From positions 29,872 to 93,871 of IMG/VR virus record IMGVR_UViG_3300042897_000742: 64,000 bases of DNA; one strand, written 5' to 3'. The notes beneath the pieces were generated by a model, which had not been told where the DNA came from, searched no databases, and saw only the letters and a program-made list of their open reading frames with translations. Of this stretch, positions 1 to 64,000 are shown in pieces. The DNA comes from a virus. A program made the position numbers and the translations under genes. Positions within the stretch are counted from its first letter, which is position 1; the number at the start of each line of letters is the position of its first letter.

Positions 1-702
1 CTCGATAAGTCAAAGGTAATTAAATTAATTGATGCAAAGAAAACTGGAGATAGAAAGCCCTGCACATTGGCAATCTTTGAAGGTGACTCTGCATCATCTG
101 CATTTCGTCGTTACCGAGATCCACTAACACAAGGTGCATTTCCTCTGCGTGGTAAATTTATTAATGTAAGAGAAATTCCTGATTCAAAGGTTGTACAAAA
201 TAAAGAAGTACAATCTCTGATGGCTGCAATTGGACTAAAGATTGGTCATGAACCAAAGGACTTAAGGTATGGTAAGATCTTATTCTATACCGATGCTGAT
301 GTTGATGGAAATTCAATTTCTGCATTGCTAATTAATTTCTTTGGTAAATATTGGCCTGAGTTATTTGAAGAGGGTAAAGTTCTTAAGGTAGAAACACCTC
401 TTATGGTAGCAAAGAAAGGGAAGGAAACATTAAGTTTTTATTCTGAGGAGGAATATAAAGAATGGGAACAGAAGCAAAAATCGCTTTCATCATGGAATAT
501 TGAATATAAGAAAGGATTGGCTGCATTGGAAGATGAAGAATATCAGGAGATCATTAGAAGCCCTAGATCGTACTTTCTTACTAAAGATAATGGATTTAAC
601 AGTACATTAAATATTTGGTTTGCAGGTGACTCTAGTCCTCGCAAAAAGAAGATTCTAGGTGAAACAGTAGAAATTAAAACAAGTAATAAATCTCTTTTTT
701 AA
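1..702 (+). CDS. Type II DNA topoisomerase large subunit (T4 gp39/gp60-like), TOPRIM part, 5'-truncated by window edge
   Basis: EGDSA, PLRGKFIN, TDADVDG and YKKGLA motifs; the frame is open from base 1. Confidence 0.95.
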   Translation, partial: LDKSKVIKLIDAKKTGDRKPCTLAIFEGDSASSAFRRYRDPLTQGAFPLRGKFINVREIPDSKVVQNKEVQSLMAAIGLKIGHEPKDLRYGKILFYTDADVDGNSISALLINFFGKYWPELFEEGKVLKVETPLMVAKKGKETLSFYSEEEYKEWEQKQKSLSSWNIEYKKGLAALEDEEYQEIIRSPRSYFLTKDNGFNSTLNIWFAGDSSPRKKKILGETVEIKTSNKSLF

Positions 703-2045
703 TGGAAAAAAGAACAGTAACATCATTCTTTGATAAAGAATATTTGGAGTATGCCAAATATGTTGTAGAAAATCGGGCAATCCCTAGCTGCATTGATGGT
801 CTTAAGCCAACACAGAGAAAGGTTGTTTTCGTTGCAAATAAAATTTGGAAAAATGGTTCAGAGAAGCCAATGAAACTATTCCAACTTGCAGGTCGTGTAG
901 CGGCTGAGGCATATTATCACCACGGTAATACTTCTTTAGAATCTGCAATGGTTGGAATGGCTCAAAAGTTTAAGAACTCTTTACCTCTTTTAGATGGGAT
1001 TGGTCAATTTGGTTCATTAAGATCACCTTCTGCCGGTGCACCTCGTTACATCAGTGCAAAATTACATCCTAACTTTAGATTAATTTATCAAGATTTTGAA
1101 CTTCTTAATAATAAGATCGAAGAAGGCGTAGAGATTGAACCAGATTTTTTCCTACCTATTGTTCCTACTGTTATCTTAAATGGTTCATCTGGAATCGCTG
1201 TAGGATTTGCAACTAACATTCTTAACCGAAATCCTAAAGATGTAGTAGAAGCATGTTTGGCTGTTCTTAAGGATAAGAAGATTAAAACTCTCTCCCCTTG
1301 GTTAAGTGAATTTAAGGGAACATTTACTAGAGATTCCAGTAATCCTAATACCTGGAAAATTAGTGGATCGTATGAAATTGTAAATAGTACAACAGTAAAG
1401 GTAACAGAAATTCCACCTTCGTTTACTTATGAAAGATATGAAGAATGGTTAAATGCATTGGTTGATAAAAAGATCATTGTTGATTATGAAGATAACTCGG
1501 CAGATAAAATTGAATACATTCTAAAATTCCAACGAGCAATTCTTAAGGACTATATTTCAAAGGATAGATTAGAAGGTCTTTTAAAGATTCATTCACAAGA
1601 AACAGAAAACCTTACAACAATTGATGAGACTGGTAAATTAAAAATCTTTACTAAAGCCGAGGATATTGTAACTCACTTCGTTGGAATAAGACTTCAGTTT
1701 TACCATAAGAGAAAAGCCTATCTTTTAGATAAGTTAGGCAGAGAACTTCTTATTATATCAAATAAGGCTAGATTTATTAAAGATATCATCGAGGGTAAAC
1801 TTAAAGTAAATAATGTTGCAAAGGATATCATTGTTAAGTATCTTGAAGATAATAAGTATGATAAGGTTGATGGATCATATACATACCTATTAAGTATGGC
1901 AATTTATTCATTAACGAAAGAACGATTTGAAGAATTACTCAAACAAAAATCTGAAAAGGAAATTGAGGTTGAAGCCATTAAGAAAACTGATCCTAAGGAT
2001 ATGTATATAAGCGATCTAGAGCAATTGAAAAAATCACTCGTTTAA
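702..2045 (+). CDS. Type II DNA topoisomerase medium subunit (T4 gp52 / GyrA-ParC family)
   Basis: RAIP..DGLKPTQRK, YHHG and AGAPRY (catalytic Tyr); no C-terminal pinwheel domain. Confidence 0.95.
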   Translation: MEKRTVTSFFDKEYLEYAKYVVENRAIPSCIDGLKPTQRKVVFVANKIWKNGSEKPMKLFQLAGRVAAEAYYHHGNTSLESAMVGMAQKFKNSLPLLDGIGQFGSLRSPSAGAPRYISAKLHPNFRLIYQDFELLNNKIEEGVEIEPDFFLPIVPTVILNGSSGIAVGFATNILNRNPKDVVEACLAVLKDKKIKTLSPWLSEFKGTFTRDSSNPNTWKISGSYEIVNSTTVKVTEIPPSFTYERYEEWLNALVDKKIIVDYEDNSADKIEYILKFQRAILKDYISKDRLEGLLKIHSQETENLTTIDETGKLKIFTKAEDIVTHFVGIRLQFYHKRKAYLLDKLGRELLIISNKARFIKDIIEGKLKVNNVAKDIIVKYLEDNKYDKVDGSYTYLLSMAIYSLTKERFEELLKQKSEKEIEVEAIKKTDPKDMYISDLEQLKKSLV

Positions 2046-2047
2046 TG

Positions 2048-2074
2048 AAACCTATGGGTGATCTTTCAATATAA
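2048..2074 (+). promoter_or_regulatory. AAAC-N16/17-ATATAA promoter-like element (class 2)
   Basis: Same bipartite motif at about 10 sites at or near gene boundaries. Confidence 0.55.
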
Positions 2075-2086
2075 AAATAAATTAGA

Positions 2087-2248
2087 ATGAAAACATATAT
2101 CATTGTAGGTAGAGATGTTAAGTGGACGTGTGAAGCCAATACTGAACAAGAAGCATGGGAATCTTTAGCCCAACTAAAAAGACTACCCGTATCAGAACTA
2201 AAGAAAATGTTTAAACTTTTAAATGAAGATCAACCTAAAAAACAATAA
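2087..2248 (+). CDS. Small hypothetical protein (53 aa, not in ORF track)
   Basis: ATG..TAA ORF (MKTYIIVGRDVKWTCEA...) filling the gap after the promoter motif. Confidence 0.6.
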   Translation: MKTYIIVGRDVKWTCEANTEQEAWESLAQLKRLPVSELKKMFKLLNEDQPKKQ

Positions 2249-2250
2249 CT

Positions 2251-2478
2251 ATGTTAATAGAACAAACATCAATGACAGATTCATCAATGATTAAAAAAGC
2301 AGTTTATAATTTCTCTGCCAATACATTGAAAGTAGAATTTAATTCAGGTGCCGTTTACGAATATTCAAATGTAGATTCACAAACATATGATGAATTTTGT
2401 AAAGCAGAATCTCAAGGAAAATTTTTCAATGAAAAAATTAAAAACAACTTCCAAAACACTAAACTCTTATTAGACTAA
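2251..2478 (+). CDS. KTSC domain protein
   Basis: SSMI..Y....L.VEF.SG..YEY..V......F..AESQGKFFN..IK pattern. Confidence 0.85.
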   Translation: MLIEQTSMTDSSMIKKAVYNFSANTLKVEFNSGAVYEYSNVDSQTYDEFCKAESQGKFFNEKIKNNFQNTKLLLD

Positions 2479-2480
2479 TT

Positions 2481-2717
2481 ATGGGACCAACTAATGTAAT
2501 GTACGATGCCCTTAAGGCACAATTCGTAGCACAAAAACAAAAGGCTCTTGCCACACTTACTATTTACTTAACAAATCCTGTAGGAATTGGAGAACATCCT
2601 CAACATATCGATGAAATGATGACCTTAACAAGATCTCTTGCTGAGGCAGAGGATTGCATCCAAACTTTAGAAAATACATTTGAAGTAAAATCTACAGCAA
2701 ATGAAAACGGTAACTGA
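2481..2717 (+). CDS. Conserved phage hypothetical protein
   Basis: Tightly packed ORF with NPVGIGEHP motif. Confidence 0.7.
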   Translation: MGPTNVMYDALKAQFVAQKQKALATLTIYLTNPVGIGEHPQHIDEMMTLTRSLAEAEDCIQTLENTFEVKSTANENGN

Positions 2718-2934
2718 GATAGTACAAAGACTTCTTGATGAAAGACATATTACTGCAGAAGAAGCAGTGATTCTTTTACAAGCCGAGGTAAATAGAAATC
2801 AACCTTTTTATATACCTAGCATGCCAACTATTCAACCATATTCTCCTCCATTTAAACCAGGAGACTTGTGGTATACTACTTCATCAACATTAAACACCCC
2901 TGTTGCAGGTTCAAAATCAGAAGAGAATGAATAA
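2701..2934 (+). CDS. Hypothetical protein
   Basis: ORF overlapping its neighbours in the operon. Confidence 0.6.
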   Translation: MKTVTEIVQRLLDERHITAEEAVILLQAEVNRNQPFYIPSMPTIQPYSPPFKPGDLWYTTSSTLNTPVAGSKSEENE

Positions 2935-3406
2935 AGTAATTTTGGTAGGTAAAGCTGCTGCAGGTAAGGATCATATGAGAAAGGTAATGGAAGGTCGTGG
3001 ATTTATCTACGGTATTTCTTATACCACTCGACCGCCAAGAGAAGGTGAGATTGACGGCCAAGATTATTACTTTATGTCAAAAGAACAATTTGATGATGGT
3101 ATTAAGAATAACTTTTGGTATGAATGGGTTGAATTCAATGGTTGGTATTATGGAACAAGTTATAAACAGTTCAAGGAACAGTGTAACTTATTTATAATGA
3201 CACCTAAAGGCATCTCTCATATCAATCCAATTGATCGTAAAGAATGTACAATCATTTATCTCAATATGCCAATTGAAGTAAGACGCCAAAGACTTCTTAG
3301 CCGTAATATGCCAGGTGATACTTTAGAACGTAGAATAGAGGCTGATGAAAAAGACTTTGCTGATTTTACAGACTTTGACATTGAGATAAACAATCATAAC
3401 TTCTAA
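2927..3406 (+). CDS. gmk: Guanylate kinase
   Basis: GKAAAGKD P-loop, SYTTRPPREGEIDGQDYYF and YYGT. Confidence 0.9.
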   Translation: MNKVILVGKAAAGKDHMRKVMEGRGFIYGISYTTRPPREGEIDGQDYYFMSKEQFDDGIKNNFWYEWVEFNGWYYGTSYKQFKEQCNLFIMTPKGISHINPIDRKECTIIYLNMPIEVRRQRLLSRNMPGDTLERRIEADEKDFADFTDFDIEINNHNF

Positions 3407-3420
3407 CATATAAAAATAAA

Positions 3421-4020
3421 ATGAGTAAATTCATTATCATCGAAGGTACCGATAATACCGGTAAAGATACACAACAAAATCTTATTATTAAAAATCTAAA
3501 AGATAAGGTATTTCATAAGGTTCATTATTCATCTTTACCCTTTAAAGATGATGTTGAAATGCATACTTCATATTCAAAGAAAATGTATGAAGATATGTTT
3601 AAGATGATGGTTTTGTGTAAAGATCAAGATATTAACATTATCTTTAATCGTTCTCATTTAGGTGAAAGTATTTACTCTCCACTTTATCGTGGGTATTCTG
3701 GTGATTATGTTTTTGATATTGAAAAAGGTTTTGTAAATACATTAAGAGAAAATCTTTATCTTATTACTCTAACCAATGATCCTCATACAATTTGGAGTAG
3801 AGATGATGGTAAATCATTCTACAAAAATGAAGAAGGTATTAAAGCAGAGGTTGATGGTTTTATCCGTGCACATCGCTTAAGTAAGATTAAAAATAAACTT
3901 CTTCTTAATGTAGGTACTATGAGTGCCGATGAAGTCTCCAAAATTATTATTGAGTTTCTATCTCATGAAAATACAATAACTGGGGATCCTAAACAATTAT
4001 CTATGTTTAGTCATGAGTAA
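3421..4020 (+). CDS. dNMP/thymidylate kinase-like protein
   Basis: IIIEGTDNTGKDT P-loop and FNRSHLGESIY; next to the TS-like gene. Confidence 0.8.
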   Translation: MSKFIIIEGTDNTGKDTQQNLIIKNLKDKVFHKVHYSSLPFKDDVEMHTSYSKKMYEDMFKMMVLCKDQDINIIFNRSHLGESIYSPLYRGYSGDYVFDIEKGFVNTLRENLYLITLTNDPHTIWSRDDGKSFYKNEEGIKAEVDGFIRAHRLSKIKNKLLLNVGTMSADEVSKIIIEFLSHENTITGDPKQLSMFSHE

Positions 4021-4201
4021 ATGGAGAGAAGAACGAATGTATGAGATAATGCATCATCTCTGGGATAATCCTAAGTTGATGGAATTATATGAACTCGAAA
4101 TGAAAAAGGCTCATGCCGAAAAATATGTAGAAGAGTTCTTTCCTAAAATGGAAAAATGTTACGAAAAAGCTTTAAAAGAATATGAGAATTTACAAAGGTG
4201 A
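4013..4201 (+). CDS. Hypothetical protein
   Basis: Short ORF overlapping both neighbours. Confidence 0.55.
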   Translation: MSKWREERMYEIMHHLWDNPKLMELYELEMKKAHAEKYVEEFFPKMEKCYEKALKEYENLQR

Positions 4202-5063
4202 AACATTTGCTGATGTGTATCAAACTGCATTAACTGATGTACTCCAAAACCCTGAATATGTTACCTCGCCAAGAGGTATGAAAATTAATGAAGTTACTAA
4301 TGCTGCATTGGTTATTGAAGATCCTACCTTTCCTCTTTATGAAAATAATAGAAGGAGTAGTCAATTCAAATATATTGCAGCTGAATTAGTTTGGTACTTT
4401 ACTGGCCGTAGAGATACTAATTTCATTTCAAAATTTGCAAAATTCTGGGAACAGATTGATAATGGAAATGGTACGGTAAATTCTGCATACGGTAATCTTA
4501 TTTTTACAGATAAGAATTCTCATGGTCTTAATCAATATCAATGGGCATTACAGTCTTTAATTGAAGATAAAGATTCTCGTCAAGCTATTGTACATTTTAA
4601 TACACCTTCTCATCAATGGAAAGGTAATAAAGATTTTGTATGTACTCTTACTGGTGTATTTCAGATTCGTGATAATCATCTTAACTTTACAATTGATATG
4701 AGATCAAATGATCTTATATTAGGTACACCAACTGATATTGCATTTTTCTGTCTTCTTCAACAACAGATGTATGAACATCTTAAAAAGTATTACCCAGATC
4801 TTGAATTAGGTACATATACTCATATTGTTCATTCTCTTCATATCTATGAAAGACACTTTACCTTAATAGATGAAATGTTAGATCATCCATTTGAACCAAT
4901 GAGTTTTCCAGAGATAAGAGAATTCTTAATTGATCCTAACGGCAATTCTTTAGAAGGAATTAAAGAAATTGAATCTGAAATAGAATCAGATTCTGAAGTT
5001 TTACGAGTTAAAGATGATCCTTTACATCAATGGATAACCGATGCGGTTTTCATGGATATATAA
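4182..5063 (+). CDS. Thymidylate-synthase-family enzyme, dCMP hydroxymethylase-like (T4 gp42 type)
   Basis: DFVCT catalytic Cys; MRSNDLILGTPTD has Asp at the dUMP/dCMP specificity position; SLHIYERHF. Confidence 0.8.
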   Translation: MRIYKGETFADVYQTALTDVLQNPEYVTSPRGMKINEVTNAALVIEDPTFPLYENNRRSSQFKYIAAELVWYFTGRRDTNFISKFAKFWEQIDNGNGTVNSAYGNLIFTDKNSHGLNQYQWALQSLIEDKDSRQAIVHFNTPSHQWKGNKDFVCTLTGVFQIRDNHLNFTIDMRSNDLILGTPTDIAFFCLLQQQMYEHLKKYYPDLELGTYTHIVHSLHIYERHFTLIDEMLDHPFEPMSFPEIREFLIDPNGNSLEGIKEIESEIESDSEVLRVKDDPLHQWITDAVFMDI

Positions 5064-5080
5064 TAAAATCATCTATAATA

Positions 5081-6031
5081 ATGAAGTACTTAAAACTGTT
5101 TGAAGAATTCTTAAATGAAGCCGCTGAAGAAACTGGGTTAAAGAAAGTTTATCTAGCCACTCGTCGTGATAGCGGACAAAGATGGTGGTCTTATAAAGGG
5201 TTCGCCGGTGATAAATTCTTTATCCAGGTTACTGAGAATAACATTGATAAGTTAGATATTAATCCTGAGTACCCGGTACTTAATTATCATAGTACCATTG
5301 TAGATGAGTTACTAAAGAAGAAAAAGATTAAAGAAGAAAACATCTATAATCATCCTAAGTATATTCCATTATCAGGTTCTAAGAAAGAATTTCATAAACT
5401 CGTAGGGGAGGATGAAAATGTACCTAAGACAGTTTATTCAAAGAATGAAGCATTAGAGAAGTTAAATTTTCCTATTATTGCAAAACCTGCAAATGGTCAC
5501 AGTGGAATTGGAATCCAGGTAATTAAGAAGCCTGAGTTAATGGAAGAGATTGATGAGAAGATCTTCGATACTTTTTCTGAATATGTAGATAAAGTAGAAG
5601 AAATGAGATTCTTTAACTTTAAAGGTCAACCTATCTTTTGGATGGAAAGAACACCTGCAAACAGTAAAGCAAAGTCTGGTGATGGCAAGACCGATGAAGA
5701 AATGGAATTCAAGTATGCTAAGAGAAATGTTAATAACATACCAGAAGACTATAAAAAGGTTTTAGAAAAGTATTGCAAAACATTTGAAAAATTTCCCTAT
5801 ATTTGTTTTGATATGATGAAAGACAAAGAAGGAAAGATTTATGTAATTGAATCGAATGCTCAACCCGGCGTACCGTTCGATAGTACGGTTGAAATCTATA
5901 AGAAAGTATATGAAGATTTCTATGGTAAACCATTAGACGATAAATCTCTTCAAAAACTAGATAAATACGCAAAAGAAATGGTTGAAAGAACGCTAAAACG
6001 CGATAGTGGAAGATTTTCTGTAAAAAAGTAG
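5081..6031 (+). CDS. ATP-grasp (RimK-like) protein with capsid-targeting-like leader
   Basis: FPIIAKPANGHSGIGI, EMRF, CFDMM and IESNAQPG; N-terminus MKYLKLFEEFLNE. Confidence 0.8.
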   Translation: MKYLKLFEEFLNEAAEETGLKKVYLATRRDSGQRWWSYKGFAGDKFFIQVTENNIDKLDINPEYPVLNYHSTIVDELLKKKKIKEENIYNHPKYIPLSGSKKEFHKLVGEDENVPKTVYSKNEALEKLNFPIIAKPANGHSGIGIQVIKKPELMEEIDEKIFDTFSEYVDKVEEMRFFNFKGQPIFWMERTPANSKAKSGDGKTDEEMEFKYAKRNVNNIPEDYKKVLEKYCKTFEKFPYICFDMMKDKEGKIYVIESNAQPGVPFDSTVEIYKKVYEDFYGKPLDDKSLQKLDKYAKEMVERTLKRDSGRFSVKK

Positions 6032-6081
6032 AAAAAAGTCCACTAAAAATTTTCAAATCTCGTTTTTTTGTTTTATATTTG
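6031..6081 (+). promoter_or_regulatory. Host-type (Bacteroidetes) promoter TTTCA-N18-TATATTTG; partial copy of the early cassette
   Basis: TAnnTTTG at 6074-6081; upstream GAAAAAAGTC..AAAATTTTCAAATC shared with the cassette repeats. Confidence 0.65.
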
Positions 6082-6119
6082 TACTGACGGTATTTTTATA
6101 CTGTCTTAAAACAAATAAT

Positions 6120-6662
6120 ATGTCTGAAGAACTAAAAGAAATATCTGATTTTTACATTACATCGGATACGTGGTTTGGTAGACCACAGATCCTTGATATT
6201 GCAAGGAGGACCCAGTTTTCAAACATTGATGATATGAATGATCAATTCATCAAAAACTGGAATAAACATGTTAAATCAACTGACCTAGTTTTTCACTTAG
6301 GTAATTTTGCATGGGACCCTCATACCGCAAGAACCGTATTAAAAAAGCTTAAAGGTAAAATCTTTTTCATGATTGGAAATTCTGATGAAGCCTTAATTGA
6401 AGTAGCTGACGAATTTGCAAACGTCGAGGTTCTTGACCAACAAATAATTGAACTTCCGCAATTTGATTCTGTTCTCTGTCATTATCCTCTCGAGGTTTGG
6501 AATGGTAAATCATCAGGGACAATTCATTTTCACGGTCATACTGTTTTTTCTCACAAGACTGATCTTAGATCATCCAATCGTGTAAATGCTTGCATTGACT
6601 TTTGGAATTATTCACCAATTAAATTTTCGGCAATTAAAGAATTCGTACATGGCAAAAAGTAA
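6120..6662 (+). CDS. Calcineurin-like metallophosphoesterase with degenerate catalytic motifs
   Basis: SDTWFG, HLGNF, GNSD, CHYP and HGH; motif order intact but three key residues substituted. Confidence 0.75.
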   Translation: MSEELKEISDFYITSDTWFGRPQILDIARRTQFSNIDDMNDQFIKNWNKHVKSTDLVFHLGNFAWDPHTARTVLKKLKGKIFFMIGNSDEALIEVADEFANVEVLDQQIIELPQFDSVLCHYPLEVWNGKSSGTIHFHGHTVFSHKTDLRSSNRVNACIDFWNYSPIKFSAIKEFVHGKK

Positions 6663-7275
6663 AACCTACAAAGAACTGGCAATTGAGTTTAAGAAAACTC
6701 GCTCTGAAAGAATTTACAATGAACTTTACAAAAAAATGAGACCAGGATTATGGTCTTACGTAAATAACATTGTAAGAGATCCCGCTGTGGCTGATGATAT
6801 TGTATCAACCACTTTAACTAATGTGTATCTAAAGATTGATCAGTATGATGAATCTTATCAGATTACGACATGGGCTTATCGTATTGCATATAATGAATGC
6901 ATAGGATGGATTAGATTCCGTAACAAAAAGATAAGTATTAATGTGTTCACCGACGCAGGTGTTGAACCACCAACAAAAGATGGATTCCTTGAACCGGAAC
7001 TTCATGTAAAAACTGAGGATGATTTCTGGGAGGAAGAAGATATCTTAACTGAACAGGTAAGAGTAACCAAAGAAGCAATTAACGCCCTGCCACCAATGTA
7101 TAAGAGATACATGGTAGAGAGATTCCTTAATCATAAATCGTATAATGATATCTTGGATATCATGGTAGAATATGAAAAAGACATTAATCTTCAAACTGTA
7201 AAGAATCGTATCTTTAGAGGTAGAAAGATTATCCAAAAGCAGTTAGAGAAAATGAAACTCTTTTCTGAAGCATAA
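6649..7275 (+). CDS. ECF-type RNA polymerase sigma factor
   Basis: Region 2 (DDIVSTTL..VY..IDQYD..Y.ITTWAYRIAYN) and region 4 (LP..YK..SY..I....TVKNRIFRGR). Confidence 0.85.
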   Translation: MAKSKTYKELAIEFKKTRSERIYNELYKKMRPGLWSYVNNIVRDPAVADDIVSTTLTNVYLKIDQYDESYQITTWAYRIAYNECIGWIRFRNKKISINVFTDAGVEPPTKDGFLEPELHVKTEDDFWEEEDILTEQVRVTKEAINALPPMYKRYMVERFLNHKSYNDILDIMVEYEKDINLQTVKNRIFRGRKIIQKQLEKMKLFSEA

Positions 7276-7294
7276 ATAGATAAAATAAAGAACT

Positions 7295-7735
7295 ATGTAT
7301 ATTTTTAAGCTCATCAATGAAATAAACATCTGGAGAAAGGTGAGGGCTATTGCATTGGAAAATGAAGAGCTCTTAAAAGAAAATGGATTCAGGGTAGACT
7401 GGGTAGGTAGAATTTACACAGTTATCAATCTACCCGAAGAAGTTGTAAATCAACCATTTTCCAGAGAAGGCTATGTACTTATGAAACTTCGTGAGTATGA
7501 TAGTATGTTTCTTAATATGGGTATTGCTGATGCAATTGCACCCGAATTAGTTGAATTGGAAGATGTTGAAGCATACCTATTAATCTTATCACCAGACAGA
7601 GACTACATTAAACTTTGGCCGTTTATTGTATCATTATTCAAAACCGGTGGACTTATTCTTTTACTAAGATTAGTCTATCTTTTACTTTCCAATTATTGGG
7701 ACAGAATTATATCTGTCTTTAATTGGATATTCTAA
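7295..7735 (+). CDS. Hypothetical protein with C-terminal membrane anchor
   Basis: Hydrophobic C-terminus. Confidence 0.65.
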   Translation: MYIFKLINEINIWRKVRAIALENEELLKENGFRVDWVGRIYTVINLPEEVVNQPFSREGYVLMKLREYDSMFLNMGIADAIAPELVELEDVEAYLLILSPDRDYIKLWPFIVSLFKTGGLILLLRLVYLLLSNYWDRIISVFNWIF

Positions 7736-7740
7736 AAAAT

Positions 7741-8484
7741 ATGGCAACTAAAGAATCTCTTTTACAAACCGAAACAATAAATGGTAAACGATATTATGTT
7801 ATAGGAGAACATAAGTACCCTTCAGTTACCACTATCTTAGGATCAATGACAGATTCGTCTGGTCTTGATAAGTGGAGAAAACAAATAGGTGAAGCCGAGG
7901 CAGATAAGATCTCTAAGTTTTCTGCTAATCGTGGTACAATCATGCATCAAATGATTGAATATTATTTAGGTTCAGAAAAAGAAACTCAAAAAGAAAGGCT
8001 TAGAGAAGCACAGGAAAAAATCATTACCTTTGTTGAAGCAGAAGGTTTTACTGAAGATGAATTAGAAGTTGGCAGAAAATTATTCTATAGTTTTTATAAT
8101 AATGATCTCTTCAGTAAGATTGGTAAGGTTATAAGTATCGAGGAGACGATCTACTCCCACCAGATGGGAGGGTATGCAGGTAGAGTAGATAATATTTACG
8201 AGAATGTTTTATCTCATCTACTCATTCTAGACTTTAAGACATCCCGTAAGAGAAAGAAAAAAGAATGGATAGAAAACTATTTTATGCAGATTGCTGCATA
8301 TTTTCTAGCATATTGGGAAATGACCGGTAAAAAACCGGACGGTGGAGAAATCTGGATAGGTGTAGAAAATGATGAGCCTCAGGTTTTTGAACTTACCTGG
8401 GATGATATTCAAGAATATGGTAAGAAATTCTTATCCCTAGTAAAGGAGTATCATAAACTCAATCCATTACCTCAGAATATATAA
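7741..8484 (+). CDS. PD-(D/E)xK exonuclease
   Basis: YPSVTTIL, RGT.MH, AGRVD, ILDFKTS and Q.AAY motifs. Confidence 0.85.
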   Translation: MATKESLLQTETINGKRYYVIGEHKYPSVTTILGSMTDSSGLDKWRKQIGEAEADKISKFSANRGTIMHQMIEYYLGSEKETQKERLREAQEKIITFVEAEGFTEDELEVGRKLFYSFYNNDLFSKIGKVISIEETIYSHQMGGYAGRVDNIYENVLSHLLILDFKTSRKRKKKEWIENYFMQIAAYFLAYWEMTGKKPDGGEIWIGVENDEPQVFELTWDDIQEYGKKFLSLVKEYHKLNPLPQNI

Positions 8485-8500
8485 AAAAACAAAATAATGA

Positions 8501-8809
8501 ATGAAACGCATACAAACATTCGAGAGCTTCTTAAATGAAAGCATATTAAATGAAGCAAAAGTTGTTATTTCTTTTGCTGAAGAGACTGTTTTTAGAAAGG
8601 CTCTTTCTGACGCAAATAAAATTTCAAGAGATTGGCGAGTCAAAATATCACCAGATAAGAAAGGTGAGTATGAAGGAGAAAAAGTTCCTTTTGCTATTGA
8701 AGTTTCAGGTAATGTTAATGATTTAATGGATTTTGTAAATGTTGCGACTGAGGTAATTAACGGAACACCTGTCTGGACAGATAACCAAAAAATATCAGAT
8801 TTATTTTAA
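8501..8809 (+). CDS. Putative internal virion protein (CTS-like leader)
   Basis: N-terminus MKRIQTFESFLNESILNEA. Confidence 0.7.
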   Translation: MKRIQTFESFLNESILNEAKVVISFAEETVFRKALSDANKISRDWRVKISPDKKGEYEGEKVPFAIEVSGNVNDLMDFVNVATEVINGTPVWTDNQKISDLF

Positions 8810-8811
8810 TT

Positions 8812-9117
8812 ATGAAACATATTCAGTCATTCGAGACTTTTTTTGCTAGAACTCTATCTGAGGAATTAGACCAAACGAGACATAAAGCGGCTAAACATAT
8901 CGAGGATATTGAAACCGATAATGAGTCGGACAAAAAGGCTGAAAAGGATGCTCAGGATTATCTAGATGATAAAGCAGATTATTGCCCAAGATGTAAAGAA
9001 CATAAGGACGATTGCCAATGTGCAGGGGAGGATCCTTGGTCTACTCAAAATTATCATAGAGTACCTCCTGGTAAAAAGGAGAAGAGTAAAGCAAAACAAG
9101 ACTTCAAAACAAAATAA
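8812..9117 (+). CDS. Putative internal virion protein (CTS-like leader) with Cys cluster
   Basis: N-terminus MKHIQSFETFFARTLSE; CPRC...CQC. Confidence 0.65.
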   Translation: MKHIQSFETFFARTLSEELDQTRHKAAKHIEDIETDNESDKKAEKDAQDYLDDKADYCPRCKEHKDDCQCAGEDPWSTQNYHRVPPGKKEKSKAKQDFKTK

Positions 9118-9121
9118 AGAT

Positions 9122-9409
9122 ATGGAAAAGATTAATTTATTTTTTGCAAAACATGGATCAAAAGTAATCACAATTCTTTTGATTCTTTTATACTTTAAAT
9201 CATGCGGTGTTGATAGCGAATTAGAGAGACTTAAAAAGGAAGCTAAAGCAAATACCGAATTGATTAATAAGTTACCATCTGCAGCCGATGTAAAAATTGA
9301 AGGTTTAAATGCAGAGAAAAGAATGATCCAAGCAACAGATCGTAGAATGTTGGATGTACAACGCCAAAACGAAATTGAGAAAGAGATCGAAATATTACAA
9401 GGTAAATAA
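9122..9409 (+). CDS. Membrane-anchored coiled-coil protein
   Basis: N-terminal TM segment (VITILLILLYF) followed by heptad-like sequence. Confidence 0.65.
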   Translation: MEKINLFFAKHGSKVITILLILLYFKSCGVDSELERLKKEAKANTELINKLPSAADVKIEGLNAEKRMIQATDRRMLDVQRQNEIEKEIEILQGK

Positions 9410-12400
9410 TGGCAAATATCATACCAGGTGTACCAACGCCAAGTGATCCAACATGTGCTCTTACTATTTGCGGTAGAATTATAGCACAAGTAGATTGCAT
9501 TAAGTATATAATGCAAGGTACATCTGCATGTATTGATATTCAGTTTTTTGGCGCAGATGGTCAACCTCTTGACCTAGATCGTTTTTGCGAAATGCAAATT
9601 CAATTAACGAATGAATTTGAATGCGTTGTTGCAAATTTTTGGTATCCTTCTGTTCCAACTGGATCAAAGGGATTTGATATTGAGATTTTACAATACACTA
9701 CGACAGGTGGCAATATAGTAAATAAGGGTCTTCTTAGAATATGTTTATCAACTAACTGTACTCTTACTTCACCTGGTTCTGTTTTTGCAGAAATCATATT
9801 AAAAGAATGTTTACTTACTGGTGTTGAACAAATTATAACAGGTGTTCCTACACCACCTGAAGCAAACGGGGAAACCTTTGGTATTCCTTGTCTTCAGGTT
9901 GCAAATATACTTAATTCAAAAATCGCAAAGAATGGTGGTGCAGGGGGTTGTTTTCCTGGATACATTCCACCTCAACCAGGCAGTAGTGGAATAGGATATG
10001 CAATAGGATCAACTGGAGCAACAGGTATTCACGGGGCATCCGGTTTACAAGGAGAAGTAGGTTTAACCGGATCTACTGGACAACAAGGATTTATTGGTTC
10101 AACTGGGCTACAAGGGAATCAGGGGAATCAAGGTTTTACTGGATCAACTGGACCACAAGGATTTACTGGATCAACTGGACCACAGGGTGCAGGTGGAACA
10201 TTAGGTTATTGGGGTAGTTTCTGGAGCGCGCAAACACAACCTAATCCGGTACCAAATGGCGCTAATGCAATGACATTCAATAATACTGATCCTGATTCTA
10301 ATGGTGTTTCTATCCAGAATAATTCACAACTTACATTTGCATACGACGGTGTTTATAATATTCAGTTTTCTGCCCAGCTTGATAGAGTAGCTGGTCCTGC
10401 ATCTGCAAATGAAGTAGATATTTGGTTTTCAAAGAATGGCGTTCCAATACCTGATTCTAATACACATGTCGTTGTTGCAGGAATTACTTCTGCATCTAAA
10501 GAAGTAGCTGCATGGAATTATCAACTTAAACTTAATGCAGGAGATTACATTGAATTATACTGGTCATGTCCTAACACAAATGTAGAACTTATCTATGTTC
10601 CTGCTCAAGTAAGTCCTCTTCGCCCTGGTGTACCTTCTGTTATTCTTACTGCACAGCAGGTAACATATACTCAAACTGGTGCAACGGGCGCAACTGGTTC
10701 ACAAGGCGATCAAGGTTTTACCGGTTCAACTGGAACACAAGGTTTTACCGGTTCAACTGGAACACAAGGTTTTACCGGTTCAACTGGTCCTCAAGGTGCA
10801 GGCGGTACCTTAGGTTATTGGGGTAGTTTTTGGAGTACACAAACTCAACTTAACCCTGTGGCAGATGGGGCTAATGCAATGACCTTTAATAATACAGACC
10901 CAGACTCAAATGGTGTTTCTATTCAAAATAATTCACAACTTACATTTGGATATGATGGTGTTTATAACATACAATTTTCTGCTCAACTTGATAGGGTGGC
11001 TGGTACGGCATCTGCAAACGAGGTAGACATTTGGTTTGCAAAAAATGGAATAGACATCCCAGATTCCAATACTCATGTTGTTGTTGCTGGAATTACTTCT
11101 GCATCTAAAGAAGTAGCTGCATGGAACTATCAACTTAAACTAAATGCGGGGGACTACATTGAACTCTATTGGTCATGTCCTAATACCAACGTTGAACTTA
11201 TTTATATTGCACCAGAAGTTAGTCCAGCGCGACCTGGTGTACCTTCTGCAATTTTAACTGCTCAACAAGTAACATACACACAGGTCGGTGGAACTGGTGC
11301 AACTGGTATACAAGGCAACCAGGGTGATCAAGGTTTTATTGGAGCAACTGGAGCACAAGGTAACCAAGGTGATCAGGGGTTCATTGGAGCAACGGGTTTT
11401 GATGGAGCAACTGGAGCACAAGGTAACCAAGGTGATCAGGGGTTCATTGGAGCAACGGGTTTTGATGGAGCAACGGGTTTTGATGGAGCAACTGGAGCAC
11501 AAGGTAATCAAGGATTTATTGGGGCAACGGGTTTTGATGGAGCAACTGGAGCACAAGGTAATCAAGGTTTTATTGGAGCAACTGGGACACAAGGTAATCA
11601 AGGATTTATTGGTGCAACTGGTTTTGATGGATCAACCGGCCCACAAGGCGCGGGCGGCACCATTGGTTATTATGGATCTTTCTATAGCACAGCAATCCAA
11701 ACCAATGCAGGTGCCTCATCTGCTAATGTAATTACATATAATAACACTGACATAAGTAATGGTGTAAGTATAGTTTCAAATTCACAAATTACTATCGCTA
11801 ATCCAGGTATCTATAATATACAGTTTTCTGCACAACTTAACAAAACAGATAGCGGTGTTGATGAAGCCTATATTTGGTTATCAAGAAATGGTAGTAATGT
11901 TCCGGAGTCCAACACTATTGTTGAACTAGATAAGAATAATATGAAACAGGTTGCTGCATGGAATTTCCTTGTAGAGACCACCAACCCAAATGAATATTTT
12001 GAACTCTATTGGCACAGTACCGATTTAGATATAAGACTCTATGCTGAGCCTGGTTCAACTGGACCAACTAAACCTGCGATTCCTTCTGTTATCCTAACAG
12101 TTCAACAAGTTACATATACTCAAATAGGAGCATCTGGTTTAACTGGTGCAACTGGACCTGCTACTTCACTTTATTTACTTGAAGCGTATGCAAATGTGAC
12201 ATACACTTTACCAGGTGGTTTTACTGATGATACCTGTAGATATAGTATTGTGAATAATACGGTAAATGTACCAAGTGGTTGGTTTAATACATCAACATAT
12301 AGATTTACACCTCAAAAGGTAGGTTATTGGGAAATCACCGCATCATACGATATTTATAGAAATAGTGAAGCAAGTATGGCGATTAGGAAAAACGGTGGAG

Positions 12401-12570
12401 TAGTGGCAGCTGCCGGTTCTTTTAACGCGGTAGCCCAACAAATAACAAAAATTGTGTATCTAAACGGTTCAACTGATTATATAGACGTTATGAATACTGG
12501 TGGGGCATCAAACTCAAGGGCACAATTTGATAGTAGGTCTTGGTTCCAAGCGAGATGGATTGGTGAATAA
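9409..12570 (+). CDS. Collagen-like fibre/surface protein with three repeated beta-rich domains
   Basis: G-X-Y runs (GATG/GSTG/QG) between three homologous GY(W/Y)GSF...YNIQFSAQL...AAWN domains; Cys-rich N-terminus. Confidence 0.85.
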   Translation: MANIIPGVPTPSDPTCALTICGRIIAQVDCIKYIMQGTSACIDIQFFGADGQPLDLDRFCEMQIQLTNEFECVVANFWYPSVPTGSKGFDIEILQYTTTGGNIVNKGLLRICLSTNCTLTSPGSVFAEIILKECLLTGVEQIITGVPTPPEANGETFGIPCLQVANILNSKIAKNGGAGGCFPGYIPPQPGSSGIGYAIGSTGATGIHGASGLQGEVGLTGSTGQQGFIGSTGLQGNQGNQGFTGSTGPQGFTGSTGPQGAGGTLGYWGSFWSAQTQPNPVPNGANAMTFNNTDPDSNGVSIQNNSQLTFAYDGVYNIQFSAQLDRVAGPASANEVDIWFSKNGVPIPDSNTHVVVAGITSASKEVAAWNYQLKLNAGDYIELYWSCPNTNVELIYVPAQVSPLRPGVPSVILTAQQVTYTQTGATGATGSQGDQGFTGSTGTQGFTGSTGTQGFTGSTGPQGAGGTLGYWGSFWSTQTQLNPVADGANAMTFNNTDPDSNGVSIQNNSQLTFGYDGVYNIQFSAQLDRVAGTASANEVDIWFAKNGIDIPDSNTHVVVAGITSASKEVAAWNYQLKLNAGDYIELYWSCPNTNVELIYIAPEVSPARPGVPSAILTAQQVTYTQVGGTGATGIQGNQGDQGFIGATGAQGNQGDQGFIGATGFDGATGAQGNQGDQGFIGATGFDGATGFDGATGAQGNQGFIGATGFDGATGAQGNQGFIGATGTQGNQGFIGATGFDGSTGPQGAGGTIGYYGSFYSTAIQTNAGASSANVITYNNTDISNGVSIVSNSQITIANPGIYNIQFSAQLNKTDSGVDEAYIWLSRNGSNVPESNTIVELDKNNMKQVAAWNFLVETTNPNEYFELYWHSTDLDIRLYAEPGSTGPTKPAIPSVILTVQQVTYTQIGASGLTGATGPATSLYLLEAYANVTYTLPGGFTDDTCRYSIVNNTVNVPSGWFNTSTYRFTPQKVGYWEITASYDIYRNSEASMAIRKNGGVVAAAGSFNAVAQQITKIVYLNGSTDYIDVMNTGGASNSRAQFDSRSWFQARWIGE
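11311..11640 (+). repeat. Coding tandem repeats of the collagen region
   Basis: Recurrent GGAGCAACTGGAGCACAAGGTAA / GGAGCAACGGGTTTTGAT units. Confidence 0.8.
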
Positions 12571-12601
12571 TGCCATTAAGAATAAATAATTAAAATAAGT
12601 C

Positions 12602-13267
12602 ATGAAAAATAAACTTGTTCATTATTTTATCATAGGTATCTTCTGTAGCCTCTATTTCTTAGTAGCTACAATCTCTATGATAAACTCGGTTGCATTTTTT
12701 GACCTTGCTCATAATGGAGTTATGAACTGGGCACTTGCAATTGGATTTGAATTAGGAGCCGCGGCTTCTCTTGCTGCTATCATTATCCTGGATAAAACAA
12801 ATAAGACAATGGTATGGACATTGTTCCTACTTCTTACCGCATTTCAAATGATGGCCAATTCATTTCATGCATTCATAAATCTCGAAAACTATATGCCTTG
12901 GATAGAACTATTTGGTCTTGAAGAGGAAGAACCTATATTCCAAAAAAGAATTCTCTCAATTGTAAGTGGAGCCGTATTACCTATCGTGGCTCTAGGATTT
13001 ATTAAATCATTGGTTGATTACATCAGACCTGAAAAAACTGAGGAAACCGCAACGGCAGTTATTGAAAATAAACCAGCCGAGGTTCCTACAGAACCACAAA
13101 TAGAAACCCCTAAGGTAGTGGAAGAAAAAGTGGAAACCCCATCTGTTATTGGTGATTCAAAGGTAGGTCATGTTACTATAAACCCCGAAGTTACTGAAAC
13201 TAAAGAAGATGTAGTGGCTACCAAACAACAAATCCCACCGGTTAAAAATTACAATCCTAAGCCATAA
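12602..13267 (+). CDS. Multi-pass membrane protein
   Basis: About 4 hydrophobic helices followed by an acidic/Pro-rich tail. Confidence 0.75.
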   Translation: MKNKLVHYFIIGIFCSLYFLVATISMINSVAFFDLAHNGVMNWALAIGFELGAAASLAAIIILDKTNKTMVWTLFLLLTAFQMMANSFHAFINLENYMPWIELFGLEEEEPIFQKRILSIVSGAVLPIVALGFIKSLVDYIRPEKTEETATAVIENKPAEVPTEPQIETPKVVEEKVETPSVIGDSKVGHVTINPEVTETKEDVVATKQQIPPVKNYNPKP

Positions 13268-13308
13268 GTTTTACTTATGAACTTATTAACCCAAAAAAAT
13301 ATAAAGGT

Positions 13309-14022
13309 ATGCCAGCTAGAACCTATGATGATGAAGTGTTTCGCGAAAAGCGAACTATAAAAAATCCAATAAAATTTAAGATACCCCTAAATGAAGAACA
13401 AAAAGCAGCAAAGGATATTATTTTAGCAAATACAATAACTCTCCTTGCTGGTAAAGCTGGTAGCGGTAAAACATTATTAGCATGTCAAATTGCATTAGAT
13501 GGTCTATTTCGTAGACATTTTGAAAAGGTAATTATTACGAGACCTACTGTCTCAAAGGAAGAGATAGGATTTCTTCCAGGTGATCTCCATCAAAAAATGG
13601 ATCCATGGGTACAGCCAATTTATCAAAACATGTATCTCTTGTATGGAAAGGATAAGATTGATCCTTTTATTCAAAGCGGTCAAATTGAAATTGTACCAGT
13701 TTCATTTATGAGAGGGCGAACATTTCTTGACTCTTGTGTTATCGTCGATGAAGCACAAAACGTTACCAATGAACAGATGGAAATGATTGTTACAAGAGTA
13801 GGTCTTCGCTCAAAGATGATTATCTGTGGTGATGACGGTCAGGTTGACTTAAAGAATAAGAGCGATTCTGGTTTTAGATTTTTGTATAACTGCGCAAAGA
13901 AAATAAAACATCTTGCTGCTATTACATTATTTCAAAATCACAGAGATCCTATTGTTGATACTCTTATTGATGTGTATGAAGAAGAGAATTTAAGAAGAAA
14001 TGGCGGAAAGCCTAATAAATAG
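13309..14022 (+). CDS. phoH: PhoH family ATPase
   Basis: GKAGSGKT, GFLPG, FMRGRTF, DEAQN and GD..Q.D. Confidence 0.95.
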   Translation: MPARTYDDEVFREKRTIKNPIKFKIPLNEEQKAAKDIILANTITLLAGKAGSGKTLLACQIALDGLFRRHFEKVIITRPTVSKEEIGFLPGDLHQKMDPWVQPIYQNMYLLYGKDKIDPFIQSGQIEIVPVSFMRGRTFLDSCVIVDEAQNVTNEQMEMIVTRVGLRSKMIICGDDGQVDLKNKSDSGFRFLYNCAKKIKHLAAITLFQNHRDPIVDTLIDVYEEENLRRNGGKPNK

Positions 14023-14037
14023 AAAAAATGAACCATT

Positions 14038-14919
14038 ATGATATTAAAGAAAGGATCCAAGGGAAATGATGTTAAAGAATTACAAAGATTCCTTGGTATT
14101 AAAGATGACGGGAATTTTGGACCAGGAACTGAAGCCGCTGTTAAAAAATGGCAAGCCGCAAATGGTCTTACCGCTGATGGTATTGTGGGTCCTGCCACTT
14201 GGAACGCTATGGGTGTTGCTACTACTGATGCTTCGGAAAAAGTTTATACAACAACAAATGGATTAATAGTCAATCGCTATTATATGCCTACTGATGAGTA
14301 TTTACAAGGACCTATTAAACCAGAATGGGTATTCCTCCACCACACAGCAGGATGGCATAATCCTTATAATACTATTGATAACTGGGCAAAGGATACTCGT
14401 GGAAGAATTGCAACGGAGTTCGTTCTAGGTGGTCCTTCGGTTAGAGGTAATGACGATAAGTACGATGGTGTAATGGTCCAGGCATTTCCTGAAGGAAATT
14501 ATGGATGGCACTTAGGTCAATGTGGATCTCAAAAAATGCATAAGAATTCAGTAGGAATTGAGGTATGTAATTTTGGATATGTAGTAAATGGTAAAACATA
14601 TGCAGGTACTCAAGTTACACAATCCCAAACTGTTGAATTAGCAAAGCCTTTCCGTGGGCATAAAATATGGCATCGCTATTCAGATGCTCAAATTGAATCA
14701 TTAAGACTCTGGATTCTTTGGATTGCTGAAAGAGATAATATTGATGTAAGAGCAGGATTACCAGCCTTAATTAAAAAGAATGGTGCTGCTGCATTTGAGT
14801 GGAATGAAGATGCTTATTATGGTAAGGTTAAAGGACTATGGACTCATACTAATACAAGAAAAGATAAGGTTGATATGTTCCCTCAACAAGAATTGATGGA
14901 TATGTTAACAAACCTCTAA
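14038..14919 (+). CDS. Endolysin: peptidoglycan-binding domain plus N-acetylmuramoyl-L-alanine amidase
   Basis: LKKGSKG.DVK.LQ..L....DG.FGP.T / DGIVGPATW; HHTAG, SVGIE and TH...RKDK.D. Confidence 0.9.
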   Translation: MILKKGSKGNDVKELQRFLGIKDDGNFGPGTEAAVKKWQAANGLTADGIVGPATWNAMGVATTDASEKVYTTTNGLIVNRYYMPTDEYLQGPIKPEWVFLHHTAGWHNPYNTIDNWAKDTRGRIATEFVLGGPSVRGNDDKYDGVMVQAFPEGNYGWHLGQCGSQKMHKNSVGIEVCNFGYVVNGKTYAGTQVTQSQTVELAKPFRGHKIWHRYSDAQIESLRLWILWIAERDNIDVRAGLPALIKKNGAAAFEWNEDAYYGKVKGLWTHTNTRKDKVDMFPQQELMDMLTNL

Positions 14920-14935
14920 AAATAGAAAATATGAA

Positions 14936-15079
14936 ATGGCAAAAGCTAAAGCTGGTGTAACTGATTCTTTCAGAAAGAAACCTAAGGTATCACGACCTGG
15001 GATTCAGGCTAAGACAAAACAGTCTAAGAATAAGAAATCAAAGAATTACGTTAAACCATATAGAGGTCAAGGTCGCTGA
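14936..15079 (+). CDS. Small basic protein (47 aa, ends YRGQGR; not in ORF track)
   Basis: MAKAKAGVTDSFRKKPKVSRPGIQAKTKQSKNKKSKNYVKPYRGQGR. Confidence 0.7.
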   Translation: MAKAKAGVTDSFRKKPKVSRPGIQAKTKQSKNKKSKNYVKPYRGQGR

Positions 15080-15229
15080 CTTAATGTCATAGACATTTTT
15101 GTATTTTCATGAAATCCATGACATTTTTTGTAGTGTTTTCTTAAAAATATAGTTTTGCACGGTTTTTATAGTATAATAAACAAATAGGGGAAACTCTATT
15201 ATAATAAAAAACTAAAAAAATATTAAGCT

Positions 15230-15592
15230 ATGTTTTATTACAATTCAAATCACTTTGATAACCTACTAAAAGATGCATTTAAAGATTGGCCTACATGGTC
15301 AACAACATTAACATCAACTGGTAATCACTATTCAGAAAAAACTGATGATGGGTATAAGTTGGAAATTGCAGTTCCTGGCTTAACTAAAGAAGACCTAAAG
15401 GTTAAGATTATTAAAGGTGATCTTAACATTACCTGTGAAAAAGAAAATCACTGGGTTTCTCGTTTTGACAAAACATTTAATCTACCTAAGGATGCAAACA
15501 TTAAAAAGGTAAAGGCAACAGTTGAAAGTGGTATCTTATTAATTACAATTCCTGTAAATGAAGATCCTGAAAACATTGTTGAGATTATTTGA
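15230..15592 (+). CDS. Small heat-shock protein (Hsp20)
   Basis: LEIAVPGLTKEDLKV, F.LP and A.VESGILLITIP. Confidence 0.9.
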   Translation: MFYYNSNHFDNLLKDAFKDWPTWSTTLTSTGNHYSEKTDDGYKLEIAVPGLTKEDLKVKIIKGDLNITCEKENHWVSRFDKTFNLPKDANIKKVKATVESGILLITIPVNEDPENIVEII

Positions 15593-15634
15593 AACAAGAT
15601 AGGTAAACTTGTATATAAATAAAAAACAATAGAT

Positions 15635-15859
15635 ATGGAAAATCAAAATCCTCAAGAATTAACCCAAGCACAGGCAGTAAATGTTTTAATCCAGGCCGCT
15701 CGCATTGCACAGTCAAAGGGAGCATTCACGCTTGAAGATGCAGAATTAGTTTCTAAAGCAATTAAGGCGTTTGTACCGGTTAACCAAGAAAATGGCCAGG
15801 ATCCTGTGATTAACGAGTCTTCTAATGAAGTCGTTGAACCGGTAATTGAAAAAGCATAA
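15635..15859 (+). CDS. Hypothetical protein
   Basis: Preceded by a class 2 promoter motif (15592-15618); AQSKGAFTLEDA. Confidence 0.7.
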   Translation: MENQNPQELTQAQAVNVLIQAARIAQSKGAFTLEDAELVSKAIKAFVPVNQENGQDPVINESSNEVVEPVIEKA

Positions 15860-15883
15860 AGTGGTTAAACTCTTGGTTTTGAT

Positions 15884-15917
15884 AGAGGATCTGAGAAATC
15901 AGATCCTCTTTTTTTTC
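15884..15917 (+). terminator. Rho-independent terminator
   Basis: AGAGGATCTGA-GAAA-TCAGATCCTCT followed by a T-run. Confidence 0.85.
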
Positions 15918-15950
15918 TTACAGATAAATAATAAAATTAAGAACCTGCAG

Positions 15951-17426
15951 ATGAAGAGGAGAATTCCTAAAATAGTAGTTAACCCTACGAGAGTACAACC
16001 TAATAGACCAATTCAGGTTGTTAATCAAGTACAACCACAGAGACAACCAGTTCAGATTAATAATGCACCAACTGCACCATTAAATAAAAGGACTACCTTT
16101 TCTGCAAAGAGTTCAAATAGAGTTTTTATTTTAGGCGGTGGGCCTTCAATGAAAGATATGAATCTTTCTTTTCTAAAAGATGAAGATGTTATTTGTGTAA
16201 ATAAGTCGATTGATCTGGTAAGAAATCCTACATTCTTTATTACAATGGATTATAGCTTTTTTGGAAAAGTAGGGGCATCAGTTCAAACTATAGCAGCAAA
16301 GGCTAAAAGTAGTCATTTTGTAATTAATAAAGGTCATAAGTATATACAAGAAATAAATGGAACTTATGTTGATGTTAGAAATAATCTAAGGTATACAGGC
16401 CTTGAACATTTTTCATCAGTAATTGAATCAGGTTTAACTACTCATGATAGGAGTGGATTTGGACTTTCTCTTAAAGAATTTTGCCACGGTGATAACAGTG
16501 GTTATTGTGCAATTCAATTTGCAATTTTAGCAGGATATCGTGAAATTTACTTATTAGGATTTGATTTAGGAAATACCAATATTCATTCAGAAACTCATTT
16601 TCATGGAGCTTATCCTAAAGTACCATCTGAAACATTTAGACAAAAGTTAGGTACATATACAGCAAATCTTGTATCATCAATGTCTAAAGTATCAACAAAG
16701 AGTTCTGTTAAAATAATGACAATGACACCATCACCATTAGAGGCTGTAATTCCTTTGATTAAAACTGTAAGAGGCGTTGATAAAGTAGAATTAACGCAAC
16801 CTCCTAAAGAAACGCCTAATCCAACATCTTCATTGTCAGATTTAGTAATAGTTGCATATTATACACTTAATACACCCTATGAAGAAGAAGCTAAAAAATT
16901 AATTAGATCTTTAAGTAGATTAGGACTTACTTATGATGTAGTTGGGGTTAAAAATCTTGGTGATTGGCAAGCAAATACCAGATTTAAGGCTAAGTTTATG
17001 GAAGATATGTTAAACAAACATTTAGGTAAAAATCTTTTATACGTTGATTCCGATGCAATAGTTCATAGTAAACCTATTCTTTTTGAAAATTATGATTGTG
17101 ATATTGCTGTAAGATGGCAAGACTTTAGATGGAGACAAAATGAATGTCTAAGCGGAACCATATTTATGGCAAATAATGAAAAGACCAGAGAACTTTGTAA
17201 AAGATGGCAAAGAATTAATATAAGCGAAGGTCCTAATGCAAAAACATTTGAACAGTGGAACTTAGGTTCGGTAATTAAACAAATGGAATCAGAAGGAAAA
17301 ATAAAAACAAATAATCTACCGGCAGAATATACATTTATCTTTGATAGCATGAGAGCAATGTATCCTAATGCAGTACCTGTTATTGAGCATTTTCAGGCAA
17401 GTAGAAAATTAAGAAATAAACTATAA
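15951..17426 (+). CDS. Two-domain glycosyltransferase-like protein (Maf/DUF115-like plus GT-A)
   Basis: ILGGGPS...NSGY.AIQFA...G..EIYLLGFD; C-terminal YVDSDA (DxD) and IEHFQASR. Confidence 0.75.
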   Translation: MKRRIPKIVVNPTRVQPNRPIQVVNQVQPQRQPVQINNAPTAPLNKRTTFSAKSSNRVFILGGGPSMKDMNLSFLKDEDVICVNKSIDLVRNPTFFITMDYSFFGKVGASVQTIAAKAKSSHFVINKGHKYIQEINGTYVDVRNNLRYTGLEHFSSVIESGLTTHDRSGFGLSLKEFCHGDNSGYCAIQFAILAGYREIYLLGFDLGNTNIHSETHFHGAYPKVPSETFRQKLGTYTANLVSSMSKVSTKSSVKIMTMTPSPLEAVIPLIKTVRGVDKVELTQPPKETPNPTSSLSDLVIVAYYTLNTPYEEEAKKLIRSLSRLGLTYDVVGVKNLGDWQANTRFKAKFMEDMLNKHLGKNLLYVDSDAIVHSKPILFENYDCDIAVRWQDFRWRQNECLSGTIFMANNEKTRELCKRWQRINISEGPNAKTFEQWNLGSVIKQMESEGKIKTNNLPAEYTFIFDSMRAMYPNAVPVIEHFQASRKLRNKL

Positions 17427-17432
17427 TTATTT

Positions 17433-18107
17433 ATGAAAATAAATGAATACTTTGATAAAGTAATATGCATTAATCTTGCCAAGCGATATGATAGGTGGGA
17501 AGAAATGCAGGAGCAGTTTAATAAGCATAAAATTAAAGTAAGTAGATTTAATGCAATTGATGGAAATCCTATGGGATGGAAGAGCGAGAATTTTGCAGGA
17601 AAGGAAACCTCATTCAATGGCGCCATGGGTTGTATTGCAAGTCATGTTAATGTATATAGTTTAGCCAAACAAAATGGTTGGAAAAATGTTTTAATTATTG
17701 AAGATGACTGTGATTTTATAGATAATCTAAATGAAATGTTTGAAGAGTCTATAAAAACATTACCTAATAAATGGGATCTTTTATATTTTGGTGGAGTTCA
17801 TGAAACGCGAGGTGGTAAATTCGTTCCTGAAAAATTTAATAAGTATTTTGTTAGGGCAAAGAGAATTATAACAACTACATGTTATGCAGTTAATCATACT
17901 GCATATGATTTAATTTTAGATACCGTCTTAAAAAAGAAACCTTATTTTGATTGTCCTATAGATACATACTTAGGAGCTTATATACAGCCTAGTTTAGAAA
18001 CATATGCCTATCATCCACCGATTGCATGGCAGAGACCAAGTCATAGTGATATTCAAAATGCCCACCGTGACTATTCAGAAATGATGAAAAAGAATAACAT
18101 AAAATAG
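17433..18107 (+). CDS. Glycosyltransferase family 25
   Basis: INL..R.DR, RF.AIDG, GC..SH and LIIEDD. Confidence 0.85.
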   Translation: MKINEYFDKVICINLAKRYDRWEEMQEQFNKHKIKVSRFNAIDGNPMGWKSENFAGKETSFNGAMGCIASHVNVYSLAKQNGWKNVLIIEDDCDFIDNLNEMFEESIKTLPNKWDLLYFGGVHETRGGKFVPEKFNKYFVRAKRIITTTCYAVNHTAYDLILDTVLKKKPYFDCPIDTYLGAYIQPSLETYAYHPPIAWQRPSHSDIQNAHRDYSEMMKKNNIK

Positions 18108-18111
18108 CATT

Positions 18112-18675
18112 ATGAAGATTGATTACATAATTGCAACTTTATATAGAGATACATTAGATAGAGCTATAAAATCTATAACAGACGAAGGTACAAATCATAA
18201 CATTTTTGCTATCGGACATATTAAGGATGGACGAGGGTGTGGTAACAGAAATGCAGGTTTATCTCAAGTTAAAGATAGTGATTGGATTATTTTTCTGGAC
18301 GATGATGATTATCTAGTTAGAGGATTTAGTAAACAACTTGATAATAATTTTGATATTGTTGTTTTTAGGATGTCCCAGGATGCATCTAATCCATATTACC
18401 CACCTAAAATTATTCCAAGAGTATGTAATAAATGTTCTGAAACTACATCAAAAGGATGCTGTTTACATAGTGGGAATGTTGGTAGTAATTTTGCAATAAA
18501 GACTTCATTTTATCTTAAGTATAAATGGTTATTTGATTGTTCTGTTAGGATACCAGACTGGCATTTCTTAGAAAGGGCAATTGAGAAAACCGATAAGATA
18601 AAAGTTACAAAAGATATATTTTATGTTGCTCCAATGGGAGGATATAATAAAGTAAAACCTAATGGAAAAAAATAA
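18112..18675 (+). CDS. Glycosyltransferase family 2-like
   Basis: RNAGL......WIIFLDDDD. Confidence 0.75.
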   Translation: MKIDYIIATLYRDTLDRAIKSITDEGTNHNIFAIGHIKDGRGCGNRNAGLSQVKDSDWIIFLDDDDYLVRGFSKQLDNNFDIVVFRMSQDASNPYYPPKIIPRVCNKCSETTSKGCCLHSGNVGSNFAIKTSFYLKYKWLFDCSVRIPDWHFLERAIEKTDKIKVTKDIFYVAPMGGYNKVKPNGKK

Positions 18676-18681
18676 AAGAGT

Positions 18682-19275
18682 ATGATAATAACAGTTTATA
18701 ATGATGTTATACCACGAGATGTTGTGGAGAGCCAAAGAAAGGTATTTGAAAAATTTGGAGAAAGGATTATACAAATTAAACCGAAAGTATGGGAAGGGCA
18801 TGCCCATACAGTTGATTCTCATTTAAGAAATAACGAATGGGAATATGCAATAGTAGTTGATATTGATTGTATTCCTCTAAATAAAGATGTGATTAAAGAA
18901 GCAAGAGAATGGGCTTTAAAGAATATAGGATTATATTCAGTTGCACAAAATCCTAATCATATACCAGGTGCTCCTGATTATGCAAGCCCAGCCTTTATTG
19001 CATTTTCAAGAAAGACTTATGAAGAACTAGGAAGACCCAGTTTTCAAGGAACTAAGACCTGGGATGTTGGTGGTGAATTAACCTATAAGGCAAGAGAAAA
19101 AAATATGCCGATAGTATTAATGTATCCAAGTCATGTTGAAATTCCTAAATGGAAATTTAAAGATGGAAAAATGTTTGGAATAGGAACTACTTATGCAAAT
19201 AAAATATATCATCATTTTGAAGGAAGAAGAGTAACAAAAAGTTTTTTAGATAAATGTAAACAAATTTTATTATGA
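18682..19275 (+). CDS. Putative GT-A glycosyltransferase
   Basis: VDIDCIPL (DxD) motif within the GT cluster. Confidence 0.55.
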   Translation: MIITVYNDVIPRDVVESQRKVFEKFGERIIQIKPKVWEGHAHTVDSHLRNNEWEYAIVVDIDCIPLNKDVIKEAREWALKNIGLYSVAQNPNHIPGAPDYASPAFIAFSRKTYEELGRPSFQGTKTWDVGGELTYKAREKNMPIVLMYPSHVEIPKWKFKDGKMFGIGTTYANKIYHHFEGRRVTKSFLDKCKQILL

Positions 19276-19991
19276 AAAAGACAATTATAATTATCCCTGC
19301 AAGATGGGGATCAACTAGACTACCTGCAAAACCACTTGTTAAGATCTTAGATAAAATAATGATCCAATGGGTTTATGAAGAATGTAAAAAATCATTGGCG
19401 GATGAAGTCTATGTGGCAACAGACGATGAAAGAATCCGCACTAAGGTTAATGAATTTGGTGGTAAATGTATAATGACAGGTGAATGTAAAACCGGAACAG
19501 ATCGTGTATTAGAAGCTGCTAAAGATCTATCATATGATATTCTTATAAACATACAAGGCGATGAACCTGGTATATCATTTAGAGATATTAACTCTCTTAT
19601 TAATCTGGCAAATAGAAACACACAATCAGTTTCTACATTATCATCTCTTTTATCCAAAGAAGAACTAACCAATAGAAATGTAGTAAAACTCATTAAGTCT
19701 GGTAAAAAGGTTGTAATGTTTACCAGGAGCAGTTCTTATCTTTTTAGTCCTGATGTAGAAAAGCATATTGGGGCATATGCATTTCCTAAGGAGATTGCAG
19801 AAAAGATAGGAAAGCTTAAAACACAAACAGAAAATGAGATTGCAGAATCTTTAGAACAGTTAAGATGGGCAGATTCTGGAATATCATTTGTATGTAATAC
19901 AGTTCTTCATGCTGCAAAGGGTGTTGATACACCAGAAGACTTAAAAATGATTGAAACATATCTTAAACAAAATAGAAAACAATCAATATAA
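19272..19991 (+). CDS. kdsB: 3-deoxy-manno-octulosonate cytidylyltransferase
   Basis: IPARWGSTRLPAKPL, TGTDR, NIQGDEP, ESLEQLR and GVDTPED. Confidence 0.92.
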   Translation: MKKTIIIIPARWGSTRLPAKPLVKILDKIMIQWVYEECKKSLADEVYVATDDERIRTKVNEFGGKCIMTGECKTGTDRVLEAAKDLSYDILINIQGDEPGISFRDINSLINLANRNTQSVSTLSSLLSKEELTNRNVVKLIKSGKKVVMFTRSSSYLFSPDVEKHIGAYAFPKEIAEKIGKLKTQTENEIAESLEQLRWADSGISFVCNTVLHAAKGVDTPEDLKMIETYLKQNRKQSI

Positions 19992-20007
19992 AACTAAATA
20001 CCGTATT

Positions 20008-20235
20008 ATGCAACAACAAATGAATCTAGATATTAATAATACAACTGAGATTGTCTGTGAGAGTTGTGGTAATAATACATTTAGACCAATCTTCTTTTTG
20101 AGAAGATTAAGTCCACTTATTTCACCTGATGGCAATGCCCGTCTTATTCCTATGGATTCACTTGCATGTTTAAAATGCGATCATGTAAATAAAGACTTTA
20201 ACCCAATTCCCCCTCAAATACAAACAGAAAAATAA
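20008..20235 (+). CDS. Zn-ribbon protein
   Basis: CESC...CLKC. Confidence 0.7.
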   Translation: MQQQMNLDINNTTEIVCESCGNNTFRPIFFLRRLSPLISPDGNARLIPMDSLACLKCDHVNKDFNPIPPQIQTEK

Positions 20236-20238
20236 AAC

Positions 20239-20814
20239 ATGGAAAACAACGAAAAAGAAGTAGTACAAGAGCCTTTAAAGAAAAGCGAATTAATTGCTAA
20301 ACAAAAGGAACTTATGGAGCTTAATGAAAAGCTTCTTAAAGAAATGCAGGAAAGAGAGTATACCATTGATCTTAACAACAAAAAGATTTTTGATCGTCTT
20401 GTTAAATTTCTTGAAAAGGATGCTCCTTGGGGTCATACCACTGCAACTGGTTTGGTTATGTTATATCATAATCTTCGCGAGCAGAAAGATATCATTATTA
20501 AGACAAAGGATTGGGATGGTAAGATCCAATTAAGATCTGCCAATGTAACTATTCTTTGGTCAATGGTTACTAAAATGACCGGAAATGGATTCCATGAAGC
20601 CAAAGCCTTTATTGAATTAATGGCTGTATGTGGAGAAACTTTGGCCGGTGCTGTACAACGTGCCCACCAAGATAATCAACAACTTCGTGAAAATCATGCT
20701 AAGTTATCTCAAATTGATGATCAATTAGCAGATCCTAATATCATCAATGATATTGAAGAATCCACAGAGACTGTATCTATTGCTAATGAAGTAGACCCAG
20801 TAACTGAAGCATAA
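20239..20814 (+). CDS. Hypothetical helical protein
   Basis: 191-aa ORF. Confidence 0.7.
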   Translation: MENNEKEVVQEPLKKSELIAKQKELMELNEKLLKEMQEREYTIDLNNKKIFDRLVKFLEKDAPWGHTTATGLVMLYHNLREQKDIIIKTKDWDGKIQLRSANVTILWSMVTKMTGNGFHEAKAFIELMAVCGETLAGAVQRAHQDNQQLRENHAKLSQIDDQLADPNIINDIEESTETVSIANEVDPVTEA

Positions 20815-21062
20815 TGGGATTCCACAAAAGATACATAGATAATCAACAGGTTATTCGCCTATTTAATGAAGGGGGGTCTGACCGGGTTATTAAATGGTAT
20901 ACCGGTAAGGTTGACTCTTTAATCCTAGAAACCGGACTAGCATCTGACATTAATAAGATTTTATCAGATGGTGAATGGACAATGTTTGGTCAGGCAAAAA
21001 TTGCCGAAGAAGTTACTAAACGGATTCATCAAGAATTAGGAATAGAAGAAATTAAAAAATAA
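20814..21062 (+). CDS. Hypothetical protein
   Basis: Coupled ORF beginning MGFHKRYI. Confidence 0.65.
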   Translation: MGFHKRYIDNQQVIRLFNEGGSDRVIKWYTGKVDSLILETGLASDINKILSDGEWTMFGQAKIAEEVTKRIHQELGIEEIKK

Positions 21063-21081
21063 GGGACTTCGGTCCCTTTTT
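21061..21081 (+). terminator. Rho-independent terminator with UUCG tetraloop
   Basis: AAGGGAC-TTCG-GTCCCTT-TTT. Confidence 0.9.
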
Positions 21082-21125
21082 ATTTCTCTATGTCATGATG
21101 AATAAATAAAAAAAGATATCCTAAC

Positions 21126-22007
21126 ATGAAATTTATTAAAACGTTTGTTAACTTCTTGACAGAGAAGAAGGAGGAAAAGGATTTTGAGGATAAAATAAAA
21201 GGTCATGGCTATTTTAAGGGAATATCTACTTCAACCGCCCGTAAGAAAATGGATCAGATGAAAGATCAGGCCGCTAAACCTGACGATGATCCTTCTGCTT
21301 ATAAAGAATTACCAGGCGACACTAAAGGAAAGAAACTTCTAAAACCTTCTAAACATACTAAGAATTATCAGGATCTTTATGCTGATGATGAAAAGGAAAC
21401 AAAAAATGAATCCATCATTAATTGGGAACTTTATCAACAACTAAAAGGTGGATCTACGAAAATTGAAAAAGAGCTTAAATATCAGATAGCTGAAAAGTAC
21501 ATAACTATAACAGCAACCGGACTTAATAAAGATGATAAAGCTGCTCTTATCAAAATGGGTGCAAATGTTACTATGATGGGCCCAGGATGGTATATAAATC
21601 TTAAAGATACTGATAAGAAAAAGATATTGGATTATCTTAATAAAGAAGGTATCGAAGTAAATGAAAACATTAATGAAGAATCTGGTGGAGATCGTTCACC
21701 GATTGATAATGATGCAATTGAAACTGGGTTAAAGAAAAAGAGTGAAGAAACTGGAGTTCCTCTTCCACTCCTTAGAATCGTAATGCGTCGTGGTATGGCT
21801 GCATGGAAGAGTGGTCATCGTCCAGGTGCAGGACAAGAACAGTGGGGTTATGCAAGAGTTAATTCATTTTTAACCCAAGCACCAGGTACTTGGGGTCGTC
21901 CTATTAAAGATCCTAAGAAAGGTGCAAAGGATGCCTATGGTGCTGATGCCGATGTTGCACAAGAAGTAATTAAAGGTGGACATGATAAAAATTTAAAGAA
22001 AGGATAA
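21126..22007 (+). CDS. CTS-leader multidomain protein; C-terminal DUF5824-like domain
   Basis: MKFIKTFVNFLTE; KNES and NENINEE linkers; RRGMAAWKSGHRPG...QWGYARVNSF. Confidence 0.7.
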   Translation: MKFIKTFVNFLTEKKEEKDFEDKIKGHGYFKGISTSTARKKMDQMKDQAAKPDDDPSAYKELPGDTKGKKLLKPSKHTKNYQDLYADDEKETKNESIINWELYQQLKGGSTKIEKELKYQIAEKYITITATGLNKDDKAALIKMGANVTMMGPGWYINLKDTDKKKILDYLNKEGIEVNENINEESGGDRSPIDNDAIETGLKKKSEETGVPLPLLRIVMRRGMAAWKSGHRPGAGQEQWGYARVNSFLTQAPGTWGRPIKDPKKGAKDAYGADADVAQEVIKGGHDKNLKKG

Positions 22008-22453
22008 TGAAAACTATAAAACTTTTTGAAGAATTTAAAGAAGCAACTTCTTGTCCGGTACCAACTAAAGATTTAGAAGTTAATACCAAAAATCGTAATA
22101 GAGCAATTCATGCAGACTTTATTGATTATGGTCCTCTTAATGTAGATGAACCTGCTGGGTATTGGGAACATCTCGCAGATCATTGGAAAACTAGTGTAGA
22201 AGCTGCTAAGAAATCAACGTGTGGAAATTGTGTTGCATTTGATATAGCTCCTCGTATGTTAGATTGCATGCCAGGTGAAATTAGCGATGAAGATGGAAAG
22301 TTAGGTTATTGTTGGATGCATCATTTCAAATGTCATTCTGCACGTAGCTGTTATACTTGGGCAAAAGGCGGTCCTATAACTGATGATAAAGTATCATATG
22401 ATTGGCAAGAAAGAAATCTTGATGCTGCAAATAATCCAAACCCTATTAAGTAA
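22007..22453 (+). CDS. CTS-leader Cys/His-rich protein
   Basis: MKTIKLFEEFKE; CGNC..F and GYCWMHHFKCHSARSC. Confidence 0.7.
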   Translation: MKTIKLFEEFKEATSCPVPTKDLEVNTKNRNRAIHADFIDYGPLNVDEPAGYWEHLADHWKTSVEAAKKSTCGNCVAFDIAPRMLDCMPGEISDEDGKLGYCWMHHFKCHSARSCYTWAKGGPITDDKVSYDWQERNLDAANNPNPIK

Positions 22454-22462
22454 TTGTTAAAT

Positions 22463-23005
22463 ATGAAATTTGTAAAAAACTTTAATGACTATCATAAGGT
22501 ATCTGAAGGACTCAAGTATCATATAGAAAATGGTTTGGATTTAACCAACAGTGTTTATCGCTTAGGTTCAGATTCATATACCAATCTATTTGAAGAAGTA
22601 AAACAGTATTGGGATAAAGGTAATATCATTCTAAACGGAAAAAGCGGTTGGATGGCAAAAAACCTTGAAGTTGGAAAACCTGCTGTTTATAATGACCGTA
22701 AAACTGGAAGAACTACCAAAGTAAAACTCGATTCACCGGAAAGAGGTGGAAATAAAAAGTTTATCGTTTATCGTAATACAGGTCGTACTGATGAAAACGG
22801 TAATGTAATTGCAAAAAAGATTGAATGGGGTGATCCGAACCTTACTGTAAAGAATGATGATCCAGGCAGAGCCGCATCATTCTGGGCAAGACACGGTTGT
22901 GATAAAGCTGAAAAAATGGATCCTAATAAGGCAGGTTTCTGGGCATGCTATGGTCCAAGTCTGTTCGGGAAGCAGTTAGGTTTAAGTAGTACTGAACCTT
23001 GGTAA
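22463..23005 (+). CDS. CTS-leader conserved phage protein (ARHxC motif)
   Basis: MKFVKNFNDYHKVSE; WGDP...SFWARHGCD...AGFWAC. Confidence 0.7.
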   Translation: MKFVKNFNDYHKVSEGLKYHIENGLDLTNSVYRLGSDSYTNLFEEVKQYWDKGNIILNGKSGWMAKNLEVGKPAVYNDRKTGRTTKVKLDSPERGGNKKFIVYRNTGRTDENGNVIAKKIEWGDPNLTVKNDDPGRAASFWARHGCDKAEKMDPNKAGFWACYGPSLFGKQLGLSSTEPW

Positions 23006-23034
23006 ATAAATAAACAAATAATATAACAAAAGAT

Positions 23035-24390
23035 ATGAAACATATTCCTAATTATTCTGAATTTAAGAAAATTAATGAAGCCTTTGCTACTTCAATGACA
23101 ACGGTTCAGACTGATGCTAAATTAAATCAAGCGGCAGATATCATTACAAATTTCTTAAATAAGAAAACCGGTAAAGCATTTAAGAAATTCCCATTCCTAG
23201 TATATTCAGGTGGAACTCCAGGTATTATGCTTTATAGCGATAAAGATAATTCTGCTGTTAGAATCAGTGGCGGTTCAGGTCGTTTTCCTGGTGTTGTTGG
23301 TCAATTAGATTACTTCTCTGATGGAGCTTCTCATACGGCTGATTTTTCTGTTAGTAGTGAAACATTTCCAATCGTTGCATTACTTAATGAATTTGTTAAA
23401 TTAGTTAATGAACCTTCATATGCATCAGAAGTAGAATCATTAACAGAATCTACATTAAATGAAGCAACTAAATCGTTCTCTCCAGCTGAACAAAAAACAA
23501 TCTTAAGCAGATTGGATAAAGGAGAAAGCGGTGCTGCTATTGCAAGAGATATGGGAGTATCGTATGGTATGATTTTACAACTTAAGAGAAATGTAAGTGT
23601 ACCTGAAGATGAGAGTCCTGCTGTAAAGGCAAATGAATTAACATTACAAGATAAGGTTAAACTATTAGATGAAACGCTTGATGACCTTTATGAAATTACA
23701 AGAAGACTTGCCGCTGGCGCATTTACTTCTTTAATGGTTTCAGGTAGAGCAGGTACTGGTAAAACATTCTCCGTTACTAAAGCCTTAAAGGATGAAGGAC
23801 TTATTGAGGATGATGACTTTATCGTTGTATCTGGTGCAGTATCAGTTATTATGATGTATAAGAAAATGTATCAATATAGAAACCAGGTTCTGGTATTTGA
23901 TGACTGTGATGCTGTATTCCGCGATGAGAATGGCCGTAACATCTTAAAGGCTGCCCTTGATACTAAAAAGACTAGAAGAATCTCTTATCTTAAGAAGAGC
24001 GGATTAGTATTTGATCCTAAGGATTTTGAAAATAATCCAGAGGGTGAATTTAATGCAATTGAAAATGGATTAGTTCCTGCATATTTTGATTTTGCCGGTA
24101 GAGTGGTATTTATTTCAAACCTACCTAAAGATAAGGCTGACCCGGATGGGGCTATTCGTTCAAGATCAATCTTAATTGATGTTAATCCTGATGATATGAC
24201 TCTAATGGAAAGAATTAAAATTCTTTTACCGGATCTTGAACCAAGAGATATGCCTCTCAAAGATAAAGAAGAAATTTTTGAATTTATGAAACGTGCAAAA
24301 GACGTCTCAATGAGAACATTTGTTAAGGCTGCTGGTTTCAAACAGGCAGGTTTAAACAATTGGGAAAGAATGGCACAAAGATATCTATAA
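23035..24390 (+). CDS. CTS-leader protein with HTH and AAA+ ATPase domains
   Basis: MKHIPNYSEFKKINE; LTESTLNE linker; HTH SGAAIARDMGVSY; GRAGTGKT, VFDDCD and AIRSR. Confidence 0.8.
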   Translation: MKHIPNYSEFKKINEAFATSMTTVQTDAKLNQAADIITNFLNKKTGKAFKKFPFLVYSGGTPGIMLYSDKDNSAVRISGGSGRFPGVVGQLDYFSDGASHTADFSVSSETFPIVALLNEFVKLVNEPSYASEVESLTESTLNEATKSFSPAEQKTILSRLDKGESGAAIARDMGVSYGMILQLKRNVSVPEDESPAVKANELTLQDKVKLLDETLDDLYEITRRLAAGAFTSLMVSGRAGTGKTFSVTKALKDEGLIEDDDFIVVSGAVSVIMMYKKMYQYRNQVLVFDDCDAVFRDENGRNILKAALDTKKTRRISYLKKSGLVFDPKDFENNPEGEFNAIENGLVPAYFDFAGRVVFISNLPKDKADPDGAIRSRSILIDVNPDDMTLMERIKILLPDLEPRDMPLKDKEEIFEFMKRAKDVSMRTFVKAAGFKQAGLNNWERMAQRYL

Positions 24391-24393
24391 TAT

Positions 24394-25839
24394 ATGAAAC
24401 ACTTTAAATCATATAGTGAGTTTAAACTCCAGGAAAAGTACGAAGGCGTAGAGGTTAGTACTAGACGCTACGAAAGAGTACATGGTAAAAAACCACGTGG
24501 AAATGGAATGTGGGCATTTTACCTTGATCCAGTTGGTGATGAACCTATTTTTACTCCATCTGCTATGAATTATGCCGATGCCGTTAAATGGGCATCTCTT
24601 AAAGCCAGAAACATGGGTAAGAAAGTTATCTATGTTGGTGAATCACTTAATGAAGCATTAAAGATTGGTGATTTTGTTCGTTATAAAAAGGATAATGACT
24701 TTACTGGTGGAAAGATTACAGATCTTAAAAGTGGAAATGCAATTGTAAAAAATTGGGATGGATCCGAATCAGAATTTAAGCTAGGTGATTTAGAATATGT
24801 TAAATCATGGAATGAAGCCGAAAAGAGAGGTGATAATAAAATTTACTTCAATAAAATGAGCGATATTGACCATACTAGACTTGTTAAATGGATGGGAAAA
24901 AATTTAGATAGCGATTATAACGATTATAAATTTACAAAAGGTGGGAAAACAAGCACAGACACTCACACCCTAGACACTACTAAATTATCGGAAACCGAAC
25001 TTAAAGATTTAATCCACTACCTGGAAAGTCAAAGATATAAATTCTATACCGAAATTTGGTTACCTGCTTACGAAAGTGTTAATGAACGCGAATACACCGA
25101 TGAACAAAGAATGGATATGGCTGATAAAGGCCTAGCCTTACCTGATGGCAGCTTTCCAATTAAAGACTTAGAGGATCTTAAAAATGCTATTCAGGCATAC
25201 GGCCGCTCAAAGGATCAATCCGCTACTGCTAAATTTATTGTTAAGAGAGCAAAAGCTTTAAGTGCTGAGGATCTTATTCCTGATACCGAGGATTTTCAAA
25301 AAGCTTTAAAGGAAACTATTACTGAAGGTAATGCATTTCTTGCTGCTCGTGCAAAAGCCATCGAAGAAGATGCTGAAGAGTTTGAATTTAACGGTAAGAA
25401 ATATCCTGTTCTAAACAGACCTAAGAAACTTAATGAAGAGCTTTCTGATAATGATGCCTATAAGATTATAGATATAGGTTCAAAGTTTTCTAAGGAAGTA
25501 GGCGGTCATTTACTTGCAACTCAAACATTTGATACAGCAAACGATTTTGTTGATTATCTTCTCTCTGAATTTATTCCAAAGAAGGATCATCCAAAATTCT
25601 TAAAATCTGTTAAATCTCTAATGGAATCAGATTCATCAGAGGAAGATACCGACGAAGAATACATTGATCCAGCTACTTTACCACAATCGGTAAAGGACTA
25701 TGTTTCTTCTAATTATTCAGATGCTAAAATAACTAAAGCTGAAAGTGATGAAGATGGTTTTGAAGTATACTTAAGCAATGGATTAGAGCTCGTATTTGGA
25801 CCTGACGAAAAATTCATTAAAGCCGTAAAAGAATCTTAA
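24394..25839 (+). CDS. CTS-leader polyprotein-like multidomain protein with C-terminal PepSY-like domain
   Basis: MKHFKSYSEFKLQE; about 7 modules separated by hydrophobic-x-E linkers. Confidence 0.75.
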   Translation: MKHFKSYSEFKLQEKYEGVEVSTRRYERVHGKKPRGNGMWAFYLDPVGDEPIFTPSAMNYADAVKWASLKARNMGKKVIYVGESLNEALKIGDFVRYKKDNDFTGGKITDLKSGNAIVKNWDGSESEFKLGDLEYVKSWNEAEKRGDNKIYFNKMSDIDHTRLVKWMGKNLDSDYNDYKFTKGGKTSTDTHTLDTTKLSETELKDLIHYLESQRYKFYTEIWLPAYESVNEREYTDEQRMDMADKGLALPDGSFPIKDLEDLKNAIQAYGRSKDQSATAKFIVKRAKALSAEDLIPDTEDFQKALKETITEGNAFLAARAKAIEEDAEEFEFNGKKYPVLNRPKKLNEELSDNDAYKIIDIGSKFSKEVGGHLLATQTFDTANDFVDYLLSEFIPKKDHPKFLKSVKSLMESDSSEEDTDEEYIDPATLPQSVKDYVSSNYSDAKITKAESDEDGFEVYLSNGLELVFGPDEKFIKAVKES

Positions 25840-25841
25840 AG

Positions 25842-26435
25842 ATGAAATACTTTAAAAAATATAATGAATTTGTTACTGAAAAGATTGCATATCCTGACGG
25901 GGATAAATCTACAGGTGATAAGATTCTTGATAAATTTGCTAAATTGATTAATAGTCCATCTAGTACTGTTAATATTATGTCATGGGCGGTTCAGGGTAGA
26001 AGTATACCTTTTATGACTGGTACCGAATCATTTTCTGTAAATGCTAATCCATCGCAAGACTATTTTTGGATTAATACATCAAAGGGAAAATTTAGACTAC
26101 CTAAAAAAGATATCAAAAAGGCAGAAGAACTTTATGATGAGGTAGAATCTATTATACAGACAGGTAAGCCTAAAAGGAGTGTTGAAGAATCTCTTAATGA
26201 ATCTACTTCACTAAAGAATGCAATCGCTATTCTTAAAAAGGAAAACATTATGGCATATCCTAACCCAGAAGATTTGGCAAAAGCAATTCACAAACACTAT
26301 AAAGAAATTACAGGTAATAAATATGAAGATGCCGTTGAAATGTCAATGAATGATAAGGTAGCTGATATCGTATCATATTTTAAGATTGATGGCTCTGATT
26401 TTATGTCAGCCTGGGATAAAACAATAAAAGACTAA
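25842..26435 (+). CDS. CTS-leader two-domain protein
   Basis: MKYFKKYNEFVTE; VEESLNES linker. Confidence 0.7.
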   Translation: MKYFKKYNEFVTEKIAYPDGDKSTGDKILDKFAKLINSPSSTVNIMSWAVQGRSIPFMTGTESFSVNANPSQDYFWINTSKGKFRLPKKDIKKAEELYDEVESIIQTGKPKRSVEESLNESTSLKNAIAILKKENIMAYPNPEDLAKAIHKHYKEITGNKYEDAVEMSMNDKVADIVSYFKIDGSDFMSAWDKTIKD

Positions 26436-26441
26436 AAAATT

Positions 26442-26858
26442 ATGATTACATCATTTAATAATTTCGTAAACGAAAACTTTGGAGAAGCCCAAGACATTTA
26501 TGGTTCATTCTTCGTGGCTATGTTAGGCCTTAGAGATCAGGCTCATATTTTCCATTGGCAAACGGAATCATTTGCACAGCATAGCGCATTCGGTGGATTT
26601 TATGATTCATATCTCGACCTTGTTGATAAACTATCAGAATCATTAATTGGCATTCATGGAAGACCTTCTTTTATGGAGGCTGAAATTGAGTTATATGGTT
26701 ACAGTGAAGAAAATATAGCAATGTTTTTAGAAAAAGCATATGCCCTATTCTTAGGTCAAGGTACTGAATTGGCCGGAGGTAATACCGAAATCAAGAATAT
26801 CATCGATGAGATTATTGCTGAACTTGATAAATTAAAGTATCTTCTTACTTTAAAGTAA
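26442..26858 (+). CDS. Ferritin/Dps-like (DUF5856-like) protein with CTS-like leader
   Basis: HIFHWQT...H.A....YD......D...E and KLKYLLTL; leader MITSFNNFVNE. Confidence 0.75.
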   Translation: MITSFNNFVNENFGEAQDIYGSFFVAMLGLRDQAHIFHWQTESFAQHSAFGGFYDSYLDLVDKLSESLIGIHGRPSFMEAEIELYGYSEENIAMFLEKAYALFLGQGTELAGGNTEIKNIIDEIIAELDKLKYLLTLK

Positions 26859-27160
26859 TGAAATACATTAAGGCATACGAATCATTCTTATTTGAAGGAA
26901 AACCTAAAGGTGCTCCTGATTGGCATGATAGTGATGCACCAGATGCGGAGGGTCGTTTTAAAGAATTAAATCCTAAAGATCTTGCTGCGTGGTTAATTAA
27001 GACAAGAAAGGGCGATCTTAAGAGAATAAGTGGTTCGCTAACTCAACAGGTTGTTTTTAACCGTAATGATGATCCTGCATATGCAGATAAAATGGAAAAG
27101 ACTCGTAAAGAAGTTTATAAACAATTAGGGAGAGAAGACCTATTAAATAAAAAGGATTAG
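26858..27160 (+). CDS. CTS-leader small protein
   Basis: MKYIKAYESFLFE. Confidence 0.7.
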   Translation: MKYIKAYESFLFEGKPKGAPDWHDSDAPDAEGRFKELNPKDLAAWLIKTRKGDLKRISGSLTQQVVFNRNDDPAYADKMEKTRKEVYKQLGREDLLNKKD

Positions 27161-27712
27161 ATGAAAAACATTGTCTTAGATAATTTACAAACAAATTTTT
27201 GGTTTAACTATCCTAATTTTTATACCGAGGTTTCACAAAAAGATTATAAGATATTTGTGGAGGTTGGTGTTTGGAAAGGTCATTCAATTTCTTATCTTGC
27301 AAAAAAACTAAAAGAATCTAAAAAAGATTTTAAAGTTTATGCAGTTGATTTATTTGAAAATACATCAAAAGAAGATTGGGGTTATCTAAAAGAAGTTCCT
27401 TATATTTATGAAATCTATAATGAAGTTCTAAAGAGAGAAGGTGTTAGAGATGTCATAACAGATATTAAAGGATGTTCTTGGGATATGGCATCTAAATTTG
27501 AAGATCATAGCATAGACTTTGTTTTTATAGATGCAGGTCATGATTATGAATCTGTTAGTAAAGATATTAAAAATTGGTTACCAAAGATTAAACCGGGCGG
27601 TATGATATCTGGTCATGATTTTTATAATTCTTCAGGGGTAGCCCAAGCAGTTAAGGAATTAGTTCCAGATTTTAGAATTAGTTCAGAAAAAATTTGGTTT
27701 AAGCAAATCTAA
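27161..27712 (+). CDS. Class I SAM-dependent methyltransferase (Methyltransf_24-like)
   Basis: VEVGVWKG.S, FVFIDAGH.Y and PGG.ISGHD. Confidence 0.85.
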   Translation: MKNIVLDNLQTNFWFNYPNFYTEVSQKDYKIFVEVGVWKGHSISYLAKKLKESKKDFKVYAVDLFENTSKEDWGYLKEVPYIYEIYNEVLKREGVRDVITDIKGCSWDMASKFEDHSIDFVFIDAGHDYESVSKDIKNWLPKIKPGGMISGHDFYNSSGVAQAVKELVPDFRISSEKIWFKQI

Positions 27713-27723
27713 AAAAGTATTAA

Positions 27724-28065
27724 ATGTGTTGTAAAAATTGTAAATGTAAAGATCTAACTGCATCTAAAATTATTGAGCAGATGGATGATACAAGAAAACC
27801 TTTTGTTGATACGAAGGTTGATAAGAACACAAGAATACGAAATTTTCACCCACAATACGAAGACCACTTATTTAAGTGGCATTGGGATGATGAAGATCGT
27901 TGGATTGAAGCCATCAGTGAAAACGATTGGCAATTTCAATTTGATGATGAACTACCACAATCCTTAGAACCTAATAAGATAATTATGATTCCAAAGGGAA
28001 TTTATCATAGACTAATTAAAGGTTCAAATATCCTGACTATCAAAATATCAGCTGTTCCTAATTAA
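27724..28065 (+). CDS. Cupin-like protein
   Basis: WHWD.EDR...WQFQFD..LP...IPKG.YHRLIKG. Confidence 0.65.
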   Translation: MCCKNCKCKDLTASKIIEQMDDTRKPFVDTKVDKNTRIRNFHPQYEDHLFKWHWDDEDRWIEAISENDWQFQFDDELPQSLEPNKIIMIPKGIYHRLIKGSNILTIKISAVPN

Positions 28066-28119
28066 AAGCCGGTCTTAAACCATTTTCAATCAATGAGTAT
28101 AATTAATATACATTGAAAC

Positions 28120-30144
28120 ATGGGCGAAATATATCCGGAAGATAATATAGAAAGAGAACCAATCAGACAGCAAAAGATGAAAAAACCATCTTTGCAGGTT
28201 CTAGAAGCATACGGGACAAATATCACTAAACTTGCCTTAGAAGGTAGGTTAGATCCTGTTGTTGGTAGAGAAGAAGAAATACTTAGAGTTATTCAAATAT
28301 TAGGAAGGCGTAGAAAGAATAATCCTGTACTTGTTGGAGAACCTGGTGTTGGTAAAACTGCAATCGTTGAAGGTTTGGCAATGAGAATGATTGAAGGTAA
28401 TGTACCTGCTTCATTACAAGGCAAAGTCATATATACATTAGAATTAACCACAATAGTTGCAGGTACAAAATACCGTGGGCAATTTGAAGAAAGAATGAAA
28501 GCCATCGTTGATGAATTGGTGGCTAATCCACATGTGATTATTTTTATTGATGAACTTCATACTCTTGTTGGTGCTGGTGGAACTTCAGGTTCTTTGGATG
28601 CATCTAACATTATTAAGCCTGCATTGGCTCGTGGAGAAATCCGATGTATCGGTGCAACTACATTTGATGAGTTCAGAGAAAATATTGAACAGGATGGCGC
28701 ATTAGATCGCAGATTCCAAAAGGTAGTTATTGAACCTGCCTCTACTGATGAAACAATTACAATCCTAACTAATATTAAACATAAGTATGAATCATTCCAT
28801 AATGTTTCATACACAGATGAAATTGTATCTCTAATTGTTAAATTGGCAGATCAGTATATCATGGAGAGATTCCTCCCAGATAAGGCTGTGGATATTTTGG
28901 ATGAGGTTGGTTCTTTTAAACATTTAAGTAATATGAAAGTTCCTAAAAAGATTAAAAGCTTAGAGGAAAAACTTCATAAAAAGGATGCAGATAAAAATGA
29001 AGCAGTAGGAAGACAGGATTATGAAGCTGCTGCTCGTGAACGAGATATCTGTATTCAACTTAAGGATCAAATTCAAAAAGAATATGCAATATGGAAAAAA
29101 GAAATTGCAGAAAACAGACTTGAGATAACAACTGATGATGTTCTTAAAGTGGTATCAAAAGGAACTGGTATTCCTTTAGAAAAAATTAATGATAAAGAAA
29201 ATAAAAATCTGATAGGTCTTAATTCCCACCTTGCTTCCAGGGTTATTGGACAAAGAGAAGCTATTGATAAAATCTCTATCACAATCCAAAGAAATCGTGT
29301 AGGGATTAGAAAGAGAGATCGCACAGTAGGTAACTTTATTTTCTTAGGACCAACTGGAGTTGGTAAAACTCAATTGGCTAAAGAAATTGCTAACTATATG
29401 TATAGTTCAGAAGACAGTCTTATCAGAATAGACATGTCAGAGTATATGGAGCCTCATTCTGTATCTAAATTAATTGGATCTCCTCCTGGATATGTTGGTC
29501 ACGAATCTGGTGGGTTTCTAACGGAGCAGGTAAAGAGAAAGCCACACTCTGTTATATTATTTGATGAAGTTGAAAAAGCTCATCCAGAGGTGTTTAATGT
29601 GCTCTTACAAATGTTAGATGATGGCCGTTTAACCGATTCTCTTGGTAGAACTATAGATTTTAGAAATTGTTTGGTAATCTTAACATCAAATACAGGAAGC
29701 CGTAAACTTGAGGAATTTGGTGATGGGATTGGATTCCGACCATCCACTACAATTGCTGAAAAGTCTCATGCCGAAAAGGAGGTTTTAAAGAAGGCTCTTA
29801 ATCATAAATTTTCACCGGAATTCTTAAACAGAATTGATGAAATCATTATCTTTAATAAGTTAAGTAAGGATGACGTATTTTATATTTTGAATAATGAATG
29901 TAATGAACTCAGGGATAACCTATTTGAAGTTGGTGAATATGATTTTAAGATAACCAAAGCTGCAAAGGAGATAATCATTAATGAAGGTTATGATCCTAAG
30001 TTTGGGGCTCGTCCATTAAAGAGAACATTAGAAAGACTAATTGAAAATCCTATCGCCGAAATGATTCTTAAAGGCGAATTAAAACCAGGCGATACAATTA
30101 AAGTTGGTGTAGCCAAAGAATTAATAAAGATTGAAAAAGGTTAA
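28120..30144 (+). CDS. clpC: ClpC-like AAA+ unfoldase lacking the N-terminal Clp-repeat domain
   Basis: Two AAA modules (GEPGVGKT, GPTGVGKT), UVR-like middle region, IGF loop and GARPL. Confidence 0.85.
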   Translation: MGEIYPEDNIEREPIRQQKMKKPSLQVLEAYGTNITKLALEGRLDPVVGREEEILRVIQILGRRRKNNPVLVGEPGVGKTAIVEGLAMRMIEGNVPASLQGKVIYTLELTTIVAGTKYRGQFEERMKAIVDELVANPHVIIFIDELHTLVGAGGTSGSLDASNIIKPALARGEIRCIGATTFDEFRENIEQDGALDRRFQKVVIEPASTDETITILTNIKHKYESFHNVSYTDEIVSLIVKLADQYIMERFLPDKAVDILDEVGSFKHLSNMKVPKKIKSLEEKLHKKDADKNEAVGRQDYEAAARERDICIQLKDQIQKEYAIWKKEIAENRLEITTDDVLKVVSKGTGIPLEKINDKENKNLIGLNSHLASRVIGQREAIDKISITIQRNRVGIRKRDRTVGNFIFLGPTGVGKTQLAKEIANYMYSSEDSLIRIDMSEYMEPHSVSKLIGSPPGYVGHESGGFLTEQVKRKPHSVILFDEVEKAHPEVFNVLLQMLDDGRLTDSLGRTIDFRNCLVILTSNTGSRKLEEFGDGIGFRPSTTIAEKSHAEKEVLKKALNHKFSPEFLNRIDEIIIFNKLSKDDVFYILNNECNELRDNLFEVGEYDFKITKAAKEIIINEGYDPKFGARPLKRTLERLIENPIAEMILKGELKPGDTIKVGVAKELIKIEKG

Positions 30145-30197
30145 ACCTTTTAAGTATCTTGCATATAAAAATAAATGAATATTTTATCCATTAATAA

Positions 30198-31250
30198 ATG
30201 AATCCAACATATCTTACATACGACGATATTCAACTCGTCCCCAAGTTTTCAAATATTAAATCAAGAAATCAAATATCTTTACGAACCAAATTGAGTAAAA
30301 GATATGATCTTCTTATTCCTATCGTGGCATCACCTATGGATACCGTCTGTGAAGTTGAAATGGCAGTAAAAATGTTTCGTATGGGTGGTGTTGGATGTAT
30401 TCATAGATTTAATTCTATAGATGAACAGGTTATGATGGTTAGAAAAACTGTTTATCAATGCTTTGGTGAAAACGGGGAAGGGCACCTAATGACAGACTGG
30501 ACTAATGAAGATAACATTCCTATTATGGCTGCAATTGGTGTTAGTGAAAATGATAAGGAAAGAGCCTTAAAACTTACTGATGCTGGTGCCAATGTTCTCT
30601 TAATAGATGTTGCACATGGTGATCACCAAAATGTAATTGACATGGTTAAGTGGTGTAAAGATAACCTACATTATAGTGTTGATATCATTGCAGGAAACAT
30701 TGCGACGGTCGATGCTGCTGAAAGATTACAAGATGCAGGCGCAGATGGTTTAAGAGTTGGAATTGGTGGCGGATCGCTTTGTACAACAAGAATTAAGACA
30801 GGTTTTGGTATTCCTAATGTAACGTGTATTGAAGATATTGCAGCAGTTTCATCAGTACCGATCATGGCTGATGGAGGTATTCGTGAGAGCGGTGATATTG
30901 CAAAAGCATTGGCCGTAGGTGCAGATAATGTTATGCTAGGATCTCTTATTGCTGGTACTGATGAATCACCTGGTAATATTATTGAAAGCAGAAAAGGATT
31001 GTATAAAAGATATAGAGGATCTGCATCGTTAGAAACAAAATCGGCGCATGGTCAAGAGCAAAGAAATGTTGAAGGCGAATCAACGATTATCCCGTATAAG
31101 GGTGGAGTTAGATTTATTGTTAAGGGATTACTTGAAGGTATTCGTTCTGCTTTTTCGTATGCAGGTGCTGACTCAATTAAAACATATCACCCGGATTATG
31201 TTATTGTAACTAACTCTGGTATTAATGAAGCAAAACCACATCTATTATGA
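30198..31250 (+). CDS. guaB: IMP dehydrogenase / GMP reductase family protein (no CBS domains)
   Basis: SPMDTV, IDVAHG, GIGGGSLCTTR, ADGGI and VEGES. Confidence 0.85.
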   Translation: MNPTYLTYDDIQLVPKFSNIKSRNQISLRTKLSKRYDLLIPIVASPMDTVCEVEMAVKMFRMGGVGCIHRFNSIDEQVMMVRKTVYQCFGENGEGHLMTDWTNEDNIPIMAAIGVSENDKERALKLTDAGANVLLIDVAHGDHQNVIDMVKWCKDNLHYSVDIIAGNIATVDAAERLQDAGADGLRVGIGGGSLCTTRIKTGFGIPNVTCIEDIAAVSSVPIMADGGIRESGDIAKALAVGADNVMLGSLIAGTDESPGNIIESRKGLYKRYRGSASLETKSAHGQEQRNVEGESTIIPYKGGVRFIVKGLLEGIRSAFSYAGADSIKTYHPDYVIVTNSGINEAKPHLL

Positions 31251-31528
31251 ATTTAATTCAACGCATTACTTCAACCAAAGAAAATACTCTAAGTGTTAAT
31301 CTTGATGATCAATTTATTACTGTTCATCATTTAGGCTTATATGAAGATAAAAGGTGGTATTCGTGGTCAACGTGGAGTCCAACCGAAGGTCCTATTCCAG
31401 ATTATGATAGCCAACTTGTAACAGAAGAAGAAATCATACAAAGAATTGAACTACTTTCTGGCGATGACGAATTGGATTCTGTACAAAAACATGCAATTAA
31501 TGTATTTTTTGGAAAATCGGTACTATGA
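31247..31528 (+). CDS. Hypothetical protein
   Basis: Coupled ORF. Confidence 0.6.
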   Translation: MNLIQRITSTKENTLSVNLDDQFITVHHLGLYEDKRWYSWSTWSPTEGPIPDYDSQLVTEEEIIQRIELLSGDDELDSVQKHAINVFFGKSVL

Positions 31529-31764
31529 GTCATTTTAGAAATAAATTAGATTCCTTTCATTATCATGAAGCTTTGGACAGAACTGCTATGATATGTGATA
31601 TGATAGATACATTTTTAATACAACACCCAGCGAGTAAAGCAGAAAAACAATTTGCTGAAAAATTAGAAGATGCAAGTATCAAATTATTTGAAGCTTATCA
31701 AATAATAGGAAGTATTTGTCATAATAAAGAAAATGAATATGATAACAAACCCAAGACCAAATAA
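31525..31764 (+). CDS. Hypothetical protein
   Basis: Coupled ORF with FHYHEALDR motif. Confidence 0.65.
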   Translation: MSHFRNKLDSFHYHEALDRTAMICDMIDTFLIQHPASKAEKQFAEKLEDASIKLFEAYQIIGSICHNKENEYDNKPKTK

Positions 31765-33607
31765 AATTGTAAAAATGACAGAAGAAGAATTTTTAGCTGC
31801 TGCAGGTTTAACTGAAAGAAACCCAACAAAACCTGGAATAGCACTAGGATTTTCGGTTGGGCATGATAAAGGAGCAGTACTTATTATAAACGGTAAAATC
31901 TCGGTTGGTATTTCTGAGGAAAGATTATCAAGACTTAAACATGATAAACCTTGGGATCATTCAATACCTTTAGCATCAATTAATTATTGCTTAGATTATG
32001 CAGGAATTAGTTATGATGATGTTGATATGTATTGTTATAATACGGCCGAGGTCGGAAAGCAACCTATTCTTGATATTGAAAATGAATTTCAGTTTTTACT
32101 AAGACAACCTTTAAGTAAATTAAAATTCTTAAATCACCACGAGGCACATGCATTTTCAACTTTCTTTAGTTCTGGTTTAAAAGAAGCCTCCGTTGTGGTT
32201 GCTGATGCAAATGGAAACGGAATTATTCCTGATACTCCTGCTTATGAAGGGTTTGCAAAGAACAATCCAGAGTATCTAAATAATGCCCCTAAGAATAGAT
32301 TTTGGGCAGAAGGTACATCAATTTATCATTTTACTTTAGATGGGTTTAAAGAATTAGAAAAAGACTTCGTTCTTCAACCGCACCCACCTCTTAATGATTT
32401 TAATAACAAAGAAAGATTTAATATTGGGCATGTTTATGCATATGCCACAATGAAACTTGTTTATAAGTATAATGAAAAAGATCCTAATAATAATTGGCCT
32501 GCATCAAGTGCAGGTAAGCTTATGGGATTGGCTTCATTTGGGAATAAAGGCTGGGTAGATACACAACCTTATCTTTGTGATTATGATGATGTTAATCATA
32601 CTTTTACAAATGAAGCTGGCAAAATCTATAAGGCATATCCAGGCGTAAGTATAGATTCAAACTTTGCAGAAAAAGCAAACATAGCAGCGGTATTTCAACG
32701 TGAACAAGAAAGAATGTGTCTTACTGTAGCCAAAAGAGCTAAAAAGTTATCAGGATCTAAAAACATCTGTTTATCTGGTGGTTCATTCCTAAACTGTAAT
32801 TCAAATGAACTTATCATTAAGAGCGGTGAATTTGATAATTGTTATTTTGTACCGCCGGCAGACGACAGCGGTATTCCTTTAGGGTGTGCATGGTATGCAT
32901 ATCAACAAGTTATGAAAATAACAGATAACTATTTTCTTTCACCTTACTTAGGAAAGACATATACCACTCTTGAAATAGAGAGAGACTTCCAAAAATTTGT
33001 TAAAGAAGATCCTACTAGGATTAATCATTTTACTGTTTTTGATCATACCGATGAAGATGTATTAATTACTCATCTTACAGACCTATTAAATTCAAATAAA
33101 GTTATAGGTATGCATAGAGAAGGATCCGAGATTGGTCCTCGTGCATTAGGTAATCGTTCTATTTTAGCATCTCCGATTAAACCTTGGATGCAGAACTATG
33201 TAAATATGCATATTAAAAGTAGAGAATGGTTTAGACCTTTTGCACCTTCTGTATTAGCAGAACGAGTTTTAGATATTTTTGATATTACTGAATTCTCTCC
33301 TTACATGCTTATTACATGTAATGTTAAAGAAAGGTGGAGATCTCGCATACCTGCGGTTGTTCATACCGATAATACTTCAAGAATACAAGCAGTAAGAAGT
33401 GATATTAATCCATTCTATCATAAGCTCATAACTAAATTTGAACAGTGGACTGGTGTTCCTGTAATTCTAAATACATCGTTTAATGGAGCGCATGAACCTA
33501 TGGTTGAAACACCATACGATGCATTAAAAACTTTTTGGACTTGCAATCTTGACGCTGTATGTATTGGTAATAAACTAATAATTAGGAATTCATACTTTAA
33601 TAGGTAA
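31733..33607 (+). CDS. O-carbamoyltransferase (NodU/CmcH/TobZ family)
   Basis: HD, EERLSRLKH, HHEAHA, GKLMGLA, GPRALGNRSIL, REWFRPFAP and NTSFN. Confidence 0.92.
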   Translation: MNMITNPRPNKIVKMTEEEFLAAAGLTERNPTKPGIALGFSVGHDKGAVLIINGKISVGISEERLSRLKHDKPWDHSIPLASINYCLDYAGISYDDVDMYCYNTAEVGKQPILDIENEFQFLLRQPLSKLKFLNHHEAHAFSTFFSSGLKEASVVVADANGNGIIPDTPAYEGFAKNNPEYLNNAPKNRFWAEGTSIYHFTLDGFKELEKDFVLQPHPPLNDFNNKERFNIGHVYAYATMKLVYKYNEKDPNNNWPASSAGKLMGLASFGNKGWVDTQPYLCDYDDVNHTFTNEAGKIYKAYPGVSIDSNFAEKANIAAVFQREQERMCLTVAKRAKKLSGSKNICLSGGSFLNCNSNELIIKSGEFDNCYFVPPADDSGIPLGCAWYAYQQVMKITDNYFLSPYLGKTYTTLEIERDFQKFVKEDPTRINHFTVFDHTDEDVLITHLTDLLNSNKVIGMHREGSEIGPRALGNRSILASPIKPWMQNYVNMHIKSREWFRPFAPSVLAERVLDIFDITEFSPYMLITCNVKERWRSRIPAVVHTDNTSRIQAVRSDINPFYHKLITKFEQWTGVPVILNTSFNGAHEPMVETPYDALKTFWTCNLDAVCIGNKLIIRNSYFNR

Positions 33608-33798
33608 TGAAGAGGTTTATTGAATTCACTCTTATTTGGATAAGTCAAAATATGGCCATACCTTTTTGGATGGTCGGTCATATTCATTTAATGACTTCCG
33701 TTTATGAAGATATTCATGAAATCATAATGAGCGTAGGTATGAATATAGTTGTAGCAATAGGATTTTACTTAGATTGGAAAAAGAATAAAAATGAATAA
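33607..33798 (+). CDS. Small membrane protein
   Basis: Two hydrophobic segments. Confidence 0.6.
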   Translation: MKRFIEFTLIWISQNMAIPFWMVGHIHLMTSVYEDIHEIIMSVGMNIVVAIGFYLDWKKNKNE

Positions 33799-34897
33799 TT
33801 TAGATAAGCAATATCAAGATCTTCTTAAAACGATAATAGAACATGGAGTTGTAAAAGAAGACCGAACTAGTGTAGGCACCAAGTCAATTTTTGGTTATAC
33901 TATTCGTCATAACATGGCGGATGGGTTTCCTCTTTTAACCACAAAGAAAATGTATTGGAAGGGAATTGTAACAGAGCTTATTTGGTTCCTTCGTGGTGAT
34001 ACTAATATTAAGTTCTTGGTGGATAATGACTGTAATATTTGGAACGGCGATGCATATAAAGGATATGAAAAGGAATGTATTGTACATGGTGTAGATCCAA
34101 TGTCGATGGAACATTTTATCCAAGGAATTAAGAACTGTAAAGATGATCGAGATTGGATCGAGAAGATTAAAAATCCTGCTACTCATTTTATTCCAGATTT
34201 AACAGGTTACCAACTCGGAGATTTAGGTCCTGTTTATGGAAAGCAATGGAGACAATGGCAAGGTTGGTTGGTTAAAGATGGTATGGCTACAGGTTCACTT
34301 TGGTATGATCAGATTCGTCGTCTTCTTAATGATCTTACCACTAATCCAGATTCTAGACGATTAATGGTTAACTCATGGAATGTTGCAGAAATTGATCAAA
34401 TGGTACTTCCACCATGTCATTATGGATTTCAAGTTTATACAAGACCAACTACACGTGAAGAGAAGATTGTTAATCCTGGAAAATACAGAGCAATTTCTCT
34501 AATGTGGAATCAACGTTCAGTAGATACATTCTTAGGTTTACCATTCAATATAGCATCTTATGGTTTATTATTGGAAATCCTTGCAAAATTAGTGAACATG
34601 GTACCTGATCAATTAATAGGTAATCTTGGAGATACACATCTCTATCTAAATCATATTGAAGCAGCAGAAAAACAAATTGCCAGAGAACCTTTTGAATTAC
34701 CTAAACTGAACATTAATACCGAATGGTGGCCTACTGTTACTGGTGAATGTGGAGAAGGGCCGATTAGTTGGCAATCATTTATGGATGGATTAAGTAAATT
34801 TAGTAGCGATGCATTCTGTAAATGTTTAATTGAAGATGATATTCAACTTGGTAAGTATAAGCATCAGCCAGGAATCAAAGCACCGTTAAATAATTAA
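33791..34897 (+). CDS. thyA: Thymidylate synthase (canonical)
   Basis: FPLLTTKK, LGPVYGKQWR, LPPCH and QRSVDTFLGLPFN (Asn at the specificity position). Confidence 0.95.
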   Translation: MNNLDKQYQDLLKTIIEHGVVKEDRTSVGTKSIFGYTIRHNMADGFPLLTTKKMYWKGIVTELIWFLRGDTNIKFLVDNDCNIWNGDAYKGYEKECIVHGVDPMSMEHFIQGIKNCKDDRDWIEKIKNPATHFIPDLTGYQLGDLGPVYGKQWRQWQGWLVKDGMATGSLWYDQIRRLLNDLTTNPDSRRLMVNSWNVAEIDQMVLPPCHYGFQVYTRPTTREEKIVNPGKYRAISLMWNQRSVDTFLGLPFNIASYGLLLEILAKLVNMVPDQLIGNLGDTHLYLNHIEAAEKQIAREPFELPKLNINTEWWPTVTGECGEGPISWQSFMDGLSKFSSDAFCKCLIEDDIQLGKYKHQPGIKAPLNN

Positions 34898-34898
34898 T

Positions 34899-35876
34899 AT
34901 GAGACCAAATACACTGGGAATACATACTGTCTATACTCCAACTAATAGAAGAGGTACTACTAAGATTCATGATATGATGAGATTTGAATCAATTACAATG
35001 ATTCTTTCTTGTCTGTATTGGAAAAAATTTCAAGGACCTATAAAATTATATTGTGATAGCAATTTTTATGATTACATAAAGAAGTTAGGGTTACTTGGTC
35101 TATGGGATGAAATTGATACAAAGACAGTTACTGAAGGATTTGCAAAAGATGTAAATCATAATACCTTTTGGGCATATGCAAAAATGTATGTTAACTCATT
35201 ACAGAAAACTCCATTCGTTAGTGTTGATTTAGACTTATTTCAAAATGAACCGTATGATTATACTACTCATGATATCATATGCTCTCATATTGAACATTCT
35301 GATTTTATAAATGATAATGTACAAAACCGAACCAGGCCTGTCTATTATCCTAACTATTTTAATTGGGATATGTTTAAGGATAGGTTTGTAAAGTATCCTG
35401 ACTTAAGATTTGTAGATCATTCGTTAAATGTAGCAGTACTTGCCGTTAATAAACCAGAATTTTGTAAAGAAGTATTTGATATTGCAACTTCATTTGCTAA
35501 GAATAATAATTTTGATCCACAGGATGTCAATACGCATGGGTTTGAAAGATATGCATATACGATTCATTCATCTTCATTAATAACATTCATTGAACAGAGG
35601 GTTGCCGCAGCTGTTGCAAATACCATGGGTTATTCCGTAAAGTCTATAATGGATTTGGAATATGATGCAGGTATACAGGGATGGATTGGTGATTCATCAA
35701 AAATGAAAAATCCTGGTATTACTCATCTTTGGGGATGGAAGGCTACTATGAAGTTTCCACAAAACGAAAAAAACAGAATTGATTTAACGAAAGAATTAGA
35801 CACACAGTTTTTTGAAAACTTTCCAAAAGAATATGAAAGGCATATGCCAACTATTCTAAAATATTGCAATGAATAA
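34899..35876 (+). CDS. Glycosyltransferase-like protein (DUF6734-like)
   Basis: FWAYAK......PFVSVDLDL, EQR and THLWG. Confidence 0.6.
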   Translation: MRPNTLGIHTVYTPTNRRGTTKIHDMMRFESITMILSCLYWKKFQGPIKLYCDSNFYDYIKKLGLLGLWDEIDTKTVTEGFAKDVNHNTFWAYAKMYVNSLQKTPFVSVDLDLFQNEPYDYTTHDIICSHIEHSDFINDNVQNRTRPVYYPNYFNWDMFKDRFVKYPDLRFVDHSLNVAVLAVNKPEFCKEVFDIATSFAKNNNFDPQDVNTHGFERYAYTIHSSSLITFIEQRVAAAVANTMGYSVKSIMDLEYDAGIQGWIGDSSKMKNPGITHLWGWKATMKFPQNEKNRIDLTKELDTQFFENFPKEYERHMPTILKYCNE

Positions 35877-35914
35877 ACAAATTAGAAAAACTACATATAA
35901 AAATAAAATAAAGT

Positions 35915-36895
35915 ATGCATTCGTGTTCAATTGAAAAGGTAAAGTTTTATTTAGATGAAAATGAATACATTTCGTATGAATCCTACTTGTTAAGAGGATG
36001 GATCTTTGGTGAAGAGACTAAGATCGATGATTTACGATTAGTATCATTAGATAGAAAAACCGTTTATGATGCTATTATAAAGTATCCTATTTTAAGATCA
36101 GATGTTGGTACTGTGTATTCAGACTTTACTCCTAACTCAAGTAATTCAGGTTTTAGTATAACGTTCAAATCTGATATAGAAGGAGAGGTTATTCTCGAGG
36201 CAAAGATTAAAGGTAAATGGACATTGGTAGAAAAAATACCTCTTGCAGACTATCGGATTGTAACTAAAGGCCCTTTGACTAAAGTAAATGAAAACGCTCA
36301 CCCTGCTATAGTTGCAATAGATAATTTTTATGAGAACCCTGATATCATTCGTGAATTGGCATTAACTCTTGATTTTAATCCTAGCGGTTATCATAAAGGA
36401 AAGAGGACAGAACTAAAATACATAGTAGAAGGTACTCGTGAAAAAATAGAACAGGTTTTAGGTAAGAAGATCCGTAATTGGACAAGTCAACCGCATAATG
36501 CAGTATTTCAATATTGTACACCAGCAGATCCAATTGTTTATCATTATGATTCTCAAAGATTTGCTGCTGTTGTTTTTCTAACACCTGATGCACCGCCTGA
36601 AGCTGGTACATCATTCTATCGACATAGAAAAGAAACTTGGTTAGATAAAAATCCTGCAAAATATGGAGGATGGAAGAGTGAAGAAGAAATGAAAACCTTT
36701 GATAAAACAGTTATCGGCGGTGAACATGACGATTTCTTAGATCCATCTAAATGGGAAGAGGTCGATAGAATAGGAAACAAATATAACCGTTTTGCTATGT
36801 GGGATGCAAGCCTAATACATGCAGCCACATCTTATTTCGGTAAATCAAAAGAATCAGGAAGACTGTTCCACATGTTTTTCTTTGACGCATATTAA
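35915..36895 (+). CDS. 2OG-Fe(II) oxygenase-like protein (DUF6445-like) with extra N-terminal domain
   Basis: IDNFYENPD, HYD, GTSFY and YNR..M....IH...R. Confidence 0.7.
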   Translation: MHSCSIEKVKFYLDENEYISYESYLLRGWIFGEETKIDDLRLVSLDRKTVYDAIIKYPILRSDVGTVYSDFTPNSSNSGFSITFKSDIEGEVILEAKIKGKWTLVEKIPLADYRIVTKGPLTKVNENAHPAIVAIDNFYENPDIIRELALTLDFNPSGYHKGKRTELKYIVEGTREKIEQVLGKKIRNWTSQPHNAVFQYCTPADPIVYHYDSQRFAAVVFLTPDAPPEAGTSFYRHRKETWLDKNPAKYGGWKSEEEMKTFDKTVIGGEHDDFLDPSKWEEVDRIGNKYNRFAMWDASLIHAATSYFGKSKESGRLFHMFFFDAY

Positions 36896-36906
36896 TAAAA
36901 TAACTT

Positions 36907-38166
36907 ATGAAATTTAGTATTATAACGCCAACACATAGGCCAACCTATATCAATGAACTTTATCAATCAATAAAAGATCAAACACATAAAGACTGGGAAT
37001 GGATTCTTTATCTTAACGGATCTGTTATTAAGTCTGATCTATCTGATGAAATCATTAATGATAAAAAGGTAAAGATTTATATTGATAAGAAATGCGACTT
37101 AAGTCCTAATGTAGGTTACCAAAAGAATAAAGCATTCCATTTAGGTACTGGGGATGTATTGGTTGAAGTTGATCATGATGATATCTTATTACCTAATTGT
37201 TTAGAGGAATTAAATAAAGCATATAACGAAGACCCTGATGCTGGGTTTGTTTACAGTGATGATGCAATTCTTGGAGATAACACCATTCCTTTTAATCAAG
37301 CAATGGGATGGACTTACCGCGAGTTTGATTGGAAAGGCAAAAAGTTAATTGCACACGATGGATTCCCTGCAGATGGTGGAGCAATATCAATGATTTATTA
37401 TGCGCCTGATCATGTTAGGAGTTGGAGAGCAGACGTTTATCGCCAGATCGGTGGTCATGATGTAAATCTTTCTATTCTTGATGATCAGGATTTAATGATC
37501 AGAACATACCTAGTTACCAAATTTAAACATGTACCAAAGGTTCTTTACATTTACAGAGTTCATGGAGATAATACTTGGTTAGAAAGAAATAAAGCCATTC
37601 AAGATGGTACATGGCAAATGTTTAATCATTGGCAACAGAGATTGGCTGAACGTGATGCTGATCTTAGAGGGTTAAGAAAGATTGATATTGGTGGAGGTCT
37701 TTATCCAAAAGAAGGATACGAATCTGTTGATATTACAAACGGTGACATTACAGCTGACTTAAATCAAAAGTGGCCATTTAAAGATGGTGAGATTGGAGTA
37801 ATTAACGCTTCACATGTAATTGAACATCTTAAGGATAAGCATCATACTATGTCTGAATTACATAGGGTTCTTGCTGATGGCGCATGGGCATTTATTGAAG
37901 TACCTTCTACTGATGGAAGAGGAGCTTGGCAAGATCCAACACATGTAAGTTTTTGGAATCAAAATAGTTTCTGGTATTACACAAGACAACAGCAGATGGA
38001 TTACATCTACAATAAAGATATTAAATTTCAAGCCAGGGATCTACAAACGGCGTATCCTAATCAATTCTTTGCCGATAATAACATTTATGTAACAAGAGCA
38101 TGGTTAAGAGCGGTCAAGAGTAATGATAGGAAAAGATATCCTGGGGAATTATTATGTGACTTATGA
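36907..38166 (+). CDS. GT2 glycosyltransferase fused to a methyltransferase-like domain
   Basis: SIITPT and EVDHDD; C-terminal DIGGG, ASHVIEHL and GAWQDPTH. Confidence 0.85.
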   Translation: MKFSIITPTHRPTYINELYQSIKDQTHKDWEWILYLNGSVIKSDLSDEIINDKKVKIYIDKKCDLSPNVGYQKNKAFHLGTGDVLVEVDHDDILLPNCLEELNKAYNEDPDAGFVYSDDAILGDNTIPFNQAMGWTYREFDWKGKKLIAHDGFPADGGAISMIYYAPDHVRSWRADVYRQIGGHDVNLSILDDQDLMIRTYLVTKFKHVPKVLYIYRVHGDNTWLERNKAIQDGTWQMFNHWQQRLAERDADLRGLRKIDIGGGLYPKEGYESVDITNGDITADLNQKWPFKDGEIGVINASHVIEHLKDKHHTMSELHRVLADGAWAFIEVPSTDGRGAWQDPTHVSFWNQNSFWYYTRQQQMDYIYNKDIKFQARDLQTAYPNQFFADNNIYVTRAWLRAVKSNDRKRYPGELLCDL

Positions 38167-38270
38167 AAAAAGGTGGCTTCTTAGGAATATCTTGGGTAGG
38201 CTGGTTTTGGATTGCCGCAATGACAATCGGTATATCATTCTGGGTTTGGGTAATAAGATTGTTTTTCTAA
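38163..38270 (+). CDS. Tiny membrane peptide (35 aa)
   Basis: MKKGGFLGISWVGWFWIAAMTIGISFWVWVIRLFF; overlaps the previous stop codon. Confidence 0.5.
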   Translation: MKKGGFLGISWVGWFWIAAMTIGISFWVWVIRLFF

Positions 38271-38319
38271 AACTTTCAGATATGCCAAACCTTGTTTATA
38301 TTTAATTAAACAAAGAGTA

Positions 38320-39258
38320 ATGGCAACAAATTTAGGATATTGCTGTATCAACTTAAATCTTCGCCCAAAGAGGATTTCGGTAAACAACAGCTGCATACGT
38401 CGTACGTATGACGAGAAAGGATTAGAACATGTAAGTCAGTTGGCTTTACTTAATTCTCGTAATCTTGTAGAGATCATCAAATGGAATGAGCAAAACGGTT
38501 TCAAGGTTTATCGCATGTCGTCTGATATGTTTCCTTGGATGTCAGAGTACGAAATCAAAGACCTACCAGATTATCTTAAAATCTCAACCATTCTTCGTGG
38601 TGCAGGTAATCTTGCCCTTAAGTATGGTCAACGTTTATCATTTCATCCAGGACCATTCAATGTTCTAGGTTCCCCAAACCCAACACTCGTACGGAAAACA
38701 ATCAAGGAACTTAATCAACATGCAGAGATCATGGATTTGATGGGTCTCCCTCAATCTCACCTGTATCCTATCAACATCCACTGTAACGGTGTATATAACA
38801 GTAAGATAGATACTCTGTCTAGATGGGCGAGTAATTACCGTCTACTCTCGGATTCGGCACAATCCCGCCTGGTTGTGGAGAATGACGATAAGGGAAGTAT
38901 GTATTCAGTAAAAGATCTCTATGACGGCATTTTTCAGGCTGTAAAGGTACCTATTACCTTTGACTATCACCATCACCGTTTCAATGACGGCGGTCTTACA
39001 GAAAGAGAAGCCTTTGAATTGGCAATGACTACATGGCAATATCATGGCGTCAGACCACTCTTTCACTATTCGTCATGCCGTCGTACTTTTGAAAATGCTG
39101 AGGCTAAAGCACAGGCACATGCTGACTTTATCTATGAAAAGATCAATGATTACGGTCATTCAGTTGACATTGAGGTAGAGGCAAAGGCAAAAGAAGTTGC
39201 CGTTTTACGATACAAAGAAACTCATCAACAATTACTAACCGAATACTTACCATTCTAA
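38320..39258 (+). CDS. uvsE: UV-damage endonuclease
   Basis: LGYCCIN, YRMSS, SFHPG, ENDDK, FDYHHH, HAD and EAKAKE. Confidence 0.92.
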   Translation: MATNLGYCCINLNLRPKRISVNNSCIRRTYDEKGLEHVSQLALLNSRNLVEIIKWNEQNGFKVYRMSSDMFPWMSEYEIKDLPDYLKISTILRGAGNLALKYGQRLSFHPGPFNVLGSPNPTLVRKTIKELNQHAEIMDLMGLPQSHLYPINIHCNGVYNSKIDTLSRWASNYRLLSDSAQSRLVVENDDKGSMYSVKDLYDGIFQAVKVPITFDYHHHRFNDGGLTEREAFELAMTTWQYHGVRPLFHYSSCRRTFENAEAKAQAHADFIYEKINDYGHSVDIEVEAKAKEVAVLRYKETHQQLLTEYLPF

Positions 39259-39266
39259 ATTCATTT

Positions 39267-39698
39267 ATGAAAACACTATCACCTTACTATTATCATTCAG
39301 GAAAAAGAGTTTTACAAAAACTTGCAATAAAGGTTATTAAAGCACTTGATCCTGGTAAGAATCAACCTAAACATGGAGAGTATGAATCCGAGGCGGTTTC
39401 AATCTGTAGGAAGCTAATTTCAAAAGAAGACACCGTTCTTCTCATATCTCCGATCTCTGGCAAAAGATATATTAAGAGTGATGATAATCAACTCTTTATC
39501 ATTATAGAGGATCATCAAATGACTATTGTAAATCATTCATATAGTTATAACATACATCTTGAACCTAAGGCATTTAACAGAGTCTCAAAGATATTTGATA
39601 ATGAAGTTGAAAACCGCAGAATGCAAATGGAGACTGAAATCCGATCAAATGTGAAACATTCTCTTTCAAACATATATAAAAATATCGTAAATGAATAA
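39267..39698 (+). CDS. Hypothetical protein
   Basis: 143-aa ORF. Confidence 0.7.
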   Translation: MKTLSPYYYHSGKRVLQKLAIKVIKALDPGKNQPKHGEYESEAVSICRKLISKEDTVLLISPISGKRYIKSDDNQLFIIIEDHQMTIVNHSYSYNIHLEPKAFNRVSKIFDNEVENRRMQMETEIRSNVKHSLSNIYKNIVNE

Positions 39699-39960
39699 GT
39701 TTAGGGTCTTATTTATCTTTGGTCTAGGTATGGTTACATTACCTATTACAATGCTTATTTTTGCATACATTTGGCATATAGGTATAAACCATGCAGAAAG
39801 GAGACTATTGCAAAAAGATGATAAAGTTTTTCATGATACTGTTAAAGTAAAGAAAACTGTGGTTGATACGGTTAGGATCAAGATCTATGAAAAAATACCT
39901 CACATAGACACAAAAAGAGTAGATGCTCAACCTACACCAACAAAGGATACTCTTAAATAA
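39691..39960 (+). CDS. Membrane-anchored hypothetical protein
   Basis: N-terminal TM; repeated DTV motif. Confidence 0.6.
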   Translation: MNKFRVLFIFGLGMVTLPITMLIFAYIWHIGINHAERRLLQKDDKVFHDTVKVKKTVVDTVRIKIYEKIPHIDTKRVDAQPTPTKDTLK

Positions 39961-39966
39961 AAAGAT

Positions 39967-40602
39967 ATGAAAGTTCAATTTGCAGATAGTTTTGGAACAT
40001 CAATTAAAAAGCTGATTAGAGATAATCGGTGGTATAATAGAGCATGGCGGTGGATTCGTCGCGATGTTCCTCATTTTTGGAAGAATGTTTGGAAGTTTAG
40101 AGCTGCTCTTTCAAAACATTATTGGTGGGACTATAATGGAACTCTAAAGTTCATGGAAATAGCAATCAATGATATTGCAATCAATGTTGAATTAAAAGGT
40201 CTTGAGGTTGATGAATCCAGACTAAAGAAGGTTGCAGCAATGAAGCGTGCCGTCGAAATCTTAAACCACATCAATAAAGACAGTTACATTGAAATGGCTG
40301 AGGCTAAGTATGGTGAAGTAATATTTCATGGATTTGAATTTGAAGATGCCGAAGATCATCCAGGATATTATCAATTAGTTGATAAGGAAACACCTAAAGA
40401 AAGGAAACATAATAGCAAGGTTTATGAGTATGCTAGAAAACTTGAAGAACAGGAGTGGAAAGAACTTTGGAAACTTTTAGAAGGTCAACATTATAAAGAT
40501 TACGAAAAGACGATAAAACACTTAACACCAGAAGAAAGACGTAAAGATGATCATTATTATAAGTGGTTTGACGGTAGCGGCCTTAAAGGATGGTGGGACT
40601 AA
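39967..40602 (+). CDS. Conserved phage hypothetical protein
   Basis: WWDY motif; GWWD C-terminus. Confidence 0.7.
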   Translation: MKVQFADSFGTSIKKLIRDNRWYNRAWRWIRRDVPHFWKNVWKFRAALSKHYWWDYNGTLKFMEIAINDIAINVELKGLEVDESRLKKVAAMKRAVEILNHINKDSYIEMAEAKYGEVIFHGFEFEDAEDHPGYYQLVDKETPKERKHNSKVYEYARKLEEQEWKELWKLLEGQHYKDYEKTIKHLTPEERRKDDHYYKWFDGSGLKGWWD

Positions 40603-40615
40603 ATAAATACTATAT

Positions 40616-41203
40616 ATGATTAAATTTCAAAGACCTATTTCACCGGATCCAACCAATTGGTATTGGTTTGATGGCGGATTTACTGATGAAGAAATCTCTC
40701 GCATTGAAAGAATGTCATCTTCATTTAACTTGGAAAATGCAACCATTAGTGATAGCGGTATTGTTGATGAAGTGATGAGAAAGAGTACGGTAGGTTGGAT
40801 TCCGTTTGAAGATAAGTACAGGTGGATTTATGAAAGATTAGGTGGTATGATTGCTGAAGCAAATGACACGCTTTGGAAGTTTGACTTAGGTGAATTAAAA
40901 GAACATATTCAATATACTGAGTATTATGAAGATGGTGGTCATTATGATTTTCATCTAGACGTAGGAGGTGGATACCCTCTTAATCAACGCAAGATAAGCA
41001 TCACAGTTCAATTATCTGATGGTTCAGAATATGAAGGTGGCGATTTTCAAATGTTAAGAGGCGGTATTGAACCAGAAACTCTTCCTAAAAAGAAAGGTAC
41101 CGTAATCATATTCCCATCATATATTTTACATAGGGTTACCCCGGTTACTGCAGGAACAAGAAAATCTCTTGTTTTATGGGTCGGAGGTGACAGTTACAGA
41201 TAG
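40616..41203 (+). CDS. 2OG-Fe(II) oxygenase (prolyl-hydroxylase/PKHD-like)
   Basis: YDFHLD, RKIS..VQL, YEGG and FPS...HRVTPVT.GTRKSLV.W. Confidence 0.9.
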   Translation: MIKFQRPISPDPTNWYWFDGGFTDEEISRIERMSSSFNLENATISDSGIVDEVMRKSTVGWIPFEDKYRWIYERLGGMIAEANDTLWKFDLGELKEHIQYTEYYEDGGHYDFHLDVGGGYPLNQRKISITVQLSDGSEYEGGDFQMLRGGIEPETLPKKKGTVIIFPSYILHRVTPVTAGTRKSLVLWVGGDSYR

Positions 41204-41230
41204 GTGTGTACCCGGTGTGGGTGAATTTCA

Positions 41231-41341
41231 AATTGTTAATAACTTTTTTCAGTTTTTTTCACTCTAGAGAGAAAAAAGTTGCCTAAAAATTTTTTTATCC
41301 CAATTATTTGTATTATATTTATATAAAATAAAACGGATATG
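41231..41341 (+). repeat. Early promoter cassette, copy 1
   Basis: AATTGTTAATAACTTT...GAAAAAAGT...ATCCCAATTATTTGTATTATATTTA...AAACGGATATG. Confidence 0.9.
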
Positions 41342-41542
41342 GAAAACAAAATCAAAATCAACCGCAACCCTCTAATTCTGAGTATCGTATCATTTACTGT
41401 GGCCTATATGACCGCAACTGGTAAGATTCTATCCTACATCGAATTTGCCGACGTACTTAATGAAATTGCATTCTTTGGTATAGCTGTAATGCTTGGTGCC
41501 ATAGGACTCTTCGCATCATTTGAAAAATCTCAATCTAAATAA
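41339..41542 (+). CDS. Small membrane protein (early)
   Basis: Two TM segments directly after the cassette. Confidence 0.65.
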   Translation: MENKIKINRNPLILSIVSFTVAYMTATGKILSYIEFADVLNEIAFFGIAVMLGAIGLFASFEKSQSK

Positions 41543-41543
41543 T

Positions 41544-41762
41544 ATGACACCTCTTGTAATCCGGGCATGGGCCCAACAACGCACTGCGGCCGATTTTATT
41601 CAACTAATTGAAGACTATAATCTTGACCTAGAGTTGATAACCATTGACAACTTATTAGACTATAACGAAGGTATGGCCTTAGTAAGAGTCAATGATCTTC
41701 TGATTGAATTCTGTGATGGTAATCTTTTTGAAATCTCTGAATATAACTTTGACTGCATATGA
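41544..41762 (+). CDS. Hypothetical acidic protein
   Basis: ORF in the early operon. Confidence 0.6.
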   Translation: MTPLVIRAWAQQRTAADFIQLIEDYNLDLELITIDNLLDYNEGMALVRVNDLLIEFCDGNLFEISEYNFDCI

Positions 41763-42013
41763 CAAATACAAAGTACATAACTAAAGATTCTTTGGATGCA
41801 TTCCTAATTGGAATGAGTAAGTATGAAACCACTGAACTCTTACATGATCTTAATGTATTGGAACTTCTTGATGGTAAAGTACCAAAAGATCATCGTTCAG
41901 ATATTCCTCCTTACGAAGCCGCCGAGGCTTTTCTCTATCTGTTCCAAGAAAGAGAAGATTATGAACTATGTGAAATGTTAATTAAAAATTGGCCTCAACT
42001 TCGAAACATATGA
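41759..42013 (+). CDS. Hypothetical protein
   Basis: Coupled ORF; EDYELC motif. Confidence 0.65.
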   Translation: MTNTKYITKDSLDAFLIGMSKYETTELLHDLNVLELLDGKVPKDHRSDIPPYEAAEAFLYLFQEREDYELCEMLIKNWPQLRNI

Positions 42014-42420
42014 AAGAACAAGTAACATTAACCCAACAAATCCAAGCATGGGCAGAAGGTAAATCTGCTCTTTATGACCACTGTCATGATTTTTATGATT
42101 GGTTCTGCACCGATGCTTCCTTAGAACGTAGAGCAAAAGCCCTACAAAACAAAGTGATTAAGCTACTAAACTGCCTCCGTAATGAAGGTCGTGCAATTGA
42201 TTGTAATAGCGTATATGTGTTCTTTAAGAATAATTGCCCAATGAACGGACCGCTCTATGATTCATTCTCTATCTGTGATCGCGAATCAGGTAATGTTCTT
42301 TATTGGGTAACTGGTAAATGTGGTCATAGCGGCCAAGCCGAAATCTTTTCTCAAGAAAAAGGATTTGATGAACCTCTAGCAAAGGCTGACAACTTTACTC
42401 AACTCTTAAAATTAATCTAA
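42010..42420 (+). CDS. Conserved phage hypothetical protein
   Basis: FYDWFC...YVFFKNNCPMNGPLYD.F. Confidence 0.75.
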   Translation: MKEQVTLTQQIQAWAEGKSALYDHCHDFYDWFCTDASLERRAKALQNKVIKLLNCLRNEGRAIDCNSVYVFFKNNCPMNGPLYDSFSICDRESGNVLYWVTGKCGHSGQAEIFSQEKGFDEPLAKADNFTQLLKLI

Positions 42421-42428
42421 CTATAGCA

Positions 42429-42674
42429 ATGCAAGTATACCACGCAACTCAAGCAGCTGCTCTAATCGAAGCCGAACAGTATGCAAAGAAAAAAGGTTAC
42501 TCTGTAATCTATGAAGACCGCCTATGGACTGAACATGTTGAATATGGGCACACGGTGAAGTATTCATTCCCACTTACTTTAGACCGCACTGGCAATGAAG
42601 CAAAATTTTGGTTACACATTCAACTCTACCGCATGGGAAACGGTGGGTATGAACTTAATTGTTACTTATCATGA
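42429..42674 (+). CDS. Hypothetical protein
   Basis: LHIQLYRM..G.YELNCY. Confidence 0.7.
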   Translation: MQVYHATQAAALIEAEQYAKKKGYSVIYEDRLWTEHVEYGHTVKYSFPLTLDRTGNEAKFWLHIQLYRMGNGGYELNCYLS

Positions 42675-42847
42675 ATTTACAACAACTTAGAGAAAAAGCA
42701 AAACAACTGATCCAAGAAAATCCTGATCTTAAGGATGACATTATTGGATTCTTTTCATTGGCAGTATCAGAAATTGAAGAAGGTGGATCCGAACAACATG
42801 AATGCGAACTTGCCTATAGTGATATGATGGATCTTTTGGAAAAATAG
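42671..42847 (+). CDS. Hypothetical protein
   Basis: EIEEGGS..HE motif. Confidence 0.65.
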   Translation: MNLQQLREKAKQLIQENPDLKDDIIGFFSLAVSEIEEGGSEQHECELAYSDMMDLLEK

Positions 42848-42849
42848 TT

Positions 42850-43464
42850 ATGATCAACAATTTAGAACTTATCAAACCGCTTTTGAATTTTGAGAATGAG
42901 GGAGATTTTTATATGCTCTACATTCTTAAGCGAAAGAAGGATCAACCAGAAGGTGAACGTGATAATCATCAATCAGTTCGTACCATTAAGACATACTGTA
43001 TTGAGAGTATTGAACACCTAGAGAAAAGGTATGATGAGATTAAGATGCTATGTGAGGTGTTTAATGCACGTGCATACATCCACGTACAGAAGCAAAATCA
43101 CCATGATGTTTCATTAAATATGATGGTTCAATTGGCCGAGAAAATTCGTAATGGCCAAACAAATCAAAAAGGTCTTTTTGACTCTGTTGTTGGTCAATTA
43201 AAGACTCAAGAAAAGCGTTGGATTGTTGATATTGATACCAAAGATGAAATCGCTGTTCATAGAATCGCACACATCATTGATGCATCTATTAGACCAGAAG
43301 GTCCTAAGATTGAAGCAGTTATTCCTACTAAGAGTGGATATCACTTTATCACAAAACGATTTGATGTTTTAACTTTTAATAAAATGATGAGTTTACAGGG
43401 TGATGTACCTGATATACAAAAGAAGAACCCAACCTTGCTTTATTTACCTAAAAGCCTATCTTGA
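42850..43464 (+). CDS. Conserved phage protein with AEP/primase-like motifs
   Basis: WIVDID and TKSGYH. Confidence 0.55.
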   Translation: MINNLELIKPLLNFENEGDFYMLYILKRKKDQPEGERDNHQSVRTIKTYCIESIEHLEKRYDEIKMLCEVFNARAYIHVQKQNHHDVSLNMMVQLAEKIRNGQTNQKGLFDSVVGQLKTQEKRWIVDIDTKDEIAVHRIAHIIDASIRPEGPKIEAVIPTKSGYHFITKRFDVLTFNKMMSLQGDVPDIQKKNPTLLYLPKSLS

Positions 43465-43570
43465 AATTGTTAATAACTTTTTTCACACCGGAGAGAAAAA
43501 AGTCCTAGAAAAATTTTCAAATCCCAATTATTTGTATTAAATTTATACTATAATTAAATAATCAAAAATG
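43465..43570 (+). repeat. Early promoter cassette, copy 2
   Basis: Aligns with copies 1 and 3-5. Confidence 0.9.
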
Positions 43571-43864
43571 GAAACAACAATTCGCATCACGACCCAGTAC
43601 TACGAGAACTACGGTGATTCTATTAACCCTTATTGGAAGCCTAAAGGCGGTTTTGAATTTATGATTAAGGCCGATGCTGACCTTATTATGTATGCGCCTA
43701 ATCTTAAGGCGGTTCTCACTGACATGGTGGCTAATGAATCAAACGGTCATGAGAAGTTTGAATACATCGACCACGAAGTCCTTTTTACTGAACCTTTTCA
43801 ACTGTCCACTGAGGATTTTGAAAATCGTGTACGCGCTCAATATGAACAACCTCAATATGCATAA
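43568..43864 (+). CDS. Hypothetical protein (early)
   Basis: TQYYENYG...YWKPKGG. Confidence 0.7.
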   Translation: METTIRITTQYYENYGDSINPYWKPKGGFEFMIKADADLIMYAPNLKAVLTDMVANESNGHEKFEYIDHEVLFTEPFQLSTEDFENRVRAQYEQPQYA

Positions 43865-43865
43865 T

Positions 43866-44198
43866 ATGAATACTTTCACACCTCAATTCCGCAAAGCGGT
43901 AGAATCTGTGGCCGAAGAGATTGGCCTTCTTAATGCAACCAACCCTCGTCATGAGAAGAATGGTACTATTGCATACATCGATCCGGTAACATCCGCCGTG
44001 TACACACTGCACACAAATGGATACATCCGCCGTACTCATCGTCGTAGAATGTGGTACAGAGGTACAATGCAGAATGTAACATATCAACTAAACCCAGTGA
44101 GAATAACACAAGGTCGCAATGTGCGAATTATGATGAGTCCTTGGGAACAACTTGGAAAGTTAACAACATCGGTAATCTCTTATCGTAATGGGAACTAA
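43866..44198 (+). CDS. Hypothetical protein
   Basis: ORF in the operon. Confidence 0.65.
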   Translation: MNTFTPQFRKAVESVAEEIGLLNATNPRHEKNGTIAYIDPVTSAVYTLHTNGYIRRTHRRRMWYRGTMQNVTYQLNPVRITQGRNVRIMMSPWEQLGKLTTSVISYRNGN

Positions 44199-44691
44199 TT
44201 ACTACCGCATACCTCTTGCCTCTGAAATGGAGGAGAGAAAGGCCCTTCTTCAAAAAAGAGTGGCAGAGATGGAAATGACACCCGGTAACATTGAACGAGG
44301 TTTCAGTACAATTCCAACACATGACTCTGATTATTCGTGGGAGTATGACAGTCCGTGGTCTGAATTTATGGGTGGTACAAGTATTCATTTAGGTAAGAGA
44401 TCTAGTGGATGGAAGTTCTGCTGGAATTTTCATAAGAACCGCCATTATCATGATAAAGAATCTTTATTAGAATTCATTCGTGCAGGCCGTGTTGTTAATG
44501 AGTACGGTGAAGAAATTCCTACTGAAGAGTTTATTCAAATGGCTCTTGATTGGGGACAACCTGACGGCTGGGTACATAATGCAGAATATGAAAAACGCCA
44601 ACGAGAGTTAGGATATCATATATGGGGGCCTAAGTATTATGATCATATCATAGATGGTCTCCGAGTATCAACTTCAACTGAATTTTCTTAA
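44188..44691 (+). CDS. Conserved phage hypothetical protein
   Basis: MGTNYY...HLGKRSSGW.F...EYGE. Confidence 0.75.
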   Translation: MGTNYYRIPLASEMEERKALLQKRVAEMEMTPGNIERGFSTIPTHDSDYSWEYDSPWSEFMGGTSIHLGKRSSGWKFCWNFHKNRHYHDKESLLEFIRAGRVVNEYGEEIPTEEFIQMALDWGQPDGWVHNAEYEKRQRELGYHIWGPKYYDHIIDGLRVSTSTEFS

Positions 44692-44710
44692 ACAATTAAA
44701 AATAGAAACC

Positions 44711-45184
44711 ATGGGATTAGACATGTATCTTACCAAAAAACATTACGTTAGAAACTGGGATCATACCCCAGAAGAAAAACAACATACGGTGACCGTCACA
44801 CAAGGTGGAGAAACACCTTCATACATTGATACAACTAAAATTAAATACCTTGAGGAAGAGGCTGGTTATTGGCGTAAAGCAAATCATATTCATAATTGGT
44901 TTGTCAATAATGTACAAGAAGGTAAGGATGAATGCCAAAAGGCATGGGTTTCATCTAGACAGTTAGAAGAGTTATCCACGGCCTGTAAAGAAGTCTTGGC
45001 AGATAATTCTAAAGCAGGAGAACTTTTACCTACCGCTGATGGATTCTTTTTTGGTGGGACTGAATATGATGAGTATTACTTTAGAGATATTGAAAGAACA
45101 ATAGAATTTATTGAACCTATTTTGGCAGATATGGATCAAGGTGGTAATTTACCTTATGATGTTTATTACCAATCTTCTTGGTAA
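44711..45184 (+). CDS. Conserved phage hypothetical protein
   Basis: MGLDMYL...YWRKANHIHNWF...GFFFG...YYQSSW. Confidence 0.8.
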   Translation: MGLDMYLTKKHYVRNWDHTPEEKQHTVTVTQGGETPSYIDTTKIKYLEEEAGYWRKANHIHNWFVNNVQEGKDECQKAWVSSRQLEELSTACKEVLADNSKAGELLPTADGFFFGGTEYDEYYFRDIERTIEFIEPILADMDQGGNLPYDVYYQSSW

Positions 45185-45233
45185 TCTTTCAGATCCTAAC
45201 ATAACCTGTTATATTTTTATAAATTAAAACAAA

Positions 45234-45521
45234 ATGAAATTCTCTGATATCATATTTACACCACACCCACACGGAGGAGTAAAGTCTCGTACATTCTTTC
45301 CTAACGGATATGAATTATCTGTTGTGGCAGGTCAATTCGCATATTCAACTCCTAGAACCGATTTTGAATCTGCTGATGATTATGAAGCATTTGAAATTGC
45401 TGTTTTCGACCAGGATGGTGAATTTGTTACTAATCAATTTGGATTCGGTGATGATGTCCAAGGTTGGTTAAGCAGAAAAGAGATTGAAGAATTAATGAAA
45501 ACCATATCCGAACATGCCTAA
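45234..45521 (+). CDS. Hypothetical protein
   Basis: FPNGYELSVV...EIAV...DDV.GWL; preceded by a host-type promoter at 45187-45217. Confidence 0.7.
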   Translation: MKFSDIIFTPHPHGGVKSRTFFPNGYELSVVAGQFAYSTPRTDFESADDYEAFEIAVFDQDGEFVTNQFGFGDDVQGWLSRKEIEELMKTISEHA

Positions 45522-45819
45522 GAAATATAGATACCGCATTGAACACATTTATCCACCGGCATTTGCAGTGGTAGGTGGTCAGCGGTATCTGTTTCCTGGC
45601 TGGATTCCTGTCGAAGATGATGTTACATTCGAAGATGTGGAACATATTAATCCTTATGCAAATCTAAAAAAGGAAACCTTCACGGTGACAGGATCCACTG
45701 GAAATACATACACGGTGACACGGCGAGAAAACGAACTCACTTGTGACTGCCCAGCCGGAAAATTCCGCGGTCAATGTAAACATATAACCCAAATTAAAAC
45801 CGAACTGTCATTGTCCTAA
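45514..45819 (+). CDS. SWIM zinc-finger protein
   Basis: GSTGNTYTV...CDCP.......CKH. Confidence 0.75.
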   Translation: MPKKYRYRIEHIYPPAFAVVGGQRYLFPGWIPVEDDVTFEDVEHINPYANLKKETFTVTGSTGNTYTVTRRENELTCDCPAGKFRGQCKHITQIKTELSLS

Positions 45820-45841
45820 TATATAAAATAAATTAGTACAA

Positions 45842-46189
45842 ATGAATACAGTTCTTATTATTTTATTGATTGCAGCTGTTATTGCAACAATATATACTAC
45901 GTTTAGTGGTAAAAAGAGTTCAACATTAGTAGGATATTCCGAACCACATAAACCAAGCGGTATCTCTGGGTTTAAACCGAGCGGTACATCTGGTATCTCT
46001 GGAACTAAACCGAGCGGTACATCTGGTATCTCTGGAACTAAACCAAAGCCAAAACCGAGCGGTACATCTGGTATCTCTGGAACTAAACCAAAGCCAAAAC
46101 CGAGCGGTACATCTGGTATTAAAGGTGTTAAAAAACCTGGAAGACCAAAGAAGACGAGTGGCAATAGCGGAATTAAAGGAATTAAATAA
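45842..46189 (+). CDS. Membrane-anchored protein with PSGTSGISGTK repeats
   Basis: N-terminal TM; near-exact DNA tandem repeats at about 45950-46120. Confidence 0.7.
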   Translation: MNTVLIILLIAAVIATIYTTFSGKKSSTLVGYSEPHKPSGISGFKPSGTSGISGTKPSGTSGISGTKPKPKPSGTSGISGTKPKPKPSGTSGIKGVKKPGRPKKTSGNSGIKGIK

Positions 46190-46575
46190 TGAAAAGCTAT
46201 AAAGACTTCATATCAGAATCATTTGTACAAAATGTAGTACAAAACGATAAGGATCCAAACTTTGATGGTGCAGATCCTTCCTCTATTGAAATTCATAATA
46301 GGGGTATCGGTGGTGTAAATTCTCTACAAGGTCATCGTGATCAAATTGTAAGACTTTTGGAACAAATGCTTGCTGATGCTAAAATGGCTCAAAAGAACCA
46401 TAAATTAGCTCATTACTCTATTGCAAAGATTTTATCTTTGGCTGATCCTGATCGTATAACAGGTGTGTTACTCACTTACCTAAAGAACCATCAGACTGCA
46501 ATTGAAGAATTAGAAGCAATTCGTAGAAAAGGTGGAAGTGGAGCCGGAAAATCAATTCCTAAAGGATTGATCTAA
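46189..46575 (+). CDS. CTS-leader protein
   Basis: MKSYKDFISE, closest match to the T4 leader MKTYQEFIAE. Confidence 0.7.
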   Translation: MKSYKDFISESFVQNVVQNDKDPNFDGADPSSIEIHNRGIGGVNSLQGHRDQIVRLLEQMLADAKMAQKNHKLAHYSIAKILSLADPDRITGVLLTYLKNHQTAIEELEAIRRKGGSGAGKSIPKGLI

Positions 46576-46590
46576 AAATAAAATTACATA

Positions 46591-47361
46591 ATGGCATTAA
46601 GATTTAACAGCATTCAAGAATACGGTGAGTATATCTATAATGAATGTATTAAGCAAAACAAACAAAAAGACGTTTGTAATAGCGGAAAAGGTGGTACAAA
46701 AACAAAAGTAACTGATTCCGATCCTGATGGTTTTAGTTTAACTTATTCTTCAAGTAACCTAGATGCTAAATCACAGGAATACTTAAACACTCACACGGTG
46801 ATAAGTAAGGCACCACCGCAAAATGCACCAGCCCATATAGAAATTGTTGAAGGAGAAATCTGGAAGCAAACTATTCATAAGTATGATAAAAATGTTTATG
46901 CAAGCAAAACCGTAGTTGATAATTCAACTGACTTTTCTGTTTCTGCTGATGCATCTTATAAAGAAGCTAATGTTAGTGCAAATTATGAACAAGTTTATTC
47001 TGAAGAAGATACTAATGTAAGTGAAGAAGTTTCAAAAGAAGCATCACAATATGATTTAGAATTTCATGGTATTCAAGGAAAGCATTATGCTGTCGATTTT
47101 TATACTAATAAGTACACATGTTCTGACCGACCTGTATTAGAGATTACCTATACATTTGAGTCAATAACATTTAGGGCAGTATGTGATTATTCTGATGGCG
47201 CTGCTCTTCATTGGAATAACGAACACTATCATAAAACATATAACATTGCATCTCTAGGACTTGACCCGGTTGTTACTATTCCGCAAGTTGTAGCATTTGA
47301 TGTTAATTATGATAACCCATGGCCTAGCTATACAATAACAAACATAGAAGATAACGCATGA
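46591..47361 (+). CDS. Beta-rich hypothetical protein (possible aerolysin/ETX-like fold)
   Basis: Ser/Thr-rich alternating segment DFSVSADASYKEANVSANYEQVYS. Confidence 0.5.
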   Translation: MALRFNSIQEYGEYIYNECIKQNKQKDVCNSGKGGTKTKVTDSDPDGFSLTYSSSNLDAKSQEYLNTHTVISKAPPQNAPAHIEIVEGEIWKQTIHKYDKNVYASKTVVDNSTDFSVSADASYKEANVSANYEQVYSEEDTNVSEEVSKEASQYDLEFHGIQGKHYAVDFYTNKYTCSDRPVLEITYTFESITFRAVCDYSDGAALHWNNEHYHKTYNIASLGLDPVVTIPQVVAFDVNYDNPWPSYTITNIEDNA

Positions 47362-47945
47362 AACATATCAGAGAATACGAAGAATTTCTAAATGAAAATA
47401 CAAACGCAAGGCGATTCCAAAATAAAGGAAAGCTGCGTTATAGCGATCAATTTAGCGGTAATGTTAGTCTTTCAAAAACAATTGGTACTGAACTAGGATT
47501 TGATCCAAAGAAAGGATCATCGGGTGTTGGATTCGATAATGTATCTATGTATGATAATGAATCGAGTAAAACTATCGTAGGTGATGCACTTACTGGTAAA
47601 TACACATACGATGATCTCGTTAAACTTGCAAAAGAATGGTATGGCAAGAATGAATCTATGGTTAGTGAAGCTGCAAGTGTACCTTCAAACATTATGGATT
47701 TTGCAAAGAGAAAAGGTTCTTATGCAGTTAGTCTTGTAAAGAAGGCTGCAACATGGGCAGAAAAAGCCGGTAAAAGAATATCTGGTGGTACTGCAATCGG
47801 AAAGAATTATGACACTATCATTCTTGATATGAAACACCAAGGATCTGAGATCTACATTAACCTTAATAATGAAACGATTGAACTATACGGTGAAGAGGTA
47901 ACTGATGCTAAATCATTTGCCAAAGTACTTCAAGATAACGAATAA
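47358..47945 (+). CDS. CTS-leader two-domain protein
   Basis: MKHIREYEEFLNE; KNESMVSE linker. Confidence 0.75.
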   Translation: MKHIREYEEFLNENTNARRFQNKGKLRYSDQFSGNVSLSKTIGTELGFDPKKGSSGVGFDNVSMYDNESSKTIVGDALTGKYTYDDLVKLAKEWYGKNESMVSEAASVPSNIMDFAKRKGSYAVSLVKKAATWAEKAGKRISGGTAIGKNYDTIILDMKHQGSEIYINLNNETIELYGEEVTDAKSFAKVLQDNE

Positions 47946-47955
47946 ATAATTTACT

Positions 47956-48258
47956 ATGAAACATATAAAACTTCTTGAAGAATTCGTTAATGAAAATATG
48001 ATTAATGAATCTGAGACATTTGATGGATTAAGATCTAAATTTGAGAAAAATCCTTACGGTATAGGAGCTCAATTGTCGTATTACGAAGAAGGGAAATACG
48101 GATATCCCGATAGCTTAGTATTTAAGCATGACGAAAAATATAGAAGAGACATGATAATACCTAAATTGAAGTCAATGGGGGTTCCTTCTAAGAATATTAT
48201 AAAATCCGTAGAAAAAGGTTATAAATATCCTTTTGTAGTTACAGTAACAAAATTTTAA
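47956..48258 (+). CDS. CTS-leader protein
   Basis: MKHIKLLEEFVNENMINE. Confidence 0.75.
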   Translation: MKHIKLLEEFVNENMINESETFDGLRSKFEKNPYGIGAQLSYYEEGKYGYPDSLVFKHDEKYRRDMIIPKLKSMGVPSKNIIKSVEKGYKYPFVVTVTKF

Positions 48259-48264
48259 TTAATT

Positions 48265-49392
48265 ATGAGGCATATAAAACTGTTTGAAGAATTTATAAGT
48301 GAAGCCGCTCGTATTGGTAATAGCTCTTGGAGTAATATTCTCAGAGACCTAAAATATGATGGCTGGGACATAAAGGGTAATTCTGCTTATAAATCATATG
48401 AAGGTGATAGCGGTGACGAAAGAAAACTTGAACTTTCTAATTATGGTGATGAAGAAGTTGAATGGACCATTTATGATGGAAGAGGTAAGGAGATTAACTC
48501 AGGTTCATTTGATGCAGAAGGCTTAAGTGCCGGTGAATTGGATAGCGAAGTTTGGGGCAACATCGAAGAATCTGTTAGTGAAGCAAAAGATATCTCAATT
48601 AAAGACTATAAAGTTGGAGATGTTATTTCTTTTAAGGATGGTGAAGACTGGAAAGTAACAAAGGTTAAGTATGATAAACTCATGGTTAAGCCTCATAATG
48701 AAAAAGCCAAAAAAGCAAATACAAGCATAGAGATTGATATTGACTTAGACTACCTTAAAAATAATCTAAAGGAATCTTTTATTAATGAAGGTCGTACAAT
48801 TGAAAAGATTGAAAAAGACAGAACTAAAGTAGTTAATGATATGGCTGAAATTGTTACTAATTGGAAAGCCGCTAAAGAATCTGGTGATAAAAAAGCCGAG
48901 GCATCATTTTTACAAAGACTTAAGGATCTCACTGCCCAAAAGAAAGGCCTAGAGAAAGAGCTTAACATGGCAATCGCAGGTAAAGATCGTGATGTTGAAT
49001 TAGTTATCTCAGAAAGTGTTATGTCAGAAATTGACTTATTAGCAAGAGAAGCCAAAAACTTTAAAGATTTTCTTAAAGCATTTAAGACTGATAATCGTTA
49101 TAAAGGTTTAGATACTGCAGGTGATACTAAGGAATTTGAAGATTGGTTAAAATCTATATATGATAACGCTAAGAACGAAAGTATGAATGAAGCTGAAGAT
49201 GTTAAGAAAGGTATTCATGATCATTGGAAAGAATTATATAATGAAGACTTTATTTCCACATATCCTAAAGTAGCAAAGATTCTTAAGAATCGTCAAAACG
49301 TTGATCGTCGCGAATTGGCAAGAATCTGGGATGAAACCTATGGCGAAGACTTTAAAGAAAAGTACGCTAAGATCTGGGATGTTTTAGATTAA
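48265..49392 (+). CDS. CTS-leader polyprotein-like protein (5 modules)
   Basis: MRHIKLFEEFISE; linkers EESVSE, KESFINE, ISESVMSE and NESMNE. Confidence 0.75.
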   Translation: MRHIKLFEEFISEAARIGNSSWSNILRDLKYDGWDIKGNSAYKSYEGDSGDERKLELSNYGDEEVEWTIYDGRGKEINSGSFDAEGLSAGELDSEVWGNIEESVSEAKDISIKDYKVGDVISFKDGEDWKVTKVKYDKLMVKPHNEKAKKANTSIEIDIDLDYLKNNLKESFINEGRTIEKIEKDRTKVVNDMAEIVTNWKAAKESGDKKAEASFLQRLKDLTAQKKGLEKELNMAIAGKDRDVELVISESVMSEIDLLAREAKNFKDFLKAFKTDNRYKGLDTAGDTKEFEDWLKSIYDNAKNESMNEAEDVKKGIHDHWKELYNEDFISTYPKVAKILKNRQNVDRRELARIWDETYGEDFKEKYAKIWDVLD

Positions 49393-49431
49393 CATTCATT
49401 AAACTTTTTACATTTTTTTCATATAATAATA

Positions 49432-49462
49432 GAGGGACCATTTCAAAAACCTGGTCCCTTTG
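49432..49462 (+). terminator. Probable terminator or regulatory hairpin
   Basis: AGGGACC...GGTCCCT stem, the same stem as at 21061 and 60491. Confidence 0.5.
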
Positions 49463-49475
49463 TTATTATTGTTAT

Positions 49476-49889
49476 ATGGAAACTTTATTATGGTTAGACG
49501 ATATCAGAGATCCAAAGGATAGCATTTGGTGGAATTGGATTGCGGTATCTGGTGTTAACCCAACCCATTATGATATTGTATGGGTAAAGAATTATAACGA
49601 TTTTACTAAGTGGATCAAATTTAATGGTTTACCAGCGGTAATCTGTTTTGATCATGATCTGGGTGAAGATCTTGCCAAAGACCGTGTATCTAGCGGTATG
49701 AGTAAGAGAAAGGCTCGTTCGCTAAAGAGAGAAACTTTAAGTGGTTTTGATTGCGCCAAATGGTTGGTTGAATATTGCTTGGATGGTAATCATTCAATAC
49801 CAGAGTATAGAATTCAATCTGCTAACCCGGTGGGTGCTGAAAACATAAAGGGATTAATTGAAAACTTTAAAAAGAATGTAAAATGTTAG
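49476..49889 (+). CDS. Cyclic-phosphate-processing receiver-like domain protein
   Basis: LWLDDIRDP, FDHDLG, G.DCAKWL and QSANPVG. Confidence 0.75.
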   Translation: METLLWLDDIRDPKDSIWWNWIAVSGVNPTHYDIVWVKNYNDFTKWIKFNGLPAVICFDHDLGEDLAKDRVSSGMSKRKARSLKRETLSGFDCAKWLVEYCLDGNHSIPEYRIQSANPVGAENIKGLIENFKKNVKC

Positions 49890-50077
49890 GTTTGTTTGAT
49901 ATAATGGATGAAGCAATTGCAACAGAGTTAGGTGTTGATATTAAAACATACATTGATGTTATTGAGAATCGCTGTACTTATGAAGAGGCCAAACTTATTA
50001 TTGATAACATATGGGATGAAGATGGTAATCCTGATTTAGCAAAAGAACTGTTTAACGAAAAACTAAAAGGAGAGTAA
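49883..50077 (+). CDS. Hypothetical protein
   Basis: Coupled ORF. Confidence 0.6.
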   Translation: MLGLFDIMDEAIATELGVDIKTYIDVIENRCTYEEAKLIIDNIWDEDGNPDLAKELFNEKLKGE

Positions 50078-50078
50078 T

Positions 50079-50750
50079 ATGATTGCTAACATTAAGAGAT
50101 ATGCAATGAGAAATGCAAAACTAAAAGAGAGTAAGTTTTACGTAAAGGATAAGAGATCCTTTAAGGAAAGGACTAAAAACTTTGGACAGAGTCTTTTGTT
50201 TTGGAAAGGCCGTAAGAAAGGAATGATTCATACTCGTAATCTTGAATGGTCAGATTTGAGATACATTTTCTTTCCAAAAAAATTGGAAAAATATGGATAC
50301 TTAAACATTACATTCTATAAAGAGGATAGTGAATATTATAAAGCACTTTATCCGCTGGTTCTTGCTATGGATTATGAAGCTAAACCTACTTGGTGCCCAC
50401 GTTGGTTCTTACGATTCTTGCATGTTTTTGGTAATGATAAGTCATTAGTGAGAGTACGTAATAGGAAATTACATGACTTACACAGATACTTAACCAAGGG
50501 CATTATGTTTTGGGATTGGAAAACTAAATGGGCTTCTTATGATTTGCGGATTAGTATTTCAGGACCTACACACCTACAGAATTTAGCCGATGATATTGAA
50601 CGTGGCTTCTATTCTAGGGGTAGGGAAAAAGAACTTGTTGAGCAGATCTTAAAATTGGATCCTAACGCATCAATTATTTGGGGAAGCATTAAACGATTTG
50701 AAGAACAATTAGAAGAATTAAAAAATAAACAAGAAAATAATAATGTATGA
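50079..50750 (+). CDS. Hypothetical protein
   Basis: 223-aa ORF. Confidence 0.7.
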   Translation: MIANIKRYAMRNAKLKESKFYVKDKRSFKERTKNFGQSLLFWKGRKKGMIHTRNLEWSDLRYIFFPKKLEKYGYLNITFYKEDSEYYKALYPLVLAMDYEAKPTWCPRWFLRFLHVFGNDKSLVRVRNRKLHDLHRYLTKGIMFWDWKTKWASYDLRISISGPTHLQNLADDIERGFYSRGREKELVEQILKLDPNASIIWGSIKRFEEQLEELKNKQENNNV

Positions 50751-51424
50751 AAAGAATAACATTCATAAGCGATACTCATACAAAACATAGAATGTTGGAT
50801 CTCCCAGGTGGAGATATCCTAATTCATAGTGGAGACATTATGAATAGTGGATATAACCTAAATGATGTCCAGGACTTTCTTATGTGGTTTGAAAAACAGG
50901 ATTATAAAGAGCTTATCTTTATTGCAGGTAATCATGATCGCATGTTTGAAAACCATCCAATAAGGATGGATGAAATACTTGAAGGATTCCCCTCTGTTAC
51001 ATATCTTGAAGATGACTGGGTTGATGTAGATGGAATTAAGATTTATGGTTCTCCTTGGCAGCCTGAATTCTTTAACTGGGCATTTAATCTTCCAAGAGGT
51101 GGAGAAGAAATTGAAGAAAAGTGGTCAATGATTCCTCCAGATACTGACATTCTCATCACACACGGTCCACCGCAAGGACACCTAGATACAAGTGGTGCAC
51201 CTTATAATGAACCTAACTTAGGCTGCGAATTGCTTCGTATCTATGTTGATAACATTAGACCAAAGATTCATGTATTTGGTCATATTCATGGCAGTGCTGG
51301 GCATAAGAAAGACAATCATATACATTTTGTTAATGCTGCAGTTCTTAATGAAAGATATGAACAAGTAACAAATGGGATTACTGTTGACTGGGATCCTGAA
51401 ACAAATTCAATAGATTTCATATAA
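50747..51424 (+). CDS. Metallophosphoesterase (MPPED-like, intact motifs)
   Basis: SDTH, HSGD, AGNHD, THGPP and FGHIH. Confidence 0.9.
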   Translation: MKRITFISDTHTKHRMLDLPGGDILIHSGDIMNSGYNLNDVQDFLMWFEKQDYKELIFIAGNHDRMFENHPIRMDEILEGFPSVTYLEDDWVDVDGIKIYGSPWQPEFFNWAFNLPRGGEEIEEKWSMIPPDTDILITHGPPQGHLDTSGAPYNEPNLGCELLRIYVDNIRPKIHVFGHIHGSAGHKKDNHIHFVNAAVLNERYEQVTNGITVDWDPETNSIDFI

Positions 51425-51921
51425 TGGAAAAGGCACATATTATAGGAAGTCAAGTATTTAGAGATAAAAGAGGTACATTTAGTCCTTTAGATCTAACTAA
51501 ATTGGATAAGAACTGGGTACAGAGTAACATTAGTGTAAATCCTTCTAAATTTACTTTACGAGGGTTACACTTCCAACGAAATGAACATTCCCAGGCTAAG
51601 CTAATTAAAGTTATTTCAGGTAAGATATTAGATTTTGTTATCGATATGAGAAATTTCTCTGATGACTATAATAAAATATTCTTCTTTGAAATGAATGAAG
51701 GTGATGAGCTATATGTACCTCGATACTTTGCCCATGGTTTTATAACAATGAAAGAAAACACAGTGGTACAATATTTAGTTGATAATGACTATAGCCCACA
51801 CAGCGAAGGAGTTAGGGTTTGGTCTTCGTATCCTGAGATTGAAAATCGTATAAAAGAAATTGATCCATCATATACTAAAGAATTATTAGTTATAGCAGAT
51901 AAAGATTTAATTGAAAAGTAA
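51424..51921 (+). CDS. rmlC: dTDP-4-dehydrorhamnose 3,5-epimerase
   Basis: D.RG.F, LRGLHFQ, QAKL and FAHGF. Confidence 0.88.
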   Translation: MEKAHIIGSQVFRDKRGTFSPLDLTKLDKNWVQSNISVNPSKFTLRGLHFQRNEHSQAKLIKVISGKILDFVIDMRNFSDDYNKIFFFEMNEGDELYVPRYFAHGFITMKENTVVQYLVDNDYSPHSEGVRVWSSYPEIENRIKEIDPSYTKELLVIADKDLIEK

Positions 51922-51924
51922 ATT

Positions 51925-52083
51925 ATGAAAATTGAGTATGTATCTTACTGGGATAGGCTTTATCTTATTCCTACGATTGCAATCGTTTTAGATCCAATGT
52001 TTGTGGGTTATAAGTACTTATCCATATCATGGCTTAAGGGATCGGTAGAAATAAGTTGGGGTCGAATTGAAGAAAATAACTAA
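51925..52083 (+). CDS. Small hypothetical protein (52 aa)
   Basis: ORF filling the intergenic gap. Confidence 0.5.
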   Translation: MKIEYVSYWDRLYLIPTIAIVLDPMFVGYKYLSISWLKGSVEISWGRIEENN

Positions 52084-52086
52084 ACA

Positions 52087-52368
52087 ATGGCAAAAAGGAT
52101 AGTGATGCAAATAAATAAAACAAAAAACCGCCTTATGAGATTTTTGAGATCACTATTTGTTAAGAAACCTAAAGACATTTTTCCTTATTCTGTAAAAGGA
52201 TTTAGAGATGCTAAGAGATGGGCACTATCCCAACCTCACCCATTTGCTCCTGAACTTTGTCTATGGGATTATGTTAGAGCTATGGCTTATCATGAAACTG
52301 AACTCCAATTACATATTATTAATCAATTCGTTAAAGGTAAGCTTGACGATAAACATATGTTTATATGA
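52087..52368 (+). CDS. Hypothetical protein
   Basis: ORF in the operon. Confidence 0.55.
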   Translation: MAKRIVMQINKTKNRLMRFLRSLFVKKPKDIFPYSVKGFRDAKRWALSQPHPFAPELCLWDYVRAMAYHETELQLHIINQFVKGKLDDKHMFI

Positions 52369-52802
52369 AAATAGGAATTACATGTTCATCCTTTGATTTA
52401 TTTCATGCAGGTCATGTTAAGATGTTAGAGGAAGCAAAGGGTCACTGTGATTATCTAATCGTTGCTCTTCAAACCAACCCTACTATAGATAGGCCACATA
52501 AGAATAAGCCTATACAATCCGTGGTTGAACGATACATTCAACTTGCCGCATGTAAATGGGTTGACCAAATAGTACCATACGAAACTGAAAAAGATCTTGA
52601 AGATATCTTCCTAACATTTGATATTCATGTTAGGATTATAGGCGATGAATATCAAAGTAAACAATTTACCGCTAGAGAGATATGCAGTAATCGTGGCATA
52701 GAGATCATTTATAATAAACGTGATCACTCTTTCTCTAGCACTGAACTTAGAAAACGAATCTATAATGAAGAACTTAAAAATCAAGTCAAAGTACCTTCTT
52801 AA
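52365..52802 (+). CDS. Cytidylyltransferase (TagD-like)
   Basis: FDLFHAGH, ERYIQL and SSTELR. Confidence 0.88.
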   Translation: MKIGITCSSFDLFHAGHVKMLEEAKGHCDYLIVALQTNPTIDRPHKNKPIQSVVERYIQLAACKWVDQIVPYETEKDLEDIFLTFDIHVRIIGDEYQSKQFTAREICSNRGIEIIYNKRDHSFSSTELRKRIYNEELKNQVKVPS

Positions 52803-52870
52803 TGTTGAAGGTAAAAAAATTAAGGCAAACAGTCTTATTGAGTTAATTTGGAAAGTATTGAGAGGAAACC

Positions 52871-53614
52871 ATGAGTAAACTTTACCTAGACTTTCTTGAG
52901 GTAGGGAGTAGTGATTTTAACACTATCATGGAATCCTGTAAAGAATCAGAGGTAGGCATGGTCATTGAACCAATTAAGACCTACCTCGATAATTTACCTA
53001 ATAAAGAAAATGTAATAAAAGTTAATGCAGCACTCTTATTTGGAGACAGTGAACCTGTTCCAATCTATTACATTAAACCTGAAGTAATAAAGAAACATGG
53101 ATTATTTGAATGGATGAGAGGATGTAATATGATAGGTCGCCCCCATGATTTTCACTTAAATTACTTTAACTCAATAGAGGAAATTGATCAATGGCAAGCT
53201 GCTTGGAGAGGACCAAATGCACCAAAGGGAAGAAATCTAATTGAAGAAGGATTAGTGACGGTTGAAGATGTGCCTAGTATATCATTCTATAATCTTATAA
53301 AAGAATTCAACATAGGTGGTATTAAGTACATTAAACTCGATACTGAAGGAATGGATGCTGATCTTTTAGAATCAATACTTGATGACCTATGGGATTTAGA
53401 TTCTGTTAGGTTACCAGAAAAAATTATGTTTGAAACTAATGCCCATAATGATACTACTAAATCATTTCAGATAATTGAAAGATTAGGCAGAATGGGATAT
53501 GAAATCTTGGTAGGTCAAGCCGACCCAGAATATTGGGTTAAATTTGAAGGAACTATTTATAGAGACTGTAAAGCAATATTAACACCTAAGTGGGATGGGA
53601 ATAAAGAAAATTAA
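52871..53614 (+). CDS. FkbM-like methyltransferase
   Basis: EVGSSDF, IEP, IKLDTEG.D and I.FE. Confidence 0.7.
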   Translation: MSKLYLDFLEVGSSDFNTIMESCKESEVGMVIEPIKTYLDNLPNKENVIKVNAALLFGDSEPVPIYYIKPEVIKKHGLFEWMRGCNMIGRPHDFHLNYFNSIEEIDQWQAAWRGPNAPKGRNLIEEGLVTVEDVPSISFYNLIKEFNIGGIKYIKLDTEGMDADLLESILDDLWDLDSVRLPEKIMFETNAHNDTTKSFQIIERLGRMGYEILVGQADPEYWVKFEGTIYRDCKAILTPKWDGNKEN

Positions 53615-53894
53615 GAAAGAATATAAAGAAACTCCTAAGACAGAGATTGGAGCCGCTGTCCTTGAAAACTTTACATACGGTTTTATAGGATCTGTTATTG
53701 TGGTATTCATTTCAAACAAAGTTGACATAGCCGTTCTGTTAAGTTATCTTGCATACTATTTCTTTGTAGGACGTGTTGTTAATAGACCAAAGTATGTAAC
53801 CTCTTTAGGAAAATTTATTGTATTTCCTGTATCTGCTGCTCTTGGGGCATTTACCGGGTATAAACTTGCACAATTTGTAACACCATTTTTATGA
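53595..53894 (+). CDS. Small multi-pass membrane protein
   Basis: Three hydrophobic segments. Confidence 0.65.
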   Translation: MGIKKIKKEYKETPKTEIGAAVLENFTYGFIGSVIVVFISNKVDIAVLLSYLAYYFFVGRVVNRPKYVTSLGKFIVFPVSAALGAFTGYKLAQFVTPFL

Positions 53895-54547
53895 GAATAC
53901 CGAATATTTTACATATGATCTGGGTTGGTGATAGAACTCCACCTAAGTACTTTTGGGATAATCTAAACGGTTGGAAAGACTTAATGCCAGATTGGACATT
54001 TATGGTTTGGACTAATGAAGTTCTGACAGAAAAAGTAATAGGAAGTCAACATAAAGATTTCTTAGATCTTTTAGGTCGTTGCAGAAACGGCGCACAAATG
54101 GCGGATTTACTTAGTTACTTTGCAATAGAAAGATTTGGTGGATATTTTATGGATGCTGATGTAACACCAATAAGATCGCTAGATGAATTAGATACAGAAG
54201 GCAAAGAAGTAATTTTATGTCACGATTTACCTGAAATTACTTGGAATTTTGTTTCTGCCGGTTTCTTTGGTGGTGTACCTCATCACCCCTTATTCCAAAA
54301 CCTAGTTAAAAATGCAAATCGTATAGATTTAACTGATCCTGATCAACAGATAACTACTGGGCCTGGTTATTTAGGAACGGAATGGTCAAAAATTGACTGG
54401 TCTAAAAACGGCGGATACTTAATGTTACCTTACTGGGCATTTTATCGTAATCGTATAGGTGATCCTGGACCTTATATGCCGGACCGTATTATGCTAGATC
54501 ATCCTGGTGCATTTGGCAATCACTTTTATGCAGCCGAATGGCTTTAA
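53891..54547 (+). CDS. GT32/OCH1-like glycosyltransferase
   Basis: IP.ILHMIWVG, AD, GGYFMDAD and TGP. Confidence 0.85.
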   Translation: MRIPNILHMIWVGDRTPPKYFWDNLNGWKDLMPDWTFMVWTNEVLTEKVIGSQHKDFLDLLGRCRNGAQMADLLSYFAIERFGGYFMDADVTPIRSLDELDTEGKEVILCHDLPEITWNFVSAGFFGGVPHHPLFQNLVKNANRIDLTDPDQQITTGPGYLGTEWSKIDWSKNGGYLMLPYWAFYRNRIGDPGPYMPDRIMLDHPGAFGNHFYAAEWL

Positions 54548-54665
54548 GAATATATAAACAAATGATAAGTACTCTAGGTAATATTGCTGCTGCCTTATTT
54601 GTTTTACAAGGAACCCTAATGATATTACCTCTTATTATACTTGGTAAAATTATTAAAGCTTTTAA

Positions 54666-55232
54666 GTGAAACATATAAAGACATACGAAAAATTCCAATT
54701 GGTAGATGAAACTTACCAGATCTTGGAAGGAAAGGTTTCTCGTGAAGAGCTTACCAATATCATAAATGAAGGTTTCTTTGGATTCCTTCGTGGTCTTTTT
54801 GTTGATAATAAAACAAAAAGAGCTCTTGATAAACTAGCCGATGATCTATTTAAGACAAAGGTTGAATTAATGAAATTAGAGATCCAGGAAGATCAGGTAG
54901 ATGCCTTTAAAGATGAACTTAAAGCAGCCGAACAAGGGCAAGACTATTCCAGTCAACAGGGAGAACTTGATACAACAGACCTTGACCGGATTAAGGAAAT
55001 GAAGATTAAATCTCTACAAGACCGTGAAACTGCAATATCTGACGAAATGGATAATCTTGGTCAGATATCGGATAAACTACAGAGGTATGTAGAAAAGATT
55101 AAACTAGATGTCCGCATGAAGGCAACTGATGCCACAATCAAAATAGCTGATGATGAAATCGCCCGTATTCTACAGAAATTGAAGCGCGAAGATCAAAAGC
55201 AATCCCAGCAAATTGACCGTGAATTAAGGTAA
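54666..55232 (+). CDS. CTS-leader coiled-coil protein
   Basis: GTG start, MKHIKTYEKFQLVDE; ILE and IINE linkers. Confidence 0.7.
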   Translation: MKHIKTYEKFQLVDETYQILEGKVSREELTNIINEGFFGFLRGLFVDNKTKRALDKLADDLFKTKVELMKLEIQEDQVDAFKDELKAAEQGQDYSSQQGELDTTDLDRIKEMKIKSLQDRETAISDEMDNLGQISDKLQRYVEKIKLDVRMKATDATIKIADDEIARILQKLKREDQKQSQQIDRELR

Positions 55233-55263
55233 ACCTTTTCCAACCAGTGCATATAATTAATAT

Positions 55264-55878
55264 ATGACGGTAGCCAACAAATTGGAACATCCTAAATGGA
55301 AAGCCTTTATTAAGCATGTAAAGACAGAATGTAAACATGCTGGTATAAAGGTTGAACTGCGTAATGTTCAATATTTAAGGCTAGGCCAAGGTATGAAATG
55401 TTCAGGTTACTTTGATGAAGAGAACCGAAAACTAGTAGTAGCAATGCTCAATCCTGCTGCTGATGGAGTCCTGGTACATGAATTTGGTCACTTTACACAA
55501 TGGCAAGAAAAGATTCCTATTTGGAAAAAGGCAGGTTGGGCAATGGGCCATATTGAGGAGTGGCTAGGTGGAGCAAATAAACGAAACATTGAAAAGTGGA
55601 TGGCTGTCTCTAGAGACCTAGAACTCGACAATGAAAAGCGGTCTGTCCGGTTAATAAAGGAATGGAGTCTACCTATCAATACTGAGAGCTACACAAGATG
55701 CGCCAATGCATATGTCCTATTCTATAATTGGATGTTGACCTCGAGACGGTGGTGTAAGCCAGGCAATACTCCCTATTCAAACAAGCGGGTCCTTAATGCA
55801 TGTAGTCCCAAATTCAATATGAGATACGACCAGCTCTCAAAGAGAATGCGCCAAGCATTCGAAGAATCCGGTATCTAG
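55264..55878 (+). CDS. Zincin-like metallopeptidase
   Basis: HEFGH plus downstream ELDNE. Confidence 0.65.
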   Translation: MTVANKLEHPKWKAFIKHVKTECKHAGIKVELRNVQYLRLGQGMKCSGYFDEENRKLVVAMLNPAADGVLVHEFGHFTQWQEKIPIWKKAGWAMGHIEEWLGGANKRNIEKWMAVSRDLELDNEKRSVRLIKEWSLPINTESYTRCANAYVLFYNWMLTSRRWCKPGNTPYSNKRVLNACSPKFNMRYDQLSKRMRQAFEESGI

Positions 55879-56428
55879 TAAATCAAAGCTTTCAAAAGGC
55901 AGCACATGGAGCACACTATCCGGACAAGCAAGCCGCTCTTTGCTCAAAACCCCCTATACTACTAAAAGAGCTCAAACGGCTCAAACCACCCTATCCACTA
56001 CCTCTAGATCCAGAATACCTGTAATACCTGCAATACTAAAAGGATCCTGTTACTCTCCATCTATATAGACTCAGTATGCCCATTCCCGTGTTCCACTGTG
56101 GACTACCAGTCGTCGCGGTCGCGAATCCGGTAGTCTACAATCTGGCTCTCTGGTCCACCTTCCAGATCTAGTAGATATATAGGGACTACCAGGGACTCTA
56201 GATCTATCTAGATACCGCTTTTCCACTCAAAGTACTCAACTACTTCAACTGACAAGATCACCGGTAGCCCATGTCTCTTGAGAGAATCCAAATCCGGCCG
56301 TGTAACAAGACACACTACTCTGCTCTCCAGAATACGAGCTGTACAAGTACAACGACTCGTAGTAGTACAGATCCAGAGAACCAGGCACACTCCCATAAGA
56401 ATTTCCCTGTAGTAGCGAAGCACGAGTC
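55879..56428. other. Long C-rich non-coding region with short repeats and hairpins
   Basis: No credible ORF; GCTCAAA x3, AATACCTG x2 and a GACTACC..GGTAGTC stem. Confidence 0.6.
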
Positions 56429-56476
56429 TTTCAGAATCTCCACAAACCTGTTATAATTACTATAAATACTACCACT

Positions 56477-56827
56477 ATGGGAAAAGGATACATCGGAGAA
56501 AGCCGCGGAGAACGCGCAATGAACAAAATCGTAAACTACATCGAACGCCAGGACAGGAAACGTCAAGATGGTGAACCACAAAAGTACGAAGGTAATTCGC
56601 TAGTAGACCAATTAAAGGCGGCTTACGGTAAGGACTGGGAACATGAACTGGAAGAGATCCGCCGCGAACATCGCGATCCACAATATAAGGCCGCAAAGGA
56701 TAAGGTCCGCGCAGAAGCCAAACAGAGATATTGGAACCAACCTCGACGTGAACGCGATGATAGTGGAATTACAGAAGGTACCTACGTGGCTCGAGCCCTC
56801 AACGCATGGCGTAAGGACTACAAGTAG
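56477..56827 (+). CDS. Hypothetical charged protein (early)
   Basis: Preceded by TTTCA-N18-TATAATTA (56429-56459). Confidence 0.7.
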   Translation: MGKGYIGESRGERAMNKIVNYIERQDRKRQDGEPQKYEGNSLVDQLKAAYGKDWEHELEEIRREHRDPQYKAAKDKVRAEAKQRYWNQPRRERDDSGITEGTYVARALNAWRKDYK

Positions 56828-56920
56828 ATTGTTAATAACTTTGTGAAAAAAGTCTGCTCTAGATTTTTTTATCCCAACAAATTGTATTAAATTTATACTA
56901 TAATTAAATAAACGGATATG
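56828..56920 (+). repeat. Early promoter cassette, copy 3
   Basis: ATTGTTAATAAC...AAACGGATATG. Confidence 0.9.
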
Positions 56921-57184
56921 GTACACAGAGAATATAGACTAAAGGTAGTAAAGGATATCGTAATTCACTCAGGTCGTGGGGTAACCCCAGTCTACTACCC
57001 GGTCTGTAAAATAGTAACAGTAGACCAGGATACATGGGAAAGGCTGAAAAAGGGAGAGACTATAGAAAGGCCCGCTCATGATGGTTTTATCCGCTACGAC
57101 AAATGGAACTTCGCCAATGAGGTGGAATGGACCGAGGTTACTGTAAGTCATGGAATTGCTAAACTGGGTTTACGAAATTGTTAA
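56918..57184 (+). CDS. Hypothetical protein (early)
   Basis: Starts at the cassette ATG. Confidence 0.7.
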   Translation: MVHREYRLKVVKDIVIHSGRGVTPVYYPVCKIVTVDQDTWERLKKGETIERPAHDGFIRYDKWNFANEVEWTEVTVSHGIAKLGLRNC

Positions 57185-57268
57185 TAACTTTTTGAAAAAA
57201 GTCTCCCAAAAATTTTCAAATCCCAATTATTTGTATTAAATTTATATAAATTAAAAAAACGGAATATG
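57176..57268 (+). repeat. Early promoter cassette, copy 4
   Basis: AATTGTTAATAAC...AACGGAATATG. Confidence 0.9.
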
Positions 57269-57439
57269 GTACAAACAACTAAAAACTATCAGGTAGAACT
57301 GAAAAACGACCTTCTAATGGTTAAGGATTCAAATGGTCAACTTCTTAAAGCATTCTGCGTACCCGTATGGAACGCTGTTGAAAAGTTCCACGAGATGGTA
57401 AAACGCTGTAAGGAATTGGAAACTAAATCTGGTAAGTAA
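57266..57439 (+). CDS. Small hypothetical protein (57 aa, not in ORF track)
   Basis: MVQTTKNYQVELK...; starts at the cassette ATG. Confidence 0.7.
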   Translation: MVQTTKNYQVELKNDLLMVKDSNGQLLKAFCVPVWNAVEKFHEMVKRCKELETKSGK

Positions 57440-57440
57440 T

Positions 57441-64000: not shown

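Follow-up and report, generated by a model that had tools for sequence, protein, structure and literature searches.

In bacteriophage T4, the internal proteins IPI, IPII and IPIII, as well as Alt, carry a short N-terminal tag, typically of 10 to 19 residues, that begins at the initiator methionine and is processed by the prohead protease gp21. In this capsid targeting sequence (CTS), MKTYQEFIAE, residues 4 and 7 (Y and F) are the mapped determinants of targeting and residues 8 and 10 (I and E) those of processing, and the tagged cargo is kept in the head and injected (reviewed in PMC9026906). The tag has an aromatic pair at i/i+3 followed by aliphatic-x-Glu, the gp21 rule being (L/I)xE, and the proteins that bear it are otherwise unrelated and evolve fast.

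Other systems share parts of this scheme. The phiKZ-like giants (phiKZ, SPN3US), which are jumbo myoviruses, pack the head with many proteins, some of them enzymes, and their prohead protease (gp175/gp245, Peptidase_S80), related to T4 gp21, likewise trims after Glu. Their propeptides are reportedly long and dissimilar, with the cleavage motif S/A/G-x-E, and we know of no portable leader shared among them. Encapsulin cargo-loading peptides are short and portable and bring unrelated enzymes into an HK97-fold shell; they are usually C-terminal and uncleaved, and the shell neither contains DNA nor delivers anything to another cell. In phage P1, the anti-defence Dar proteins are reported to be loaded into the head via an N-terminal targeting signal and injected (PMC9024508, PMC12810830). 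P1 packaging depends on DarA/Hdf, and DarB carries an N-terminal capsid-targeting signal.

Here we describe a jumbo phage of lake origin, not yet cultured, whose head is of the T4 type and in which a common N-terminal tag of 10 to 17 residues, counted up to the Glu, stands on 16 unrelated proteins. The window analyzed is a stretch of 64,000 nucleotides (positions 29,872 to 93,871 of IMG/VR record IMGVR_UViG_3300042897_000742), and some searches covered the whole 93.9-kb contig. The tag agrees with the T4 CTS in its position, in the order of its aromatic, aliphatic and Glu residues and in its unrelated, fast-evolving cargos, and both phages have a Gp23 capsid; a T4-type portal and an S77 protease are found in relatives of the present phage. 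Unlike in T4, the usual leader has a three-residue insertion (MK-x-I-K-x ahead of the aromatic pair), and the protease of the relatives is fused to the scaffold. T4 has a handful of cargos, whereas 16 to about 26 are predicted per genome here, and many are enzymes or multi-module chains. The lineage is also distant: the large terminase (TerL) has its matches among the large-terminase PHROG families of phages and shares about 31% identity with gp17 of T4-like cyanophages and about 35% with TerL of the nearest cultured phages, PAU and PTm1. In contrast to the phiKZ-like giants, the head protease of this lineage scores higher against Peptidase_S77 (53.8 bits) than against S80 (32 bits). Finally, P1 Dar resembles the present proposal in its N-terminal head-loading signal, but in P1 the cargo proteins govern their own, ordered loading, and neither a short leader common to them nor a protease rule of the T4 type is known.

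Results

A common leader at 16 N-termini

A sequence-only reading of this DNA had placed a T4-CTS-like leader on about 16 proteins. All 16 N-termini were recovered, on the + strand of the window:

5081..6031, + strand: MKYLKLFEEFLNE and an ATP-grasp ligase (RimK/Ddl-like), 316 aa
8501..8809, + strand: MKRIQTFESFLNE and a 102-aa protein with no assigned function
8812..9117, + strand: MKHIQSFETFFARTLSE and a 101-aa acidic/basic Cys-containing protein
21126..22007, + strand: MKFIKTFVNFLTE and a 293-aa protein with a C-terminal DUF5824 domain
22007..22453, + strand: MKTIKLFEEFKE and a 148-aa Cys-rich protein; FKE in place of [LIV]xE
22463..23005, + strand: MKFVKNFNDYHKVSE and a 180-aa protein with no assigned function; matrix score 15.3
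23035..24390, + strand: MKHIPNYSEFKKINE, an N-terminal extension of about 200 aa and a T4 NrdC.10-like P-loop domain; 451 aa
24394..25839, + strand: MKHFKSYSEFKLQE and a 481-aa multi-module protein; internal linkers ESLNE and ESVNE, PepSY-like C-terminus
25842..26435, + strand: MKYFKKYNEFVTE and a 197-aa protein; internal linker EESLNE
26442..26858, + strand: short leader MITSFNNFVNE and a Dps/ferritin-like four-helix bundle (DUF5856), 138 aa
26858..27160, + strand: MKYIKAYESFLFE and a 100-aa basic domain
46189..46575, + strand: T4-format short leader MKSYKDFISE and a 128-aa basic protein
47358..47945, + strand: MKHIREYEEFLNE and a 195-aa protein with no assigned function
47956..48258, + strand: MKHIKLLEEFVNE and a 100-aa basic protein
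48265..49392, + strand: MRHIKLFEEFISE and a 375-aa multi-module protein; linkers EESVSE and NESMNE
54666..55232, + strand: MKHIKTYEKFQLVDE (GTG start) and a 188-aa coiled-coil-like acidic protein

The leader follows the consensus M-K-x-(I/F/V)-K-x-[FY]-x-x-[FY]-[LIV]-x-E or, in shortened form, the T4 format, and a start codon opens it in all 16 cases. The start at 22463 is the first ATG, three codons downstream of a TTG, and the GTG start at 54666 is also found in the orthologue of the related genome G002.

The leader was modeled as a position-specific scoring matrix (positions 2-10 of the 14 full-length leaders, Met excluded) and searched in the six-frame translation of the whole contig, training set included. 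This profile scan, which the earlier reading had suggested, gave 13 sites of at least 20 bits, and a long ORF on the + strand begins at each of them; the top match away from a start scored 18.2 bits. The result is partly circular because the training leaders lie in the scanned contig, and independent controls were therefore needed. Start codons gave no match in Tenacibaculum phage PTm1 and Sphingomonas phage PAU, two AT-rich jumbo phages of about 220 kb each (about 30% GC). In IMG/VR, one exact leader variant opens 85 distinct proteins of 52 families, some of them Acb1-like. The retrieval pattern fixed positions 1-5 and 7-10; the free position 6 was L, I or V in 84 of the 85 proteins, position 11 was V, I or L in 58 and position 13 was E in 64. 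A relaxed scan of the window revealed no additional convincing leader protein, and a further candidate, MKELVNFEHFRIIRE, lies at contig position 1764, upstream of the window. The motif might also have been common on cytoplasmic enzymes; the recognisable housekeeping enzymes in the window are without it.

The leader is conserved at the protein level, not at the DNA level. Where two leaders agree in a residue, they use the same codon in 60% of cases, third-position identity is 47%, and comparison of the DNA upstream of the leader genes revealed no conservation. The claim that these proteins share nothing after the leader held almost entirely: in all-against-all BLASTP, similarity was confined almost wholly to residues 1-13. 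One other pair below E = 0.01, the proteins at 25842 and 48265, has a C-terminal piece in common (E = 0.003).

A promoter-like box, the exact octamer ATATATAA, has 15 copies on the contig, every one of them on the + strand. It precedes the sheath gene, other genes of the virion structural block and four leader-gene units:

5056..5063, + strand: ATATATAA box, 25 nt upstream of the leader gene at 5081
8477..8484, + strand: ATATATAA box before the leader genes at 8501 and 8812, 24 nt upstream of 8501
45819..45826, + strand: ATATATAA box before the gene run 45842-49392, which has four leader genes
54550..54557, + strand: ATATATAA box, 116 nt upstream of the leader gene at 54666

The ATG at 5081 is internal to a longer ORF that opens at 5030; it is the likely true start, because the box at 5056 falls inside the 5030 extension. 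No ATATATAA box precedes the largest cargo island (21126-27160), and late expression is therefore unsupported for 8 of the 16 leader genes.

Correspondence with the T4 targeting sequence

Conservation among the leaders is strongest at an aromatic residue, a second aromatic at +3, an aliphatic residue and a Glu, and these are the four residues mapped in the T4 CTS. The aromatic pair, [FY]xx[FY], is found in 15 of the 16 leaders, the protein at 47956 having LxxF. Likewise, [LIV]xE occurs within residues 9-17 in all but the protein at 22007, where FKE has no aliphatic P3. The short leader MKSYKDFISE at 46189 and MTYAEFIAE, from a protein of the related genome G006, come near the MKTYQEFIAE of T4 ipII and ipIII. 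As a positive control, the N-terminal regular expression was run on T4 and gave four matches only, ipII and ipIII among them. Moreover, the T4 gp23 sequence FGSFLTE-AEIGG, which we take to be the maturation cleavage site, fits the heptad [FY]xx[FYH][LIV]xE. With so few residues, the leader does not allow a homology statistic against the T4 CTS.

Head protease and scaffold heptad

Bases 1-132 of the contig encode the last 43 residues of a Gp23-like major capsid protein, identical to the C-terminus of its G002 counterpart; Portal_T4, Peptidase_S77 and Gp23 were all confirmed in G002. Peptidase_S77 scored above the Pfam cut-off in all five close relatives tested, in which this T4-type head protease and the scaffold form one fusion protein. 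It is also present in both of the leader-bearing genomes with a completeness of 90% or more. The S77 gene is not on the present contig, which is 34% complete. In G005 and G002 it lies 14.6 kb upstream of TerL, a position about 3.4 kb past the 5' end of this contig. Thus, the S77 protease of this phage is inferred from synteny with its relatives.

The heptad was found in two places only, the leader N-termini and the protease-scaffold ORF. In the relatives this ORF has 5 to 10 copies, mostly at 14-residue spacing, whereas T4 gp22 has none, and PTm1 and PAU, relatives that lack the leader, gave no copy in their equivalent ORFs. The scaffold-borne repeat is a new observation of the present analysis; its apparent co-occurrence with the leader rests on few, phylogenetically clustered genomes. 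In G006 (complete, 256 kb), a leader also opens an ORF of 130 aa that is flanked by the portal and protease genes and sits where T4 has genes 67/68.

Cargo proteins and their turnover

Among the functions read from the sequence at the outset, ATP-grasp, DUF5824 and Dps-like stood; for most cargos no function could be assigned. The protein at 23035, first labelled "HTH-AAA", is more aptly called an N-terminally extended P-loop protein of the T4 NrdC.10 kind. Its homologues from T4-like phages have no leader, and their alignments start no earlier than residue 144 or 221. In the Dps-like family, leaderless forms measure 116-124 aa and leader-bearing forms 137-147 aa. The AF2 model of the member at 26442 has pLDDT above 95 for residues 19-134 and below 50 for residues 4-15, the leader region, which is disordered and away from the fold; every top match in a fold search was Dps. 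Since leaderless homologues exist, the leader is a detachable add-on to independently folding domains.

The cargo set changes quickly between related phages. This phage and G006 have 2 of the 16 cargos in common, and swaps are seen even among relatives with 97% TerL identity. Some proteins keep their leader in the relatives: the one at 54666 in its G001, G002 and G004 orthologues and the one at 22463 in its G001 orthologue (75% identity); the protein at 8812 also has orthologues in G001, G002 and G004. The ATP-grasp orthologue has the leader form MLFEQFLNE in G006, and in G001 a domain like that of the protein at 26858 is inserted between leader and ATP-grasp. The G002 counterpart of the protein at 8501 keeps residues 1-19, and the remainder is swapped for a different 277-aa ORF. 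The N-terminal module of the protein at 48265 is not conserved, because its best alignments begin at residues 99 (G002) and 157 (G004). No homologue of the protein at 47358 was found in the fetched part of G004, and none of the one at 47956 in what was fetched of G002 and G004, both close relatives. Finally, internal linkers of the form [ED]S[LIVMF][NSTD]E occur six times in 3.5 k cargo residues and not once in 16.9 k non-cargo residues.

Discussion

The proposal of a portable T4-CTS-like leader for a gp21-type prohead protease gains much support from the matching CTS residues, the T4-type head, the scaffold heptad, the leaderless homologues and the housekeeping enzymes of the window, which lack the leader. 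We consider it likely that the common N-terminus is a T4-CTS-type propeptide, serving capsid loading and cleavage, and the proteins that bear it are probably packaged in the virion. That they are injected effectors is a more tentative suggestion, which we would place slightly below an even chance.

As the head assembles, the leader would use its aromatic pair to dock the protein on the protease-scaffold core, possibly by imitating one 14-residue scaffold repeat. The activated protease would cut after the Glu of [LIV]-x-E and free the cargo inside the shell; it would also cut the scaffold at its repeats and the multi-module cargos at the E-S-[LVM]-[NS]-E linkers within them. Once free, the proteins would remain in the DNA-filled head, and at least some would reach the host cell together with the DNA. 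If the scaffold repeats are mere cleavage sites, as they may be, the mimicry step would have to be dropped, but not the cleavage step. A load of 16 or more cargo species, some of 450-480 aa, would be far above the handful known for T4, and this counts against capsid loading.

The leader could instead be a substrate or docking tag of the head protease on assembly-phase components (core, scaffold accessories, chaperone-like factors) that are degraded or expelled before DNA packaging, so that nothing is delivered to the next host. T4 gp22, gp67 and gp68 largely meet this fate. The heptad is common to the scaffold, itself destined for destruction, the leader ORF of G006 sits at the gp67/68 position, and several cargos are acidic (pI 4.5-5.8), unlike the basic DNA-associated internal proteins of T4. 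However, the ATP-grasp and NrdC.10-like proteins are enzymes with no obvious assembly role, leader proteins elsewhere include Acb1-like, HD, GNAT and kinase domains, and such fast turnover is atypical of assembly factors. Moreover, T4 CTS cargo is retained and injected (PMC9026906). Assembly-phase components are thus an unlikely explanation. It is more improbable still that the tag addresses another partner, such as a RiPP-like modifying enzyme (ATP-grasp, radical-SAM), a ClpB-like chaperone or an intracellular address. The ATP-grasp protein is conserved in G000, G001, G002, G004, G006 and G008 and weakly matches an ATP-grasp peptide-maturase model, but it bears the leader itself and is absent from the 92%-complete, leader-bearing G007. 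Against a radical-SAM/RiPP-like leader, its cognate radical-SAM/SPASM enzyme (PF04055) was absent from G000, G001 and the complete G006 in a search that found it in all 14 control genomes. The gp21-type cleavage rule also closes the tag, which agrees with the T4 CTS at the functionally mapped residues and shares its heptad with the protease-scaffold as the only other home.

Shared 5' ends might also reflect recombination or regulatory cassettes acting on the DNA (shuffling, translation initiation), with a functionless peptide. The cargo swap right behind the conserved leader in G002 and the domain inserted after it in G001 would suit this view, as would the mobile regulatory cassettes reported for T4-type genomes (PMC2839356). 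Yet synonymous codons vary freely, the upstream DNA is unrelated, and residue class (aromatic, aliphatic, Glu) is conserved across 52 families and distant genomes, which makes DNA cassettes highly improbable.

No published description of such leaders was found outside T4 and its close relatives. The capsid-targeting propeptide would most plausibly belong to an unusually large system of the T4 CTS type in a distant lineage that is still uncultured. Its rapid cargo turnover would fit roles in host takeover or counter-defence, the least certain step of the scheme.

A protein-level leader family

Sixteen otherwise unrelated + strand proteins of the window (hereafter cargos, each named c plus its start coordinate) had been reported from the sequence to share an N-terminal leader; it usually reads M-K-x-(I/F/V)-K-x-[FY]-x-x-[FY]-[LIV]-x-E. 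All 16 N-termini were found as described. A profile scan had been suggested, and a position-specific scoring matrix of leader positions 2-10 was scored in six frames over the whole contig, i.e. the complete 93,871-bp record. It gave 13 matches of at least 20 bits, each opening a long + strand ORF; elsewhere the top match reached 18.2. In PTm1 and PAU (~220 kb each, ~30% GC), two cultured relatives, zero start-codon matches were obtained.

Residues shared between leaders were encoded by the same codon in only 60% of pairs, third-position identity among leaders was 47%, and the DNA upstream of them was unrelated. The leader signal is therefore at the protein level. The alternative that it is a DNA-level cassette is contradicted by this codon variability and was rejected.

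Similarity among the 16 proteins stops at about residue 13. The claim that they share nothing after the leader thus holds for all but c25842 and c48265, which have one C-terminal piece in common. No member beyond the 16 was found in the window, and one extra candidate lies upstream of it (contig position 1764). The sequence-only reading had named equal frequency of the motif on cytoplasmic enzymes as an argument against itself; the recognisable housekeeping enzymes of the window lack the leader (topoisomerase, ClpB-like AAA+ protein, IMPDH/GMP-reductase family enzyme, carbamoyltransferase, two thymidylate-synthase paralogues and a glycosyl/methyltransferase). That a real, selected leader family exists is in our view practically certain.

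Source phage

The record is linear, with a CheckV completeness of 34%, which implies a genome of ~270 kb. The contig has a GC content of ~33% and nearly every gene is on the + strand. The large terminase (TerL), tail sheath and tail tube are encoded in the 30 kb upstream of the window. Among GenBank phages, the closest TerL matches were uncultured huge phages (50% and 39% identity), with ~35% identity to Sphingomonas phage PAU and Tenacibaculum phages PTm1 and PTm5, and ~31% to T4-like cyanophages. Many close relatives, with TerL 82-100% identical, are present in IMG/VR (those used here are numbered from G001). Based on the structural genes, the TerL relationships and the IMG/VR relatives, the source is an uncultured aquatic jumbo myovirus. 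No Shine-Dalgarno motif was found upstream of start codons, where the sequence is A-rich instead; this suggests a Bacteroidota-type host, probably of lake or marine water, consistent with the nearest cultured relatives, for which Tenacibaculum and Flavobacterium are the hosts considered. PTm1 and PAU, the nearest cultured phages, were considered as relatives with proteomes; they lack the leader family and were used as negative controls only.

A blastn search of a 5.5-kb stretch against GenBank phages gave a distant ClpB-like similarity as its sole result. The window encodes a full-length ClpB/Hsp104-like two-ring AAA+ protein (28120-30144; AAA_2, ClpB_D2-small), the closest DNA matches of which are in 630-640-kb uncultured huge phages. 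Collagen triple-helix repeats (Pfam Collagen, 3.8e-31) mark the 1053-aa product of 9409-12570, probably a fibre or whisker protein encoded outside the main structural block. From 56000 to 64000, GC rises from ~33% to 41-43% and genes are short and poorly supported on both strands; by its composition, this region looks foreign to the remainder of the contig.

Portability and turnover of the cargos

Leaderless homologues of the Dps-like cargo (DUF5856) measure 116-124 aa and begin at the first helix of the bundle, whereas leader-bearing homologues measure 137-147 aa, with a variable linker of 8-14 residues behind the leader. AlphaFold2 predicted a confident four-helix bundle for this cargo (residues 19-134, pLDDT >95), with residues 4-15 unpacked against the fold (pLDDT <50); its best structural matches were all Dps proteins, at TM ~0.6 and weak E-values. 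Homologues of the NrdC.10-like cargo, in ~1300 mostly T4-type phage records, are leaderless and align only from residue 144 or 221 on. The ATP-grasp cargo has three kinds of N-terminus in three genomes: a long leader here, a short one in the complete 256-kb relative G006, and in G001 a long leader with a copy of the c26858 domain inserted behind it. The leader is thus a portable add-on. The G001 protein (50061-51275, L092), with this domain between leader and ATP-grasp, is a 404-aa fusion whose junction, ...LLKESVNTEGG..., resembles E-S-V-N-E linkers.

Turnover was assessed against relatives with 95-97% TerL identity, using parts of G002 and G004. In c8501, residues 1-19 are kept and the remainder is replaced. 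No homologue of c47956 was found in these parts of G002 or G004. In c48265, conservation does not extend to the N-terminal modules, the best alignments beginning at residues 99 and 157, and the second island of G004 contains three different leader genes. G006 (TerL 58% identical) has homologues for only 2 of the 16 cargos; its own leader ORFs number ~26 and lie mostly in a single island at 177-200 kb. Cargo turnover is rapid. Nine of the 16 cargos had no match in Pfam, PHROGs or NCBIfam, and an ESM Atlas search with c48265 returned nothing usable.

A T4-type head and prohead protease

The contig opens inside a capsid gene: bases 1-132 code for its final 43 residues, and these match the C-terminal end of the Gp23-family major capsid protein (MCP) of G002 exactly. 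Peptidase_S77 (S77), the gp21-type prohead protease domain, was above the Pfam cut-off in 5/5 relatives examined (TerL 82-97% identical). It lies within an ORF of 577-582 aa, 14.6 kb upstream of TerL in G005 and G002, and synteny places this ORF ~3.4 kb past the 5' end of the contig. In G002, Portal_T4 is followed by the S77 protease, whose ORF continues into a long scaffold-like C-terminal part, and then by the Gp23 MCP. In G006, a 130-aa ORF between portal and protease bears the leader; T4 core genes 67/68 occupy that position. S77 was detected in 6/10 large leader-bearing contigs tested, including both that are at least 90% complete, and the four without it are fragments (24-49% complete). 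Judged by these genes, the phage head is of T4 type, and from synteny with the relatives we infer a gp21-type protease in the source genome.

Correspondence with the T4 capsid targeting sequence

T4 ipII and ipIII start with MKTYQEFIAE. Loading by this capsid targeting sequence (CTS) requires just these 10 residues, of which 4 and 7 act mainly in targeting and 8 and 10 in processing; with Asp at position 10, cutting is blocked and loading is still possible (PMC9026906). The Tyr, Phe, Ile and Glu of the CTS correspond to the four best-conserved leader positions (aromatic 7, aromatic 10, aliphatic 11 and Glu 13). The T4-CTS-like character proposed from the sequence is thereby supported, as these four positions match the T4 residues mapped for targeting and processing. 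The usual leader differs from the CTS by three additional residues behind Met-Lys, whereas short leaders have exactly the T4 layout (MKSYKDFISE at 46189, MITSFNNFVNE at 26442; MTYAEFIAE and MLFEQFLNE in G006).

As a positive control, the N-terminal heptad [FY]xx[FYH][LIV]xE was searched in the whole T4 genome and retrieved only four ORFs, including ipII, ipIII and gp61.1. The 54-aa gp61.1 (NC_000866 18966-19130; L276:67-231:-) is annotated as hypothetical only, not as an internal protein, and its N-terminus, MKTFKEFIKE, is near-perfectly CTS-like. A Dps-like homologue in ~200 T4-like Klebsiella and Enterobacter phages (e.g. Klebsiella phage KP179, Tevenvirinae, L235:1504-1890:+) begins with MKFNDFVKD, a CTS layout with Asp replacing the cleavage Glu. 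A leader-type heptad also occurs in T4 gp23, in FGSFLTE-AEIGG, which we take to be the maturation cleavage site. The leader is probably read by the head protease or capsid-loading machinery.

Heptad repeats in the protease-scaffold ORF

Across the gene sets, the heptad is concentrated in two places only, the first 12 residues of leader proteins and the protease-scaffold ORF. Copies in the latter number 9 in G001 and 8 in G006 (every other protein there has at most 2), 10 each in G003, G004 and G005, 6 each in G007 and G012, and 5 in G014, mostly at 14-residue spacing. The scaffold part of the G002 ORF (L087:1435-3165:+) contains nine consecutive 14-residue repeats, x-I-x-Y-[AS]-E-[YH]-[LVI]-[ASG]-E-x-[LV]-[DE]-K, each perfect tandem repeat ending with a protease-type site, and an extra heptad, FMNFLSE, further along. 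The fusion with repeats is found in both G002 and G006 (L237). PTm1 and PAU, both without the leader family, have no heptad in the corresponding ORFs of their protease region. T4 gp22, gp67, gp68 and gp21 were rejected as heptad carriers, none of them containing one, and the gp23 site is the only occurrence among these T4 head proteins. Scaffold mimicry consequently cannot be demonstrated in T4.

The repeats are compatible with two readings. The heptad may be merely an extended substrate site of the protease, with the scaffold diced at each repeat and the cargo cut once. Alternatively, the aromatic pair may also be a core self-association element, and the leader would enter by imitating a scaffold repeat. 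The mutational data from T4, in which the aromatic residues serve targeting rather than cleavage, would favour imitation of the scaffold. Under scaffold imitation, the leader would amount to one unit of the 14-residue repeat by which the scaffold self-associates and at which it is cleaved, and any protein gaining an N-terminal [FY]xx[FY][LIV]xE would co-assemble with the protease-scaffold core, be cut free and then be injected. As the loading mechanism, scaffold mimicry is a speculative proposal that we rate as less likely than not. The finding points to a concrete rule, open to testing, by which the T4 CTS may find the core: aromatic-aromatic-aliphatic-Glu heptads common to scaffold and cargo. 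Such a rule was not found in the T4 reviews consulted.

Internal linkers and promoter-like elements

The motif [ED]-S-[LIVMF]-[NSTD]-E occurs 6 times in 3,493 cargo residues versus 0 in 16,852 residues of other window proteins, and [LIVM][NS]E was observed 21 times for 6.2 expected. In relatives, the MCP begins with ...LINE-AE, and [LIV]NE-S sites are numerous in the scaffold. Enrichment of the linker motif in cargo supports the idea that multi-module cargos may be cut apart by the head protease at internal linkers.

The exact octamer ATATATAA is present 15 times on the + strand of the contig and 0 times on the - strand. Most copies of it or of its variant TTATATAA lie 13-37 nt ahead of a start codon. 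Within the virion structural block, the sheath gene and seven others have such a box ahead of them, as do the following:

5081, + strand: leader gene, box ahead
8501, + strand: leader gene, box ahead
45842: start of an operon, box ahead
54666, + strand: leader gene, box 116 nt ahead
contig 1764: leader candidate upstream of the window, box ahead

No box of this type was found ahead of the first cargo island (21126-27160), so that co-expression with head genes is only partly supported.

Directly past the MCP stop codon, a GC-rich hairpin is followed by a T-run (GGTCCGCTTCGGCGGACC TTTTTTTTT) and next by a ATATATAA box, forming a clean terminator-promoter junction (contig 133-200, upstream of the window). 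A distinct conserved element of ~40 nt, tttgtatta-a/t-atTTATATAAA-a/t-t-a/t-aaa..cggatatgg, has three copies (window 41300-41345 and 57225-57270; contig 24035-24080, upstream of the window). A small ORF has its start codon at the end of each copy (MENKIKINRNP..., MVQTTKNY..., MENQIN...). This element may act as a promoter for a different temporal class or represent a mobile regulatory cassette.

Alternative roles of the leader

The most serious alternative is that leader proteins are loaded and cut yet serve assembly, without being delivered. Their enzyme content and quick turnover count against this for most members. The view that most cargos are injected effectors is a tentative one, put forward at somewhat less than even confidence. 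A radical-SAM or RiPP-like tag is excluded here, as no radical-SAM gene was found in G000, G001 or the complete G006. The conserved ATP-grasp protein is unlikely to recognise the tag, being itself tagged and absent from G007, a 92%-complete genome that bears leaders.

Distribution and significance

IMG/VR was scanned exactly with one leader variant only, M-K-H-I-K-x-[FY]-E-E-F. This gave 111 matches at 103 loci, for an estimated chance expectation of <1, and each match opens an ORF. The 85 distinct leader proteins form 52 families, unrelated past residue 14. Few were recognised by Pfam. Six proteins were 2H phosphoesterases with an additional match to the anti-CBASS Acb1 family (best score 28.3 bits for a cut-off of 27), and the Zeta-toxin/AAA_33 kinase, HD, GNAT, cytidylyltransferase-like and ATP-grasp families had one matching member each.

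Leader-directed capsid loading is an established concept in T4 and close relatives, whose internal proteins have been described as diverse defence proteins with only the conserved CTS in common (PMC3012670), and the CTS has been suggested to be an evolutionary device to load various proteins into the capsid (PMC9026906). The present case differs in its distant, uncultured, jumbo-sized lineage, in its 16 to ~26 cargos per genome, which include enzymes and multi-module chains, in its extended leader form and, in the relatives' genomes, in a protease fused to a scaffold with multiple copies of the leader heptad. Literature searches yielded no account of CTS-like leaders beyond T4 and close relatives, an absence of evidence only, coverage being incomplete.

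Proteins carried in the phage head act ahead of any phage gene expression, which makes them prime candidates for host takeover and first-strike counter-defence. To our knowledge, they are almost impossible to spot from sequence. If the leader is a true capsid address, it labels them directly: 16 proteins here, ~26 in G006 and at least 52 unrelated IMG/VR families from one exact variant, including Acb1-like 2H phosphoesterase, HD, GNAT, kinase and nucleotidyltransferase domains. It would also offer a short natural tag for loading foreign proteins into non-T4 phage capsids. If scaffold mimicry is true, a whole clade of uncultured jumbo phages would carry 15-30 pre-made proteins per virion, Acb1-like anti-CBASS phosphodiesterases among them, and the heptad motif would be a sequence-only key to list injected phage effectors in metagenomes.

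Follow-up and report, generated by a model that had tools for sequence, protein, structure and literature searches.

The Locus and Its Leader-Gene Cassette

We analyzed a window of 64,000 nucleotides, the last 64 kb of the 93.9-kb IMG/VR virus record IMGVR_UViG_3300042897_000742, which derives from an uncultured lake phage. The record has a G+C content of ~34% and is ~34% complete, so that it would be a fragment of a phage genome of roughly 250–300 kb. An ORF on the plus strand (24394..25839) encodes a protein of 481 aa that, according to the ORF list and our module mapping, consists of a short leader and seven modules. It is the fifth gene of a cassette of eight consecutive leader-bearing genes (21126..27160, plus strand), whose products all start with M-K-x-[IF]-K-x-[FY]-x-E-F-x-x-E. 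The leader peptide M-K-x-I-K-x-F-E-E-F-x-N-E forms the N terminus of at least 15 ORFs in the window. The genes around the cassette are non-structural.

No PHROGs or NCBIfam family was found for the 481-aa protein, and megablast of the region against cultured phages gave no match. Pfam yielded a PepSY_like domain and a weak HAS-barrel match and nothing else: an enzymatic conflict domain, a peptidase, and MuF or portal fusions were absent. The rest of the 93.9-kb record contains no paralogues of the modules, and the record, ~34% complete as it is, has no head genes. The T4 late promoter motif TATAAATA is not enriched in the window (9 sites vs. 10.5 expected).

A Leader Resembling the T4 Capsid Targeting Sequence

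The leader comprises residues 1–14 (24394..24435, plus strand; MKHFKSYSEFKLQE/, where a slash marks a proposed cut) and ends at LQE14, the position assigned to it in a preliminary description of this DNA. From the family consensus and a comparison with T4, we class it as similar to the T4 capsid targeting sequence (CTS). The consensus reads M-K-[YH]-[IF]-K-[TS]-x-x-[EDQ]-F-[IL]-N-E/A; the target’s own leader ends in LQE/K, where the family norm is x-N-E/A. The T4 CTS is MKTYQEFIAE (10.1101/2021.01.19.427310), in which residues 4 and 7 serve targeting and residues 8 and 10 serve processing (PMC9026906). The leader core in the family logo, [FY]-x-[EQD]-F-[LI]-x-E, agrees with this peptide, and the target leader has the features of a T4-type CTS (a leader of ~10 residues with targeting aromatics and a hydrophobic-x-Glu end). 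Another ORF, at 46189, starts with MKSYKDFISE, which shares 6 of its 10 residues with the T4 CTS, positions 4, 7, 8, and 10 among them. We regard the resemblance as a pattern match, the peptide being too short for demonstrable homology. Leader codons vary between genes, which points to the peptide as the conserved entity.

The leader might have a role other than that of a capsid address, either as a translation-initiation or mRNA element or as a tag for some other location in the cell; in that case, the product would be a multidomain protein of the ordinary intracellular kind. The lack of late promoter enrichment and the non-structural surroundings of the cassette are in keeping with such a role. 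Against it stand the conservation of amino acids under varied codons and the agreement with the T4 CTS at functionally mapped positions, which the ORF at 46189 shares at 6 of 10 residues. Moreover, the leader end recurs as the internal joint and in capsid protein and protease substrates, and the matching protease family is present in sister phages (both described below). Taken together, these points make a role outside the capsid very improbable.

Seven Modules and Their Predicted Structures

The preliminary description had divided the protein at six joints, LNE87, WNE141, VNE231, ITE311, LNE348, and LME411, and our mapping recovered all six at these residues and, with them, the boundaries of the leader and the seven modules (M1–M7, all on the plus strand). 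M1 (residues 15–87; 24436..24654; YERVHGKKPRGNGMWAF) is an alpha/beta domain that ends in ..GESLNE87/A, aligns end to end in ~60 relatives, and is predicted with a pLDDT of 83–94. M2 (residues 88–141; 24655..24816) ends in ..KSWNE141/A and was delimited by relatives including P0247 and by a fold search, which suggests a five-stranded barrel of the Tudor/KOW/SH3-like type. M3 (residues 142–231; 24817..25086), characterized by DHTRLVKWMG, ends in ..WLPAYESVNE231/R; it was defined by proteins consisting of a leader and M3, and its modeled topology is beta-alpha-beta-beta-alpha-beta. M4 (residues 232–311; 25087..25326), a helical ALPDGSFPI domain ending in ..ALKETITE311/G, has 221 matches in many contexts. 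M5 (residues 312–348; 25327..25437), a helix with a hairpin (GNAFLAARAKAIEEDAEEFEFNGKKYPV) ending in ..KKLNE348/E, was delimited by relatives with another class of leader. M6 (residues 349–411; 25438..25626) ends in ..KSLME411/S; its boundaries rest on relatives in which it precedes M4 (P0070–74) or directly follows it (P0034), and it is helical in the AlphaFold model, as had been proposed. M7 (residues 412–481; 25627..25836) consists of an acidic spacer and a PepSY_like domain.

Two modules could be related to known folds; for M1, M3, M4, M5, and M6, the searches yielded no functional assignment. Over exactly residues 88–140, the modeled M2 matches Tudor, KOW, and SH3 barrels (Z 8.5–8.7, rmsd 1.3–1.6 Å over 52–53 of 57 residues, with 6wau among the matches), KOW domains having a Z of 7.8, which upholds the earlier suggestion of an SH3/KOW-like barrel. 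We assign M2 to the Tudor/KOW/SH3-like small barrels at the level of its predicted fold and not as a member of a sequence family. M7 was likewise PepSY-like as described: residues 420–476 match PF11396 with 35.1 bits against a gathering threshold of 28.3 (E 1.7e-8), and Foldseek aligned the domain with the Bacteroides periplasmic proteins 3db7 and 3due (46–48% identity, rmsd 1.3–1.4 Å). Other relatives of M7 begin with lipoprotein signal peptides of the Bacteroidota type. A host origin of this last module, also raised in the preliminary description, fits its absence from sister phages and the Bacteroidota-type lipoproteins that are its nearest relatives. With the whole 481-residue model as query, Foldseek found nothing in the PDB at E ≤ 0.001, giving domain-level leads for M2 and M7, and structure matches in BFVD were uninformative.

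The AlphaFold2 model of the whole protein (47-row alignment) had a mean pLDDT of 74.6 and a pTM of 0.31, a combination that suggests folded beads lacking a fixed mutual arrangement. The pLDDT fell below 50 at residues 1–13 (the leader), 224–231 (joint 231), 342–348 (joint 348), and 414–421 (just past joint 411), as it did in parts of M3 that were badly aligned in the 47 rows. At joint 87, we observed a dip (pLDDT of 68) between M1 and M2, and joints 87 and 141 are placed in short inter-domain helices of moderate confidence. Joint ITE311 lies inside a confident, continuous helix (299–324). A second model, of residues 81–239 from a clean alignment, reproduced the M2 barrel and gave M3 its beta-alpha-beta-beta-alpha-beta topology; WNE141 lay in a short linking helix, and residues 229–239 were of low confidence. 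The expectation that the joints would be linkers between independent domains thus holds for five of the six, which fall between predicted domains, three of them in stretches with a pLDDT below 50, and fails for ITE311, within its helix.

The Modules Recur Alone and in Other Arrangements

We collected 734 relatives in a word-indexed search and 4,011 in an exhaustive HMMER search. Searched singly, M1, M2, M4, M5, M6, and M7 each aligned end to end in proteins of differing build. The build of P0002, for example, is leader-M1-X-M2-X-M4-M5-M6-M7, and those of P0012 and P0022 are leader-M1-M4-M5-M6'-M7 and leader-M1-M4-M5-X; P0034 is leader-M1-M4-M6, without M5, and P0067 has M4 in two copies. A fixed order of modules among homologues would have spoken against independent units, and we found the order to vary: M3' is ahead of M2 in P0003 (leader-M1-M3'-M2-X-M4..M7), and M6 is ahead of M4 in P0070–74. 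M5 occurs in tandem copies in L024 and in proteins with a different class of leader (MGSLKLQSFEDFANA..), where it is preceded by NESVMNE/.

The stand-alone homologues anticipated in the preliminary description exist for M1, M3, and M4, each behind a leader of its own. P0238 (90 aa) is a leader with M1 and nothing more; five proteins consist of a leader and M3 (P0164, P0178, P0233, P0235, and P0251), and those made of a leader and M4 include P0129, P0139, and P0148. Two regularities run through the relatives. M1 almost always opens the string and M4 often closes it, the modules between them being variable, and M4, M5, and M6 mostly travel as a group. Together with the confident helix around ITE311, this grouping suggests that joint 311 may not be cut.

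The Leader End Recurs as the Internal Joint

Alignment of the stand-alone proteins with the target places the end of their leader on an internal joint. Relatives of M4 alone (MKYFKTFDQLKESLNE/REYSDKERKDMADKGLALPDGSFP) align with ..WLPAYESVNE/REYTDEQRMDMADKGLALPDGSFP of the target, so that REYSD..ALPDGSFP after the leader corresponds to REYTD..ALPDGSFP after ESVNE/, and the leader end ..ESLNE/ is equivalent to the internal joint ..ESVNE/. Likewise, relatives of M3 alone (MKHIHSFESFINE/AQKG..IYFTKMSDADHTRLVKWMG) align with ..EYVKSWNE/AEKRGDNKIYFNKMSDIDHTRLVKWMG, with AQKG..DHTRLVKWMG after the leader and AEKRG..DHTRLVKWMG after WNE/ in the target. The M3 relatives invariably close with WLPAY-ES-x-[IL]-N-E, beyond which the sequence is unrelated and belongs to different modules. 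The contexts upstream of M4 are unrelated to one another (..AIETN, ..GKFIK, ..KWGLD, and ..EGKLD), and all close with ESLNE, ESINE, or ESVNE.

The linkers had been described as hydrophobic-x-E, a rule that had to be narrowed. The target contains 16 such sites, and the generic motif is at chance level, with 27.4 per 1000 aa in the genome’s leader-bearing proteins vs. 26.6 in the others. Enrichment appears with hydrophobic-[N/T]-E, which the target contains five times (1.08 expected by shuffling, P=0.003), all five within 4 residues of boundaries that were defined independently by homology (P about 2e-5). The longer form ES-hydrophobic-x-E was observed 6 times in the leader-bearing set, compared with 0.3 expected by shuffling, a density nine times that in other proteins (Fisher p=6e-4). 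Beyond the leader end, the target has six more joints that conform to the motif.

The same association is seen across the homologues. Of 674 end-points of ungapped HSPs from 250 homologues, 74% lie within 6 residues of the seven proposed cuts (19% expected). Among distinct 12-residue junctions before each module, 87–100% contain hydrophobic-x-E and 46–86% hydrophobic-[NTM]-E, vs. 30% and 9%, respectively, of random 12-mers from the same proteins, enrichments that overstate the number of independent events because homologous junctions are statistically non-independent. Inside 284 distinct module cores the motif occurs at 5 sites in 17,677 residues, or 0.28 per 1000 aa vs. 7.1 in whole proteins, the cores being homologues of motif-free cores and hence not an independent sample. 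The Ser of the joint is encoded by TCA, TCT, TCG, TCC, and AGT; use of both the TCN and the AGY family in ES-x-N-E points to selection on the peptide. A conserved DNA element as the explanation of leader and joint was ruled out by the varying codons, including TCN and AGY for Ser.

Sister Phages Differ by Swaps at the Joints

Three IMG/VR contigs (L001–L003) are collinear with the window from 14.1 to 35.8 kb at 89–92% nucleotide identity, except inside the target gene. Here, homology breaks at window positions 24662, 25079, and 25627, corresponding to residues 89, 229, and 411, and the breaks coincide with joints 87, 231, and 411. In the sister gene (492 aa), three other modules occupy the place of M2 and M3, with ESVNE87/, RESVNE161/, ETSITE245/, and NESLNE313/ as their joints. 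The sister protein ends in ..KSLM, exactly where the target runs on through E411/SDSS.. into M7.

These breakpoints demonstrate recombination at the joints regardless of any protease, and the protein could be a multidomain cargo that is cut at the leader only and otherwise stays one chain, its joints being fusion relics, preferred sites of in-frame recombination, or flexible hinges. T4 internal proteins are cut once, and helices are predicted at three joints: a confident one around 311 and short, moderately confident inter-domain ones at 87 and 141. A relic, however, would decay, and the joint peptide is conserved despite codon variation that spans both Ser families. It persists before modules that have diverged to 40–60% identity and behind unrelated upstream sequences, it is nearly excluded from module interiors (0.28 vs. 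7.1 per 1000 aa), and the same motif recurs at the protease’s canonical substrate sites (see below). We therefore consider cutting at the leader alone unlikely, and cutting at the joints as well remains our preferred reading.

Head Genes and a Candidate Protease

A gp21-family protease and a gp23-type capsid protein were found through sister records with ~90% nucleotide identity, not on the window’s own record. The collinear records G001 and G002 encode a Peptidase_S77 domain (the family of T4 gp21; 55.9 bits, cut-off 27) and a Gp23-type major capsid protein (MCP; 95 bits), as does the more distant record G003. In G002, the portal gene is followed by that of a 576-aa protease-scaffold fusion and then by that of a 571-aa MCP. 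gp21-type proteases cleave after Glu at L/I-x-E (PMC9026906). The x-N-E motif of the joints is also present at sites in the MCP and the protease fusion where such proteins are normally cut: the MCP N terminus M(YA)N(H)LINE/AE is kept in G002, G003, and LR756500.1, with variation in its first residues; in G002 and LR756500.1, RVNE/[SA]YG stands immediately after the protease domain; and the scaffold part of the fusion carries AINE/S, QINE/S, and LVNE/S.

The MCP is 56% similar to that of LR756500.1 (462 kb), which has the same head-gene motif and zero of the seven modules, and 37% similar to those of Lak megaphages; Tenacibaculum, Chryseobacterium, and Flavobacterium phages are also among the related phages. 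This MCP-based placement fits a Bacteroidota host. A phmmer search of the sister MCP against PDB sequences gave no match.

The target might instead take part in head assembly, as a multiply cut propeptide or a core component in the manner of T4 gp22, gp67, and gp68 or of phiKZ and SPN3US propeptides, with most pieces expelled and at most one or two (e.g., M4 or M7) kept. Multiple cuts in long propeptides are documented for SPN3US and phiKZ (PMC10052503 and PMC9026906), and the near-constant position of M1 at the start and frequent position of M4 at the end, around a variable middle, would suit such a protein. In actinophages, M4-like domains lie near the C terminus encoded by giant protease fusion genes, which immediately precede the MCP gene; this location suggests a role in assembly. 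Yet each module is compact, is predicted to be folded, and exists also as a stand-alone leader-bearing protein, and a dedicated protease-scaffold fusion is already present. In the sister record, the target-type gene is part of a variable cassette, some 55 kb away from the head genes, and swapping between 90%-identical phages would be unusual for an essential scaffold. On these grounds, we hold an assembly role to be improbable.

Proposed Mechanism

The reading that we favor, and to which we give somewhat better than even chances, is that the product of this gene is a cargo polyprotein that a T4-related huge phage directs to its capsid and cuts at the joints. We infer targeting, cutting, retention, and injection as its steps. 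The 14-residue leader would act like the T4 capsid targeting sequence, delivering the precursor to the prohead’s scaffold core. There, the gp21-family (S77) prohead protease, cleaving after Glu, would remove the leader and cut the hydrophobic-[N/T/M]-E joints (typically E-S-[LIV]-N-E). Up to seven small folded modules of 4–10 kDa would be freed; T4 IPI* is about 8.5 kDa. The freed modules would stay in the head and probably be injected together with the DNA, and a single leader would load several cargoes in fixed proportion. Because all modules are framed by the same joint, recombination at joints would yield chimeras that are in frame and still processable, and relatives may have gained, lost, reordered, and swapped modules in this way.

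A more general form of this proposal, which we put forward tentatively and expect to be wrong somewhat sooner than right, is that leader and ES-x-N-E joint make up a plug-and-play grammar of T4-related huge phages, in which a small domain of any kind, once flanked by the joint, could move in frame into any leader-bearing gene, enter the head by way of the single leader, and be freed by the prohead protease.

Relation to Known Systems

The targeting and processing logic would be that of T4 internal proteins, with the string of seven modules and its joints as a variation on it. Like IPI, IPII, IPIII, and Alt of T4 (PMC9026906; PMC3012670; 10.1101/2021.01.19.427310), the protein has a short aromatic leader with a hydrophobic-x-Glu end. 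The two systems are also alike in that many otherwise unrelated proteins have the leader alone in common, the cargo locus is hypervariable, and the lineage has a gp21-family (S77) protease and a gp23-type capsid. They differ in the leader, which is 13–14 residues long here vs. 10 in T4 and is accompanied by a preference for Asn at P2, and above all in build: the T4 internal proteins are single units, each cut once, at the CTS (10.1101/2021.01.19.427310), whereas one leader here precedes seven modules framed by the leader-end-like ES-x-N-E. Unlike T4 internal proteins, the modules recur in shuffled arrangements in thousands of environmental proteins.

In the giant phages phiKZ, 201phi2-1, and SPN3US, a diverged gp21-like protease recognizes a motif of three residues, cleaves after its Glu, and processes many head-internal proteins, with some precursors cut at several sites (PMC9026906, PMC10052503, and PMC5694885). 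Those extra cuts, at S/A-x-E, chop long propeptides that mostly leave the head; what lies between the sites here are independently occurring domains that are predicted to fold. Polyvalent proteins (Iyer et al. 2017, PMC5512222) are mosaics of 2–15 shuffled domains for which packaging and delivery along with the DNA are predicted. The target, too, is a mosaic of several shuffled domains in one polypeptide, and the likeness extends to mix-and-match evolution and to a processing into pieces that has been proposed for some polyvalent proteins. However, those proteins are of large size, contain many enzymatic conflict domains, and are often equipped with a peptidase of their own or with MuF or portal fusions, while the modules here are of 37–90 residues, with no enzymatic domain detected, and the prohead protease would separate them in trans at one recurring joint, downstream of a CTS. 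With the polyproteins of RNA viruses and retroviruses, the protein has in common that one product is translated whose functional units are separated by uniform protease sites, putative ones in our case. There is no homology between them, and the candidate protease here is a capsid maturation protease whose putative cutting would take place in the prohead of a tailed double-stranded DNA phage. In our literature search, we came across no account of small modules strung together behind a CTS and linked by protease sites that resemble the leader end.

Significance

Regardless of cutting, the analysis provides exact boundaries for seven unannotated families of phage domains. If the joints are cut, the leader and the hydrophobic-N-E rule would mark thousands of “hypothetical” proteins of uncultured aquatic phages as packaged and injected cargo. 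The host would encounter such cargo before any other phage protein, which would make it a prime source of candidate antidefense and takeover factors, and its evolution would be seen to proceed by the swapping of cassettes among nearly identical phages. The packaging tool based on the T4 CTS, which already loads foreign proteins, would be extended to natural multi-cargo designs with built-in release sites. Should the plug-and-play grammar hold more generally, the joint would be a processing site and a recombination joint at once, and these phages would possess injected mini-effectors in combinatorial libraries, represented by thousands of proteins in metagenomes, as their equivalent of polymorphic toxin cassettes.

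Neighbors of the Proposed Polyprotein Gene in the Leader-Bearing Cassette

The target gene (24394-25839), which encodes the proposed polyprotein, lies in a cassette of eight consecutive leader-bearing genes. Immediately 5′ of the first of these, at 21063-21090, we found a hairpin high in G+C (gggacttcggtccc) followed by a T-run; it is likely an intrinsic terminator that would separate the cassette as its own transcription unit. The leader-bearing gene adjoining the target upstream (23035-24390) encodes a 451-aa product, part of which is an AAA-type ATPase (phrog_1250, E = 9e-42). A double joint, ESLTE/STLNE/A (residues 134-143; slashes mark proposed cuts), separates its N-terminal module from the HTH/ATPase part. 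Two other leader-bearing genes, 26442-26858 and 21126-22007, encode DUF5856 (Dps/ferritin-like, phrog_858) and DUF5824, respectively. Some relatives of the target protein (P0054 and P0056) bear the JGI name "DNA-binding ferritin-like protein," which suggests that cassette members are fused to one another in some of these relatives.

Leaders and Joints Beyond the Cassette

The nearest counterpart of the T4 capsid targeting sequence (MKTYQEFIAE) within the window is the N terminus of the ORF at 46189-46575, MKSYKDFISE/S. The two peptides are of equal length and share 6 of 10 residues (M1, K2, Y4, F7, I8, and E10). Another cluster of genes with the leader occupies 47358-49392; internal joints in its leader-bearing genes read KESFINE/, NESMNE/, and NMINE/, and these genes probably encode more polyproteins built with the same leader-and-joint grammar as the target.

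The prohead protease of one sister phage (record G002, L031:1435-3165) carries a fused scaffold-like tail of roughly 400 aa, which contains numerous Y-[AS]-E-[YH]-[LVI]-[AGS]-E repeats, a small insert rich in Cys (CEKCGEVHEGSC), and several x-N-E/S sites.

Modules Shared with Other Phage Proteins

A second leader class, starting MGSLKLQSFEDFANA.. or MAKMNKISSFQTFSE.., was observed on five IMG/VR contigs (L014, L017, L023, L024, and L026; match near 10001). The proteins that carry it are 400-800 aa long and contain M5, the helix-plus-hairpin module of the target, preceded by NES-V-M-N-E/; in L024, M5-like repeats occur in tandem (EGNAFGAARAEAIAKG..YPV).

M4, the ALPDGSFPI module (25087-25326), shows 44-57% identity to a segment in actinophage "capsid maturation protease" fusion genes (Gordonia phage DalanDe, L036; Microbacterium phage Cece, L037). 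The segment lies near the C terminus of giant fusion products (about 1,550-1,630 aa), and the major capsid gene is immediately downstream of the fusion genes. A further match is a gene annotated "portal protein" in Caudovirales GX15bay. M4 may be a capsid- or scaffold-binding domain.

Follow-up and report, generated by a model that had tools for sequence, protein, structure and literature searches.

Candidate head-protease sites join interchangeable modules in a putative cargo island of a viral contig

The window, a 64,000-nt stretch of the IMG/VR record IMGVR_UViG_3300042897_000742 (positions 29,872 to 93,871 of the record), contains at 46189–49392 an island of five ORFs. Its parts are listed below, with a slash marking a joint or a predicted cut position.

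46189..46575, plus strand: 128-aa ORF consisting of the leader MKSYKDFISE/S (46189–46218) and a single 118-aa module with pI 9.0
46591..47361, plus strand: 256-aa ORF without a canonical leader, occupying a variable slot; its N-terminus, ..SIQEYGEYIYNE/C, is merely leader-like
47358..47396, plus strand: leader MKHIREYEEFLNE of the 47358 ORF (195 aa, ORF end 47945)
47397..47669, plus strand: module A of the 47358 ORF, residues 14–104, with the C-terminal linker KNESMVSE104; present in only 2 of 120 homologues
47670..47942, plus strand: module B of the 47358 ORF, residues 105–195, beginning AASVPSN...; widespread and highly conserved
47956..48258, plus strand: 100-aa ORF with the leader MKHIKLLEEFVNE/N, a second site MINE17/S and one 10-kDa module
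48265..48303, plus strand: leader MRHIKLFEEFISE of the five-module 48265 ORF (375 aa, stop codon 49390–49392)
48304..48582, plus strand: module 1, residues 14–106, an acidic alpha+beta domain with pI 4.2, ending in EESVSE106
48583..48789, plus strand: module 2, residues 107–175, a small beta-barrel ending in KESFINE175
48790..49014, plus strand: module 3, residues 176–250, a long helical hairpin that starts with GRTIEKIE and ends with VELVISE250
49015..49191, plus strand: module 4, residues 251–309, helical, starting with SVMSEIDLLA and ending with NESMNE309
49192..49389, plus strand: module 5, residues 310–375, helical, with an internal duplication of W.E.Y.EDF...Y.K

The island modules are 59–118 aa long, with pI from 4.2 to 9.2 and net charge from –13 to +4. 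Pfam and PHROGs yielded no usable family for the five ORFs and no Pfam domain above the cut-off, module B was without a match in the ESM Atlas, and no recognisable function was found for any module with Pfam, PHROGs, the ESM Atlas or Foldseek.

The strings containing the ES dipeptide had been read in the original prediction as linkers that divide the 47358 ORF into two modules and the 48265 ORF into five. All of them are present, KNESMVSE ending at residue 104 in the former, and EESVSE, KESFINE, ISESVMSE and NESMNE ending at residues 106, 175, 255 and 309 in the latter, whose last module also contains the reported repeat in two copies, identical at 8 of 15 positions. The same linker grammar was verified elsewhere in the window, as LTESTLNE in the 23035 ORF, VEESLNES in the 25842 ORF, and KNES and NENINEE in the 21126 ORF. 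The count of five modules also holds, but the boundary between modules 3 and 4 had to be moved from MSE255 to VISE250/S, because relatives join module 3 directly to module 5 after LVISE; the string G/S-x-MSE-IDLLA belongs to module 4.

The motif ES[LVIMF]x0-1[NST]E, for which enrichment in leader-bearing ORFs had been proposed as a check, has nine matches in the bodies of 15 such ORFs (3,065 aa) and none in 127 other ORFs (23,459 aa). Within-protein, composition-preserving shuffles yield 0.1 matches on average, and none of 2000 reaches nine, hence acidic or AT-rich composition does not explain the motif. Enrichment in leader-bearing ORFs is confined to the longer motif and is not seen for the bare [LIVMF]xE or for [LI]xE, the T4 rule in its simple form, and the protease specificity assigned here is deduced from the same motif that it should explain.

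At 59 unique internal junctions P3 is V, I or L in 54 cases and P2 is N or T in 44, while 52 have Glu at P1 (56 if an offset of one residue is allowed) and none has Asp there. Conservation in the linkers is limited to P3–P1 plus E/S at P7–P5. The ES dipeptide itself might be taken for P1–P1' of a second, upstream cut site, which fits LKE/S and ISE/S and does not fit KNE/S.

The leaders follow the pattern M-K-x-hydrophobic-x-x-aromatic ... hydrophobic-N/S/T-Glu. The leader of the 46189 ORF is identical at six of ten positions to the T4 capsid-targeting sequence (CTS), MKTYQEFIAE (PMC8442874), and the leaders of the 47358, 47956 and 48265 ORFs have I at position 4, Y, L or F at position 7, and the ends LNE, VNE and ISE. 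In T4, positions 4 and 7 serve targeting and positions 8 and 10 processing, the latter being blocked by Asp in place of the final Glu (PMC9026906). Being hydrophobic at positions 4 and 7, ending in hydrophobic-x-Glu and having about ten residues, the leader is, as far as its sequence goes, a match to the T4 CTS. The linkers, on the other hand, lack the targeting half of the leader and retain just its other half, to which T4 genetics ascribes processing. The joint is therefore probably the processing half of a T4-type CTS, that is, a candidate prohead-protease site. The same leader is found on an ATP-grasp enzyme elsewhere in the window.

Precursors of multi-core RiPPs are built to the same grammar, a short common N-terminal leader in front of unrelated bodies and recognition sites in repeat, and the ORFs could be seen as precursors for leader-dependent export or RiPP-like peptide maturation with no link to the capsid. 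We consider this extremely improbable, since the leader is acidic and amphipathic, with neither a hydrophobic core nor a Gly-Gly site, and matches the T4 CTS residue for residue, while the modules are modelled as folded domains of 59–118 aa rather than short core peptides, and no maturase genes are adjacent. Both the signal-peptide and the RiPP-precursor readings were rejected on these grounds.

For structure modelling with AF2 the leader with module 1 and modules 2–5 were folded separately, because a global MAFFT alignment of all carriers placed proteins containing only module 1 or only module 2 under module 3. The first model (pLDDT 84, pTM 0.74) has a disordered leader, with pLDDT below 50 at residues 1–11. 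The second has a mean pLDDT of 80.6 and pTM of 0.33, and here pLDDT drops under 50 precisely where the linkers lie, at residues 164–175 and 241–252 of the ORF, the latter dip corresponding to the joint of modules 3 and 4. The modules are thus shown in the models as independent domains, with confidence dipping at the linkers; the models of modules 2 and 4 rest on shallow alignments. Foldseek found no match in PDB at E ≤ 0.001 for either model, and module 2 has only a weak KOW/SH3-like fold resemblance.

Comparison of closely related phages, also proposed as a check, shows differences in module content exactly at the joints. Module 1 is absent from the relatives L001–L004. In L001–L003 (92% identity) the leader is fused to modules 2–5 at E/AKD, and in L004 (74% identity), which lacks module 2 as well, to modules 3–5 at E/GRSIEK, both fusions lying exactly at the Glu. 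Among homologues of the 47358 ORF, module A is cleanly missing from a 109-aa relative with 93% identity (P0153). Module B is found in 118 of the 120 homologues with 75–93% identity, starting anywhere from residue 5 to residue 231 and always preceded by [VIL][NST]E/, and 109-aa proteins consisting of the leader and module B also occur. The 46189 ORF is conserved in L001 and L004; L004 has in the slot of the 46591 ORF a leader-bearing ORF of 272 aa that is unrelated to it, and carries its homologue of the 46591 ORF about 6 kb away, at 14609–15379.

The breakpoints were also located in the DNA. Homology with L001 ends at 47994, the last leader base of the 47956 ORF, the body being unrelated in L001, and starts again at 48575, 8 nt short of the joint of modules 1 and 2; homology with L004 resumes at 48778, in codon 172 of the 48265 ORF. 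These breakpoints are 0–12 nt from a leader end or a linker Glu codon. Leader tails and linkers have a common DNA core close to GAAGAATYTRTTARTGAAGC, and homology ends within 8 aa of a joint in 64% of cases, compared to 25% expected. Judging from these alignments, the joint sequence of about 20 nt also marks recombination breakpoints. Together with the motif enrichment, the differences between relatives support the proposal that the linker is a standard joint for concatenating and swapping modules.

On a larger scale, at least one of the five modules is present in 415 clusters among 1.84 billion representatives, at any position and in proteins of 60–1137 aa, and almost without exception the modules are preceded by ..ES.[VIL][NT]E/. 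For example, module 3 has 73 instances in 150 representatives, and nearly all of the 71 with a mapped start follow this string; module 4 has 37 instances, and module 5 has 62, of which 54 finish within 5 aa of the protein C-terminus. Fusion and fission are interchangeable: modules 1, 5 and B occur as stand-alone proteins behind a leader (104–129 aa in the case of module 1), and modules 2 and 3 occur directly behind the leader in shorter chains. In relatives longer than 1000 aa about ten internal sites are predicted per protein. DNA and protein searches of 50,697 deposited phage genomes, including tblastn, gave no match to the island, and hence no cultured carrier is known.

Three close relatives (G001, G002 and G004) encode a Gp23 capsid protein, Portal_T4, and a 576-aa fusion of a Peptidase_S77 domain with a coiled-coil scaffold; in the relative L008 this fusion protein lies at 4720–6447, and its protease domain takes up approximately the N-terminal 170 residues. 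In an alignment with T4 gp21 (5JBL) the protease has His and Ser at the probable catalytic positions. The contig containing the window is 34% complete and has no protease, which is seen only in the relatives, 74–92% identical in this region; in synteny, the contig begins just downstream of the capsid gene of the relatives. A junction matrix built from foreign proteins only places six sites of the protease-scaffold protein approximately within the 32 top scores of a 140-kb relative, the high-scoring sites including the protease/scaffold boundary VNE166/S and AINE368/SEVSE373/. The capsid protein of the relatives starts with ..HLINE/A and also contains NLNE/S, and the nearest capsid proteins come from phages of 462–550 kb, pointing to jumbo phages of the Bacteroidota type.

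These data allow one to weigh whether the chains are cut at all. As linkers resemble leader tails in DNA and hold the breakpoints, recombination alone could produce them, and cleavage here is predicted from sequence; the linker might then be a recombination scar, a leader remnant from the fusion of neighbouring leader-bearing genes, or a preferred inter-domain spacer, in multidomain proteins that act as whole chains, packaged or not. This seems quite unlikely, since a scar should decay, whereas P3–P1 are conserved over hundreds of clusters with less than 50% identity, and Asp is found at P1 in 0 of 59 junctions. Moreover, the linkers lack the targeting half of the leader, each module also occurs as a stand-alone leader-plus-module protein or directly behind the leader, and the protease-scaffold protein, not itself a product of cargo fusion, has the motif where its domains meet.

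We favour, with a probability of roughly three in four, the explanation that the island ORFs encode capsid-loaded polyproteins of a giant phage with a T4-type head, which the prohead protease would cut into internal proteins of 7–13 kDa, the leader tail or linker serving also as an in-frame recombination joint. The CTS-like leader would dock the whole precursor onto the scaffolding core during prohead assembly, and a gp21-type prohead protease would cut behind the final Glu both of the leader and of each linker of the form ..E-S-x-hydrophobic-(N/S/T)-E. Since the precursor would be docked by one tag and then cut, one tag could load several passengers in fixed proportion. The released single-domain proteins would remain inside the head, and their delivery into the host together with the DNA is probable; targeting, cutting, head retention, injection and any role in anti-defence or host takeover are inferred. 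Recombination between a leader tail and a linker would stay in frame, yielding a product that is correctly addressed and cuttable, which would account for the gain, loss and exchange of modules precisely at the joints. Several observations go against this explanation: the protease is missing from the contig of the window, plain hydrophobic-x-Glu is not enriched, the modules have no recognisable function, a clear late promoter was not found, the 46591 ORF has no proper leader, and T4 internal proteins are cut once, beside the CTS, and are highly basic, while the proteins here have one to four further predicted internal sites each and the modules range from acidic to basic.

The products could also be cleaved and yet structural, that is, core, scaffold or inner-body material of a very large head, similar to T4 gp22, gp67 and gp68 or the phiKZ inner body, which would aid assembly or the condensation of DNA and subsequently be expelled or stay inert instead of acting in the next host. 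The capsids in the lineage are giant, judging by the nearest capsid proteins, module 3 is a long coiled-coil hairpin resembling a scaffold segment, modules B and 5 are very conserved, and in phiKZ-like phages cleavage after Glu affects many proteins of the head and inner body (PMC5694885). We still consider this unlikely, as module content varies even at 92% identity between phages, the genes are located in variable islands distant from the head genes, and the ATP-grasp enzyme in the window has the same leader, a pattern more typical of accessory cargo in an arms race than of essential scaffolding.

Under the favoured reading of capsid-loaded, cleavable cargo, the closest known analogs are the T4 internal proteins, whose CTS and processing by gp21 were reportedly described by Mullaney and Black in 1996. 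As in IPI, IPII, IPIII and Alt, a tag of 10–13 residues has hydrophobic positions 4 and 7 and a terminal hydrophobic-x-Glu (PMC9026906, PMC3012670, PMC8442874), unrelated, fast-evolving small bodies follow the same tag, and the head, judging by the relatives, is probably of the gp20/gp21/gp23 type; the predicted product size matches that of IPI* and IPII*. In contrast to T4, the site is longer, E-S-x-hydrophobic-N/S/T-E, the protease of the relatives is fused to the scaffold, and the island bodies have no sequence similarity to any T4 internal protein body.

In phiKZ, 201phi2-1 and SPN3US, head, inner-body and ejection proteins are cut by a gp21-like protease at (S/A/G)-x-Glu (PMC5694885, PMC10052503). 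These are also giant phages, with cuts after Glu, sometimes several per chain, and with cargo ejected into the host. There, a single mature protein is left once long propeptides (over 100 aa) have been removed and discarded, and P3 is a small residue, whereas here interchangeable module strings follow a 13-aa tag and P3 is V, I or L. No homology to the inner-body families of this group was found with PHROG, Pfam or tblastn of the 50,697 phage records.

Polyvalent proteins (Iyer et al., 2017, PMC5512222) similarly combine many unrelated effector domains in one polypeptide travelling with DNA, and polyprotein-like domain release has been proposed for them (PMC5512222). They have embedded peptidases of their own, known enzymatic domains and no common short joint, while here the head protease, acting in trans, would cut at one uniform motif, and the island has no Pfam domain. 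At the DNA level, modules of T4-type genomes are shuffled by means of PeSL cassettes, repeats of an early promoter with a stem-loop (Arbiol et al., 2010, PMC2839356). Like PeSLs, the joints are short conserved sequences that flank variable ORFs and contain the breakpoints of insertions, deletions and replacements; unlike PeSLs, which are intergenic, regulatory and move whole genes, the repeat here is coding, and its in-frame exchange fuses or splits proteins.

A broader generalization, to which we would give about even odds, is that the leader tail or linker of approximately 20 nt is both a head-protease site and a homology patch, forming a protein-level cassette system, similar to integrons or PeSLs but inside coding sequence, such that any small domain placed between joints would be addressed to the capsid, freed and delivered to the next host, and that this system is lineage-wide in uncultured giant phages with T4-type heads. 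No published description of such cargo polyproteins with cuttable joints was found in the literature.

The T4 capsid-targeting tag, also a tool of vaccine engineering, is known as a system in which each tag is cut once and brings in a single small protein. If the joints are cut, giant environmental phages run the T4 principle as a plug-in polyprotein platform, in which each scaffold-binding site would admit a greater diversity of cargo, thanks to the stringing of modules behind a common tag. The small proteins loaded by a single tag, in a set open to change, would then arrive in a new host before any other phage molecules, which is where anti-defence and takeover factors are to be expected. 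The rule of a leader plus E-S-x-hydrophobic-N/S/T-E may be used to mine thousands of candidate injected proteins from metagenomes, and the arrangement could serve as a design from nature for loading T4-type capsids with multiple cargoes. It is also a concrete case of one short sequence being both a candidate protease site and a recombination joint.

Sigma-70 promoter-like sites in the region 45000–50200 are no more frequent than in shuffles, with no clear late promoter, and terminator-like hairpins were not found in this region; an ATAAATA-like element is seen upstream of some leader genes only. The leaders are also present in a public 462-kb phage genome.

Fifteen ORFs of the window open with a leader, a short N-terminal tag with the pattern M-K-x-(I/F/V/Y)-x-x-(F/Y)...(hydrophobic)-(N/S/T)-E, and four of them (46189, 47358, 47956 and 48265, named by start) lie in the island at 46189-49392. 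The 48265 ORF (375 aa) consists of a leader and modules M1-M5, and the 47358 ORF (195 aa), of a leader and modules A and B. The linker strings listed in the original prediction, which viewed the linker as a standard joint for concatenating and swapping cargo modules, are all found at the residues given there. The proposed enrichment of the motif is observed as well: ES[LVIMF]x0-1[NST]E occurs nine times in 3,065 residues of leader-ORF bodies (the first 16 residues left out) versus none in 23,459 residues of the 127 other ORFs. Acidic, AT-rich composition as the source of the motif is ruled out by shuffling each leader protein, which yields 0.1 matches on average, with none of 2000 shuffles reaching nine. 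Leader-bearing ORFs of the window show no enrichment of [LI]xE, the short T4 rule, hence the signal resides in the longer motif.

In T4 the capsid-targeting sequence (CTS) reads MKTYQEFIAE, and internal proteins undergo one cut, beside the CTS (PMC8442874); genetic data assign targeting to residues 4 and 7 and processing to residues 8 and 10, Asp at position 10 preventing cutting (PMC9026906). The 46189 leader, MKSYKDFISE, is identical to the T4 sequence at six of ten positions, and the 13-residue leaders are hydrophobic at positions 4 and 7 and terminate in hydrophobic-(N/S)-Glu. Internal linkers retain only the processing half of the CTS, and Asp is never found at P1, the residue just before the joint (marked ↓, as are proposed cuts).

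The window spans bases 29872-93871 of a 93.9-kb contig, viral in IMG/VR, which CheckV puts at 34% completeness; this implies a genome of approximately 250-300 kb; the window is AT-rich (~34% G+C), with nearly all genes on the plus strand. Head genes are absent from this 34%-complete contig, and its start is syntenic with genes that lie downstream of the capsid gene of G002, a close relative (140 kb, 92% identity to the window over the island), where three head genes stand in a row:

G002, first: Portal_T4 portal.
G002, second (locus L008, 4720-6450): 576-aa protease-scaffold protein, the first ~160 residues Peptidase_S77 (gp21), the rest a repetitive coiled-coil scaffold.
G002, third: 571-aa Gp23-family capsid protein.

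Protease and scaffold are separate genes in T4, whereas in G002 they are fused, and a gp21-type protease and a coiled-coil scaffold also form a single protein in two further loci (L005 and L007). The scaffold repeats of the 576-aa protein read YSE/YAE-xL-AE-x-V/L-D-K. In its protease part, the His of LGELDHP and the Ser of ISSRAAG lie opposite the two presumed catalytic positions of gp21, in an alignment of this part (E 1e-5) with 5JBL, the crystal structure of gp21 from T4. The nearest deposited relatives of the capsid protein come from the 462-kb uncultured phage LR756500.1 (56% identity), Lak megaphages of Prevotella (36% identity) and jumbo phages of Tenacibaculum, Sphingomonas, Chryseobacterium and Flavobacterium. 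Given the G002 head genes and these relatives, the window phage is, on sequence grounds, a giant phage whose head is of T4 type, and not a close relative of T4.

Independently, G002 was scanned with a junction matrix derived from foreign proteins only. Six sites of the protease-scaffold protein are within approximately the top 32 scores of this genome, including VNE166↓S, where protease and scaffold meet, and AINE368↓SEVSE373↓, behind the coiled coil. The capsid protein starts with ..HLINE↓A and has NLNE↓S upstream of the Gp23 domain. Moreover, M1, M5 and B each also have a stand-alone gene comprising a leader and that module, and M2 and M3 are found immediately behind a leader; once the tag is removed, such forms would match the product excised from a polyprotein, either as a whole mature protein or at the mature N-terminus. 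The likeness to the CTS, the processing-half linkers, the matrix sites in the protease-scaffold protein and the stand-alone genes together suggest, with a probability of roughly three in four, that leader ORFs encode capsid-targeted precursors, which would be cut into single modules by the prohead protease; the modules would presumably be retained in the head and injected. Export or RiPP-like precursors are highly improbable, as the leader chemistry does not fit and the modules are domain-sized (7-13 kDa, pI 4.2-9.2).

The AlphaFold2 model of the leader and M1 (pLDDT 84, pTM 0.74) has a disordered leader and a compact domain comprising a helix, a five-strand sheet and a helix. For M2-M5 (mean pLDDT 80.6, pTM 0.33) confidence drops under 50 precisely at ORF residues 164-175 and 241-252 and dips at ~308-317, coinciding with the three linkers, the signature, in the predicted model, of independent beads on a string. 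Neither model has a significant PDB match; for M2 there is a weak likeness to KOW/SH3 barrels.

Scanned in full with phmmer, 1.84 billion cluster representatives yield 415 proteins at E <= 1e-3, 60-1137 aa long, with the matched part at any place along the chain. When M1-M5 were mapped one by one on the best 150 of these, every module was seen on its own as well as combined with others: M5 alone was found in 40, M3 in 26, M2 in 19 and M1 in 14, and among many combinations, M3-M4 in 17 and M3-M5 in eight. The M3 start maps in this set at 71 places (residues 12 to 922), nearly always preceded by ..ES.[VIL][NT]E↓, at the leader end or deep within a 1137-aa chain. M5 sits at the C-terminus in 54 of its 62 occurrences, and 64% of homology ends lie no more than 8 residues from a joint or terminus, versus 25% expected. 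The string ISESVMSE255, proposed as the M3/M4 joint, is present, but the boundary itself shifts to VISE250, relatives joining LVISE↓ directly to M5; we assign G/S-x-MSE-IDLLA to M4. Module B (residues 105-195 of the 47358 ORF) is found in 118 of 120 homologues (75-93% identity), among them 109-aa leader+B proteins, always preceded by [VIL][NST]E↓ and starting at residues 5 to 231. Module A is rare, and cleanly missing from a 93%-identical relative.

In 59 unique internal junctions, P3 is V/I/L in 54, P2 is N/T in 44 and P1 is Glu in 52 (56 allowing for a one-residue register shift); Asp at P1 is not seen in any of the 59, nor is any residue preference at P10-P8. This selective conservation of P3-P1, the lack of Asp at P1 and the presence of the joint motif in the scaffold argue against an uncut multidomain protein with the linker a mere recombination scar, which we consider quite unlikely.

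Several relatives of 900-1137 aa (P0018, P0019, P0058, P0101, P0147 and others), with roughly 7-12 segments each delimited by the joint motif, carry modules behind the N-termini MSSFINFNNK.., MSTKKTFESFVN.. and MAQLNKISSFKSF.., and carriers of module B in this size range, also behind ..KQMYKDFFGYRLNE↓; these may represent alternative tag types. In LR756500.1 (loci L016-L018), clear multi-linker chains are not evident in the four ORFs inspected, and at least eight ORF starts encode a leader (MKYIKEYEDFINE and similar), versus none for the reversed control pattern, for example:

LR756500.1, 455388-455694: leader example.
LR756500.1, 269168-271250: leader example.

Shuffling of modules among close relatives, also anticipated, is borne out by the four related loci found (L001-L004): M1 is missing in L001-L003 and M1-M2 in L004, the leader being joined exactly at Glu. 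The 48265 orthologue in L001-L003 (92% identity, 282 aa) comprises a leader (MKHIKHIDSFINE) and M2 joined at E↓AKDLSIKDY (EESVSE↓AKDISIKDY in the window), followed by M3-M5; in L004 (74%, 217 aa), a leader (MKYIKLFEDFMNE) is joined to M3 at E↓GRSIEKIE, followed by M4-M5. Collinear DNA homology to L001 ends at 47994, the final base of the 47956 leader, and restarts at 48575, 8 nt ahead of the Glu106/Ala107 joint, while that to L004 restarts at 48778 (codon 172, F of FINE↓G); between the breakpoints the relatives carry unrelated leader-bearing genes. A DNA core close to GAAGAATYTRTTARTGAAGC is common to leader tails and linkers, so the linker corresponds to the 3' half of the leader at both the protein and DNA level. 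Breakpoints fall in short repeats in PeSL-mediated shuffling as well (PMC2839356), the repeat of the window system being, however, coding.

Such turnover between 92%-identical phages, and the same leader found elsewhere in the window on an ATP-grasp enzyme, speak against cleaved modules that serve as head-building or inner-body material instead of being injected as cargo; such a role is unlikely overall, if conceivable for the conserved coiled-coil M3. The enzyme (5081-6031, MKYLKLFEEFLNE↓A) matches ATP-grasp families in its body (YheC/D-like, D-Ala-D-Ala ligase C-terminal domain, RimK-like) and would be comparable to T4 Alt, given its predicted capsid tag. Besides ATP-grasp, the sole recognisable domains in the ten leader-bearing ORFs outside the island are DUF5824 (21126-22007, E 3.5e-14) and PepSY_like (24394-25839, E 1.7e-08).

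The proposed way of working resembles the T4 internal protein/CTS system, whereas the predicted cleavage and products depart from the single cleavage and basic products of T4, and T4 internal proteins have no body homology with the window modules. Multi-site processing is similar in phiKZ-like phages (PMC5694885), with a different site and architecture; polyvalent proteins (PMC5512222) are alike in concept, but the window system has no embedded peptidases. We find no description of CTS-led cleavable polyproteins in full-text literature on capsid targeting, polyproteins, prohead proteases or the inner body, most subscription journals being outside this coverage.

Both in the window and in L001, the 46591-47361 ORF (256 aa, Cys-rich N-terminus, no canonical leader) is part of the island; in L004 its homologue is at 14609-15379, ~6 kb downstream, and the slot is taken by an unrelated 272-aa leader-bearing ORF. 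The product of the ORF at 45842-46189 is small and membrane-anchored and contains a (K)PSGTSGISGTKP repeat whose copy number varies among relatives (115 aa in the window, 100 aa in L001, 92 aa in L004); a long antisense ORF, 45808-46164, is probably an artefact of this repeat. The conserved gene on the right flank of the island, 49476-49889, has matches to phrog_1479 and to the Pfam family cREC_REC, a cyclic-phosphate processing receiver domain (E 1e-19).
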